Notes: generated by a model not told the origin, from the letters alone. A stretch of DNA of 64,000 nucleotides from Selaginella moellendorffii (GCF_000143415.4 NW_003314342.1:654852-718851); one strand, 5' to 3'; shown: positions 1-64,000, counted from the stretch's first letter. Program-made: numbers and translations.

Positions 1-1307
1 TCTGCCGCTGACACTGAGTCGTCGAGCTCTCGGTGGTGGCTGCTACTTGCTTTGCGACTTGGACGGCGACTTTGCTATCTCTTTGCCGAGCATCATGCGT
101 GGAGCCCCCGGACGGTGCCTCACAGGACGACTGCTTTATAGACTCGGGCTGGTTGGTGCCGGAGTCGTTTTCAGTATTCGCCAGGGCTTTTTCCTTCGAA
201 ACACTCCTGTTCTCTGTTGCTGTGGAGTGCTCATCCTTCCTACCTGCCTTGGTCACACTCAAAAGCATCGATTCCGGAGGCTTTTGGCTGAGCGTCGAGG
301 CCGCTTGCTGGAGCAGTGCGCAAATATCCTTGTGGAAGTCCTGTAAAGAATCCTGTTTCTCTAGTCTCCCTGGCAGAGAATCTTGAGCTGGACGTGGTGA
401 TGCTGGAATAGGTGGTGGCGGAGATGGAGTGTATGAAGATGGCGAACTTGGCAGCGATGGAGACAAAGGTGGCGGTGGTGTTGGCGGCGTAAATGATGGT
501 GGAGGCGTTGGCGTTGGCGTTGGCGGCGTAAATGATGGTGGAGGAGACGATGGTGGCGGTGGCGGCGGCGAACTTATTTCCTGTAGAAACTCCTGCGAGG
601 AGCGATGGACGCTGCTCACGATTGTCTGTGCTACTAGGCCTTCTCCTCTAGCGAGCTTACCCCACTGCCATACTACCGAAGCTGCGGCAAGGAGAGCCGG
701 GGAGGCCGAGTGAGAGTTGCATGCCAGAAGAACGTTGTAGTTCTTCATCCGGAGGGAGTGTAATGCACTGGAGAGATCACTGTCCGTGGAGATGACGAAG
801 AGATGCGCTGGTGGCGGATGATCGACAGTCCACAGCACCAAATCCAGCATGAGAGTTCGATCTGAGGCCAAATTCTTGCGAGCTGGATAGAAAAAACAGG
901 TATCACAACGATGGATCCACGAAAATCCAGCAAAGAGAAAAGATCGAGAACTTACACGATGGCAAATGGTGGAGAGAAATCCCAGTGGAAGCCAACGCCT
1001 CCTGTGTGCTCCGCGAGAGCTGCCATGTATCACCATACGCGTCGATCGACACTGGACCCTTGAATCCCCTGGTTCGCAGCCCAGAGATGATATTATTGCT
1101 CACATTCGTCGCAGGAATCCCAGCTGGGATGTCGCAGTCCTCGAAATCCCACCACACCGCCACTCTCACCGCTCGCGGCCCCGCATCCCATCCACTGCCA
1201 TACAAGCTCCTGGGATCATCCTCCGCCGGCGCCGGCGCGACGGACGCGCTCCACGATCGCCGCTGGATCCTGCTCGCCCTGAGAGATCCCCGGAGAATGC
1301 GAGACAT
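1..1307 (-). CDS. NYN (PIN-like, LabA/DUF88; limkain-b1/MARF1-type) ribonuclease domain protein with a Pro-rich linker; exon 1 at 1307-956, intron 955-883, exon 2 from 882 runs off the window
   Basis: Exon 1 has VAVWWDFEDC-IP...GFKGPVSIDAYGD. After a 73-nt GTAAG..CAG intron the frame continues SRKNLASDRTLMLDLVLWTVDHPPPAHLFVISTDSDFSSALHSLRMKNYNVLLA, which carries the NYN catalytic Asp motifs. The Arg/Ser-rich N-terminus resembles a transit peptide. Confidence 0.88.
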
Positions 1308-1314
1308 AATCTAA

Positions 1315-1322
1315 AAACCCTA
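1315..1322. promoter_or_regulatory. Telo-box (AAACCCTA) just upstream of the NYN start codon
   Basis: AAACCCTA lies 8 nt from the minus-strand ATG; this is a known plant promoter/5'UTR element. Confidence 0.5.
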
Positions 1323-1419
1323 AACCCCAAACCGTCGGAAGCTTTACAACTTTGCCGGATGATTTACTGTTTGATAGGATGGAAAGAGATCATGGTTCAA
1401 GCAATCCAGTCTATGATCG

Positions 1420-1909
1420 TTGCATGCCCAGTGCTGGGATCTTGATGGAGCTCGAAAGTTCTTTGAGAGGATGACGCGGAGAGATTCAGTGTCATGGGCA
1501 ACACTTATCAACTCTTTTGTGCAACATGGCTGCACTAATCTAGCAAGAGACACATATGAAATAATGCCACAGCACGACGTAGCAAACGCCCTGTGCAGTG
1601 AAGTCGACCAGTTACACAATCTCTTGATTCAATGCCTCAAAGAAACCTTGTCTCGTGGACAGTTTTCTAGCAAGACTTTGCAATCAAGATGATCTTGCAA
1701 AAACTAAAAGAGTGTTTGATCTGATAGCCCAGAGAGACAGTGTTTCTTGGAATATTAAGATCACCGCATATGCCGAACTAGGGCATGTATACGAAGCAAA
1801 GTGCTTGTTTGACACTGTAGAAGTTCCAAAGTTATTATGTGGAATCAGAGAGTTGGGCAAAATGGACACTTGGCAGCATTGTTTAGATGCTGTTTACAGC
1901 CAAGCATAG
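1420..1909 (+). pseudogene. Frameshifted PLS-class PPR relic
   Basis: Motifs DGARKFFERMTRRDSVSWATLINSFVQHG and KRVFDLIAQRDSVSWNIKITAYAELGH occur in different frames. Confidence 0.8.
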
Positions 1910-3550
1910 TATTTGATCAGTGTTGTGGAGCTTTCTTCCAGATGTTTCTAATTGGGGATGCTTCTTGAGTGCATGTAAGATCCACGCGGAGTGAGAGGAG
2001 TGTTTGGTGCTGCTAGTTAAAGTTCTTTTCACTATTTTCATTATTTATTATGATTCACCCTATAAATTTGGAAAGTTCACAAAGGTTTTCCTATAATATT
2101 TCCTTAAGTGTTGGAGCACCAACACAAGCTATGGTCTATCCCAAAGATTATTTTACTCTTACTACCAACGTGCTTATTTTCATTAAGTTTAATATTGAGC
2201 TTTTCCATTAGTTTTTGCATTACAACCACAATCACAATGTCAATCTTTCTTTCAAACCCAGCTATTGCTATAAAACCCTAATAACTTTTTATAATAGCTA
2301 TACTAATTATAATAGTATAGCATATAGATTTGGGATTGATCTAAGTAGGAGTTTAAACCTAATTAATATATTATATTGGTGGAGGTAAGAAGCATTATAA
2401 GCACTAAATTGTCTTCAAAAGGCAAAAATTTGTTAATAGTACTTTGCTCTAGTGTTCAAGATCATGGTTTATTTGTTTCTCAATAGATTTAGAATTTTTT
2501 GTGTAGATCTCTTTTATTTGATCTTCATTATATTTTGTTCTTTCACAATAACATATTATTGTCAATCAAAGAGTAATTTGATCAAGATTGCAAATGCTAC
2601 TCTATTGTTCTCATTAGGCAATGTTGTTTCTACTGTATCTTCCAACAACCAGACTAGCTCTCCAATTAATATCATGATTAAACTCTATATTAGCAAGAGA
2701 TGGTAAGACATTGAGAACAGAAGAAGCTATATAATCACATCCCATGGAAGCTGAAGTAATACATCAATTGGAGCAACATTAGCATAATCATGCTTCACAA
2801 CACTAAAAGTTAAATTAACATCTGATATATTCAAAGATTGAATTTATGAGAAAATAATGTTTATAACTTTGAATGGATTCCTAATTGTGATAAAGAGTTC
2901 AAGGATAATTTTGGAGATAAATTGAAGATTTTATTGTGTAAGTGTCAATTCTTCAATCTTTTATTCACTTTACCTTTTATTCTTTCTTAGTTATTTCTTA
3001 TTTTTCAGCTTAAACTACCTTCTTCATCTGTAGTATTTCATATTCTTAATTTTTCTTCTTCATCTGTAGTATTTTCTTCTCTTAGTATATTAATTACTTT
3101 TGACTATTGTGATTCTCATTCTTAATTTAGTTTTGAGTTAAGTGTTCTTTCTCCCTCCTCAAATTGATTTGGATGTTGAGAGTGAGAATTTTACTTTTGT
3201 TTTATTGATGAAGTTTTTAATCAATTCGGATGTTAAGTATTACCCTCACTAACAATTAATTACCCAATAATATTTACTCTCAAGTACAATCACTAAGAAA
3301 ATGCCCAAGCTAGTTAATTAAATAATAAAGTTTGCAATATTGGTACTTTGAGTCAAGGATGATAACAACCTCAAACTCCTACTCATTAGAAATAACCTTT
3401 GAAGGAGGTGGTAGTGGATCAAAATGGGCATAATAAAGTTTCAATAAAAAAATATGGAACACAAGATATAAATTTATAAATGGAGGGAGATTGAACTAAT
3501 AAATGACCTCAAAGGTATAAGAAAGCATAAGAAAAGGACCAATATATTGA

Positions 3551-3742
3551 TGTAAGCTCATAAATTTGAACTTCTTAAAATGTCATCCAACCCAATACTA
3601 CTCAAACTAAAAACACTTTAACACCAAATATCTCAAAATATTTAGCTGATTAAAAAAGAAAATTACACTTTTATTGATAGCCCCTTCTCTTTATATTAAA
3701 ATTTTAACAAATCATCTCTTAAATTTTTTTTTATTGTTTATA
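3551..3742 (-). mobile_element. Decayed Cassandra-type solo LTR with 5-bp TSD ATTGA
   Basis: Aligns by eye along its whole length to the reverse complement of the LTR at 50623-50817, mostly with C>T/G>A changes. ATTGA flanks both ends (3546-3550, 3743-3747). Confidence 0.8.
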
Positions 3743-4312
3743 ATTGATAATCCAATTTATTGAAAAGATGTATGGCCTTTCAATGATAACAAAGAAGTTA
3801 AACCTTTGATCCAACGAAAAAATAAAGATTAAATTGGTGAAAATGATTAATAGAATGATAATAAACAACTTGAGCATAAGAAAGGTGATAGTGAACCAAT
3901 ATTTACACTATGTTCAATATTGTAGATATTGAACATACTATTCAAGATTATGAATAGTATACTTTGATTACTTATCAAGTGAGAAGTTCATAACTTACTT
4001 TTGACATAGGAAAAAGAAAGAAACTAAGCATACAAAGATAAAAATAAATTGAAACCCTCAATACCATCCAACAATCCATGAAGATATTAAACCTTATAAG
4101 TAAAAATCATTTTTGACATAGCAAAAAATATATTATTTTGGAAAACTTGTTGACTCACTATGAAATCCTCAAGAAAGTGGAATATTAATAAAGAAAACTA
4201 TATATTTAAATTTCCAAGCTCTTGCAGCAAGAGGAAGGGGCTAGAGAAAACTAGATGAAGGATATTAAAGTATCTTGGTCTATTTGCACGATGGATAAAG
4301 ATTTTAATATAC

Positions 4313-4842
4313 TATAAATAGACTTGAAAAATGATGTATTTAAATATAAAAGGAAAAATGCCTATAAACAAGAATGTGTTTTTTTTTCAATTAGTTAAAG
4401 GTCTTAGGGCTAATTATCCTTGGGTTTTGAGTACCACTATGCTGAGGGAAGTCTTAGAAAGTTTAAATTTAAAAGTGTTTATTTGGTATTAAAAAGTTCT
4501 TAGATCTGACTCTGTTAGTTGGTTAAAAGAATCACACCACATATTAAAATTAACATTTGCAGTTTAGCTTACTGATGCAAAAGGTAGGGAGTCCAAACAA
4601 CAAAACTCTTAAGGGAGTTACAGCTTTTATCTTTTATTTATAAATGTGTGAGCTTGCAAGCAAGAGTAAAAAATATATTTTAACCCCAGTCATCTCTTAA
4701 ATCATTTCTGTCAAAGGGAAAAGGCTTCATGAATAATAATGTATTTTATTTTACAATCGATTAAGGGTTTTAAGATAGGGTTAAGTGTCCTTAAGTTTGA
4801 GTATTACTAAGTTACTGAGAAGTTCAAATTTAGAAATTTATA
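4313..4842 (+). mobile_element. Ancient full-length decayed Cassandra-type TRIM (LTR-PBS-internal-LTR)
   Basis: Colinear with 50623-51219, e.g. tttggtattaaaaagttcttagatctgactctgttagttgg vs tttggtatcagagagggtctcgggtccgactctgttggttgg. Flanks TATAC/CATAC look like a TSD. Confidence 0.75.
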
Positions 4843-5526
4843 CATACTTATCCACATAAAGCCACCAAAACTATTATTAAACTAATGTGCCCTATTGCTA
4901 GGGTGTCTTAGCACACTTAAACAATACCCAACTATATCTCACCATTAGATATATAGTTGAGCATATCAATGAAGAAGCTTGTTTTAGAAATGAAAAAATT
5001 AATAATCATCATAATGAGTTAGAGAAGTATTAAAATAAATTGATTCTTAAATTTTCTGAATAAATAGATCAATGGCTTGAGTTACTTCACTCTGTTACTT
5101 GATGCAGTAATAAAGAGGAGCAGATAATTATGCAAGAGAATTAATTTGGAAGTGAGACTAAGATCCCATTAACTTTTCCTAACTAATGTGCAATTATAAA
5201 TTAAAAATAAGATAGTGACTATGACCATCAAACTTGATACCAATACCAAGGACTAATAATGAAGGTTTTGTGATCACCATATGTAAAGATCACATGGAAA
5301 GAACCCTTAGGGCAAAAATAACTCTTTATTGAAGTTGTCATAATAATTTTTTTATAAATTTATACTTTTGAGAGAGTGGAGAGCAATTGGGTAAAGTTTG
5401 TTATTTAGTCCTTTTTATGACAAGACAGTGTTTAAAGCAAAATCTAAAGCATTTACTTTAACAAAATATGGCTTTATATTATTTGGATGGTGTAAGTTGT
5501 TGAATTTGGTTAGGATTTTTAACCCT

Positions 5527-5901
5527 AACATGTGCTATAATTTCTCTAGTTAACCAATAAAGTCAAAGAGTCAGACCTAAAACCTCTTTAATAAGTTTTT
5601 GTAGTATAAACCCAAGAACTCTTAACTCCAAGTTTTAAACTCTTTGATTTAGGATTCTTGAGAACATTGTTACTTTTGCCCAAGAATACTTAACCCTAAA
5701 TATCCCAAATGATTGAAATTCATTTTTATTCATGGGCCTTTTTTTATATTTAAACTTTGTGGATTGTTTTTCAAATTATTCTTTTTGGTTATCCCAAAAC
5801 CATTAAATGATTAAAAAAGAAGGTGCACTCTTATATATAGGCCTTTTCTTTTTATATAAAACTCTATTGAACTCTATTGATTGTCTATTGAGTCATTCTT
5901 T
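5527..5901 (-). mobile_element. Stacked decayed Cassandra fragments (internal piece plus partial LTRs)
   Basis: cccaagaatacttaaccctaaatatcccaa (5679-5708) and aaggtgcactctt..ggccttttc match the reverse complement of the Cassandra LTR; gagtcagacc matches the internal region. Confidence 0.7.
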
Positions 5902-6564
5902 ACAGATGGATAAGAACTAAGATAGAATTGAATGTAAAGTTTAGGAGAGTAAAAAAAGTTTATATAGCAAAAGGCTACACAAAATAAGCATTTTTTATAT
6001 GAAAAGGGGGATTTTGGAAAAACCTCAAATGAACACTGATAGTTCACAATATTATAAATAAAGGTTGAGCATTACCACTTAAGAATGATAAAAATCTTGA
6101 AAGAATCCATAATGATGCTATATGAAAAAATAATATAGCCTAAAAACTCCACTAAATCTTGATTAAAAGAATGTTTTTCCAACTTTGCAAAAGGTAGTAT
6201 TATTGAAGGTATTGGAAAATAATACAAATATGATAGTCATGTTTTTCTTGAGTATTAGAGAAGATAACAATATCATCAAGATAGACACCAATAGAAAAAT
6301 AAAGAAAATTATCATTCTTTTAAATTAAAACTATAAGGATTAATCTACTGGTTAAAATAATCATTATTGTGCTCTTTTATATTAGATTGGACTGATTTAT
6401 GCAAACCATTTTGGCATCAACTTGCATTGAGGAGGCAAGGCAATGGCCTTACAATGACAATTCCATGCTTGGACTGCTCTTTCTTTTATCATAGTCATCT
6501 CTCCAAAGGATTAAGTGCAATGTGTGGAGTTTTTCCCATGGATCAAAACGAAGTGAATGCGGCG

Positions 6565-6690
6565 ATGTTGATTCTGCTCAGGAAGCGTTTGACGAGTGCC
6601 GAGCTCAGGACAACACGGGTCTCTGGAACTCTCTCATGCACGCTAAATATGGTATTAGCAATACCAGCCAGTTTAATAGAGAAGCTTGAT
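6565..6690 (+). pseudogene. PPR motif fragment upstream of a short LTR
   Basis: One frame reads SECGDVDSAQEAFDECRAQDNTGLWNSLMHAKYG, then a stop. Confidence 0.6.
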
Positions 6691-6701
6691 TCAGCAGCCT
6701 C

Positions 6702-6865
6702 TGTTGAGACAGTGGAGGCATCTGAGATCACCATACGGCTGAGACACGTGGTGACACGTGGTGGATCTGGAGAGTCACAACTCTCACCTCTATATGTATA
6801 GCGATGATGATATCTAAGCAATAGAGTTTTTCTCTTCTTCCTTAGTTTTCAACATGGCATCAGAG
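6702..6865 (+). mobile_element. Short (~152 bp) copia-like LTR (TGTTG..CAACA) followed by a Met-tRNA PBS
   Basis: Termini TGTTGA/TCAACA; TGGCATCAGAG follows the LTR; a second copy lies at 11918-12070. Confidence 0.75.
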
Positions 6866-6933
6866 ATCAGGGATTAAATCCTGGGTTGAATGGAGGAGGA
6901 AGAGGAGGAAGACGATGAGCCCCCTGATCTGGA

Positions 6934-7866
6934 GTGGCTGTGAATTGCAAATATCAACAGGCTTACACTCTCCAGGGCCGATCGATCGAGGCCTTGGAGC
7001 GTTTCTATTCCATGATTCAGGAGGAGGGCTGTAAAGCTGACGATGTGAGTTTTGTCTCGGTGTTGAACGCTTGCAGCCATGGTGGTCTGGTCGGGAAAGG
7101 AAGGCAGCTTCTGGATGAAATGCCCAAGCAGTATGGAGTCAAGCCACGTCTGGAGCATTATGTGTGCCTGATCGATATGCTCGGGCGAGCTAACCTCCTC
7201 GACGAAGCTGTGAGAGTTCTCAGAGCCATGCCTTTTGAACCGGATGCAGTGGTTTGTACGTCCCTGCTCGGAGCCTGCCGGAAGTGGAAGAATTACACGA
7301 TCGGCAAACTCGCGTTTGAGCGTCTTGTGGAGATGGATCCCAAGAGCGGCACGCCCTACGCATTGATGGCCAATATATTTGGAAACCTGGGGATGCTCAG
7401 TGAAAGGGCCGCTGTTGTGGAGAGAATGAGAGGTGAAGGCAGCTTCAGGGAGCCCGGGAGAAGCTGGTGGACGGATGTTAGCTCAGGAAAAGTGCATTCT
7501 TTTTCTGTCGGGGATAGGAGTCACTCACAGAGCGACGAGATTGCGGCCAAGCTCAAGCAATTGTTGCTGAGAATGAAAGAGGAGGGGTACGCGAGCGATG
7601 TGATCAACGTTCTAAAAGACATACCCGAGGAAGAGAAAGAGGATCACTTGTGCGGCCACAGTGAGAAGCTTGTGCTGGGGTGTGCTCTGGTGAACTCGCA
7701 CCAGAAGGAGACCATCAGAATTGTGAAAAATCTCCGAGTTTGTGACGATTGCCATGCAGCCACTGCTCTCATCTCTAAGCTGGAAAAAAGGCTAATCCTC
7801 TGCAAAGATGCCAGTCGGGTTCATGTGTTCCAGGATGGCAGATGTTCCTGTGACAACTACTTTTGA
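6934..7866 (+). CDS. PPR-DYW RNA-editing factor, C-terminal part (last PPR motifs, E/E+, DYW deaminase); 5'-truncated, first ATG at 7012
   Basis: FVSVLNACSHGGLVGKG, HYVCLIDMLGRANLL, PG box EPGRSW, HSEKL and CDDCH zinc ligands, ending DGRCSCDNYF; intronless. Confidence 0.9.
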   Translation: MAVNCKYQQAYTLQGRSIEALERFYSMIQEEGCKADDVSFVSVLNACSHGGLVGKGRQLLDEMPKQYGVKPRLEHYVCLIDMLGRANLLDEAVRVLRAMPFEPDAVVCTSLLGACRKWKNYTIGKLAFERLVEMDPKSGTPYALMANIFGNLGMLSERAAVVERMRGEGSFREPGRSWWTDVSSGKVHSFSVGDRSHSQSDEIAAKLKQLLLRMKEEGYASDVINVLKDIPEEEKEDHLCGHSEKLVLGCALVNSHQKETIRIVKNLRVCDDCHAATALISKLEKRLILCKDASRVHVFQDGRCSCDNYF

Positions 7867-8936
7867 AAACATGTCAGTGCTCTTTCTTGCAGTTATCCCT
7901 GGTTTTAAACCCTCCGTGAGTCAAGCAGAAACATGGGCCGCTGAGTGAGCATGCCTCGTCAAAGTACCGCCGTCAACCTGAACTTCACGGAGAAAAAATT
8001 AACATTTAAAAGTTAAAACTATGCAAAAGGACGTTGTCTTAAATTTAAATTTCTTTTTGGTAGCAGAATCGGGGAATGCTGACTAAACCTGCCAACAGGT
8101 GCCCCAAAATGGAGCGCCCAGATTCAGATAATAAGCCTTTATGAAGACTTGCCGGTACCCAAACTCTTTGCTGATAGCAAGTACCGCCTCATGTTCCGGG
8201 AGCAAGGTGATGGCAGCTTGCGGCATGACCAACTTTGGGTTTGTGCTCCTAGAGCACGTTGAAGACGTGTGGAAGCTGGTGACGATGGCATTTGTTTCTT
8301 GCGACATACTCACCAGTTCCTCGGCAATGTCTTCCTTCCAGATTTTTTGAGCTTGTCGTGAGTGGTGACCTGCTTGCTCTCTCCTGTGACGACTTCTTCC
8401 AGCCTCTGGTGCCCAACCTCAAGGCTCTCTTGTGGATGGAGCTAGCCCTACACAGTGTGTGTGTGTGTATCAACCAGCAGATGCACAAATCGTTGAGAAT
8501 TAGCAAGAAGTGTGTATCATAGGTTTAGTATGTAGTGTACCAGTGTACATGTACATGTGTTTCAGCTAAATATAATGGGCCAAATACACCGAAGAAGTGT
8601 GTATAAGAAGAGTAGAAACAAATTAAGAAATGTAAATTAAGAAGTGCAAAAGAAATGAAAATAAAAATTGTCCATCCTCATCAGTTTGCTGAAATTAAGT
8701 TGGATTCATTTCTTCCAGCTCCAAATATTGTGTGATTGAGTTGTAAGTTAATTAATAGTAGAAAATAAGAAAAAAAAACAAACATTGAAAAAATAGTGTT
8801 TGATAATATCTTCTTTGCTTTTAGTTTTTTATTTTCGAAAGAAAATTAGGGGGGAGTGCTGGTAAAGATATCTTTGCCGTTCATTGGTGGTTAATTAAAT
8901 GAGCATGTTGAGAGATGTTTATAAGAGTTTAGCTCT

Positions 8937-10862
8937 GGACCAAGACGAAAATTAAAGTGCAAAATTTACATTTTCCCTATTTGCACAATAACTTAAGCTA
9001 AAGTAATGTACTTACCCTTATTTTTTATGGGAAAATTATTAGTATTTTGGATTCGCACGAAAACAAAAAGGCAAATTTAGAGGATTCTTAAGTAATTTTT
9101 AAAAACCCCCGACCAAATCTAAAGTGTTGGGGGGTCATTTTATTTTAAGGGAAGTTGTTAAAAATTATTCCGGAAATATTCGAGAAGATTCTTATGTTAG
9201 GGTTTGGCGAGGTTTTGTTGCTTGCTGTGCAAGCTTTCATGCATGACAAGAGCCCCGGTCTCCAAGTGCTGCCTGAGGAAGAAGACCGGGAACTTCGTCG
9301 GGCTGTGATTGGGAGGAGGTTTTGCATCGCCTGTGGTGGGTGAAGCCTCAAAATGTCACCACCTGGAGTAAGTTTTCTTTGGAGTATTACGATGTGGGGA
9401 TGGAGAAGAGGACCTTCTTCACCATTTGTGGCATGCTGGAGAGCGAGATCCGGAAGCAAGATACCGGTTGGAGGAGTGCAGTGCTGGTGGATGTTCGACT
9501 GGGGGTGACTTTGTACAAGCTTTTCAAGAACACAGATTACTTGGATCTGGCGGACAAGTTCGGGGAGTCCACAGCTCATGAGATTGTCATGGACACTACT
9601 GCGGTGATTGTCAAGTGTGTCAGGTACAAGATTCATTTTCCTTCAACCGCCAAGGAGGTTCGAGCTGTTGCTGCTGGCTTTCGACAAGTGACAGGTACAT
9701 TTTCTTATGTTTTTTGGATTGTCATAAGTTTTGACGACCAATAGGAACCCGACTGCCTAATGTCGCTGGGGCGATCGACTGTACTCTGAGATCATCTGAT
9801 CTACTAGACTGGACGGCGAGAGCTACTACGACCGGAAGCAGCGGTACTCAGTCATCTTGCAAGGGGTTTGTGATGCCCAGAAGAGGTTCCTCAGTGTCTA
9901 CGCTGGGTGGCCAGGTATGTTTCTTTGTGTGTTGTGGATGGTTCTAAAATGTTCTTTTTGCTTTCAGGACGCGTCCATGACATGAGGGATTTTCGTAATT
10001 CAACCCTCAGGAACAAGATTGTAGCAAGGGAGCTGCTGACATCGCCCACGGTGTTAGCATATGATGATAGGATCAAGCCATACCTAGTGGGGGACAAAGA
10101 GTACCAACTCCAGCAGCATCTGATGATTCCACACACAAGTAAGTTTTCTTCATTTTACTTTCTTTGGTTCACTTGTTTTGGTTGTTGCTCAGCTCCAAAC
10201 CCGACACCATCCAAGGCAGCTTTCAACCTTCATCAACACCTTGCTCGGATTGTTATTGAGCAAGCATTTGGACTTCTTAAAATGAAGTTCAGATGCTTGG
10301 ATAAAAAACAAAGGATCCAGCCAAAGTACCTTCCCAACATCATCAAGAGTTGTTGCATCTTGCACAATTTCTTGATTGATGTTGGGGAGACTGATCTTCG
10401 GGCGGAGATCCAAGCTTGGAGGAAAGAGGTGAAAAGGCTCAAGGACCAGGACCTCTTTGTCGATTACGGTGATCCCGAGCAAGCGGAAGGGGAGCCTCAT
10501 GAGGAGTTGCACAGTCTAGAGGATGCGAAAGAGGTTAGAGAGAACCTCACGTTTTCCCTCTGTCTTTGCCAGTGGCGTTCGTGTTTGCTTTGAAATTTGC
10601 CGGGATATAATTCTAAACATTTGAATTTGAATTTGAAATTTCAAAATTTGAATTAAGTGAATTTTAAGTGTTCGAATGCATTGTTTTTAAGTGCGAATCC
10701 GAGGGTGTTTTTCCACTTAAATCTAAGACATGTGCGAATGCAAAAGTCCTTATAAGTTTACTTTGTAACACAAATTTCTTCAATGTGCGAACCCAACTTT
10801 CTTAATTTTTAAAGTGGGTCGCTTAAGTTTTTTTTTCACTAAATAAATGTGCGAATTGGTCC
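8937..10862 (+). mobile_element. PIF/Harbinger DNA transposon (degenerate; no Myb/SANT ORF seen)
   Basis: Imperfect TIRs GGACCAA../..TTGGTCC and oppositely oriented subterminal TTCGCAC/GTGCGAA repeats enclose a DDE_Tnp_4 transposase. Confidence 0.65.
9194..10593 (+). pseudogene. Harbinger/HARBI1-like DDE transposase with 3 short introns, frameshifted
   Basis: LPNVAGAIDCT, YYDRKQRYSVILQGVCDAQKRF..GWPGRVHD, YLVGD, FNLHQHLARIVIEQAFGLLKMKFRCL, CCILHNF; frame breaks near 9320 and 9785. Confidence 0.88.
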
Positions 10863-11074
10863 TTTCTCAACATAAAAGATAATGTTTTGCCAAGCTTACC
10901 ACAACCACTGGCAACCTTGATTGCCAATGATGTTGTCCTTGGCTGTGGTATCTATAACCATACAGCTAGGGCCAAAGTTACACACCAATGGCCCATAGCA
11001 AGCACAGCCATGGTGGCACAAGGTCTCGGCCATGGCTAGCACTACCTTGGCTGGCCTTAGCCGTGGCATAGCCA

Positions 11075-11424
11075 TCTACTAGAGGAGCTAGAGGAGAACT
11101 GTTGTAGGAGGAGTGCTAGAGGAGTTGGAGGAGAGCTGTGCAGGAGAAGTGCTGGAGGAGCTGGAGAGCTGCTATAGGAGGAGTGCTGGAGGAGCTGGAG
11201 GAGACTCAATGCACAAGGGGTTTTGAAGGAGCTAGAGGTGAGAAAGAATGATTTGATGAAAATAAAAAAAAACTGAAAAATCCAAGAGTAGGATTGGCAA
11301 AAGTACAATGTGGAAGAGAGTTGTTGCAGGAGGAGCACTAGAGGACATGGAGGAGAGTTGCTACAGGAAGAGTGTTGGAGGGAGGAGATATGTTGCATTG
11401 GAGGAAAGTAAGAGCCACTAGAGG
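11075..11424 (+). repeat. Degenerate GA-rich tandem repeat (gaggagtgctRgaggagctggag-like); resumes after 12070
   Basis: Imperfect units are visible directly in the sequence. Confidence 0.6.
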
Positions 11425-12070
11425 TGTGCAGATGGAGGTTTTCTTGTTTATTTTGTCTTGTGCAGGCAACCCTAAAATGGAGGTGGTTCTTGATCAAGAC
11501 TGGCCTGGATTTGAATTGGAAGGGTTGTGACACTGCTTGCTACTGCTAAAGACAATCTGATGCCCTTGCTGCTACAAGGGAAGGCTTCCTTGGGCTGGAG
11601 ACTTGCTGATGCTGCCAAGAGGCTTCTCTCAGGAATTGCTGTGCGCAAGGGCCTTGAGGCTGATGGAGAGATCACATTTGAGTGGGGGACATGGAACAAG
11701 ATGCTGGTTCCTGATGGGTCCTGATACAAGCTAGGCTGTGTGCAAGCTTGGGTACCTTGGAACGTGCTGCTACTGTTGTTCAACACCACAAGATGCTAAT
11801 TTCATGAGCTCAGCTTTTCTTGGCTGAGTGGGGGGAGTGAGATAGGTTTCCTAGTGGTTTAGCATTAGTTTCTTTTTTCTGATCCAGCCTTCTCATGTTG
11901 ATCTCGGCTGAGTGGGGGTGTGAGGATGTAGTACATCCGAGATCACCGTACTGCTGAGACACGTGGTGACATGTGGTGGATCTGGAGAGTCACAACTCTC
12001 ACCTCTGTATGTATAGTGATGATGATATCTGAGCGATAGAGTTTTTTCTCTTCTTCCTTAGTTTTCAACA
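11425..12070 (+). mobile_element. Deleted LTR element with PPT and 3' LTR (11918-12070), same family as 6702-6853; possible TSD AGAGG
   Basis: GGCTGAGTGGGGG precedes the LTR, which ends TTTTCAACA. AGAGG sits at 11420-11424 and 12071-12075. Confidence 0.6.
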
Positions 12071-13004
12071 AGAGGAGTTGGGCACTAGAGGAAAATAAGA
12101 GTTGCTAGGTGGAGAGTTGGGCATTATACACAATACCACCAAACTCAAATACATATAATTTTCTGCATTGGACTATGCAATAACGTTTGGTTTGCTTTGA
12201 TATTGTCAATTTTTACATAAATAAAAAATTTATATGATCTACTTTTTTTAATACATTTATATAATTAATTTTAGTTCTCTCAAAGAGTTCAACTAATGTT
12301 TTTTTATCAATTTTATTCTTCCTATAGCAAGCTTAAAGAAAATAGTGAAGAATATAAGGAAGAAGTCCTACACTCTTTGCAAACTTTCCTTTAAGAACAT
12401 TATTACTAGTAAAAAATTTCACTTATTTTGAGTAGTCTGATGTGTTTGTCTTTATAGCATGTCCATAAACAGAAAACAAGGAACTTTTTACTTGCTCCTC
12501 ATAGTAGAGTATCACAGTGATAGAAGAAGTTTGAGCTTCTTCTCCATGCAATGGGCAACAATATAATCAAGTGGCTGTAGTGATTGATACAAAAGTTCTC
12601 CTGGATCTTGCTTGTTAGGCTGGCGTGGCTAAGACACTGATAAAGGTAAGTTCTGCAAGGTTTTGCTGGATTGTCCTTACTGGGCTTACAGTTAGATCAT
12701 GGGTGATCAGGAGCTCACAGTTTTGCACAAGATTTGATCAAACATGTTTCTTGCTTGAGCTAGGATCTTTGATCTGCCATGGGTGGTCATCAATGCATTC
12801 ACAAAAGGTGCTGGAATGAAATCCAACAGCTTAAGCACTTTCAAAAGGCACCCATTCTAGGCATTTGCAGTGATCATTGCATTCCAAGAGACCAAGGTCC
12901 TCTTGCTCAAAACTTCCTGCTATGCTCATGATCACATTTCCAAGATTGAGCTCCATGTTTCTAGAATTCTTCTGTGAATCGTCACTTCTTTCTCATACTG
13001 CACA

Positions 13005-15100
13005 GGTCACAAATCACCCAAGAAATCACCTCATGGAGGCTGCAACACTCAATAGTTCTAGGACAGGCAGACAAGCCCTGTCCCATGGACAGTCACTGCT
13101 CCTTACGTGGGAATGTGCACATTACAGAGGTTCGTTTCTGTTTTCCAGTCTGTCTTTTAACTCCTCAAATGTCTTGATCATTATGAAGAAGGGAACCCAT
13201 TGAGAAAATACAGTGTTGGGCAGACTGTTCGAGCTAAAATCCTTTCAAAACGCAAAACCAGCAGAAAGCACAGAAATGCTGCCACTTTGGATTTATCTCT
13301 ACGTCCATCTGAGCTGCCCTTTGAATTAGCTTACTTATCATGACTTGCAGGAAACGATGCTGCATGCTCAGTGATTACTTTCGAGACCGTAACCATTGAA
13401 CAGTCGGTTATCAGATACGTTCAAGAAGTAAAGGACAACTGGGCATGGCTAGTCCTCTCACCCCATCTTAAAGGCTGCCTTTTTATACTGGACACGTCTG
13501 ACAATCCCTCGGAGCTTGAACGTTTTAAAGAGCGCTTCAAAGTCGGTGACCCGTTCCAGTGCCATATAAGAAGTGTTAACCACGAAAGGAAGCAAGTGGA
13601 TTTGTCTCTACACCCGAAAACAAGGGACGAACAATTCAAGAAAGGCGACCTGTTAGGCCGACGAATCACACGAGTTTTTGCTGGTGTTGGCGGACATACT
13701 GTGCAAGGCAGATGGGAAAGTCTCGGAAAAGTTCATGTAACGATACATGGATTGATGACCCAGCCAGTTTATTTACAGAGGGACAGTTCGTAAGGTGCAG
13801 GGTCTTGGATTTAAAACGACCAGGGAGGGGAAAGATGGGCTTGGAACTTTCAGTAAGTTGGTGGACGTGGTGGTTTTGAGTCCCTTCCGAGCTATCAAAC
13901 ACTACTTCCAAGATTTGCATTAACATTTTTTGACTCTGCATCCAATGCTTCCTAGTCTATGCCGAAACCCGAGTCCGAGATGGAGCCTGAGTTTGACTCT
14001 GCAAGTAAGCAGAAACCTTGCATGCTGTGGACGTGACTTGTTTTTGTGTTGCAGGGTTTTGTCAAGAATGTGACGGAGAAAGGTTGTTTTGTGATCCTGT
14101 CACCTTCACTTGAAGCTAGAATTCAGCTGAAGAACCTATCGAACTCGTTTGTACAAAACCCTGCAGAAATGTTTCCACCAGGCAAGGTGATATCAGGAAG
14201 GTATGAACTTTTCTCCATATGGAAGTGTTTGCTGATATCTTCTTCTTCGTCAGAATTTTAAGCATCGAGCCATTGTCTGGGCACATTGAAATGTCTTTGA
14301 CGGCAACAACATCACAAGATTCAAGTGGCTGGAAGAAGTTTGGTGCTGGAGAGATTGTTAGTGGCCGCATACACAACATTGAAGCATTTGGGATCTTCAT
14401 CAGCCTTCCCGAGAGCCATGTGGTAAGCTCTCTCTCTATCTTGGTTTGAAGTTCTTAGTCTGTGCTCCAGGTTGCTTGTGTCATGTCTCTGAAGTGTCTT
14501 ACAATTTTATTCAAGACTTGTCAACACTTTACAAAGTCGGCCAATGGGTTCAAGTAAAGATTCTAAAGGTGAGAACGAAAGCTTTAGTAAAACCACAGGG
14601 TTATGATTTCCCTCTACAGGTTGATGCGGAAACCAAACGTGTATCTCTTGGAATGAAAGCGTCATATCTGACCCCTGAGGATGGCATCAAGCCGATGGAG
14701 GAAGAAGCTATAAATGAAGAGCCTTCGAGCACAAATGTGCTCATGGATAATGATGAGAGGGAGGAGGAGGACTACTTGGATCTGGCATCAAAACGATTCC
14801 CACAGCTATGCATGTCGATCCACTCTCAACAAAGACGTTGAGGATACAGTGCCAATTGACTTGAAAGAGCAGAGTTACTTCTTGTTTATATTCACTCTTC
14901 TCATGTCCTGCTTCTCAACAGGGAGGCTGCAGCAAAAGAGAAGTTATTACAGAAGGACCAGCCTCCAGAGACCAAGGACGACTTTTTGATTCTAGGTGTT
15001 ACAATCCAAGCTCTTTTTTATAGGGCATTGGAGAAGATAATTTATCGAGAAGAAATGGAAAAGATGAACATATGGATGGCTTATCTCAACCTAGAGAATT
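13005..15100 (+). pseudogene. RRP5: RRP5 (rRNA biogenesis; S1 repeats plus start of the HAT repeats), intron-containing fragment
   Basis: GFVKNVTEKGCFVILSPSLEARIQLKNLS, GRIHNIEAFGIFI, CLCHVSEVS..VGQWVQVKILKVDAETKRVSLGMKASY, REEMEKMNIWMAYLNLEN. The N-terminus and most HAT repeats are missing, with a frameshift near 13.7 kb. Confidence 0.85.
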
Positions 15101-15275
15101 TCTCTTCTAGCATTTGAAGAGCAAATGGCAATTACTTTAGGTGGTTATAATGATCATGGAAACTACTATAGTAAGCATGCTTGTGTTTGGGGATGGAGAT
15201 CAAGGGTATGGTAGAAGACCTCAATGTTTTGAGTGCTTATATTGGGGATATATTACAACAATGTTAGGTGCCAAC

Positions 15276-17736
15276 TTTGACCACATGGTCAAGGTCAGTC
15301 AAAGGGAGGTTCAAGGGTTTATGAAGGCATGTTAGGGTAAGGAACTTAAAAGTGACGGCACAAAGGAGCTTTTGAGGTAGTTTGGGGGTGGTTGGGCAGT
15401 GAGGAATTTCAAGAGGAGGTGTAGTTTAGTCTAGGAAAACTAGATTGTTGATTTTTCGTGCTGGGTTATAACATTGGTATAAAAAGCGTTCGTTGTGATG
15501 GCCGACCAAGTTGAACACTAGAATTCGATGGTGGTGTCGATGATAGTGCTAATGGAGCTATGGAGGTTTGGACCATGGAAGATGTTGTTCACGAGTTGCG
15601 AGCCTTTAATAAAAATCAGCAAAAGATGCAAGATAAAATGCATGGCATGATGGGTACTTTGTGCGAGCGTGTTGAAGCACTCAAGGCTGGTCGTGGTGGC
15701 ACTCTAAATAAGTCTTCCTTGGTGGATTGACTTAAGATTCCAACTTTTTCCAGTGATGGTAGTGTGGATGAGTGTTTAGCTTGGCTAACCAATGTGAAAA
15801 AGTTCTTGGCTGCTAAAGGAACTCCAAATGCGGATTACAACCCCTTATATATCTTTTCACATAAAAGGAGTTGAATACTAAACAAGTTCGTTGGATGGTC
15901 AAACTCATGGAGTTTGGGGAGTTTCCTATTGACCATCGTCTGGGAAAATCAAATGTGGTAGCAGATGCTTTATCTCATGTTCACCATGTGATGGCATTAC
16001 AAACACAATTTTGTCATCATTTAAGTAAAGTGGTTAGCGAGTTTGGGCAATTAATTGAGTGTGCTCAGGCTCATGATGCTGAAGTGGTCTCATTGCAAGC
16101 CCAAATAGAAGCATTTTTCTCATTGGTGGATGGGATTCTTTATTATAATGGCTATGTGTATTTGCCACGAGTGGATGTGTTAATTACTTAGGTTTTATTC
16201 CACTATTATAATTGTCCAGAGGCCGGTCATTTTGGGGGGAAGAAAACATATAAATTGATTAAGCACAATTTCTATTGGAGGAATATAAAAGTTGATATCC
16301 TTGAGTACTGTAAGTTATGTGAGCTTTGTCAGTGGGTAAAGGTGCTACGGGAGAAGTTGGGGGACTTTTGCAACTTTTACCTATTCCTCAGAGCCGTTGG
16401 TGTAATATCTTTATGGACTTCATCATTTGTTTGCCATGAACACAAAGGCAAAAGAAGCAAATATGGGTCATAATGGATCATTTGATGAAGTATGTGTAGT
16501 TGTTGGCTTTTCAGAAGAGTGTCACTGCCTTAAACTTGGTTATGGTCTACTTGGAGAAGGTTTTTCCTGATTTTGGTTTGCCGGAGGACATCGTTAGCAA
16601 TTGAGATTCAAAATTCACTAGTGGATTTTGGAAGAGCTTTGCAAAGGTTATACAAGTGACTCTGAAACTCTCGAGTGGAGATCATCCTCAAACGGATGGG
16701 TAAACTAAGCATGTAAATTAGGTGGTGGAGGATATACTACACTGTAGCATTGGTCAAAAGCAGAGACAGTGGGATTTATATTTTCTGTTGGTGCAATTTG
16801 CCTATAAAAATAGCCAACACAGTGGAACCAAACTAAGTCCTTACTTTGCCATGTTTGGAAGGCATCCTTGAATAACGATGGAGTTGGAATTGCATTTGAG
16901 TAAGGATATTCAAGAAAAACTTGATTCAAAGGCGACTGAAACTTTATAAGATTTTGGTGGTGTGCAAATGGAATTTGCAAGTAGCTCAAGATAGAGTGGA
17001 GAAGTTTGCTAATAAGCATCACTAATTCCGGGAATATAAAATAGGTGATGGGAAGAGTGATAAACTTTCTCATCGGTATGCTGATCCATATGAAGTGCTA
17101 GAGAGCATCGGGAAGGCAACTTATCAGGTGCGGCTGCCAACTATGGTGAAAATTCATTCAGTATTTTATGTTAGCCAGTTGAAAGGTGTACTATCTTGAA
17201 GTGACAGACCCAATGCCTCCTTGATGTATACAGCTGTGGATGGATCAAGAGCTTGAGCAAGGTTCCCCAGAAAAGGCAATCACTGGTACAATTTGTCCTT
17301 GGGACAAAGACTTTGTTGGGGGGAAGAATTGTTTGACCATGTGATCAACTTCAGTCAAAGGGAGGCTCAAAAGGCAACTTAGTTTCAATTATTTATTGCA
17401 CGAGCACTAGAGTGTTAGCCATCCATCCATAAATTCCCAAATCTCTCTCAATCCCCCTCCCTAAGTTAAACTATACTTAAGGTTCAACTACACTCCTCGC
17501 AGGAACAAACAGCCAAGCACACCAAGCCTCTAGGTTCCTAACATCCTTTAATATAACAAGACTTGATCATAAAACCCTCTAAATCCCAAGCAAGTTTTAG
17601 AGTAAAGTAAAGAATTTAACCTAATTTAGAAGCTTTTGAAGTAGCTCGAGGGTGGTTGGGCGGTGAAGAACCTTGAGAGGAGGCATAGTCTAGTCTAGGA
17701 AGATTAGATTGTTACTTTTCTTGCCGTGTCATAACA
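15276..17736 (+). mobile_element. Degenerate, internally deleted Ty3/gypsy element (LTRs ~15276-15473 and 17330-17736)
   Basis: PBS TTGGTAT at 15474; gag fragment; RH end IDHRLGKSNVVADALS; integrase HHCC and core; GPY/F-like PYEVLESIGKATYQVRLP; PPT GGGGGGAAGAA. Confidence 0.82.
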
Positions 17737-18141
17737 CAATTGTTGTTCATGATGTGAGGAATGTCATGAATGGGGACATAACACTGGAACTTGTGCCAAA
17801 TGTCAATAATATGCTAAAAAATATTCTTATGCTCTTTTGACATTTATGGATAATAAGAGTTCTATTTATTATGCTTCCAACAAATAACAAAAGTCCTCCT
17901 ATTCTCTCTCCTCCACTCTCTTTCATAACATGCAATATAGAATTAGTGGAGGATGAGTAGTTTATATTTGTTTTTGCTGGACTCATAAATAGTATAAATG
18001 TGATGATCTTGGTGGACTTTGGCTTAGCAATTTCCTCTATTCAGTGTTTAATTGTTTGAAGTTTCATTATAGCAAGTCTCTTGTACTTGACCTTTATGAC
18101 TTGTGTTTACTAATCATAAGTCATCAGTATAGATATTATGT

Positions 18142-19524
18142 ATGGAAACGCTGGTTGTCTACGCGCGGTGTGGGCATTTGGAGGAATCGAGAAGGATCTT
18201 TGATGCATTGCCGGCCAAGAACATCGCGTCGTGGACGGCGCTCGCGAGCGCGTATGCCGAGAGTGGGCATCCGGGCGAGGCCAAGGCAGCGTTCGATCGA
18301 ATGGCGGTGCGGGACGTAGTTTCCTCCACTGCGATGGTCAAGGCGCTGGGCGATTGCGGGCGGATTGGATCGAGCAAGGCGGTGTTTGATGCGATGCCCG
18401 AGAGGAACTGCAAGACGTGGGCGACGCTGCTGCGGGGATTTGCTCGCGGCGGAGAGATTGGGCGAGCGAGAGAGGTGCTGGATCGGATGCCCGAGACGAA
18501 TGTGGTAGCGTGGACGATCCTCGTGCAGGGTTTCGCGCAGCGCGGGCGAGTGGGCGATGCGAAGGCCGCGTTTGATTCCATGCCCGAGAAGAACAGCATC
18601 ACTCGCGCGGTAATGCTCGTCATGTTTGCAGAGAATGGATTCGTGGAGGAGGCGGAGGATGTCTTCCAGGAGATTGTCCACCGAAACGCGATCCTCTGGG
18701 GGGCGATGCACTGGTGCTATGCCCAAAATGGGGATTTGATTCATGCCAAAAGTTTGTTTGATAGGATGCCTCTGCACAGCATACTTTCGTGGACGATTAT
18801 GATCAAGTCATACGCGCTAAAAGGTGACGCTGATCAAGGAAAACAATTGTTTGAAGCAATGCCACACAGAGATCTTGTTTCATGGAACTCGATAATCGCT
18901 GTTTATGCCCAGAGAGGTCGTTTCAAAGACGCTATACGAGCGTTTTCTTTGTGTTGCTGCTGGGATTCCTATTCATGGAACACAATTCTCGTGGTATACG
19001 CTTTAGATGCAAATATTTGTGAGGCAAAGAAGACGTTTGATAGAATACCAACTTGGAATTTGGTCTCCTGGAACACGATGCTAGCAGCATATGCCCAGAG
19101 TGGCCATGCGTATTCTGCGATCCAGCTTTTTTGGGCGATGTTTCTTCACGGCTTTGATCCCGACAAGGCAGCGTTTGCCATCGTTTTGACGGCGTGTAGC
19201 CATCTGGGGCTTGTCAAGGAAGCAGTAAGCTACTTCACGGCAATGAGCTTTGACAATGGATTGGACCCTTCGCAAGACCATTACACCTGTATTGTTGATG
19301 CTCTAGGACGGCTAGGGCGATTGGAAGAGGCCGAGGATGTCCTGGAGAATATGCCTTTGTCAGCTGATGGAGTTGCATGGGCAACGTTTCTTACCGCGTG
19401 TAAAAACCACGGGGAGATGAGTCGAGGGATGCATGCTGCGGAATTTACGTGCCAGTCCAGCCTTGTGAGTGATGCATTGCCTTATGTGATGCTGGAGAAC
19501 ATCTTCAGAGCAGTTCAGACTTGA
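18142..19524 (+). CDS. PLS-class PPR protein with partial E domain (intronless, probably 5'-truncated)
   Basis: 460-aa ORF of tandem PPR motifs (VFDAMPERNCKTW, LVSWNTMLAAYAQSGH, VLTACSHLGLV, HYTCIVDALGRLGRLEEA). Confidence 0.9.
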   Translation: METLVVYARCGHLEESRRIFDALPAKNIASWTALASAYAESGHPGEAKAAFDRMAVRDVVSSTAMVKALGDCGRIGSSKAVFDAMPERNCKTWATLLRGFARGGEIGRAREVLDRMPETNVVAWTILVQGFAQRGRVGDAKAAFDSMPEKNSITRAVMLVMFAENGFVEEAEDVFQEIVHRNAILWGAMHWCYAQNGDLIHAKSLFDRMPLHSILSWTIMIKSYALKGDADQGKQLFEAMPHRDLVSWNSIIAVYAQRGRFKDAIRAFSLCCCWDSYSWNTILVVYALDANICEAKKTFDRIPTWNLVSWNTMLAAYAQSGHAYSAIQLFWAMFLHGFDPDKAAFAIVLTACSHLGLVKEAVSYFTAMSFDNGLDPSQDHYTCIVDALGRLGRLEEAEDVLENMPLSADGVAWATFLTACKNHGEMSRGMHAAEFTCQSSLVSDALPYVMLENIFRAVQT

Positions 19525-21696
19525 TGTGTTGACCCAAACATCGATCGTTGATATCCAGCCATTCCGTGAGCCGCCCCATCCCCCATGGATGGAGAGCGGG
19601 ACGCACAGAGGATTGAGCATAGGAGAGTCTTCATGAGGAGCATAGTCCTCCGCCTCTCGCGTATGAGTCCGTGGTGTCCCATGCATCTGGAATGTTAAGT
19701 GCAGTGGGTTTGCTATAGTCAGCAATGCAAGATCCAATGCTGCTGTTGTGAATTTCAGCAGCAGCACTGCGCTCCTCCTGCTCCACATCAGTGCCATGCT
19801 AGGCGTGGCAATCCACGCCATGCCGGTGAGAGTGAGCCGTGGAAGTCTCTCATGAGCTCTTGTTGAAAGTGGGAAGCAGTGGTGTGGAAAGCTTGCGTTT
19901 GAGGCGCGGGTGGAGATGGGCTCATTGCAGTAAGGTGATAGCTCGATCCCATTGCCTTCCTTTTGTATCCTATCTCCCTCGTTGCCTCCCGACATGCTTC
20001 ATATGTTCTCCTCTCTGTGTTCCATATGTTATCCTCTCCGCTTGCGAAGCATTGCACAGCATGTTGCTGGAGCTGGGCCTCAGCCCATTCGTTGATGGCT
20101 AGCATTTACGAAGGCTTCATTGGATGTTGATATAAGTTTAAAGACAATTGCCCCACTTTTATGATGGGCTTAATCTATGTTGACTGGATTGTTCTTTGCA
20201 AAGCATGTATGCAAGGCGATTTTACAAGGAAATTTATCAAATCTTCCGCAAAGTCAATGCCATAATCTGTCAAGAACCAAATCCTTGGAGAGCTTAGAAA
20301 TTAATATATGCATAATGAAGGATAGTTAAAGTAATTTGATGATGAGAAGTTTGACATATGTTATCAAACATATTATCTAGCATAGCAATCAGGGATGCTC
20401 AACATCCCAAACAATTCTCCCAATTGGAAATAAGAAATATCACGAGTGCCATTTCCTACTCATCCATTCCCTTCGAAAACTTTCTTTCTATTCTGCAGGG
20501 TGGAGTTTTATATATAATGTTGTTGTATAGGGCAATATTGCTTCTTCAATGGCAACTAGCACTTGTTCAATGTTTCGTGACCAATCTATTCCCTTCTCTT
20601 CCAATATCATGGAATATAAGTATATGAAAATTTTCAAAACTAACATAGTTGTTTTGAATCGTTAGGATCATCCTTTAGTGATTTTAATCTACATTGAGTT
20701 ATAATTTAAATAGATTGCTACTTTGTCCTCTATGACATGCTAGATGGAGAAAAAGTGTTATACAAGCTCATATTTTTAATGCATAAAGTATTCTTTACAA
20801 ATCAAATATTTATTTTAATAGCTTTTTTTCTGCAGGCTATTTGCAAAAGAACACCCACAAGGTGTATGACCTGTTTAGTATTTGCACACATATCAATTTT
20901 GTTATATTTATATTTTTTATTTTTCCACAATACCTATCTTTTATGGCTTCAGTGAAGTTATAGTCATTTACACTTTTGAGTATTTCTTCAATTTAGGCAC
21001 TATATTTTTGGTTTTCTTAAGCAAACTAACATAGGATATACCTGGGTATTCTTGAATATTTTATAATTTAATTGTTGATATTTATTTAGAATAATTTTAT
21101 GTTTATAAATTAAAACATTTTAATAATGGTCATCACGTTGATTGACTGACAGTTTCAGCAAAAAGATGTTCTAATTTATTTTCAAAGCTTTTAAATCTTA
21201 GAACTACTAGTTCAATGTTTGGATACATAAGTTGCATGAATTTTTGTTTTTATCATTTCCCAAGTGTCTTTTATTAACCTCTGTTGTTCTCCACCAAAGC
21301 TTAACATTATCTACTAAGTATGGTTTAGCACATGAGACTTTCTTCAAACTTAATAATAATAATGCTTAAAAATAATCTTCTATATCACCACCACCTTATA
21401 GTCATTCATGTTTGCATGTGTGATTTTGTGGCGAGGAAGCAGGAGCAACAGAAGGTCCTCCAGACAAGTTCTTCTCAAGTAACCAACTGCCACCTCCATG
21501 CAAGGGTACTTTCCACGAGCTCATAGGGTAGAGGGCTAGCTCTTGATTTTTTTGGTTGTTCTCTAGGCTCCAATCTGTTAGGAGTGATGCAAAGAGACTG
21601 TTATTGATCAGGCCAGGGATTTCCAACCCAAAGCTATGTTTCTCATACCTGAAAAGTGTATCCATGAAATATACATATCCTCTTGTAGTTTCTCTT

Positions 21697-23405
21697 CTAA
21701 ATAGAAGACAAGTGCCTGAGGTTGTACATATCGAAGTACAAACCAAAGAAGCAGATCAATGGATCTCCCCGTGACGTGTCAATCAGCAGTCGAACGAGGC
21801 GAGCAGCGCATACTTGATCCTCTTCCAGTCGATCCACTTTCCTGTAACCAATGGTGCTACCGTTGCTCACCAGGTACCAGCCCAGCTCGCTGTCCCATGC
21901 CTCGACGTGATATTCCATGACCCTTTGTCCCATGTTTACTGGCTCTCGGATCTCCAGTGCGTTGAACTTTGAGACCTTGCCAAGATCAAGCTCGATCCAG
22001 CCGGTCGACTCCCCTTGCATTGGAGCCCAGAAAGTCTCCATACGCTCGTCAAGGATTTGCTTCGGCCCGAACGAAGAGCTGCGAACGCTGCTTGCTGTCA
22101 CGGACAAGGGATTCGCTGCTAAGTTGACGCTGAAGATGGAATCTATGGCGGAGCTAAACCGCTCCAGCGTCTGGAAGTCGGATTCGTCGATCAGTCCCGA
22201 CGAGTTTGGAGGGACGTTGAGCAGGAGCAAGCAGTTCCTGGCGGATGATTTGTAGAAAACGTCGAGCAGCTGCTCCAGGGATTTTGGAGCCTCGTTCCTG
22301 TGCCAAAACCAACCGGGCCTGATGGAGATATCGCACTCCGGAGGGAGCCAGTCGGTTCCAGCACTCTCTCCAGACATCAAGTACCTGTTGATGTTGCGAA
22401 TTGGATCGAGTTTCACGAGAACGAAAGTTTCATGCAAGGATGGATTTTACGTACTGGCCATCGCTCCTGCCGATCGTAATGGAAGATCTGTTCGCCATCG
22501 CCCAGCATGGTTGTCCGGCCTCGCCATACTCGTTCCCAACCCATCGGATGTCGGGGCCAGCGTCGGAAAAGATGTTGGCACCGGGTTGCAGCTGATGAAT
22601 CGTGTCAAACCAGAGCTCAAAATCGTAGCTCATGTTCACTGCAGTGGGTGATTTCGCACCATCCAGCCACACCTCGGAGATCGGCCCATATCTGCACGCC
22701 AAAACAAAATGCCGCGTCAAGGCATCTGCTGCTAGAGATGAAAACTACAAAAGCCCACAAGCTCGCGAGCTCCTAATGCTAAAACCGTTTGATGGGCTGG
22801 AGCAAATGCAAACATATCACACAGTGACCATGCCACCAAGAAAATGCGTGAAGAAGAAGCAAAGAATGTCTCACTCACCCAGTAAGAAGCTCTCGGAGCT
22901 GAGCCAAGTAGAACTCGTTGTAGAGAAGAGTGTCGCCATAGCAGCTCTCGTGCAAATCCCATGGCGAGAGGTAAAAGCCCACGTCCAATCCACGCTCCCT
23001 GGCGGCGGCCACGAACTCGGCCACCACATCCCCCTTCCCTCCTCGCCAAGAGCTGCTAGCCACGGAGAAATTGGTGTAGGCCGAGGGCCACAGGCAGAAC
23101 CCGTCGTGGTGCTTGACCGTGAGGATCACGAGCTGCGCGCCCGCGGATTGGGCCGCGTCCATCCACTGCGACGCATTCAATCGCTCCGGGTTGAAGATGG
23201 AGGGCGATTCGTGGCCGGATCCACGCTCCGAGTCCGTGAATGTGTTGACGCCGAAGTGGAAGAACATCGAGAGGCGGCGCGAGTGGAACTGGAGCTGGCG
23301 CCATGAGGGAATTGGGCGGAGAGGGAGCGGTGGGGGCGAATTTAGGGCGACAGCTCTCAAGAACACTAGTATCTCGAGGAGCAAGAAAGAGAGATGGAAA
23401 TTCAT
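21697..23405 (-). CDS. FUC1: Alpha-L-fucosidase, GH29 (FUC1-like), secreted; exons 23405-22879, 22691-22455, 22384-21697
   Basis: Signal peptide, then MFFHFGVNTF, ILTVKHHDGFCLWPS, YLSPWD, EVWLDGA, RWVGNE, WLPPECDISIRPGWFW, LLLNVPP and a C-terminal discoidin-like domain. The GT-AG introns keep the frame. Confidence 0.95.
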
Positions 23406-23673
23406 TGCTATAGAGAATGGAGGAGAGAGCCAATCTTATAAGCCCAGTGGAGTAGAGGAATTCTCACCAGAGAGTAAAATCTTTGCTTCTTCCAGGGTGT
23501 CCTTGTTCTTGCAAGGCAAGATGGATTATCTTCTTCTTCTTAGCCGTGATCTCCAAGCTAGATTGGAATGTTCTTTCTCCGTCCAGGATTCTCAAGAGCT
23601 GTGGAGGTCGCGCCCGGATTTTCGCAAGGAATACCTCGCGACTCGCGAATGCGTGTGAGATCCAGCAAAGTTT

Positions 23674-24303
23674 ATGGCATTGCTCTTCCCCAATTTCGTG
23701 ATTTCCACAGACACCTCAGAGGATTGCTTGCTCTCCTGGGGAGCACTGCTCAAGAACTGCCGGGATCTGTCACAGGGGAGGCAAATCCACGCCCGCATTG
23801 CGCAGAGCGAGCACCGCCGCAACAAATACCTCGCGAATCTGCTCGTCCAGATGTATGGCAAATGCGGCAGCGTCGATGACGCCCGTGCAATCTTGGAATC
23901 CATAGAGAATCCTAAGCTCTTCTCCTCCAACATCATGATCCAGGCCTACGCACAGGCGAAAGATCTAAATCGAGCGCGCAGAACGTTCGATGGGATGCTC
24001 CGGCGAGATGCCTCGACGTGGAACTCGATCGTCACGGCATATGCCGAAAACGGGCATCTTGATAAAGCGCGAGAGATTTTTGAATTGGCTCCAGAGAAGA
24101 ACGAAATCTCTTGGAATGTGATGATCACGCTTTGCATCCGCAGTGGAAAGATAGCTTCTGCCAAGGATTTGTTTGATCGGATGCCCGTGAAGACGATCGT
24201 TGCGCAGACTGCCCTCCTCACAGCATTGGCCAGGAAAGGGCATTTGGAAGAAGCCGAGGCTTTGTTTGAGAACATAAAGGAGGAGCGCGATGTAGAGTCA
24301 TGG
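23674..24303 (+). CDS. N-terminal part of a PLS-class PPR gene, fused in frame to SEC16
   Basis: LSQGRQIHARIAQS..LANLLVQMYGKCGSVDDAR and following PPR motifs, ending abruptly at ERDVESW. Confidence 0.85.
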
Positions 24304-26818
24304 GCTTTTGGCTCTCGCTGTCTACAGACAACTCCAACCGAACAGCAAATGCAGGTTGGGCAGTCTTTTTCTCTTGAGTTGATACAAACGAAGACTTTCT
24401 GGCGACAGGCAACTGCATTTGAGGTGAAAAGGCTACTGATTGCCGGAAAGCAGAAAGAGGCTTTACGGGCTGCTCAAGACGGGCAACTTTGGGGATGTGC
24501 TCTTCTTATGGCCCGGCAGCTGGGAGAGAAGGTACCTTGTCTTGTAGCTTCGATGTATAGACCGTTAGTGATGGTCTTGTGGTTTTTAATAGTTCTACAC
24601 CGACACTATAGCGGACATGGCTCAACGTCAGTTTCAACCAGGGTTTCCCCTCCGGACTCTAACTCTTCTTTATGCTGGTCAACATGCCGGAGTGTTCGTA
24701 GGGAACACTAATTCGTCGAACGTAACAGCGCTTCAACCTCAACCGGTTCCAGCGTCCGCTGTAGATGGTGCAACACAGGTGAAATACTTTTATCAAGCTA
24801 CTCTCTTGCTTAAGGAGTGCATGTTGACTTGCAGGACGCAGTAGAAGGAATGCTCGAAGAATGGCAGGAAAACCTGGCTATAATGGCAGCTAACCGAACT
24901 AATGGGGACGAGAGAGTGATTATGCATCTTGGTGATTGTCTCTGGAGACATCGAGATGAGATATATACATGGTCACACGTTGATGTTTCTCATAGTTTTA
25001 ACTTGCAGATATGTGGAGCCCATATTTGCTATCTTGTTGCAAATGCTAGTTTTGAGCCTTTCTCTACTTCTGCCAGACTTTGTCTTATAGGTGCCGACCA
25101 TTGTAAGTATCCACGCACGTACGCTAGTCCAGAAGCTATCCAGGTAAGCCGTGTTTGTCCTCAATAACAATTGTTAACCTTTTCTTCATCAGCGAATGGA
25201 AGTGTACGGATTTGCAAGAGTGACTGGCAATTCCTAGTTTATTTTACTTCCTTTTCAGCCATACAAGCTTATTTATGCGTCGATGCTTGCTGAAGCTGGA
25301 AAGATAAACGAAGCTTTAAGGTTGGTAGTGATTTTTAACTGTATCCTTAAGGTTTCTCTTCGAAGGTATTGCCAAGCGGTGTTGAAAACATTGAAAACAG
25401 TGGGCCATGCAGCTGATGTGTGCAAAGAAGCGGCTGTAGCCTTGGAAGAGCGTCTTCGTATCCACTCTCAGGTTTGTAATCGGACACTCGGCTTTTATAC
25501 TCACTTTCCTGTTATCCAGGGAGGCTCGACGTCAATTGTGCAACGGTTTTTTGGCAATATTGGTCTACACAAGATGATAGGCCCTTCTTCCCCGAAAGCT
25601 TCTGATATGCTGATATTAATAACTGTCCCGCAACAGCTTCTAGCAGAGGCAGTGTATCACTTGCCTCGTCGGCATCAATGGAACCCATAAGTGATAATAC
25701 GAGAAAATCCAACATGCCAGCGAGAAGCATTTCTGAGCCTGACTTTAGGCCTGCACAGGTAACTCGACTTGCTCTTGTGTACCTTCAATTAAGACTTGTA
25801 TTCTTTCATCAGATCGTTAGTCTAGCGAAAGGAACGCCAAACAGAGGCGTCTTTACTTCTTTCATGCAAAGAGCGATGGGCTTCATAAAAACACCTTCGA
25901 AGGAGGTTTGTAGAAGCTTTGGAAAGAGCGCTAGCTGATTGATGGTTGGTACGTGATGCAGGCAAAGCTTGGCGACAGCAACAAGTTTAGATAGGGTTGA
26001 AGAAGGAGCCGAGGCACAAGCGCCAGAGCTTCCGTTGGCTCCTCCTCCCACGGCAAACAAGCTCGTCTCACGCGTGGAGGAGAACGGCGCTCCTGTTTCC
26101 ATGTCTCCGGAGAGACCACAGCCAACTCCGGAAAGGCCGCAACCGGTTGTGAGTGGAATCCCACCAATGCCTCCGAGCAGTAACCAGTACGCAGCTCGCG
26201 CACGTCAAAACGTTAGATCAAGGTATCATTCCCAGCACTCCAATCTCACGAGGTTTTTGCAGATATGTCGATACATTCAACAAAGGTAGCGTAACACCAT
26301 CCAAGACATCATCGGACTCTCCTCCACTGTTTGGCGTGGTGCCAAAGGCAAGCGCAAAGCCTTTAGCTCCAGCGAGATTTTTCGTGCCTGCGGCCGCTGC
26401 TGCCGCTGCTCCAGATATCAACAGCAACCATCCGGTGGATCCTTCCTCGGCACCGGCCTTTGTCCCCGACACGGCATTCTCAAACGGGAATGGACCGTTT
26501 GCAGCAGCAGCATTCGCTCAGCCGGTTGTACAGGATATGAGAAACGATCCGGGGCCAACGCCTGATCATCTCTCGAGCGGCTCTTCACCAGCAATGTTCT
26601 ATTCGAATCACTATCCAGCAGCACCGTCGACCGTCTCGTTGCCGCCACCTCCAGCTCTGGAAGTCACTCCGCCAGTGATGGTCGAGCAGCAGCAGCAAAA
26701 CCAACACCAGGAAAGTTCGATTCATCGGCACCACCATCAACAGTCCGGCACAGTGGGATTTGAAGCTGCCAGTTCCTCCGGAGTGTTTGGAGACGAATTG
26801 CAAGAGGTGGAATTGTAA
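24304..26818 (+). pseudogene. SEC16: SEC16 (COPII scaffold, MAIGO5-like) C-terminal half, multi-exon, with an in-frame stop
   Basis: QMQ/ATAFEVKRLLIAGKQKEALRAAQDGQLWGCAL, WQENLAIMAANRT, AHICYLVA..RLCLIGADH..YASPEAIQR, FQPYKLIYA, C-terminal ELQEVEL. TAG at 25235-25237; donor GT>AT at 24961. Confidence 0.88.
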
Positions 26819-27849
26819 ATCACACTCCACAAGTAAGTAGTAGTGACTGTTGCTGGGTGGATTTTGGTAGAGCAGTGTAGCGAAGTAGTAGTCGTGGAAG
26901 GAGGAATTTTTTTTTGGCTGGGGTGATTCTTTGGAGCCAGGAAACCGTTGCACGAGTTAAACCGCTTTGCAACATTAAACATCTGTACTACATTATTTAA
27001 TAATCCTGCCTAAATTCAAACAAAACTGATACAAGCTATTAGTATCATAACACTACCCTATTCTTTGTCAAGCTTGCATTTCAAATTTTCACCCTCTTAG
27101 CCTTATGGTTTTTTCTTAGGTTTTATTATTTGGGTTCTCTATGGATCACATCTTAGGAGGCATTTTTCCTTCCTCTCTAGCACATCTTAAGCACATATCT
27201 CTCCCACACTGTTTTGGTTTGTTTATGGCCATGGTCTTTCCTCAAAACATATAGTTTCCATTATTATAAAGAATATACATTTGTATTTTAGTATTGCTTG
27301 GTGTTGTGAGGGCCAAGTGTACAGCTACGATGCCATATACTAATATTAGCATAGTAAGATTTTAGTAGCCGTCAGATTGGTTTCAATTTGCACCATTCGC
27401 TCTTGTATATAAGTTAAAGTTTTTAGGCTAAATGCTATGCACATTTTCTATATTCCCTTTCCATATCTCAAGAACTCACATTGGTGGAGGTGAGGGGCAC
27501 CTTTGATTGTCCCTAAGGAGTGTTTGAATTTGGGATTTTGGTTTAGATCTAGCTTTTGCATCGTTTAGATTTAACTTTTTCCATTTCCTTTCTTTTGTTC
27601 TTCCTTTTTAGGATTTTGGTTTAGATCTAGCTTTTTGCATTGTCTAGATCTCCCATTTCCTTCTTGCTTTTTGTCGTTTCTCTTCTTTTCCTCTTTCTTC
27701 ATCCGTCTTCATGGCAGATCAACAATCTCCTCTTTTGATTATGGAGTAGCAGTTGGTACAATTGCTTAATGCTATGCACTTGCAATTGAGCAATCAAACT
27801 CAGTTGATAGCGGCGTTCATGGCACGTGGTACAACTCCTCTTGCTCTTG

Positions 27850-30800
27850 TATGAAACACAAAATCCCTAGGCCTCAAAGTGGAGCTGAAAGGGCACCATG
27901 TGGTAGTGGCCGAAGCGAAAGCCAAACAAGCGTAACACGTTTGGACTAAAAGCTCCGACTTGAAAAGGTCGAGAGTGGGAGTGGAACTCCCAACGAAGTG
28001 CTCGAGGAACAAACACAAAGTGAAAGAAAAGTGAGTCTCTAGAAAAGGGACACAAGAGGACCGACACATGACACGTGGAAGGACCTGAGATGGAGTCCAA
28101 GATGGAGTCTAAGATGGATCCAAGATGGATCCGAAATGGAGTTTGAGATGGAGTCCAAGATGGAGTCTGAGAAATGGGACTTATGGAGGTTGTGAATGAG
28201 ACTCCTCCAAGTGGTTGGAGGTGCGGTTAAGTGACTAAAGTAGAATGGAAAAATTAGTCGATTACAACTTGGTATCGGAGCTGTTCCTTAGTCCGACTTT
28301 TATTGATGCTTAAGTATATCACCACTTGTATGGGAATTAGAAGGTCCTAGGTATAGACCTATCCTCGAGGAGGAGCATGTCAAGAGGACATGGCTCTCCC
28401 CTCAAGTTCATGTGTGAACTTGTGCGCAATGTGGTGGATGGAAAAGGCCAGTAAGGGAACGACTTTGGGATCTTGGGAACAATATAAAGGTTTCCTCAGA
28501 AAGTTGAGGATGTGATCCAGATGAGCGTTTGATGCAGTAAACGGGCTAATGTAGTTGTGGTAAACAACTATAGTTAGGATCACGGGAAAGATGCAAACTC
28601 CAAAACGATAATGGAGTCACAAGATTACCCTCATATAGTTGAGGTTGGTGCTCATGAATTTGAGACTGGAATTGATGATCGTGGGAGGTCAAATACGGTA
28701 GAGGACACAAGTCCTTGAAATGGTAGCCGGGGCTACCTTTAATAAATGTTGGAACAACCCAAGGAGTTGGGGGTGTACTTAGAGGATGAGTTGGTATTCT
28801 CATCACATGGATAAGTGGTCATAAAGGGCAAAAGGTTGCCCCTAGAGAACAAATCAAGTGTCGGAGTAACACTTGCAAAGATGGTCCTTGTGAGTAGGAC
28901 ATGAATACAAGGAGTTGTATTCCAGTGAGCTAGCACCTCAAAAGTAAGACCTTATGGGTCGTCGGATTAGCAAAATCCAAAAAGTCTGATGACTCTAATA
29001 GAGTTAAGGAATAATCCTAAGGGATCGAGAAGCATTTGGACTGAGGTGCGTGGTGCCCCATGAAGGATGGGGAGGATCTTGAGATCCAAGTATGAAAACA
29101 GTGTGTATCTCATTGATGGCAAAATGTGCCACACTAAAGTCGTGGGAAAGGTGTTCCCAGAAGAAGCAACTTTAGTGCAGAGTTGTGTGCGAACACTATG
29201 GTGTAATGCTAATGAATAGTTGGCATGAGAAACGACTGGGTTGGTCTTGGCAAAGACTTAGACACAAGTGCAAAGTGTCATAAAGGCAGACTCATGGAGC
29301 CGATGGTGTGGGGACACCAAATGGGCCAAGGTGTGATACCTTCAGGTTATGTTGATGAGTTCATGAGAACCCTTTGCCAAGGGAATCCCAATGGAAATGA
29401 GAATGGCATAGCCTAAGCTGGAAAGCATGTGGTAGAGTGTGGTGACCCGGATAATGATGGAGGTGTGGAAGCATCAGCAATGAGTTGTGGGACTTGACAA
29501 CTATGAGACAACTAAGCAGGAGGTGTAGGTAATTGGTTAAACGGGTAGAAAGTAGCTACCCAAGACTTCTTAAAGTTAAATATACCCTTATTGGGGATAA
29601 GTTGCTTATGTTGCGATATAATAAGTCAATGTCGTAAAAGGAAATGCTCATTGTCAAAGAGGCCATCATTGGGACACCCAAACACTCTAGAACACCAAGA
29701 GGTGGTATTTAGTGTTGCAAGGGCAATAAATAAGGCCCAAGGGACAAAGTCCCTGGCGAACGATGGATAGAAGGTGCTATCCAAACGTCCAAGATTGCAA
29801 AGATGGGAGAAATTTCTCTACCCGAATTGGACAAAGCCAAAAAGGGATTTTGGCAAAGGTAATGATGGGCATATAAAGGCATATGAGTAGCAACGTTAAT
29901 CCCGGTGTGTGGGATTACAAGGTGAGCATACTCGGATTGAGGAACCACTCCCGAGGTTATCGGGTAGATTCATCCCTATGAATACTTGCAAAGGCATGGT
30001 AGAAAGTGCAAAGCCATCCTCCTAGTCTGAAGGAGAATAATTGAAGGAAACATATGAGGCCAAAAAGCAAAGTAGTAAAGGGATGGAACCGAACCATAGG
30101 AATCGACAGGCATAACTGAGGGTGGTTATGTAAATTGGGAGTGGAGAATCAAGAGGGTGCTCAAGGATGTTGTTACTAGCAACCGCGATGCCATGGAGAG
30201 TCTAAAATGGGGAATTATCCATATTAGACCATATGGTGACTAGGGAGCTTGCAAAGGAGAAGCCTTAGTGAGTTAAGGAATAGAGTTCCTTGAAGGTTCC
30301 CAAAGACAATTTTAGGTAGATAAGTACTTAGAAAGCCAAGTGTAAATGATTCTTAAAGTGCGTGAAATCAGAGTGGCGCAGCAGAAGCGTGATCTTGAAG
30401 CTAGCTATGAGGCGAGGCTATCAAGGTTGGGGAAATTGTTCCCGAGTGTTCAAAGAGAGGGCTTTGAACAAAAGGCGATGGTTAAAGACTTTCACGCTTA
30501 TGCATGAACCATGTTACAGTAGCCGAATGACTTGCTAAGCGAGATTGGCGAGTCAGGGGAATAAATCCCCTAGTTGAAGGTGCTAACTTCAAAAGGGGTG
30601 GCCCATGGGGCCGAGCATGGAGGATATGCAAGATCACAAACTTGTCAAGCGAGAGGACTTGGTAGTGTAGAGGAACTAGGTTCCTAAGCTGTGATCTATA
30701 GCATGCTTTAAGTACATGTTGGTGCACCGGCGTGGGGAGTCACGCTAGGCATCCTGTGTGATGCCGTCCGTAGATGCATATACGGAGGTTGGGTTCGAGT

Positions 30801-33800
30801 CCCGACCCTCTAGTGCTTGGGTTCGAGTCCCAACTCACTAGGGCGTGGTGATGGTTTGGAATATGAGGATATTCATATTTCAGTGGTTATGGACTCTTAG
30901 TGGGGAGATTGGTTTGGGCACACCGCCAAGCGAGGGATGCCTTGGAGTTGTGATACACAGTTAGATTGCTTAGTATGAAAGCTCAGCATATCTAACTTGA
31001 ACACTTTGGTGCAAGGGGGCACCAAGGACGAGGTGATTGAGATGGGGACACTCAATCTTAGTTGCTATGGACCCTTGGCTGGAAGGGCTGGCTTGGGCGC
31101 ACCACCAAGCGTGGGGGATGCCCCTGGGTCATAGTCAACAACTTAAAAGTCTAGGAGACCTAGTACCTATTGGCAAACCTATTAAGGTGCCGAGGTTAGA
31201 TCACTAAGTGATCTTATGGTTAAAAACAAGGATAAGGTCCTTGTGAGGTTAAGGGATAAAGTTCTAAGTTCAAAGTGTTGATTGGAACTATTGATGATAG
31301 TGTGGCTTGGTCAAGGTGATCAAGTGGGAAGGACACCTAAGGGAAATGAGATATGTTAATGCAATGACATAGTGAGTCTGAGGAAAGTAGTCTCTATAAA
31401 AGACCCATGGGAGGGTCACAAAGTTGGGCCGTAAATAGACCCCATAGCAGAAGATGCTAAAGAGACGTACTAGGGGTGAACACCCTCCGGACTTGGCAAA
31501 GGAGAGTCTTTGCTATAGAACCGAAAGGATACCTCGAAAATGGAGGTAGCGATCCTATGTTGCTAGATGCAACAATCAAGGATAGGAGCAAAAGACTAGT
31601 GGTTAAGTAAAGAGCCATAGAAACCATGGGAAAGAATCTAAATGGCAAAGTTAGGCCAAGAACACTAAGGTGTTGGGTGCTAACAGATTGTGGGAAATGC
31701 AAATGTGTTTCCAAGGATGGATTCCCAATTGCTTCAATTTGGCGAAAGTGGAAGCTCTAGGGGAGGGAGCGGTAAGGTAGCCAAACACAAATTATGATAA
31801 CTGGAACTTAGTGCCAATGGTGGCACAAAATAAAAAAGAGGATGATGATGCCCTCAAGTAGAGAACTTTATAAGATGGGGAAGTGGAATTGCATAATATG
31901 TGCAATGCAAGGTGTTGGAGACATCCAAGAAATTGACTTCGAGAAGTCAAAGTTAAAAGTTCCAAAGTGCAGGGGTTATATCGATGGAAAGCGAGACTAC
32001 TTGAGAATGAGTAGTGGGATTGAGTTAGAGAAGGTATCTTTAACAACTTTAGCGAGAACTAAACTAGTAAAAGGAGAGAACCACCACAAGTGGTTCAATC
32101 AGTCTTTAAGTTGGAGAGATTATACTCCTTAAAGGATGAGGAAGGCATGGTGAGCCTTCAATATCAAACCATTGACGAATATTGGTGAGGGGCCAAAGAT
32201 GGAAATGGTAATACAAGTTGGTATTACTTTATAAAATAGTTTATCGTTCGATGAGGACATCGAACTTTGTCTATGGGTGGTGGAGTTGTGAGACACAAAA
32301 TCCCTAGGCCCCAAAGTGGAGCTGAAAGGGTGCCACGTGGTAGTGGCCGAAGCAAAAGCCAAACGAGCGTAACACATTTGGACTAAAAGCTCCAACTTGA
32401 AAAGGTCAAGAGTGGGAGTGGAACTCCCAACAAAGTGCTCGAGAAACATGCACGAAGTGAAAAAAAAGTGAGTTTCTAGAAAAGGGACACAAGAGGACCG
32501 ACACATGACACGTGGAAGGACCCGAGATGAAGTCCAAGATGGAGTCCGAGATGGATCCGAGATAGATCTGAGATGGAGTCCGAGATGGATCCGAGATGGA
32601 GTCCGAGATGGAGTCCGAGATGGACCCGAGATGGAGTCCGAGATGGAGTCCGAGATGGACCCGAGATGGAGTCCAAGATGGAGTCTGGGATGGACCTGAG
32701 ATAGAGTCCGAGATGGAGTCCGAGATGGACCCGAGATGGAGTCCGAGATGGAGTCTAGATGGAGTCCGAGATGGACTCGAGATGGAGCCTGAGATAGACC
32801 CGAGATGGAGTCTGAGATGGACCCAAGATGGAGTCCGAAGTCGAGACCGAGACCAAGACCGAGATTGAGACCGAGATCGGGACCGAGACTGAGACTGAGA
32901 CCGAGGCTGAGTCCGAGTCCGAGTCCGAGTCCGAGTTTGAGTCTGAGAGGGTGAAAGCCCAAAGCGCTCGTCTCCCAAACCCTGGGGGGTTTGGTGAGCT
33001 CCAAAAGTATAGTAAGGGGGAGGACTGCAGTGGAGCCAGTTTGGCCAGGAAAGGCTAGTTTGGCCTAGGAAGACTATATCCAATGTTGGGTGATGAGTTG
33101 CCCATTGGGAAGTCCAAAACTAGAGTGAACATGGACCGACAAACGGGGTAGCTTAGTGAAGTGTTCAAGAGCCGGCTCTAGTTCCCCCGGGAGATCAACT
33201 GGCCGATGCTCCCAGTCTAAGTGTGGGTGGCACTACCTACTTGGATACCTGGTGTGGCTCAACGAAACCTCACTCTAAGCCCATGGCTAGAGCACCCAAA
33301 GGCAGAAGGCGAGGAAAGTACCCAGGAGGCCCACGTAGGGCCACGGTGTTCCGAAATGTTGCCCCAAAGTCCCAAACTATGGAAAGGAAGAGGAGTAGCC
33401 CTCTGGTGTGGTGACTAAGGAGACAGTCACACAGTGAGGAAGTCCCAGAGGACAGTTGGACTTAGTGGTCGGGCCTGTGGGCCTTGATCTAGTGGCAGTG
33501 TTAGCGAACACGACCATGGACAAAAAGGGACTTGATGGGGACTGGAAAAGAGATATTGGGGAAGGCTATTCCCCATGTCTGTGACATCCTAAGGATGCTA
33601 AGGAGTGGATCTGGGATGATCACTCATGGACGGATGGTCTAGCCTTTGAGAGACGGGATTGTGATGCAGGTGGCATTAGTCCACCGGTGTGACCAGGGTG
33701 AATGGGCATGGCCTTAGCATAACGGGCCGATATATCGGTGGTACCTTGGGGTGTCGGTCATGGGATCTGATATGTGGAGCACTTGGACTAAGTGTAGAGG

Positions 33801-33942
33801 TTGAATGGCATGGATGCCATTCTCGGGGCTAGCAAGCCCCAAGTCTTGAATGGGACTTATGGAGGTTGTGAATGAGACTCCTCCAAGTAGTCGGAGGTGT
33901 GGTTAAGTGACTAAAGTAGAATGGAAAAATTAGTCGCTTACA
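27850..33942 (+). mobile_element. Family B non-autonomous LTR element (LARD-like), copy B1; 5' LTR 27850-28266 (internally deleted), 3' LTR 32287-33942
   Basis: Perfect TSD TCTTG; PBS TGGTATCGGAGC; PPT GGGTGGTGGAG; 4.0-kb internal region with no gag/pol motif; inserted in gag of element A. Confidence 0.92.
32520..32946 (+). repeat. LTR minisatellite of family B: GAGATGGAGTCC (12) / GAGATGGACCC (11) array followed by GAGACC/GAGTCC hexamers; also at ~28085-28170, 36685-37150, 42465-42765, 52325-52835, 58170-58645
   Basis: Tandem units are directly visible in all six LTRs. Confidence 0.95.
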
Positions 33943-36402
33943 TCTTGGTGCTAGTTCTTTCGTTCGACCGAAGTTCTTTTGTGGGAATCCTAGGGATGAT
34001 GTGTACCATTGGTTCAATCATTTCACGGTGATTGCCACATATCATTCTTGGGATGATACTCCACGTTTGTGTGAGTTTCCCACGTGTCTCCAAGGATGGT
34101 GTTGCAATGGTACAATGGTTTGAGCACAACCACTCGTGGGGATTGGAGTGTTCTCCTGGGCGTCTTCAAACGCGCCTTCGAACATGCTGACAACTGTGAT
34201 GATGCCTTCCAACAATTGCATCATCTTTGCCAAGGGCCATCTAAGTCAGTGATGCAATTTGGCTTTTATTTCCGAAGTCTTTTACTTCGTGTGGAGCCAC
34301 ATATGTCGAAGCGGATCAAGCTAGGAATGTTGTGGCTAGCACTTCGTTAAGATCTTGTCAGACTTGTGCATGCACTTGCTCCCGCCACCCTTGACGATGC
34401 TCTTTGCTTGGTATAACGTTATGAGACGTCGCCTCTTCCACTTCTTGCTGCCCGTCCTTCAACTCTCCTTCTTATAGGTGATAGTCCTATTCTAATGGAG
34501 GTTGATGTTGCTGCTGCTCGAGTCCAAGGACAAGGGCGAGGACATGGTCATGGCCGTGATGTTCGCTGCTGGGCGTGTGATAAAGTTGGTCATACTTATC
34601 GGCGCTATCGGCGTTTTCCGATTGGCGACCTCCATTTCTTGGGTGGAGACTTTGGCGTCATCAATGTCCTATTGATGCTGCTGCAGTGGAAGGTTTGGAC
34701 ACTGAGATGCATCCGGGAAACGAGGAGTCACGCGAGTAACAGAGGGACCTTGCGTGAATAAATCAGTGACCTCTCCATCTTAATTTCGGGAGTATCATCA
34801 AGGGGTTCACTCGACACCGGTTCATCTAGTGTTACTTTCCAAGCTCATTTTTATAACAAGAGGTCTCCTATTATTCTCTCTTTGTTGGTTGATACAAGTT
34901 CGAGTTTATCTTTTATTGCTCAACTTGTTCTCTGTCGTGGAGTAGTTCACCTCTGCTAGTTGTAACATATGGCTTATATATGCAATGGGATGATGCTGAC
35001 TAGGCACACTCAGGCTTTCTTGCATTAGCACACCTCCAAGACTAATATCAAAAGCATCTACGCGCAAAATAAAAAGGTCAAGTGTAGTCAGGATATGCCA
35101 AAATCAGAGGAGTCGTCAATAGCACTTTGAGATCCACAAATGCCCACTCACAATCTGAAGACCAGATGAGAGATGATATTGATGACTTCAGCAATGCTCG
35201 CAATGGTGCAGTGTAATCAGAAAGATGATCCACAAAACGACCGAGATACTACACTTTGCCCAGGAAGCGCTGCACATCATTCACACACTTCTGAGTAGGG
35301 AACTTTAGAACAGCCACAAGTTTGTCATGATCAACTTGCAAACCTTTACGAGAAATACGGTACCCAAGATAAGTCGTGTCCTTGGACCCAAACACGCATT
35401 TTGACCACTTCAGCTTTAAACCAACGTCCTATAGCTAATCTAACACTTTACACACATCACGAATATGCTCGTCCCACGTCCCCTCTGAGTGAATTAAGAC
35501 ATCATCAATGAAGTTAATAGTCACCTTTGGCATATCACAAAGAACCTCGTCCATCATCTGCTAAAAAGTTGCTAGAGCATTGTTTAAACCAAATAGCATC
35601 ATCAAGAATTCATATAAACCAAACAGTGCATAAAAAACAGTCTTAGGAATATCTTCTTCGGCTAACGATACTTGCTAGTACCCAAAAGCAAGATCTAGCT
35701 TGGTGAACCAATGACTTCGCCCTAAACGATTCAAGAGATCAGCAGTGTGAGGAAGAGGGTACACATCTAGGATCATCACTTCATTTAACGGACCATAGTC
35801 AATGTAAAAACAAATACTCCCATCAGGCTTCGTCACAAGATGAGGTTCATATGCCCAAGGACTCCACGACTTCTGAATAACACCCTTCTCCAACGTCTCC
35901 TTGATGTTTGCACGTAAAATCTTGATCTCCTTGGGTAACCGATGACGAACAGGAACCTTGATTTGGACGAGCATCCCCAGTTGGAATGGGATGACGTGTG
36001 GCAATCTTGGCCCTAGACAATAAGTCAAATTCAAAGAGATTAGAATACTCCTTCATGAGCCGGTCAACCGCTGCAACACAAAGACTGTCGGAGGGATCAA
36101 AAAAGGGAAGAGCAGAACAAGACAAAAACATAGGAGGAAATAGTGGGGGAACAAAATTAATGGAAGTAGAGGTAAAAGTAGAGGGACGAAGGGGTACGGA
36201 AGTGAGAGGAATGAATGAAACATAAGGAAGTATGAGACAAGGGGGAGAAGCCTCAAAGTCACACTTGGCATGATTGCACTGCAACCAATCCATACTAAGA
36301 ATGAGGTCAAAAGTTTGACTCAGCACCACCCATAATGACTGCAACTCAAGCTCAAGATCACCTACACGCACAACCAGGTCTGCCTCATCCCGTGCACATC
36401 CA

Positions 36403-39400
36403 TATGAGACACAAAATCCCTAGGCCCCAAAGTGGAGCCGAAAGGGTGCCACGTGGTAGTGGCCGAAGCGAAAGCCAAATGAGCGTAACACGTTTGGACT
36501 AAAAGTTCCGACTTGAAAAGGTCGAGAGTGGGAGTGGAACTCCCAATGATGTGCTCGAGGAATGAGCACGAAGCGAGCAATAAGCGAGGCTCCAAAAAGG
36601 GACCCAAAAGGACCAACACATGACACATGGAAGTGTCTGAGATGGACCCGGGTTGGAGTCTGAAGTGGAGTTCGAGAAAGACCCTGAGATGGAGTCCGAG
36701 ATGGAGTCTGAGATGGACCCAAGATGGAGTTCGAGATGGAGTCCGAGATGGACCCGAGATGGAGTCCGAGATGGACCCAAGATGGAGTTCGAGATGGAGT
36801 CCGAGATGGACCCGAGATGGACCCGAGATGGAGTCCGAGATGGACCCGAGATGGACCCGAGATGGAGTCCGAGATGGACCCGAGATGGAGTCCGAGATGG
36901 AGTCCGAGATGGACCTGAGATGGAGTCCAAGATGGACCCGAGATGGAGTCCGAGATGGAGTCCGAGATGGACCCGAGATGGAGTCCGAAGTCAAGACTGA
37001 GACCAGGACCGAGACCGAGATCGAGACCGGGACCGGGACCGAGACTGGGACCGGGACCGAGACCGAGACCGAGACCGAGGCCGAGTCCGAGTTCGAGTCC
37101 GAGTCCGAGTCCGAGTTCGAGTTCGAGTCTGAGTTCGAGATCGAGTCTGAGAGGGTGAAAGCCCAAAGCGTTCGGCTCCCAGACCCTGGGGGGTTTAGTG
37201 AGCTCCAAAAGTATAGTAAGGGGGAGGACTGTAATGGAGCCAGTTTGGCCAGGAAAGGCCAGTTTGGCCCAGGAAGGCCGGACCCAGTGTTGGGTGATGA
37301 GCTGCCCACTGGGAATTCCAAGACTAGAGTGAACACGGACCGACAAGCGGGGTAGCTTGGTGAAGTGTTCAAGAGCTGGCTCTAGTTCGCCCGGGAGATC
37401 GACTGGCCGATGCTCCCAGTCCAAGTGTGGGTGGCATTACCTACTTGGATACCTGTCGTGGCTCAACGGAACCTTGCTCTAAGCCCATGGCTAGAGCACC
37501 TAAAGGCGAAAGGCGGGGAGAGTACCCATGAGGCTTGCGTAAGGCCACGGTGTTCCGAAATGTTGTCCCAAAGTCCCAAACGGTGAAAGGGAAGAGGAGC
37601 AAACCTCTAATGCAGTGACCAAGGATACGGTCACATGGTGAGGAAGTCCCAAAGGATAGTGGGACTTAGCGGTCGGGCCTGCAGGCCTTGATCCAGTGGC
37701 AGTGTTGGCGAACACGGCCATGGACTAAAAGGGACTTAGTGGGGACTGGAAAAGAGTTGTCAAGGAAGGCTATTCCCCATGTCTGCAGACATCCTAAGGA
37801 TGGTAAGGAGTAGATCTGGGATGATCACTCATGGACAGATGGCCCAGTCTTTGAGAGACAAGACTATGATGCTGGTGGCATTAGACCACCGGTGTGACCA
37901 AGGTGAATGGGCATGGCCTTAGCGTAACAGGCCGATATGTCGGGGGTACCTTGGTGTGTCGGTCATGGTATCAGACATGTGGAGCACTTGGACCAAGTGC
38001 AAATGTGGAGTGGCATGGATGCCATTCTCGGGGCTAGCAAGCCCCAAGTCCTAATTGGGACTTATGGAGGTTGTGAATGAGAGTCCTCCATGTGGTTGGA
38101 GGTGCGATTAAGTGACTAGAGTAAAATGGAAAAATTAGTCGCTTACAACTTGGTATCGGAGCTGTTCGTTAGTCTGACTTTTATTGGTGCTCAAGTATAT
38201 CACCACTGGTGTTGGCATCAGAAGGTCCGAGGAGTGGGCTTATCCTTGAGGAGTAGCAGGTCGGGAAGACATGGCTCTCCATTACAGTTCATGTGTGAAC
38301 TTGTAGACAAGGTGGTGGATAGAAAAGGGCCAATAATGGAACAACTTTGGGATCTTGGGAACAGTGTAAGGTTTTTCTCATTGAGCTGAGGAGGTGATCT
38401 AGATGAGCGTTTGACTCAGCAAACTGGCTAATGTAGTTGTGGTAAACAATTATAGTTGGGATCACGGGGAAGATAGAGACTCCAAAAACAATAAAGGAGT
38501 CACAAGATTATCCTCACATAGTTGAGACTAGTGCTCATGAAGGTGAGACTGGAATGGATGACCGTGAGAGGTCAATTATGGATGAAGACACGAGTCCTTG
38601 AAGTGGTAGCCAATTTTACCTTTTATAAATGCTGGAACAAACCCAAGGAGTTGGGGGTGCGCTCAAAGGATGAGTCAATATTCTCATCATATGGACGAGT
38701 AGTCCTAAGGGGCAAAGGTAGCCCACAGAGAACAGAAAATAATAAAGTGTTAGAGTGACACTTGCAAAGACAGTCCTTATGAATACACGAAGTTGTATTC
38801 CAGTGTGCTGGCACCTCAAAAATAGGACCTTATGGGTCATTGGATTGGCAAAGTCCGAAAATGCTAGATGACTCAAGTGGAGTCAAGGGATAATCCTAAA
38901 GGATTGGTAAAAGCATTTAGACTGAGGTGTGTGGTGCCCCATGAAGGATGGGAAGGATCTTAAGACCCAAGTATGAGAATAGTAGGTATCTCATTGATGG
39001 CAGAAGGTGCCATGCTAAAGTCGTGGGAAAGAGTTTCCCGGAAGAAAACAACTTTGACACAAAGTTGTGTGTGGACTCTATAATGCAGTGCTAATGGATA
39101 ATTGGCATAAGAGACAATCATATTAGTCTTGGCAAAAAGACCTAGACACAAGTAAGAAGTGTCATAAAGGTAGGCTCCTGGAGCTGATGGTGTGGAGACA
39201 CCGAAGGTGCCAAGGTGTGCTGCCTTGAGGTCAAGTTGGCGGGTTTATGAGAACCCCTTCCAAAGGAATCCCAATGGAAATGGGAATAGCATAGCCTATG
39301 CTAAAAGGCATGCGGTTAGAGTGTGGTGACCTAGATAATGATGGAGGTGTGGAAGCATCAGCAATGAGTTGTAAGACTTGACAACTATAAGACAACTAAG

Positions 39401-42400
39401 CAAAAGGTGCAAAATAAATCATTAAACTGGTAAAAGGCAACTACCTAAGACTTCTTATTGGGATAAGGAAGTTAGATATACCCTTATGGGGGAGAAATTG
39501 TTTATATTGCGATAGTAAATCAACATCGTAAAAGGAATGCTCATTGTCAAAGAAGCCATCATTGGGACACTGAAGCACTCTGGAACACCAGGAGGTGGTG
39601 TTTGGTGTTGTGAGGGCACGGATAAGGCCCAAGGGACAAAGTTCCTAGTGAATGATGGATAGGAAGTGTTATCTAAATGTCCAAGGTTACGGAAACGGGG
39701 GAAGTCTGTCTACCTAAATAGGACAAAGCCAAAAAGGGATTTTGGCAAGGCTAGTGATGGGCATATAAAGGCCCATAAGTAGCAACGGTAATTCCAGTGT
39801 ATAAGATTACGAGGGGAGCAAACCCAAATTGAGGAACCACTCCCTAGGCTATCGGGTAGGTTCATCCCTATGAATACTTGCCAAGGCAAGGTGGAAAGTG
39901 CAAAACTATTTTCCTAGTTTGGAGGAGAATGACCAAAGGAAATGTATGAGGCCAAAAGGCAAGTAGTAAAGGGATAGAACCGAACCATGGGAATTGACAA
40001 GTATGACTAAGGGTGGTTATGCAAGTTGGGAGTGGAGAATCAAGTGGGTGCTCAAGCATGTTGTTACTAACGACTGGGATGTCATGGAGAGTCTAAAACA
40101 TGGGATTGTCCATGTTAGACTATATAACAATTGGAAAGCTTGTGAAAGGAGAGACCTTAGCAAGCTAAGGAACAGAGTTCCTTGAACGTTCCTCCTAAGT
40201 AGATAAGTACCTAGACGTCCAAGTGTAAATGGTTTATAGAGCGCGCAAGATCAGAGTGGCACAGCAGAAGCGTGGTCTTGAAACTTGCCGAGAGGCGAGG
40301 TTATCAAGGTTAGGGAAGTAGTTCCCGAGTGTTCAAAGAGAAGGCTTCGAATGAAAGTCAATGGTTAAGGACTTTCACGCTTATGCATGAACCATGTTAC
40401 GATGACCAGATGACTTGCTAAGTGAGATTGGCAAGGTGGGGGAACGAATACCCTAGTTGAAGAAGCCAACTTCAAAGGGGTGGCCCATGGGGCCGAGCAT
40501 GGAGGAGTCCATGGTTGATCACAGGCTTGTCAAGTGAGAGGACTTGGCAGTGCGGAGGAACTAAGTTCTTAAGCTGTGATCTGTAGCACACTTTAAATAT
40601 AAGTTGGTGCACCGGCGTGGAGAGTCACGCCAGGCATCTTGTGTGATGCCGTCCGTAAATGCATAGGGTTCGAGTCCCGACCCTCTAGTGCTTGGGTTCG
40701 AGTCCCAAATCACTAGGGTGTGGTGATGGTTTGGAATATGAGGACACTCATATTTCGGTGGTCATGGACTCTTAGTGGGGAGACTGGTTTGGGCACACCA
40801 CCAAGCGAGGGATGCCTCGGAGTCGTGATGCACGGTTAGATTGCTTAGTGTGAAAGCTCAGCATATCTAACTTGAACACTTTGGTGCCAGTGGCATCAAG
40901 GACGTGGTGAATGAGATGGGGACACCCAGTCTTAGTTGCCATGGACCCTTGGCCGGAAGGGCTGGCTTAGGTGCACCGCTAAATGTGGGGGATGCCCTTA
41001 GGGTCATGGTCAACAACTTAAAGGTTTGGAAGACCTAGTACCTATTGGCAAACCTGTTAAGGTGCCAAGGTTAGATCACTAAGTGATTTTATAGCAAAAA
41101 ACAAGGACAAGGTCCTTGTAAGGTTAAAGGATAAAGTTCCAAGTTCAAAGTGTTGATTAGAACTATTGATGATAGTGTGGCTTGGTCAACGTGACCAAGT
41201 GGGAGGAACACCTAAAGGAAATGAGCTATGTCAATGCGATGGCATAATAAGTCCAAGGAAAGTAGTCTCTATAAGAGATCCATCGGAGGGTCTCAAAATT
41301 GGGCTATGATAGAGCCCATGGCAGAAAATGCTAAGGAGACGTACTAGGGGTGAACACCCTCTAGACTTGGGAAAGCAAAGTCTTTGCTATGGAATTGAAA
41401 GGATACCTCGAGAATGGAGGTGACGATCTTGTGTTGCGTGGTGCAACAATCAAAGATAAGAGCAAAAGACTAGTGGCTAAGAAAAGGGCCATGGGAATCA
41501 TGGGATAGAAGCCAAATGGCAAAGCTAGTCCAAGAACACTAATGTGTTGGATGCTAACGGATTATTGGAAAGCAATATGTTTCCAAGGATAGGTTCCTAA
41601 TTGCTCCGATTTGGCGAAGGGGGAAGCTTCAAGGGATGGAGTGGTAAAGTAGCCAAATGATAGGGCCATGGACAGCCCTAGCACGAATTATGATAGCTAG
41701 AACTTAGTGCTAAGGGTGGCAGGATATCGAAGAGAGGATGATGGTGCCCGCAAATAAAGAACTTCCTAGGATGGGAAGTGGAGTTGCACCATGTGCAATG
41801 TAAGGTGTCGGAGACACCTAGGAGATTGACTGTGAGAAGTCAAAATTAAAAGGTTCCAAAGTGCAAGGGTTATATCGATGGAAAGTGAGACCACTCGAGA
41901 ATGAGTAGTGGGATTGAGTTACAGAAGGTGTCTCTAACAAGTTTAGTGAGAACTAAACCAGTAAAAAGGAGAAGACCACCACAAGTGGTCCAATCAGTCT
42001 CTAAATTGGAGAGACTACACTCCTTAGAGGATGGATAAGGCATGGTGAGGCTTCAATGTCAAACCATAGACAAATATTGGCTGAGTGCCAAGGATAGAAA
42101 TGGTAACACATGTGGGTGTTACTTTACAAAATGGTTTACCGTTCGATGAGGACATCGAACTTCGTCTATGGGTGGTGGAGTTGTGAGACACAAAATCCCT
42201 AGGCCCCAAAGTGGAACCGAAAGGGTGCCACGTGGTAGTGGCCGAAGCGAAAGCCAAATGAGCGTAACACGTTTGGACAAAAAGCTCCGACTTGAAAAGG
42301 TCGAGAGTGGGAGTGGAACTCCCAACGATGTGCTCGAGGAATGAGCACGAAGCGAGCAATAAGCGAGGCTCCAAAAAGGGACCCAAAAGGACCAACACAT

Positions 42401-43765
42401 GACACGTGGAAGTGTCTGAGATGGACCCGGGTTGGAGTCCGAAGTGGAGTCCGAGAAGGACCCCGAGATGGAGTCCGAGATGGACCCGAGATGGATCCGA
42501 GATGGAGTCCGAGATGGACCCGAGATGGACCTGAGATGGAGTCCGAGATGGACCCGAGATGGAGTCTGAGATGGAGTCCGAGATGGATCCGAGATGGACC
42601 CGAGATGGAGTCCAAGATGGAGTCCGAGATGGACCCAAGATGGACCCGAGATGGAGTCCGAGATGGAGTCCGAGATGGACCCGAGATCGGGACCGAAACC
42701 GAGACCAGGACCGGGACCGAGACCGGGACCGGGACCGAGACCGAGTCCGAGTCCGAGTTCAAGTCTAAGAGGGTGAAAGCCCAAAGCGTTCGGCTCCCAA
42801 ACCCTGGGGGGTTTGGTGAGCTCCAAAAGTATAGTAAGGGGGAGGACTGTAGTGGAGCCAGTTTGGCCAGGAAAGGCCACTTTGGCCCAGGAAGGCCAGA
42901 CCCAGTGTTGGGTGATGAGCTGCCCACTGGGAAGTTCAAGACTAGAGTGAACACGGACCGACAAGCGAGGTAGCTTGGTGAAGTGTTCAAGAGCTGGCTC
43001 TAGTTCTCCCGGGAGATTGACTGACCAATGCTCCCAGTCCAAGTGTGGGTGGCACTACCTACTTGGATACCTATCGTGGCTCAACGGAACCTTGCTCTAA
43101 GCCCATGGCTAGAGCACCTAAAGGCGAAAAGCGGGGAGAGTACCCATAAGGCTTGCGTAAGGCCACGGTGTTCCGAAATGTTGTCCCAAAGTCCCAAACG
43201 GTGAAAAGGAAGAGGAGCAAACCTCTAATGCAGTGACCAAGGATACGGTCACATGGTGAGGAAGTCCCAAAGGATAATGGGAATTAGCGGTCGGGCCTGC
43301 AAGCCTTGATTCAGTGGTAGTGTTGGCGAACACGGCCATGGACTAAAAGGGACTTGGTGGGGACTGGAAAAGAGTTGTCAGGGAAGGCTATTCCCCATGT
43401 CTGCAGGCATCCTAAAGATGCTAAGGAGTAGATCTGGGATGATCACTCATGGAGGGATGGCCCAGTCTTTGAGAGACAGGACTATGATGCTGGTGGCGTT
43501 AGACCACCGGTGTGACCAAGGTGAATGGGCATGGCCTTAGCGTAACAGGCCGATATGTCGGGGGTACCTTGGGGTGTCGGTCATGGTATCGGACATGTGG
43601 AGCACTTGGACCAAGTGCAAATGTGGAGTGGCATGGATGCCATTCTCGGGGCTAGCAAGCCCCAAGTCCTAACTGGGACTTATGGAGGTTGTGAATGAGA
43701 CTCCTCCAAGTGGTTGGAGGTGCGGTTAAGTGACTAGAGTATAATGGAAAAATTAATCGCTTACA
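36403..43765 (+). mobile_element. Family B copy B2; LTRs 36403-38147 and 42182-43765
   Basis: TSD ATCCA/ATGCA (one mismatch); same PBS and PPT; inserted in the protease region of element A. Confidence 0.92.
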
Positions 43766-45773
43766 ATGCATATGTACAGCCGTTGCCATAAAGAATGAAA
43801 ATTGGTTTTGCCACATGACACAAGTGTAGACGGCAACGTGTTGGGGTTTCGAGAAACTTCATGCATATCTACATGGTTCTCGGACGTTATTTGAAGGTGA
43901 CCATGCTGCTGTTACTTCATTATTGAAGTGGAAGAACTTGGTTGGTCATATTGCTCGGTGGGCTTTGAAGCTTTAGATATATGATTTTGATGTTGTTCAT
44001 CGCTCTGGGAGTTCTATGGCTGATGCTAATGCCCTTTCTTGAGCTCCTCTTCCTTCTCTACTCTCTTCTCATGTTTCTGACAAGCCTATTGTTCTAGCAT
44101 TTGTCGATTTTCTAGACGAGGATTTTGTGCCGTCGGCGGTTGCTGTACTTGATGTTCAGTGTCCAAAAGGCGCAGAGCAAGATCTACCTTTTCTTGATGA
44201 AGTTCACAAGGCTCAAAAGTTTGAACCGTGGATTCGAAGGCTTCGAGATGCGTTTGAAAATCCTGCATCACTTACTAATGACTTGCCTTTCCGATATTTA
44301 CATTCTCAATATCGCCTTGAAGATGGCCTTCTTTATTTTTTGGGGACGGATTCTGATGGTCATTTATGGCTGGTGGTGCCTTCTATCTTTATCCCACGGT
44401 TTCTTCATGCCTACCATGATTCTCCTATTTTAAGTAGGCATATGGGACATCATTGTGTGACCGAGAAGCTGCGCAGGTCTTTCTATTAGCCGGAGATGCG
44501 ACGTGATATTATCTGGTATGTGCGTAGCTGCGTTTAGTGCCAAGTTCGTAATACTCCCCCTTGTGCTGTGGAAAGACGGTTGGAGTCAATTGCAGTTTTC
44601 CATCCGTTTGAGTTGGTGGCATTTGATCTTATGGGACCTTTTCCATAGTCGGCTGCTGGCAATGAGTATGTTATTATTGCTTTTGACTACTTAACTCGTT
44701 GGGTGTAAGTTGGTGCTTGTGCTAACGCCTTTACAACTACTGTTGGATACTTCCTCCTCAATCGAGTGGTGTTCCAGCATTCTTGTCCAGAGTAGATTCT
44801 TTCGGATAATAGTCCCGCATTTATGGCTGAGGCATTTCATGTTTTGACATCTCGGTTGGGGATATACCACACTTTCACGAGTGCTCATCATCCACAATCA
44901 AACGGTCTGATGGAACGGCTTGTTCGGACATTCAAAGGGATGATTGCAAAGTATGTGAACTTTCAGCATTTGGATTGAGATGGTTATTTGCCGTCTCTTC
45001 AGTATGTCTATGTCACAAGGGTGCAGAGTTCTGTTGGTGCTTCACCATATAAACTTTTATATGGTCATGATCCAATATTACCAATGGAGTTGCATTTACC
45101 TTCGCAATTGCCACGAGCTCCCGATGCTAAATCGTGGGATCAATATTTGACGAGCATTCTTCCACTTGTCCGAGCAGAGTCTGCCGAACACTTAGGCCAC
45201 GTACAAGTGGGATAACAACAGTGCTACAACTCCCATCATCGTCCACCTGTGGAGTACAAAGTGGATGATTTGGTGTTAGTCTGTTTTCCCCATCTTATGG
45301 TATGTGGTTTATTTAAGGGGCTCCTTGCGTAGTGGAAAGGATCGTATCGGGTGTTGTGGCAAGTTAGACCACAAGTTTATAAGGTTCGGCATGATGTCCA
45401 ACAAGCCGATCCTTCGAAGATTATGTATATGCAGCGGTTGAAACACTTCATACAAAGGGATTAGGAGCAGTTAATACCACCTACAGATTCCCCAATGTCT
45501 CCTCCAGGTCCCAGCTTGTCTACAAGAGAACCCTGACGGCCTTCCATTATTCCAAGAGGAGGGGATGATGTGAGGGCCAAGTGTATGACTACGATGCCGT
45601 ATACTAATATTAGTGTAGTGGGATTTTGATAGCCATCGGATTGGTTTCAATCTGGACCACTCGCTCCTGTATATAAGCTAGGGTTTTTGGGCTAATTGAT
45701 ATGCACATTTTCTGTATTCCCTTTCCATATTTCAAGCACTTATAGCGTGAGACTATATGATAGTGTAGTGTAT

Positions 45774-45914
45774 TTACAAGAGAGTCATCCCATACTTGTC
45801 TATAGGCATAAGAGCGCATGCCTAGAAATCTCAAAACAAAAGAACAAAGATTTACAAGAGAGAGTCATCCAAAACTGATCTATAGGTGTATAAGTGCATA
45901 CCAAGAAATCTCAA
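45774..45914 (+). repeat. Imperfect ~75-bp tandem duplication
   Basis: atttacaagagagtcatcc..tctatagg..agaaatctcaa occurs twice. Confidence 0.6.
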
Positions 45915-46831
45915 GCTTCTTTGGAGAAACTCAAATTGGAGTTTGGCCAGGCATGAGCCCACACGCTAGCTTAAAAAAATAAGAGACCATGAGAGAGAGA
46001 GTGTTAGAAATCCTTACATTTTTGAAAAATGAGTGTGAGACCATGCTTGTTCAAAGTTAAGTAACCCCCATTTCTTTGGTCATTTTACAAACTTGCACTT
46101 ACTAATCGATTTCTCTCTTAATTTGACTTTGGTTTATTGTGAGCTTATATTCTTTCATCAATACATTAAATTGGGTCTTTAGCGTGCAAGTGCATGCTAG
46201 AAATTCTTTGACTTTATGTGTGCTTATTTTATGCATTTTTAATTTTTTTTGCTATATATTTTCATGTTTTTTTTTCTCATATTCACAAAAGGAGCTTTGT
46301 TTTTTAATTTCCTATTTGCTTGTCTTTTTTTTTTTACTTTTTTCCTTCTATTTGTGTTTTGATATTCGTAATTTTCTTTGTTTTTCTCAAGTTGTTAAAG
46401 GAGATGTAATAGAGATTGTTTGGGATAATGGAGAATCAATTATAAAGGGAAGAATAAAATCTTTAGATGCTATTTGCATTTGTCATTGTGCTTCTTTAAG
46501 AGTTAGATGTGTTTTGCTTTGCATTATTAAGGTGTTTAGCTTGAATTACTCCCCCCTTACAGGTGAGTTGGATGTTAGTGGGTTTTCTATATAGAAGCAA
46601 AATCAACTAATGTTTCTAATAGAGATATTTCCTACCAAAATCTCTTAAGGAAATACAATTGGAACACAGAGGAATAATGATGAAGATGTTATTCCACAAA
46701 ATATAGAGAGTAAAAATATTTTCGAAGGTAAGAATATCCCTAATTCTGATTGTTCTTCTATAGATATAAATGCTTGTAGTATATGGTATAAAGCTTTTGT
46801 GAAGATAGTGGATGTTATACGCTGAGGGACT

Positions 46832-47250
46832 AGTTATTGTTGTAGACCCTCAATGTCGCGAATGTGACTTCGGGTATTGAAAGATACTTGTCGGCTAGTC
46901 CTTACGGACACTCTCTCCTTACTGCCATGACAGCAAGAGGTTGGTACTGCTGGTTCCCTTTATGTCTCCGCCCAAGCTAGTTGAGAAACTGGTCAGCACA
47001 TGTGCACTTAGACCNNNNNNNNNNNNNNNNNNNNNNNNNNNNNNNNNNNNNNNNNNNNNNNNNNNNNNNNNNNNNNNNNNNNNNNNNNNNNNNNNNNNNN
47101 NNNNNNNNNNNNNNATAAAGGGAACCAGCAGTACTGACCTCTTGCCGTCATGGCAGTAAGGAGAGAGTGTCCGTAAGGACTAGTCGACAAGTATCTTCCA
47201 ATACCTGAAGTCACATTCGCGACACTCAAGATGCTCTACACAACATAACT
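46832..47250. repeat. Long (~130 bp) imperfect inverted repeat flanking a 100-N gap; possibly a TIR element
   Basis: 46832-46963 is the imperfect reverse complement of 47115-47250. Confidence 0.7.
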
Positions 47251-50200
47251 TTAGAGTGGGATTATATTGGAATCTCAATCTCTTCTTTTGTTGATGTTTC
47301 AACTAAGTTGGAAATAGTTTAGTTCAATGGAAACTATCCCAAACTCTTTTTGGTAATAGTATACCATCTATCATACTAATAAGCACTTGCATTTCTTCCT
47401 CACATTATTGAAAACAAAAATATACATTTATTAGATGAGCTATTAAGAAGCAACCAAGCAAATAGAAATCAAATACTAATGATTTAACAAGTAGAGGTCC
47501 CTTGGGGACAATGGGGAATAAAAATAACAATTAATCAAAGCATGGACAGCGATCGAAGATAAAAAATACAAGAATCAAGAATCTAGAAACTTGTATCAAC
47601 AACAACTTTGAGGACAACAACATTTAGAATATAACCACTACTCAGCTCATACTTTTTGAACATCACCATCGACTGGAAAACGCAAACGCTCATAGTGAGG
47701 ATGTGCACGACTTTATGCAACACAATTAAAGGTAGGCCACAATTACTTTACAACAATTTAACACAACAAGGACTCATAAAAAGAGTAGCCATAGTATGCA
47801 CTCCTACTTGATTCCAAAGTTGGCGAGCAACAACTTTGTTGAAAACTAATCAACTTTATCGAGTTGAGTACAACATAGCAACACAAATACTAATATATAA
47901 GATTATGTTAGTCTATACCACATGATTCTACAACTACACAACATTTCCTCGATAAGAACACAATAAACCAAAGACAACAACAACAAAACCAAGAAAGCAA
48001 ATTCAAGAAAATGATAACTCAAGAAAACTCTAGCACAACATTGAATGTACAAACACAACCCTGATCCACTTAAGAAACAAGAGTGAGATCAAATACAACA
48101 AATATGAGAAGAGAAGAAACAACTCCAGCACAAATTAAAAGTAGACAAGCAATAGAAGACTCAAGCTTAAATCGAAATCCTTGAGACTATATTCAAGACT
48201 TTCGACAAAATGACCCAAGCCACACATGTTGGCAAACCAAGCAACATCAATACAACCAAAGACACAGTCAACCAAAATTTAGACTTAGATCAAGATTTAC
48301 CACCACTCGAAACTCCCGAATACGAAGATTACAACACCAACAACTCTCAGTCTTATCTAGCTTCTCCAAAAACTGAACCATCACCAACAGTAGAAAGATG
48401 GCACTCATCAGCCTAGTAACACCCTATGCCATCATGATTACATATCCAATCTTCACCAGTAGCAAAACTGAAGATGTAGAAAGACATTTCCAGCAATTCA
48501 ACCAAATTATATAACTCAATCAGCAAGAAGACAATAAAGAACTTTTATTCCCTTTCACACTTAAAAGAAAAGCATTAGCATGGTATTATAATCTAAGTTT
48601 TAGGAAAAAGTTAAGCAATTCAAAGAGAAGTACCAACCCGGCGGCACAACAGCTGAATACCTAGAACATCTTAAAAGCATCAAATAAGGCAGTAAAAAAG
48701 ATATCAAAGGCTATACCCGACGATTCAAATATCATGCAAAGCACTACAAAGATCTATTCACTAAACAAGGTAAATATATGGTATGTATATGGACTGAAGA
48801 CGATATACTAGCAAATGGTTGCTCTCGCAAGTATGGAAGAAGATTTAGATGTCGAGACCTCTATTAACAATATTTCCAAGAAAATCAAGAACCTCGAGAA
48901 ACAGCTTTGAAAATTTTTAAGAGTAAAAATAACAAGAACAAACAACTCTTCTGATGATAAAGAAGAATACAAACTTGAAGTCATGAAAAAAGACAAGGAT
49001 CAAGAACTTACTAAAATACTCAAGAAAGTTACAATTAAGAACGAACTTAAAGAAGGAGTATGGTGTACAAAATGTAAAAACAAAGGACACATCCTAACAA
49101 AGTGTAAACTACTGATTCCTAAGTGTTAGATATGTGAAAAAGAAGGATATATAACAAAGATCTATTGAGACAAAAGAGCAACTGAAGTCACACAAGTCGA
49201 AAACATACCTTGAACTCCTACACCAACTAAAAGACATTACAATCAACCCAGACAAGAACCACAATAGTGGTAGCTAAACTACTAGAATCAAGGTACATAT
49301 AATCCTCACCCTAGATACCATCGACAATACAACAATGGCAACGAAGACAATTAGTATTAACAACCATACTAGTAGGCTTATCAGTAGCCTTATCAAAACA
49401 ACCAACAATGGAGACCACCACCCGGCAAAACAACTGTCAACAACAGTACCACAACAATCAACAATGGAGACCATCTCTGCAATAACTAAACTATCAACAG
49501 CAAAATCAACAATATGATCTACCACTTAGAGTATTTCCTTGCAACAACTATCAATAGCAACCTCAAACTCAAGAAATCCGACCCCAATACTAACAACAAC
49601 AAAATCAAGGAAATTGACCTCCTCAGCAAGATCAGCAACATCGAAGACCTCCTCTAACAACAAGAAATGTCAATATTGACTAATCGAAGATGAACACTTT
49701 GAAGATGAACCTAAGGTAAAAGCTCTAACTCGAAGTCAGAAAAAACACTACACTCCTAAAGATGACCTTGAGGAAAAGTCAAAAAACAAGAACTCCAAGA
49801 CAAAGTGCAAGAAATTTCAAGGCACAAATGGCAACAAAGTAAGGAGTTATTCAACTCAATTCAGCAAACCCTTCAACAACAACAACCTGAAATTGAAGAT
49901 GATCAGGAAATTATAACTAAAACTCTATCAAGAAAAGAGGAACAACCAAAGCCCATCACCAACATTCTTCAATAAAGTATCATACTCACCTTTCTAGAAC
50001 TTTCACAGGTAGCTTCATACTTGAGACAACAACTTCTACACATATGCCTACCTTCACATACCTTTCAATCTCTCCAATGTACCATTCCGTGTTTTAATAG
50101 ATCATCATTGACACTTTTCAAAAATACCTCACTAAATTTATGCGAGTATTTATGGATGCCTTTAGTTCTTTAGCAACAAAGAAGATCATCTCCAATGCTT

Positions 50201-50622
50201 AGAGAAATGCTTCATCAAATGCCATAAACACAATATCATATTGAACCTTGACAAGTGCATTTTCTTCGTCAAATCAGGAATTCTACTTGAACATGTAGTT
50301 TCCAAAGAAGGAATCCTCATTGACAAGGAGCAAACCCTCACAATCACCAACATACAACATCCATTCGACATTTCAAGCCTTCGATCATTCCTTGGTAAGA
50401 TGGGATACCATTGAAGATTCATCAAAAACTACACCAAGATTGCAAAACCTATCACTAAACTCCTCAAGAAGAATTAAGCTTACAATTGGACTCAAGATTG
50501 TCAAAATGCCTTCATCAACCTCAAGAATTCCCTCACCCAAGCTCCAATACTTGCTCAACCAAACTGGAACAAAGACTTCAACATCCAAGTCGACACCTCC
50601 CTCAGAGTGATCCTTTTGCAAC

Positions 50623-51219
50623 TGTAAGCAACCAAAGGGAACGACTCGAGAGACGATCCATTGGGGTTCAAATATAGAGGGAAAGGGCCCATGAACAAGA
50701 GTGCACCCCCTTTTCCAATCGGTTAAGGGTCTTGGGATATTTGGGGTTAAGCGTCCTTGGGTTTGAATAGTACTGGGCTGGGTGACCTCCCGGGAAGTCC
50801 AAACTCAGGAGCTTACATTTGGTATCAGAGAGGGTCTCGGGTCCGACTCTGTTGGTTGGCTTAGGGGAATCGCACCACATGTTGATTGACATCTGGCTGG
50901 TCCAGTTTGCTCCCACTGGGCTCGACCCGAGGGGTAGGGTGTCAAGAGAGCGAGGCTCTCGGGAGAGCTGCGGCTCTCAGCTTCCGTTCACGAGGGCGTG
51001 AACTTGCAGGGAAGCGTGGTGGATTGTAAGCAACCAAAGGGAACGACTCGAGAGACGATCCATTGGGGTTCAAATATAGAGGGAAAGGGCCCATGAACAA
51101 GAGTGCACCCCCTTTTCCAATCGGTTAAGGGTCTTGGGATATTTGGGGTTAAGCGTCCTTGGGTTTGAATAGTACTGGGCTGGGTGACCTCCCGGGAAGT
51201 CCAAACTCAGGAGCTTACA
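50623..51219 (+). mobile_element. Cassandra-type TRIM with 5S-rRNA-derived LTRs (195 bp each: 50623-50817, 51025-51219)
   Basis: TGTAAG..CTTACA termini; perfect TSD GCAAC; PBS TGGTATCAGAG; no difference seen between the two LTRs; 207-bp non-coding interior. Confidence 0.95.
50746..50800 (+). ncRNA. 5S rRNA-derived domain (Pol III A/IE/C-box region) in the LTR; second copy at 51148-51202
   Basis: GTTAAGCGTCCTTGGGTTTGAATAGTACTGGGCTGGGTGACCTCCCGGGAAGTCC vs plant 5S GTTAAGCGTGCTTGGGCGAGAGTAGTACTAGGATGGGTGACCTCCTGGGAAGTCC. Confidence 0.9.
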
Positions 51220-52149
51220 GCAACAACAAGAAGATCATAAAGACTGACTAATCTACTATGCAAGTTGAAGACTCAACTTAACCGAAATGAACTACACTAC
51301 AACTGAAAAAAAAGCTCTAGCAATGATCTACACACTCCAAAAGTTTCATTACTACCTACTCAATAACTTCCTCCACCTTCTCAACAAAACAATCCTTACC
51401 AGCAGAATTGCACAATAGTTCTTACTACTTCAAGAACATAACTTCGAGATCATCTATAAGCCTAGAAGAGAATATGAACACCTAAGCCGCATTACAACCA
51501 ATGAACAATTGAAACATAATATAAATGACTTTCTTGACTCCAATATCCTTTGAATCCACACATCACCAACCTAGATGGACAACATCTACTACTACCTCAT
51601 AACAACAACAATACCAAGTTGATATTCAACCTTTGACAAGCGCAAGTAATTTGTCTTGAAGACAAAACCATATTCAGTCGTGGGAAGAAAATTGTACAAG
51701 GAAGAGACAACATTTTACAAAGATGTGCAAACCCAAAAGAAACACAAGATTTACTTGAAGAAGCCTACTATGGATAAGTAGGAGGGTATTTTACTGAAGA
51801 AATCACAGCTCAAAAAATTTTACAAGTAAGACTTTGGTGGCTAACACTTTGGCACAACTAAGCCAAGTTCTATAAAAAATGTGACATCTACTAGTGAACC
51901 AAGTATGCACTAAAGAAATAAACTCAAGAACTTTATCCAAAAATTCCACTCAAACCTTTTTAATGATGAGGATTCGACTTTGTTGGTCCACTTATGACAA
52001 TCTCCAAGCAAAATTAGTACATTTTAATTGCAATAGATTATATGACAAAATGGGCTGAAGCTCAACCAATAAAGACTACTACAACAAAGAACACAATAAA
52101 GTTCATTTATGAAAACATCATCACAAAATATGGCTTACCTTGAGAACTC

Positions 52150-55100
52150 TGTGAAACACAAAATCCTTAGGCCCCAAAGTGGAGCCGGAAAGGGTGCCAC
52201 GTGCTAGTGGTCGAAGCGAAAGCCAAACGAGCATAACACGTTTGGACTAAAAGCTCCGACTTGGAAGGTCGAGAGCGGGAGTGGAACTCCCAACAAAGTG
52301 CTCGAAGAGCAAGCACGAGGCGGACCCGAAATGGAGTCCGATATGGAGTCTGAGATGGACCCGAAGTGGAGTCCGATATAGAGCCCGATATGGAGTCCGA
52401 TATGGAGTCCGAAGTGGAGTCCGAGATGGAGTCCGATATGGAGTCCGAGATGGACCCGAAGTGGAGTCCGATATGGAGTCCGATATGGAGTCCGAGATAG
52501 AGTCTGAGATGGAGTCCGAAGTGGAGTCTGATATGGAGTCCGAGATGGAGTCCGAGATGGACCCGAGATGGATTCCGAGATGGATTCCGAGAGGGCCCCG
52601 AGATGGAGTCTGAGATGGACCCGAGATGGAGTCCGAGATGGACCCGAGATGGAGTCCGAGATGGACCCGAGATGGAGTCTGAGATGGAGTCCGAGATGGA
52701 GTCCAAGATGGAGTCCGAGATGGAACCGAGACCGGGACCGAGACCGAGACCGAGACCGAAACCGAGACCGAGTCCGAGTCCGAATCCGGGACCGAGACCG
52801 AGTCCGAGTCCGAGTCCGAGTCCGAGTCCGAGTTCGAATACTAATACAGGCAGTTGGATGAAAGCCCAAAGTGATCGTCCCCCAGGGGGGGGGGGGGCTG
52901 CAGGGGGTTCCAAAAGTATAGTAGGGAGAGTGTGGGGGTTGGAGCCCAGTGGAGCCAATTTAGCCAGGAAAGGCCAGTTTGGCCCAGGCAGGCCAGACCC
53001 AGTGTTGGGTGATGAGCTGACCACTGGGAAGTCCAAGACTAGAGTGAACATGGACCGACAAGCTGGGTAGCTTGGTGAAGTGTTCAAGAGCCGGCTCTAG
53101 TTCCCCCGGGAGATCGACTGGCCGATGCTCCCAATCCAAGTGTGGGTGGCACTACTTACTTGGATACCAAGTGTGGCTCAACGGAACCTCGCTCTAAGCC
53201 CATGGCTAGAGCACCCAAGGGCGGAAGGCGGGGAGAGTACCCAGGTGGCTCGTGTAAGGCCACGGTGTTCTGAAATGTTGTCCCAAAGGCCCAGACGGTG
53301 GAAAGGAAGAGGAGCAGTCCTCTGGGGCAGTGACCAAGGACACAGTCGTGTGGTGAGGAAGTCCCAGAGGACCGTGGGACTTAGTGGTCAGGCCTGTGGG
53401 CCTCGATCCAGTGGCAGTGTTGGCAAACACGGTCAAGGGCAGAAAGGGACTTAGTGGGGACTGACAGAGGGATATTGGGGAAGGCTATTCCCCTTGTCAG
53501 TGGGCATCCTAAGGATGCTAAGGAGTGGATCTGAGATGACCACTCACAGATGGGTTGCCTAGTCTTGGAGAGCCAAGATTGTGATGCAAGTGGTATTGGA
53601 CTACCAGTGTGGCAAAGGGGATTGGGCATGGCCTTAGCGTAACAAGCTGCCATGTCGGTGGTACCTTTGAGTGTCAGTTATGGGATTGGACACGTGGAGC
53701 ACTTGGACCAAGTGCAATTGTTGAGTGGCATGGATGCCATTCTCGGGGCTAGCAAGTCCCAAGTCCTAAATTGGACTTATGGAGGTTGTGAATGAGACTC
53801 CTCCAAGTGGTCAGAGATGTGGTTAAGTGACTAAAGTAAAATGGAAAAATTAGTCGCTTACAACTTGGTATCGGAGCTGTTCCTTAGTCTGACTTTTATT
53901 GGTGCTCAAGTATATCACCATTGATGTTGGCATCGGAAGGTCTTAGGAGTGGGCCTATCCTTGAGGAGTAGCATGTCGAGAGGACATGGCTCTCCACTCA
54001 AGTTCATGCGTGAACTTGGGCACAATGTGGTGGATAGAAAAGGGCCAATAATAGAACGACTTTGGGATCTTGGGAACAGTATAAGGTCTCCTCAGAGAGC
54101 TGAGGATGTGATCCAAAGGAGCATTTGATGCAGCAAACGGGCTAACGTAGTTGTGATAAACAACTATAGTTGGGATCACGGGAAAGATGTAGACTCCAAA
54201 ACAATAAAGAAGTCACAAGATTATCCTTATATAGTTGAGGTTGGTGCTCATGAATGTGAGACCAGAGGTAATGACCATGGGAGGTCAAATACGGAAGAGG
54301 ACTCAAGTCCTTGAAATGGTAGCCGGGGCTACCTTTAATAAATGCTGGAACAACCCAAAGAGTTGGGGGGTGTACTTAGAGATGAGTTGGTATTCTCATC
54401 ACATGGACAAGTAGTCCTAAGGGGCAAAGGTTGCCCCTAGAGAACAAAATCAAGTGTCAGAGTAACACTTGTGAAAATAGTCCTTTTGAGTAGGACAGGA
54501 ATGCAAGAAGTGTATTCCAGTGAGCTAGTGCCTCACAAGTAGGACCTTACGGGTCTGTGGATTAACCAAGTCCAAAACTGCTGGATGACTCAAATAGAGT
54601 TAAGGAATGGTCCTAAAAGGACTGATGGAAGCATTTGGACTGAGGTGGGTGGTACCCCACGAAGGATGGGGGGGGATCATAGGATCCAAGGATGAGAACA
54701 GAGGGTATTTCATCGATGGCAAAATATGCCATGCTAAAGTCGTGGGAAAGGTGTTCCCAAAAAGAAAACAACTTTGACACAAAGTTGTGTGTGACCTCTA
54801 TGGTGTAGTGCTAACAGATGGTTGGTATGAGAAAGAGCAGTATTGGTCTTGGCAAAGACTTAAACACAAAGAAGAAGTGTCATAGAGGTAGGCTCGTGAA
54901 GCCGATGGTGTGGAGACACCAAATGTGCCAAAGTGTGATACCTTGAGGCTATGTTGGTGGGTTCATGAGAACCCCTTACCAAAGGAATCCCAATGGAAAT
55001 GGGAATGGCATAGCCTAAGCGGCAGAGCATGCAGTTGGAGTGTGGTGACCCAGATAATGATGGAGGTGTGGAAGCACCAGCAATGAGTTGTAGGACTTGA

Positions 55101-58100
55101 CAACTATGAGGCAATTAAGCAAGAGGTGCAAAATAATTGGTTAAACGAGTAGAAGGTAGCTACCCAAGCCTTCTTAATGGCATAGGGAAGTTGGACGTAC
55201 CCTTACGGGGGATATGTTGCGATATAGTAAGTCAATGTCATAAAAGGAAATACTCATTGTCAAGGAAGCCATTATTGGGACACCCGAACACTCTAGAACA
55301 CTAGGAGGTGATGTTTGATGTCGCAAGGGTAATAAATAAGGCCCAAGGGACTAAGTCCCTAGCGAATGATGGATAGAAGGTGCTATCCAAATGTCCAAAG
55401 GTGGCGGAAACAGGAGAAGACTGTCTACTCGAATTGGACAAAGCCAAAAATGGAATTTTGGCAAGGCTAGCGATGGGCATGCAAAGGCCCGTAAGGAACA
55501 ATGTAATCCCGGTGTGTGGGATTATAGGGTGAGCATACCTGGATTGAGGAACCACTCCCTAGGCTATTGGGTAAGTTCATCCCTAAGAATACTTGTTAAG
55601 GCATGATAGAAAGTGCAAATCTATCCTCCTGGTCTGAAAGAGAATGACCAAAAGAAAGGTGTGAAGCCAAAAGCAAGAAGTAAGGGGATAGAACCGAACC
55701 ATAGGAATCGAAGGGCATAACCAAGGTTGGTTATGCCAACTGGGAGTGGAGAATCAAGTGGGGGCTCGAGGGTGTTGCCGCTAGCAACCGTGATGCCATG
55801 GAGAGTCTAAAATATGGAATTATCCATGTTAGACTATATGGTAATTGGAAAGCTTGCAAAAAGAGAGGCCTTAGCAAGCTAAGGGACAAAGTTCCTTCAA
55901 GTTCCCAAAGAGGATTCTAGGTAGCTTAGTACCTAGAAAGGCCAAGCGTAAATGGTTCAAGGAATGCGCGAAATCGGAGTGGCACAGCAGAAGCGTGGTC
56001 TTGAAGCTTGCCATGAGGCAAGGCTATCAAGGTTAGGGAAGTAGTTCCCGAGTGTTCAAAGAGAAGGCTTTGAACGAAAGTCGATGATCAAGGGCTTTCA
56101 CACTTGTGCAGAAACCATGTTACAGTGGTCGGAGGACTTGCCAAAGCGAGATTGGCAAGTCAGGGGAACAAATACCCTAGTTGAAAGTGATAACTTCAAA
56201 AAGGGTGGGCCATGGGGCCAAGCATGGAGGAGTCCATGCATGATCACAGGCTTGTCAAGTGAGAAGACTTGGCAGTGGGGAGGAACTAGGTTCCTAAGCT
56301 GTGATTTATAGCGCGCTTTGAGTATAAGTTGGTGCACCAGTGTGGGGAGTCACGCCAGGCATCCTAGGTGATGCCGTCCGTAGATGCATATACGGAGGTT
56401 GGGTTCGAGTCCCGACCCTCTAGTGCTTGGGTTCGAGTCCCAAATCACTAGGGCGTGGTGATGGTTTGGAATATGAGGACACTCATATTTCGGTGGTCAT
56501 GGACTGTCAATGAGGAGATTGGCTTGGGCACATCGCTAAGTGGGGGATGCCCCGGAGTCGTGAGGCACGGTTAGATTGCTTAGTGTGGCTCAGCATATCT
56601 AACTTGAACACTTTGGTGCCAGTGGCATCAAGGACGTGGTGAATGAGATGGGGACACCCAGTCTCAGTTGCTATGGACCCTTGGCCAGAAGGGCTGGCTT
56701 GGGCGCACCGCCAAGTGTGGGGGATGCCCCCGGGGTCGTAGTTAACAAGCTAAAGGTCTGGAAGATCTAGTACCTATTGGCAAACCTGTTAAGGTGTCGA
56801 GGTGAGATCACTAGGTGATCTTGTGGCTAAATAAGGACAAAGTCCTTGTTTGGGCTAAGGAATAAGGTTCCTAGTTCAAAGTGTTGATTTGAACTATTGA
56901 TGATGGTGTGGCTTGGTCAAGGTGACCAAGTGGGAAAAGCACCTTAGGGAAATGAGCTATGTCATTGCGATGGCATAGTGTGTCCAAAGAAAGTAGTCTC
57001 TAAAGAGACCCGTGGGAGGGTCATAAAGTTGGGTCGTGGATAAGCCCACAGCAGAAGATGCTAAAGAGACTTACTAGGGGTGAACACCCTAGTCTTGGCA
57101 AAGCAGAGCCTTTGTTATAGAATCAAAAGAATACCTCAAGGAGGGAGGTAGAGATTCAGTGTTGCTTGGTGCAACAATCAACGGATAGGAGCAAAAGATG
57201 AGTGGCCAAGATAGAGCCGTGGAATCCCTTGGAAGGAATCCAAGTGGCAAAGTTAGGCGAGGAACACTAATGTGTTGGACACTAACAAATTGCGGGAAAG
57301 GAAGTGTGTTTCCAAGGATGGATTCCGAATTGCTCCGATTTGGCGAAAGTGGAAGCTCCAAGGGAGGGAGCGGTAAGGTAGCCAAATGATAGGGCCATGG
57401 ACAGCCCTAGCACAAAGTATGATAAATGGAACTTAGTGCCCAAGGTGGCACAAAATAGAAGAGAGGATGATGGTGCCCTCAAGTAATGAACTTCCTAAGT
57501 GGAGTTGCACAATCTGTGCAATGCAAGGTGTTGGAGACACTTAGGAAATTGACTTCCAAAAGTCAAAAAAGTAAAAGTTCCAAGGTGCAAACGTTCAATA
57601 GATGGAAATTGTGACTACTCAAGAAGGAGTAGTGGGATTGACTTAGAGAAGGGTCTCTAAGAGGTTTAGTAAGAACTAAACCAATAAAAGGAGAGAACCA
57701 CTACATGTGGTCCAATCAGTCTCTAAGTTGGAGAGACTACCCTCCTTAGAGGATAGGCAAGGCATGGTGAACCTTTGGTGTCAAACCATTGAGGAATATG
57801 CAAAAGGCATGGTGAGCCTTCAATGTCAAACCATTGACGAATATGGAGAAAGCATGGTGAGCCTTCAATGTCAAACCATTGACAAATATTAGCTAGGTGC
57901 CAAGGATGGAAATGGTAATGCATGCGGGTGTTACTTTATAAAATGGTTTACCGTTCGATGAGGACATCAAACTTCGTCTATGGGTGGTGGAGTTGTGAGA
58001 CACAAAATCCCTAGGCCCCAAAGTGGAGCCGGAAAGGGTGCCACGTGGTAGTGGCCGAAGCGAAAGCCAAACAAGCATAACATGTTTGGACTAAAAGCTC

Positions 58101-59727
58101 CGACTTGGAAGGTCGAGAGCGGGAATGGAACTCCCAACAAAGTGCTTGAAGAGCAAGCACGAGGCGAACCCGAAATGGAGTCCGATATGGAGTCTGAGAT
58201 GGACCCGAAGTGGAGTCCGATATGGAGTCCGATATGGAATCCGAAGTGGAGTCTGAGATGGAGTCCGATATGGAGTCCGAGATGGACCCGAAGTGGAGTC
58301 CGATATGGAGTCCGATATGGAGTCCGAGATGGAGTCCGAGATGGACCCGAAGTGGAGTCCGATATGGAGTCCGAGATAGAGTCCGAGATGGAGTCCGAAG
58401 TGGAGTCTGATATGGAGTCCAAGATGGAGTCCGAAATGGACCTGAGATAGAGTCCGAGATGGAGTCCGAGATGGACCCGAGATGGAGTCCGAGATGGACC
58501 CGAGATGGAGTCCGAGATGGACCCAAGATGGAGTCTGAGATGGACCCGAGATGGAGTCCGAGATGGAGTCCGAGATGGAACCAAGACCGAGACCGAGTCC
58601 GAGTCCGAATCCGAATCCGAGACCGACTCCGACTCCGAGTTCGAATACTAATACAGGCAGTTGGGTGAAAGCCCAAAGCGATCGTCCCCCACGGGGGGGG
58701 GGNNNNNNNNNNNNNNNNNNNNNNNNNNNNNNNNNNNNNNNNNNNNNNNNNNNNNNNNNNNNNNNNNNNNNNNNNNNNNNNNNNNNNNNNNNNNNNNNNN
58801 NNNNNNNNNNNNNNNNNNNNNNNNNNNNNNNNNNNNNNNNNNNNNNNNNNNNNNNNNNNNNNNNNNNNNNNNNNNNNNNNNNNNNNNNNNNNNNNNNNNN
58901 NNNNNNNNNNNNNNNNNNNNNNNNNNNNNNNNNNNNNNNNNNNNNNNNNNNNNNNNNNNNNNNNNNNNNNNNNNNNNNNNNNNNNNNNNNNNNNNNNNNN
59001 NNNNNNNNNNNNNNNNNNNNNNNNNNNNNNNNNNNNNNNNNNNNNNNNNNNNNNNNNNNNNNNNNNNNNNNNNNNNNNNNNNNNNNNNNNNNNNNNNNNN
59101 NNNNNNNNNNNNNNNNNNNNNNNNNNNNNNNNNNNNNNNNNNNNNNNNNNNNNNNNNNNNNNNNNNNNNNNNNNNNNNNNNNNNNNNNNNNNNNNNNNNN
59201 NNNNNNNNNNNNNNNNNNNNNNNNNNNNNNNNNNNNNNNNNNNNNNNNNNNNNNNNNNNNNNNNNNNNNNNNNNNNNNNNNNNNNNNNNNNNNNNNNNNN
59301 NNNNNNNNNNNNNNNNNNNNNNNNNNNNNNNNNNNNNNNNNNNNNNNNNNNNNNNNNNNNNNNNNNNNNNNNNNNNNNNNNNNNNNNNNNNNNNNNNTGA
59401 GATGACCACTCACAGATGGGTTGCCTAGTCTTGGAGAGCCAAGATTGTGATGCAAGTGGTATTGGACTACCAGTGTGGCAAAGGGGATTGGGCATGGCCT
59501 TAGCGTAACAAGCTGCCATGTCGGTGGTACGTTTGAGTGTCGGTCATGGGATCGGACACGTGGAGCACTTGGACCAAGTGCAATTGTTGAGTGGCATGGA
59601 TGCCATTCTCGGGGCTAGCAAGTCCCAGTCCTGAATTGGACTTATGGAGGTTGTGAATGAGACTCCTCCAAGTGGTCGGAGGTGTGGTTAAGTGACTAAA
59701 GTAGAATGGAAAAATTAGTTGCTTACA
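52150..59727 (+). mobile_element. Family B copy B3; LTRs 52150-53862 and 57994-59727 (the latter spans an N gap)
   Basis: Perfect TSD AACTC; same PBS and PPT; splits the integrase core (YGLP..|LITDQGTHF) of element C. Confidence 0.92.
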
Positions 59728-60199
59728 AACTCATCACTGATCAAGGAACACACTTCATCAATGAAACCATCAAAATTCTGACTCAAAAATTCACTATTCA
59801 GCACAAGGCATCAACACCATACTACCCTCAAGGCAACGATCAAGCAGAGTCTACAAACAAGACACTCAAAAACATCCTCATGAAAATCGCGAAAATAAAT
59901 CAAAAAGACTGGGACGATCACATCTACAATGCCTTGTAGGCATATCGAACCACATATAAAGTTTTAACAAATTCAACACCATTCAAGCTCATTTACGGCT
60001 TTGAAGCTTTGACACCACTCAAGTACATCGTTCCATCACTATGAATGGCAATACAATACAAAATCAACCAAGAAGAATCGATCAAAAGAAGACTAACCAT
60101 GCTAAAACAATTTATTGCTAACTGAGATCCTTTGACTATCTCATTTTGAAACTTTGGAATGCTCAAGGAGTCTTTTCTTACTCAGCAAAGATGTTGCTT

Positions 60200-62880
60200 C
60201 ATATGATGGCAGACTAACTATTATCAAACAGTTCTTTTGATAGAGTTATGCAATCTCATGTGCGAGGCACTACTTTGATGATGTCTTACGACTAAGGAGG
60301 AACATGAGATGCATGTGAGGCAAATGTTACCACTATTGAGGGAGAACAAGCTGTATTCTAAACTGTCAAAGCGTGAGTTCTTCTTGGAGGATCTCGGACA
60401 TGTGGTGCCACGAGATGGTGTGCAGGAAGATCCTCCAAAGACTCAGATAGTTGTTGACTAGCTTGTTCCCCCTACTGTGCATGGGTTTCCTTGATATGGT
60501 GGGAGTCTTTTGCTGGTTTGTGAAGGACTTCTCCTTGATTGCTGCTCCTTTGATGGATATTCTTTGAAACACCACCAAGCATGTTAAGTTGGTGTGGGGT
60601 GAAAGTGTCAAGAAGCATTTGAGCAGTTAAAGCAATCATGTATATTCTATAGATATTTGCTTGTGATAAGCCACTTGTGGTAGAAGGCTAAGGCTCACAC
60701 TATGGAGTCTATGCGTTCAAAGGGTATGGCTCATGAGTCCCTTTCTCTTTCTGATCCTAGTGAGGCCATGGGTGTTAGTGTGGACCAAGGAGAGAATGTA
60801 TCTACTCATGTTCTAGCTGACACTGCTGTCACTAAGCTTTCTGAAGGAGTGAAGAAGAATTGTATCAACTCATTTGAGCTGTATGGTTGTTTGTGCAATG
60901 CGTCCAAGTGCTCAATGTCCTCTTTGACTCTGGTGCTACGCATACTTTCATTAACAAGGCTAGTGATGAGGGTATAGGAGCTGTCTTGGTGCAAGACTGC
61001 TGTCCTATTGCCTACATAAGCCACAAGTTTGACGCAACTTCCAACTCAGGATAGGAAGTTGTATGTTGTAATTGTTGCGGTCAAAGAGTGGAGGCATTAT
61101 CTGTATGGTTTGGATTTTTCATGTGGATAACTTTACCACTTATCATCACTCACCAGATGGAGCTTCGAGGCTGGCTAGCTCATTGACCGGAGTTTTTTCA
61201 GGCAATGGATGTGCAGATTCCAAACCACAGGGTCAGTTTATCTCGGGGGTTTAAGGTGACAAAAACCGATTTCCCCATGGATTCCCGAGTAAAAGTCAAA
61301 GGGTAATTTTGACCGCAGATTACTTGTGAATTCAGAAGATTGATGTTTAAAGCAAAGTTGCTGGGTTTTCCAAGATCTACAACTTTTCTTTAAAACAATT
61401 TTCCTGTTTCTGAAAGGAGTAGACAGTAAAGGTGGTTGTTTCTCCATTGTCTAGGATGGGGAACTCTATCTCGTTTGGGAAGCTCTCCAGTGGTTTGCTG
61501 GATGAAATTAAGGAGCTTGCTGACTTCGACTCCTTTGTAATGAAGGCACATGCAGTTGTTTTGAAGGGGGATGCCTCTTCCAATACAATTGTGCTTCCTT
61601 CGATGTATGAGATGGTTTCCTAGTCAAGAGGAATCGGGCTATGGTTCCTAGAGATGATGTTCTAATGCAGTAGATTCTGTAAGAGTGTCCGTTGCACCAA
61701 GTGCAGGACATCGAGGACATGTGTTCTGGTAAAGATGCATTTAATTTGGCCTGGAATGAAGTCAGGTGTTAATAAGTATGTGCACAGTTGTTAGACCAGC
61801 CAGGCGGTCACAAAGGATTGTCAAAAGCATGAAAGTCTCTACCATAGTTAATCTCAGTAGAAGTGGGGTAGCATTTTCTATGAGTTTCATAGTAGGCACT
61901 TCAAGGCAATGATACTATCTGGGTTATTGTGGATTGTGTGATGATGTTAGCTCACTTCTTCCTTGTGAAGACAAATGCTAAGGCGTTTGACCTTGCTCAG
62001 CTGTATTTCTCTATGGGCTGCCTAAGGATGTTGTAAGTGATCAAGATCCCACGTTCACTTTGGAGTTTTGGCAGACAGTGTTCCAAAAGCTTGAGACAAA
62101 GCTGAGTATGAGCATCCATAAGGACAAACAAAATGAGTTAATTAGGTGCTGGAAGACATGCTGAGATCATTTGTTGGTCATCTGAAGAGGCAAGTATTTG
62201 GGAGAAGTACCTGCCTTTGTTAGAGTTTGCCCATAACTGTGCCTTCCATTTGGCTATTGAGATGGCTCCGTTTATGGCAATGTATGGCTTTCAACCTCGG
62301 TCCCCTGTTGGTATGAACTTGGCTTCTCTTAAGGTGCACCAGGCAAAGGAATTGGCTGATGAGCATCATCAGCACAAACAGTTTCAGGTTGGAGACAGGT
62401 TTTCCTTCGGTTGTCTGAAGCTCAGTGAGCTCTTTAAGGTGGAGGTAGTTCTAAGTTGTCACCACAGTACTATGGGCCTTGGATTATTCTCAAACAAGTT
62501 GGAGACCTTGCCTATCAACTAGACTTGCCTAGTGGTGTGAAGATTCATCCCGTCTTCTATGTAGGGAAGTTGAAGGCGTGTTTGCATTCTGGTAATATCT
62601 TGGACCAGTCTGCAATCAAGATTCCAGAGATAGATGTTTGAAGGTTGGCCCTACTTGTGTGTTATAGCAACGGCTAGCATCCACACGTCGTAAGACTTGG
62701 AGAGAGTTACTTGTTCAGTGGAATGGTTATTCTCCATATGATGCTACATGGGAAGCTGAGGATGATGTTGTTTCCTAATTTTGAATATGACTTGGATGAC
62801 ATTCCAGAGGAAGAGGAGAAGTAGTCGCTTGCTCCTATCCTTTCTTTTCTGACCCCGTTGATGGCTGGAGGTGTTGTGTC
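60200..62880 (+). mobile_element. Decayed chromovirus-type Ty3/gypsy pol (RT-RH-IN-chromodomain), element D
   Basis: EHEMHVRQMLPLLRENKLYSKLSK, YLPLLEFAHN, QYYGPWIILKQVGDLAYQLDLP..IHPVFYV, chromodomain ELLVQWNGYSPYDATWEAE. Confidence 0.85.
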
Positions 62881-62934
62881 ACGTGAGACAGTTAGTGGTT
62901 TTGTTAGCGGGATGCTTTGCTAGCTTCTCTCTCC

Positions 62935-64000
62935 TCAGCTACTGTTCATCATAGTTGGAGCAGAGGGAAAAATGTCACCGTATTTCGTGATGAACCAGCT
63001 GATTCTGGACCTAGGTCTCTGATCAAAGAGCCAAATACCAACTGCAAATTTGCATGTGAAGAGGTGTTCAAGCATCTCCATGGGGTTTTCATTGCATAGA
63101 ATACACAGAGTTTTGTGAACTGTGAGCCAATCACCTACAGGGATGCTGTCCTGCACAAGAAGCCAGCTTACCTTAGCTTCCACCAGTGTCTTCCACATGT
63201 TCACAATGTACTTCCGATTCTTCAACTTTCGCATAAGCTTGGTGTCAATTTTACCCATCAAAAGCTCTCTGCCATGCTTAGACCTGTACATAAAAAAAGA
63301 CACACTGAACTCATTACCTTCCCAGGATAACTGAGCCGGATCCTATATATAGGTCAAACTAGTGTATTGCAGAGCATTCTCCCAGTTGAACCTTAGGATC
63401 CAGTTCAGTGTATTTCCCTCTCTGATGTATCGTCCTGATCCTTTTACCGAAGGCCATCCTGGGAACTGGGACCTCCTCGGGAACTATACATGGAAACAGT
63501 GCACCACTGTTATGGGGATAAAAAACAATGCCTTGAGGTGATGGGGTTGTTTCCATAACAAAGATGATTTGAGTCTCAGCACCATCAAGCATTATCCAAT
63601 CACGAACCTCGATAACTTCAGTTTGTAAAGCAAGATGAAGGCGATCACAAGCGATGCTGCCTTAAGCTTTGATGTGGAGTTTTCATCCTGGGTTGCAATG
63701 GGTTGTCATGAGGCCATGTTTGCTCCAAGCGGACGTTAAAAAAATACCTGACTTTACCTTTTTCATTGTATCATACCTTGTCCACTGCTGAGGAAGAAAA
63801 ACAAGATCCCAACAAGAACTTTGCTGTAAGTGATGGCTTGCTAGCTCTTTGTAGATCCAATAAGTCTTTGATCGAAGCTCCCACATTCCTATGCCACCTA
63901 GGCCAAAGACCCCTCCCAAAGCCTGGAGCTGAACAGTCACCTATATACTGTTGATTACTGTTCTTATGCGCTACGTTGAAGAACAAGCGATCAGCTAAAT
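62935..64000 (-). mobile_element. L1-clade LINE ORF2 3' region (zf-RVT), decayed
   Basis: KVSWLLVQDSIPVG..CILCNENPMEMLEHLFTCKFAVGIW; upstream FGLGGIG motif. Confidence 0.75.

Follow-up and report, generated by a model that had tools for sequence, protein, structure and literature searches.

The 64,000-nucleotide stretch of the Selaginella moellendorffii nuclear genome analyzed here (referred to below as the window) contains three old insertions of a single LTR retrotransposon family, whose interiors lack coding capacity for Gag, protease, reverse transcriptase, RNase H, and integrase. The family is best filed as LARD type, that is, as a large, protein-less, non-autonomous LTR retrotransposon. 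We consider it fairly probable that these are old LARD-type insertions with a plus-strand RNA folding into a chain of hairpins, mobilized via helper proteins acting in trans; the hairpin chain is probably an RNA-level device that enables copying by the proteins of another element.

Three insertions of one LTR retrotransposon family

The three copies, delimited by self-BLAST and by their end sequences, occupy positions 27850-33942, 36403-43765, and 52150-59727, all on the plus strand. Their sizes range from 6.1 to 7.6 kb, with LTRs of 1.6 to 1.75 kb that start with TG (TA in two copies) and terminate with CA, and interiors of 4.0 to 4.1 kb; both the element size of more than 4 kb and the multikilobase interior are those that separate LARD from TRIM elements. 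In all three copies the PBS, TGGTATCGGAGC, is located 3 nt past the 5' LTR, and we take it to be of the initiator tRNA-Met type, with one G for A with respect to the plant initiator tRNA-Met. The PPT, GGGTGGTGGAG, lies immediately upstream of every 3' LTR. The exact 25-nt LTR/PBS junction was found three times, versus zero expected, and the 5-bp TSDs of copies 1 and 3 are perfect, whereas that of copy 2 matches at four of five positions. Three TSD-flanked copies with PBS and PPT had already been recognized in the first-pass annotation of this DNA, and self-BLAST, the end sequences, and the junction search bore this out; the interior lengths it had given (4,020, 4,034, and 4,131 bp) were recovered exactly upon remeasurement.

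Copy 1 is preceded by TCTTG (27845-27849), with the identical 5-mer at 33943-33947. Its 5' LTR (27850-28266) is internally deleted: of ∼1.66 kb, ∼320 nt at the start and ∼95 nt at the end remain. It is followed by the PBS (28270-28281, by junction search and end sequences), the 4,020-bp interior (28267-32286), the PPT at its end (32275-32285), and a 3' LTR with TG and CA ends (32287-33942). In copy 2, which is preceded by ATCCA (36398-36402), the 5' LTR (36403-38147) contains a 12-nt minisatellite in its first half, and the PBS (38151-38162) opens an interior of 4,034 bp (38148-42181); the PPT (42170-42180) lies just before the 3' LTR (42182-43765), after which comes ATGCA (43766-43770). Copy 3 is flanked by AACTC on both sides (52145-52149 and 59728-59732) and comprises a 5' LTR (52150-53862), the PBS (53866-53877), an interior of 4,131 bp (53863-57993) that alone contains a 45-nt tandem repeat of 2.9 units (57759-57889), the PPT (57982-57992), and the 3' LTR (57994-59727). 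An assembly gap (58703-59397; 695 N, corresponding to 636 nt in the 5' LTR) falls within this 3' LTR, and self-BLAST showed both of its sides to be colinear with the 5' LTR, so that the interior of copy 3 is untouched by it. A second gap (47015-47114), which separates the two arms of a 110-nt inverted repeat, is not part of any copy and is irrelevant to the finding. The host scaffold, GL377646.1 (GCA_000143415.2), bears PPR-DYW genes near the elements.

The interiors are colinear over their full length, with pairwise identities of 85 to 86%. LTR identity is higher within elements (96 to 97%) than between elements (86 to 88%), which indicates that most of the divergence arose in replicating lineages, where selection at the RNA level was able to act. 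Within the 64-kb window, we found no autonomous element whose LTR ends or PBS match those of the family.

The interior lacks coding capacity for retroelement proteins

Across all three interiors, the longest stop-free stretch on the plus strand was 106 amino acids. None of the 31 plus-strand pieces that measured 50 amino acids or more gave a significant Pfam match, and protein database searches with two interior ORFs (57092-57406, minus strand, and 31812-32129, plus strand) rendered no match. Two Pfam matches, one to DUF4219 (the copia Gag N terminus; E = 0.056, at 39970-40182) and one of zinc finger type (E = 0.1), were no better than expected by chance given how many queries were run, and were rejected. 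In concordance with the earlier claim that no retroelement protein motif is present, the Pfam, protein, and Rfam searches were thus all blank, and these searches, together with the LTR, PBS, PPT, and TSD anatomy, support the reading of the family as a non-coding, LARD-like LTR element.

It is extremely unlikely that the interior is a decayed coding region (gag-pol or a captured gene) in which the hairpins described below are incidental. Its plus strand is 60% purine, a composition common in retroelement coding strands, and the weak DUF4219 match would fit such an origin; however, the open stretches are short in every copy, the indels between copies are mostly of 1 to 2 nt and do not preserve the frame, and a coding past would not yield a 6- to 7-fold excess of hairpins. 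A single Gag-encoding ORF, as in TR-GAG elements, is absent from the interiors, and this identity was rejected, there being neither a Gag ORF nor a Pfam match.

The Rfam and ribozyme scans that had been suggested at the outset were run, and no family was found at the gathering threshold in the window or at E values up to 1 in the interior. For its part, the hammerhead ribozyme gave no match at the gathering threshold or, in copy 3, at E values up to 1, and retrozyme identity was accordingly rejected. ARAGORN called no tRNA, and the LTRs showed no 5S or tRNA match; given this, the LTR length of 1.6 to 1.75 kb, and the element size of more than 6 kb, TRIM, Cassandra, and Helenus identities were also rejected. 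The only Rfam matches were below threshold and fell in the LTRs, not the interior: MIR2933 matched twice, within the minisatellite, and SCARNA18 once (53003-53063). The present family shares with the TRIM-type elements (TRIM, Cassandra, and Helenus/Ajax; PMC10886601) and with the hammerhead-carrying retrozymes (PMC9695139) the condition of a non-autonomous, helper-reliant LTR element, and some of those also carry small-RNA-derived or ribozyme sequences. They are, however, much smaller, and it is their LTRs that bear the 5S, tRNA, or hammerhead sequences, whereas the elements described here measure 6.1 to 7.6 kb, gave no Rfam match at the thresholds above, and have their tRNA-like hairpins in the interior.

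These tRNA-like hairpins belong to two tandem 28-nt units (40666-40721, plus strand; also 30789-30848 and 56399-56458), each forming a hairpin that resembles a tRNA T arm and contains GGTTCGAGTCC. Being T-arm/box-B-like and conserved in all copies, they would suit an interior that began as an already structured RNA of cellular or viral origin (for instance rRNA, tRNA/SINE arrays, or some other long structured RNA) and was captured between LTRs, as would the G·U pairs and purine-rich loops, which are typical of cellular structured RNAs. We nevertheless regard such a capture as very improbable in view of the blank Rfam and tRNA searches and of the absence from the interior of internal repeat families beyond 28 nt.

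A domain of about 4.9 kb is rich in short hairpins

Hairpins were counted as perfect stems of at least 6 bp with a loop of at least 3 nt, using dinucleotide shuffles as controls. The interiors of copies 1, 2, and 3 contained 48, 46, and 49 perfect hairpins, respectively, compared with 7 to 8 in the shuffles, a 6- to 7-fold excess (z of about 14 to 15) in agreement with the claim that stem-loops recur throughout the interior. Flanking DNA showed 1 to 1.9 times the shuffle level. Mirror, parallel-complement, and direct geometries, used as controls, gave 8 to 12 and local shuffles 6 to 8, so that only the reverse-complement geometry was enriched. Folding energies, which were also to be compared with dinucleotide shuffles according to the first-pass annotation, yielded mean MFE z values of −1.5 to −1.9 in the interiors and of about 0 to −0.7 in the flanks, with one stretch of 518 nt reaching −6.47. 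The excess of folding energy over shuffles, measured in 300-nt windows, was equal for both strands.

Hairpins in the LTR were concentrated toward its end: its final 850 nt contained 5 to 11, against ∼1.8 expected, and its first half was at chance. In the 5' LTRs, the last ∼850 nt of copy 2 (37298-38147) contained 9 hairpins and the last 850 nt of copy 3 contained 11, with 2.0 expected in both cases. The hairpin-rich domain therefore comprises these ∼850 nt together with the entire ∼4-kb interior, about 4.9 kb in total, which fits the previously proposed extent of R-U5 plus interior. The single giant fold envisaged there was not what we observed: the domain is a chain of local hairpins with stems of 6 to 10 bp and purine-rich loops mostly of 3 to 8 nt, and only 12 of the 83 hairpin sites recognized across the copies are perfect in all three. 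For the state shared by the copies we infer ∼65 hairpins, roughly one per 60 nt.

The individual hairpins that had been listed were found where they had been placed, with one exception. They include GATGAG..CTCATC (28785, 38669, and 54381), TTGGTGC..GCACCAA (31006), CCTCAG-agag-CTGAGG (54089), GGCGTG..CACGCC (40614), GGCATC..GATGCC (30748, 40633, and 56358), and AATATGAG-gaca-CTCATATT (40735 and 56470); the exception is the TAATCCT/TGGTCCT pair (38891 and 54608), which was not located because the search needed loops of at least 3 nt. The listed stem at the end of U5, just 5' of the PBS (TAAGTGACTA/TAGTCGCTTA; 38108-38145, plus strand), consists of nine Watson-Crick pairs and one U·G pair with an 18-nt loop and, according to the LTR alignment, is kept in all LTR copies.

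Among the apical loops of perfect hairpins, 34 of 143 were composed entirely of purines (13.6 expected), and AGG/GAG was enriched 2-fold. A purine-rich unpaired fraction as a design feature of the entire fold was rejected, since the shuffles matched it (74% versus 75%) and composition suffices to explain it. One hairpin (30767 and 56377) exposes a 6-nt palindromic loop resembling a dimerization site.

Stem divergence and G·U pairs point to constraint on the plus-strand RNA

Divergence was studied by defining hairpins in one copy and counting differences between the other two. Stems differed at 11.1% of positions, the remaining positions (linkers) at 14.8%, and loops at 21.4% (P = 3e-5 and 1e-10), although these counts, coming from three copies with shared ancestry, are not fully independent. 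The observation that stems persist while loops vary was thus supported, with stems evolving only about 25 to 30% more slowly than linkers.

Among stems of 8 bp or more, those with G·U pairs numbered 28, 22, and 26 in the three interiors versus 12 to 13 in the shuffles, a level reached by none of 200 shuffles. In contrast, their A·C equivalents, which represent G·U pairs on the minus strand, numbered 8, 10, and 12 versus 7 to 9, that is, chance. Substitutions followed the same polarity: G>A was depressed in stems (0.138 versus 0.226 in unpaired sequence; P = 0.005), whereas C>T in stems (0.228 per site) equaled the unpaired rate, and both rates were equal in unpaired sequence. Given the polarity of PBS and PPT, the plus strand is that of the genomic transcript. 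The slower stems and the G·U excess restricted to the plus sense argue for an RNA-level constraint, and these data point to hairpins constrained as plus-strand RNA, a conclusion that is supported, not proven.

Compensatory covariation, which had also been put forward, did not exceed chance with the three copies: a single double change restored a Watson-Crick pair, cells with changes on both sides amounted to 2 versus 3.3 expected, and RNAalifold recorded both-sided change in 4 of 175 pairs. The accompanying caveat was justified, as several of the example pairs are GC-to-AT changes explicable by deamination.

These covariation results bear on whether the hairpins are a functionless mutational by-product, generated by short-range template switching (of the reverse transcriptase or of a DNA polymerase at quasi-palindromes). 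Such switching, a documented source of perfect RNA hairpins (PMC8794818), would both create and homogenize inverted repeats, which would be free to accumulate in an interior without coding constraint. It would account for stems that are overwhelmingly Watson-Crick, for a stability excess equal on both strands, for the high turnover of hairpins, for the lack of excess of compensatory doubles, and for the hypervariable loops. On the other hand, a DNA-level process predicts no preference of G·T over A·C, whereas the G·U excess is seen in the plus sense only, and it does not anticipate that G>A, and not C>T, should be depressed in stems when the two rates are equal outside them. Hairpins are at chance in the first half of the LTR, although this part, too, is reverse transcribed and non-coding. 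Moreover, some copy-specific hairpin gains altered both stem arms (31035, 39287, and 57228), which is impossible by a single arm-copying event, and the 6- to 7-fold excess would demand a very high switching rate. Copy-specific changes were involved in 17 hairpins versus roughly 10 expected from a rough equilibrium argument, a difference that is not convincing. Taken together, we judge a purely mutational origin to be unlikely.

Far less plausible still is that the palindromes function as DNA rather than as RNA structure, being motifs for protein binding or epigenetic targeting such as those in the LTRs of maize Sireviruses. In Sirevirus (Copia) LTRs, one 17-nt palindromic motif recurs at four loci, all within the upstream half, which is cis-regulatory (Bousios et al. 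2016, PMC4728375). The likeness lies in short palindromes that are clustered within a plant LTR retrotransposon and could form hairpins, with arms more conserved than the center, and the inverted repeats described here are also strand symmetric in energy. However, Sireviruses are autonomous and use a single motif in the first half of the LTR, whereas here about 83 unrelated hairpin sequences, with no single repeated motif, fill a non-coding interior and the last ∼850 nt of the LTR. The G·U asymmetry of the present family, being specific to the plus-strand RNA, also speaks against this reading.

Possible role of the hairpin chain

For LARDs, conserved RNA structure has already been reported: their internal domain is described as specifying a conserved RNA secondary structure (PMC7215508). 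With Sukkula, the LARD of barley and other Triticeae (Kalendar et al. 2004, cited via PMC7215508), the present family shares LTRs, PBS, and PPT around a conserved multikilobase interior without gag or pol ORFs, and a helper is assumed for both. Sukkula belongs to grasses and the present family to a lycophyte, so that no sequence relation is expected. The LTRs also differ in length (1.6 to 1.75 kb here, whereas those of Sukkula are reportedly ∼4.4 kb). In the searchable literature we found no description for LARDs of the hairpin density, the plus-sense G·U asymmetry, or the mid-LTR boundary.

According to the mechanism that we propose, the transcript would be packaged, reverse transcribed from the tRNA-primed PBS, and integrated with a 5-bp TSD, with Gag, reverse transcriptase, and integrase supplied in trans by a putative autonomous element. 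The hairpin chain would be a cis-acting feature that exposes G/A-rich loops: by analogy with retroviruses, the hairpins may provide multiple binding sites for the helper's Gag/nucleocapsid and drive dimerization and packaging, and they could also stabilize the genome-length RNA. The resulting parasite would compete for the particles of its helper.

Single-stranded purine loops are Gag-binding packaging determinants in retroviruses, such as the purine loop of MMTV (PMC8096270). The stem-loops adjacent to the PBS, which expose purines, resemble retroviral packaging and dimerization signals, for which recognition by Gag is known, and the 6-nt palindromic loop recalls a retroviral dimerization site. 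A retroviral leader of a few hundred nucleotides carries a few such hairpins, whereas the chain described here extends over ∼4.9 kb. By this analogy, binding of helper Gag and packaging are possibly the function of the hairpins. Because individual hairpins turn over, their density, and not each single one, seems to be what is under selection. Carried further, and as a tentative idea to which we attach rather little confidence, the ∼4.9-kb chain might be an evolved array of Gag/nucleocapsid-binding purine loops, a packaging signal multiplied 65 to 100 times, whose density is selected and by which a protein-less parasite out-competes its helper. If this were true, the packaging-signal array would be a cis-acting RNA architecture new to the description of retroelements.

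In non-coding LTR elements, the signals for selection, packaging, and copying by foreign proteins must reside in the RNA alone. The signal of this family is unusually clean and measurable, with a 6- to 7-fold excess of hairpins, a sharp start in the middle of the LTR, and a plus-strand bias, so that selection on RNA structure in a LARD can be put to a direct test. The family thus constitutes a test case for telling selected RNA hairpins from those produced by template switching and, even if it proved to be ordinary, a lycophyte family of LARD type with well-defined limits.

Structure of the family B elements

Self-BLAST and the terminal sequences resolved three family B LTR elements in the window, located at 27850-33942 (copy 1), 36403-43765 (copy 2) and 52150-59727 (copy 3). 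The target-site duplications were TCTTG on both sides of copy 1, ATCCA (left) and ATGCA (right) for copy 2, and AACTC on both sides of copy 3. The LTRs open with TG, or with TA in two copies; next comes TGAGACAC or TGAAACAC, and their last bases are GCTTACA. An exact 25-nt junction that includes the primer-binding site (PBS) TGGTATCGGAGC was found three times versus zero expected, and the polypurine tract (PPT) GGGTGGTGGAG adjoins every 3' LTR. The interiors, at 28267-32286, 38148-42181 and 53863-57993, measured 4020, 4034 and 4131 bp, respectively, exactly the lengths given in the first-pass annotation, which had also described the three duplication-flanked copies with PBS and PPT. They were colinear, with 85-86% identity, and about three-quarters of the mismatches between copies were transitions. 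The 5' LTR of copy 1 (27850-28266) is only 417 nt long because of an internal deletion of ∼1.24 kb, which left ∼320 nt at its start and ∼95 nt at its end. Only in copy 3 is a 45-nt unit repeated in tandem (2.9 copies, 57759-57889); this array explains the bulk of the extra ∼100 bp in this copy and brings more hairpins (TCAATG-tcaaac-CATTGA, twice).

Two runs of N were present in the window. The one at 58703-59397 lies inside the 3' LTR of copy 3 and leaves its interior unaffected; since both flanks align colinearly with the 5' LTR, whose opposite stretch is 636 nt long versus 695 N in the gap, this LTR is, to all indications, continuous. The other, at 47015-47114, is outside all family B copies and has no bearing on the family B finding. 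It is placed between the arms (46854-46963 and 47115-47224) of a 110-nt inverted repeat, 95% complementary, whose right arm begins at the first base past the gap; this repeat is either a genuine fold-back or MITE-like structure at which the assembly failed, or an artefact of assembly.

The region upstream of the elements (6934-7866, 18142-19524, 23674-24711, 21697-22437 on the minus strand, and 9907-10593) contains several PPR or PPR-DYW open reading frames (ORFs), an S1-domain gene, a PIF/Harbinger (DDE_Tnp_4/Plant_tran) transposase remnant and a minus-strand alpha-L-fucosidase bearing an F5/8 type C domain. The window is nuclear DNA of a plant rather than human DNA; an exact protein match assigns 18142-19524 to scaffold GL377646.1 of the Selaginella moellendorffii assembly GCA_000143415.2.

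Coding capacity and known RNA families

On the plus strand, the sense of the genomic transcript as set by PBS/PPT polarity, the longest stop-free stretch did not exceed 106 aa in any copy. None of the 31 plus-strand pieces of at least 50 aa gave a significant Pfam match, and protein database searches with two interior ORFs (57092-57406 on the minus strand and 31812-32129 on the plus strand) gave no matches, in agreement with the earlier statement that the interiors carry no retroelement protein motif. The best Pfam match, DUF4219 (E = 0.056), was at chance level given the number of queries. Indels between copies were mostly of 1 or 2 nt and did not preserve the frame. The view of the interior as decayed coding sequence thus finds little support. 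The same holds for a captured structured RNA: Rfam gave no match in the whole window at the gathering threshold, nor in the interior at E values up to 1. No tRNA was called by ARAGORN in the window.

Excess of hairpins in the interiors

Folding energies of 150-nt windows were compared with those of dinucleotide shuffles. The mean z values on the plus strand were -1.46, -1.70 and -1.94 for the interiors of copies 1, 2 and 3, and on the minus strand -1.78 (copy 1) and -1.83 (copy 2), versus -0.1 to -0.7 in flanking DNA (67 windows). A 518-nt stretch of copy 3 reached a z of -6.47, none of 100 shuffles being as stable.

Perfect hairpins, defined as Watson-Crick stems of at least 6 bp with loops of 3 to 12 nt, numbered 48, 46 and 49 in the three interiors, compared to 7 or 8 in shuffles (z of 14 to 15), while seven flanking blocks contained 1 to 1.9 times the shuffle level. 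Control geometries (mirror, parallel-complement and direct repeats) yielded 8 to 12, and shuffling within 20- or 40-nt blocks yielded 6 to 8 hairpins; therefore, the excess reflects reverse-complement pairing and not patchy composition. We regard it as almost certainly real. Stems were 6 to 10 bp long, with loops mostly of 3 to 8 nt and a median spacing of 63 to 76 nt.

Hairpin density was even along the interior (4 to 9 per 500 nt) and the excess reached into the LTR, whose final ∼850 nt held 5 to 11 hairpins versus ∼1.8 expected (0 to 3 of 100 shuffles reached such counts). The hairpin-dense domain is thus ∼4.9 kb long, an extent that would match the "R-U5 plus interior" fold predicted from the sequence. 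In the first half of the LTR hairpins were at chance level. This half is a minisatellite of a 12-nt unit, CCGAGATGGAGT, in 24 to 38 copies, followed by 6-nt CCGAGA/CCGAGT repeats (32522-32948, 36635-37151, 42414-42757, 52326-52837 and 58170-58644). Its copy number varies even between both LTRs of a single element, and it gives long spurious ORFs on both strands.

The main rival explanation is that template switching makes hairpins that have no function (PMC8794818). It accounts for the Watson-Crick dominance of the stems but not for the scarcity of hairpins in the first half of the LTR. As that half too is present in the genomic RNA and reverse transcribed, this scarcity argues against reverse transcription simply adding hairpins.

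Stem conservation and strand asymmetry

The three-copy alignment contained 83 hairpin sites, perfect in three copies in 12 cases, in two in 32 and in one in 39. Nearly all the example hairpins of the first-pass annotation were among them; its TAATCCT/TGGTCCT pair fell outside the count, the loops being shorter than the 3-nt minimum. In the nonrepetitive last 850 nt, LTR identity was 96.0% (copy 2) and 97.3% (copy 3) within elements, versus 86-88% between elements; most of the divergence therefore preceded insertion and arose in replicating lineages.

When hairpins were set in one copy and differences were scored between the remaining two, divergence was 11.1% in stems, 14.8% at other positions and 21.4% in loops (p = 3e-5 and 1e-10), which bears out the claim that stems persist while loops vary. 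Singletons per site ranked likewise (0.155, 0.219 and 0.324, respectively).

Substitutions were polarised, and shared hairpins defined, from the state found in two of the three copies at each alignment column. At positions outside stems, the per-site rates of C>T and G>A were equal (0.223 and 0.226). Within stems, C>T, which turns G-C into G·U, remained at 0.228, whereas G>A, which turns G-C into A·C, was only 0.138 (p = 0.005); 60 stem changes created G·U versus 36 or 37 creating A·C (p about 0.02). G·U-containing stems of at least 8 bp numbered 28, 22 and 26 in copies 1 to 3, versus 12 or 13 in shuffles (none of 200 reached these counts), whereas A·C-containing stems, equivalent to G·U on the minus strand, were at chance level (8, 10 and 12 versus 7 to 9). 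Neutral decay, or a palindrome process at the DNA level, predicts symmetry; DNA palindromes of the Sirevirus type (PMC4728375) find little support. Pairing in the genomic transcript, which by PBS and PPT is the plus-strand RNA, is what this asymmetry points to. Template switching also leaves both the G·U asymmetry and the depressed G>A in stems unexplained. We consider an RNA-level constraint on the hairpins reasonably probable.

The covariation proposed earlier, for its part, did not rise above chance in the three copies. Only one double change restored Watson-Crick pairing (G-C to C-G at 57642/57661), both sides were changed in 2 cells versus 3.3 expected, and in RNAalifold 4 of 175 pairs had changed on both sides. 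Several of the covariation examples were GC-to-AT changes at deamination-prone sites, as the first-pass annotation had itself cautioned. The excess folding energy over shuffles was equal by strand (in total about -570 and -600 kcal/mol for 39 windows), and the 12:32:39 retention was consistent with simple decay, about half of the hairpins surviving per lineage, which would imply a common ancestor with roughly 95 to 100 perfect hairpins. Such turnover is also accounted for by template switching. Taken together, the lack of excess doubles, the strand-equal energy and the decay-like retention indicate that any selection looks weak per hairpin; its target may be the density of hairpins.

Loops and distinctive hairpins

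Apical loops were 70-73% purine, with only 8-10% C; 34 of 143 were all purine, where linker sequence would predict 13.6 ± 3.4, and both AGG and GAG were enriched twofold. Over the whole predicted fold, unpaired bases were 75% purine versus 74% in shuffles, so the overall purine richness reflects composition. In all three interiors the loops diverged faster (21%) than the linker between hairpins (15%), for which higher mutability of exposed G/A-rich loops, template-switch rewriting and diversifying selection are candidates.

Two 28-nt units in tandem were kept in all three interiors (30789-30848, 40666-40721 and 56399-56458). Both fold into hairpins in which G-C closes a canonical tRNA T-loop (TTCGAGT), both match the Pol III box-B consensus perfectly (GGTTCGAGTCC), and the second stacks upon a 6-bp stem, resembling an acceptor/T-arm minihelix. 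Neither ARAGORN nor Rfam identified a tRNA in these units, which could be left over from an insert of tRNA or SINE origin or could be a mimic. The hairpin TCCGTA-gATGCATa-TACGGA (30767-30786 and 56377-56396) has an 8-nt loop with the 6-nt palindrome ATGCAT and purines on either side, reminiscent of the kissing-loop sites at which retroviral RNAs dimerise; copy 2 lacks the 3' arm owing to a 10-nt deletion.

Classification and possible mechanism

Family B is very probably a LARD-type element, i.e., a large, protein-less, nonautonomous LTR retrotransposon. It agrees with this type in its anatomy, lack of coding capacity, size and conserved interior sequence. The first-pass observation is confirmed and its interpretation partly supported: the reading of a noncoding element of this type with a hairpin chain stands, but without its covariation. 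The most likely mechanism would be mobilisation in trans of a structured, noncoding genomic RNA. The hairpin chain might stabilise this RNA and offer many putative binding sites for Gag/nucleocapsid. Retroviruses have purine-loop packaging determinants (PMC8096270); by analogy, a Gag-binding function is conceivable, if rather doubtful.

LARDs are described, in a passage of PMC7215508 that cites Kalendar et al. 2004, as specifying well-conserved RNA secondary structures. For the family B interior, the evidence that RNA structure is conserved is suggestive. Family B is a lycophyte addition to the LARDs, in which the hairpin signal is unusually clear and measurable.
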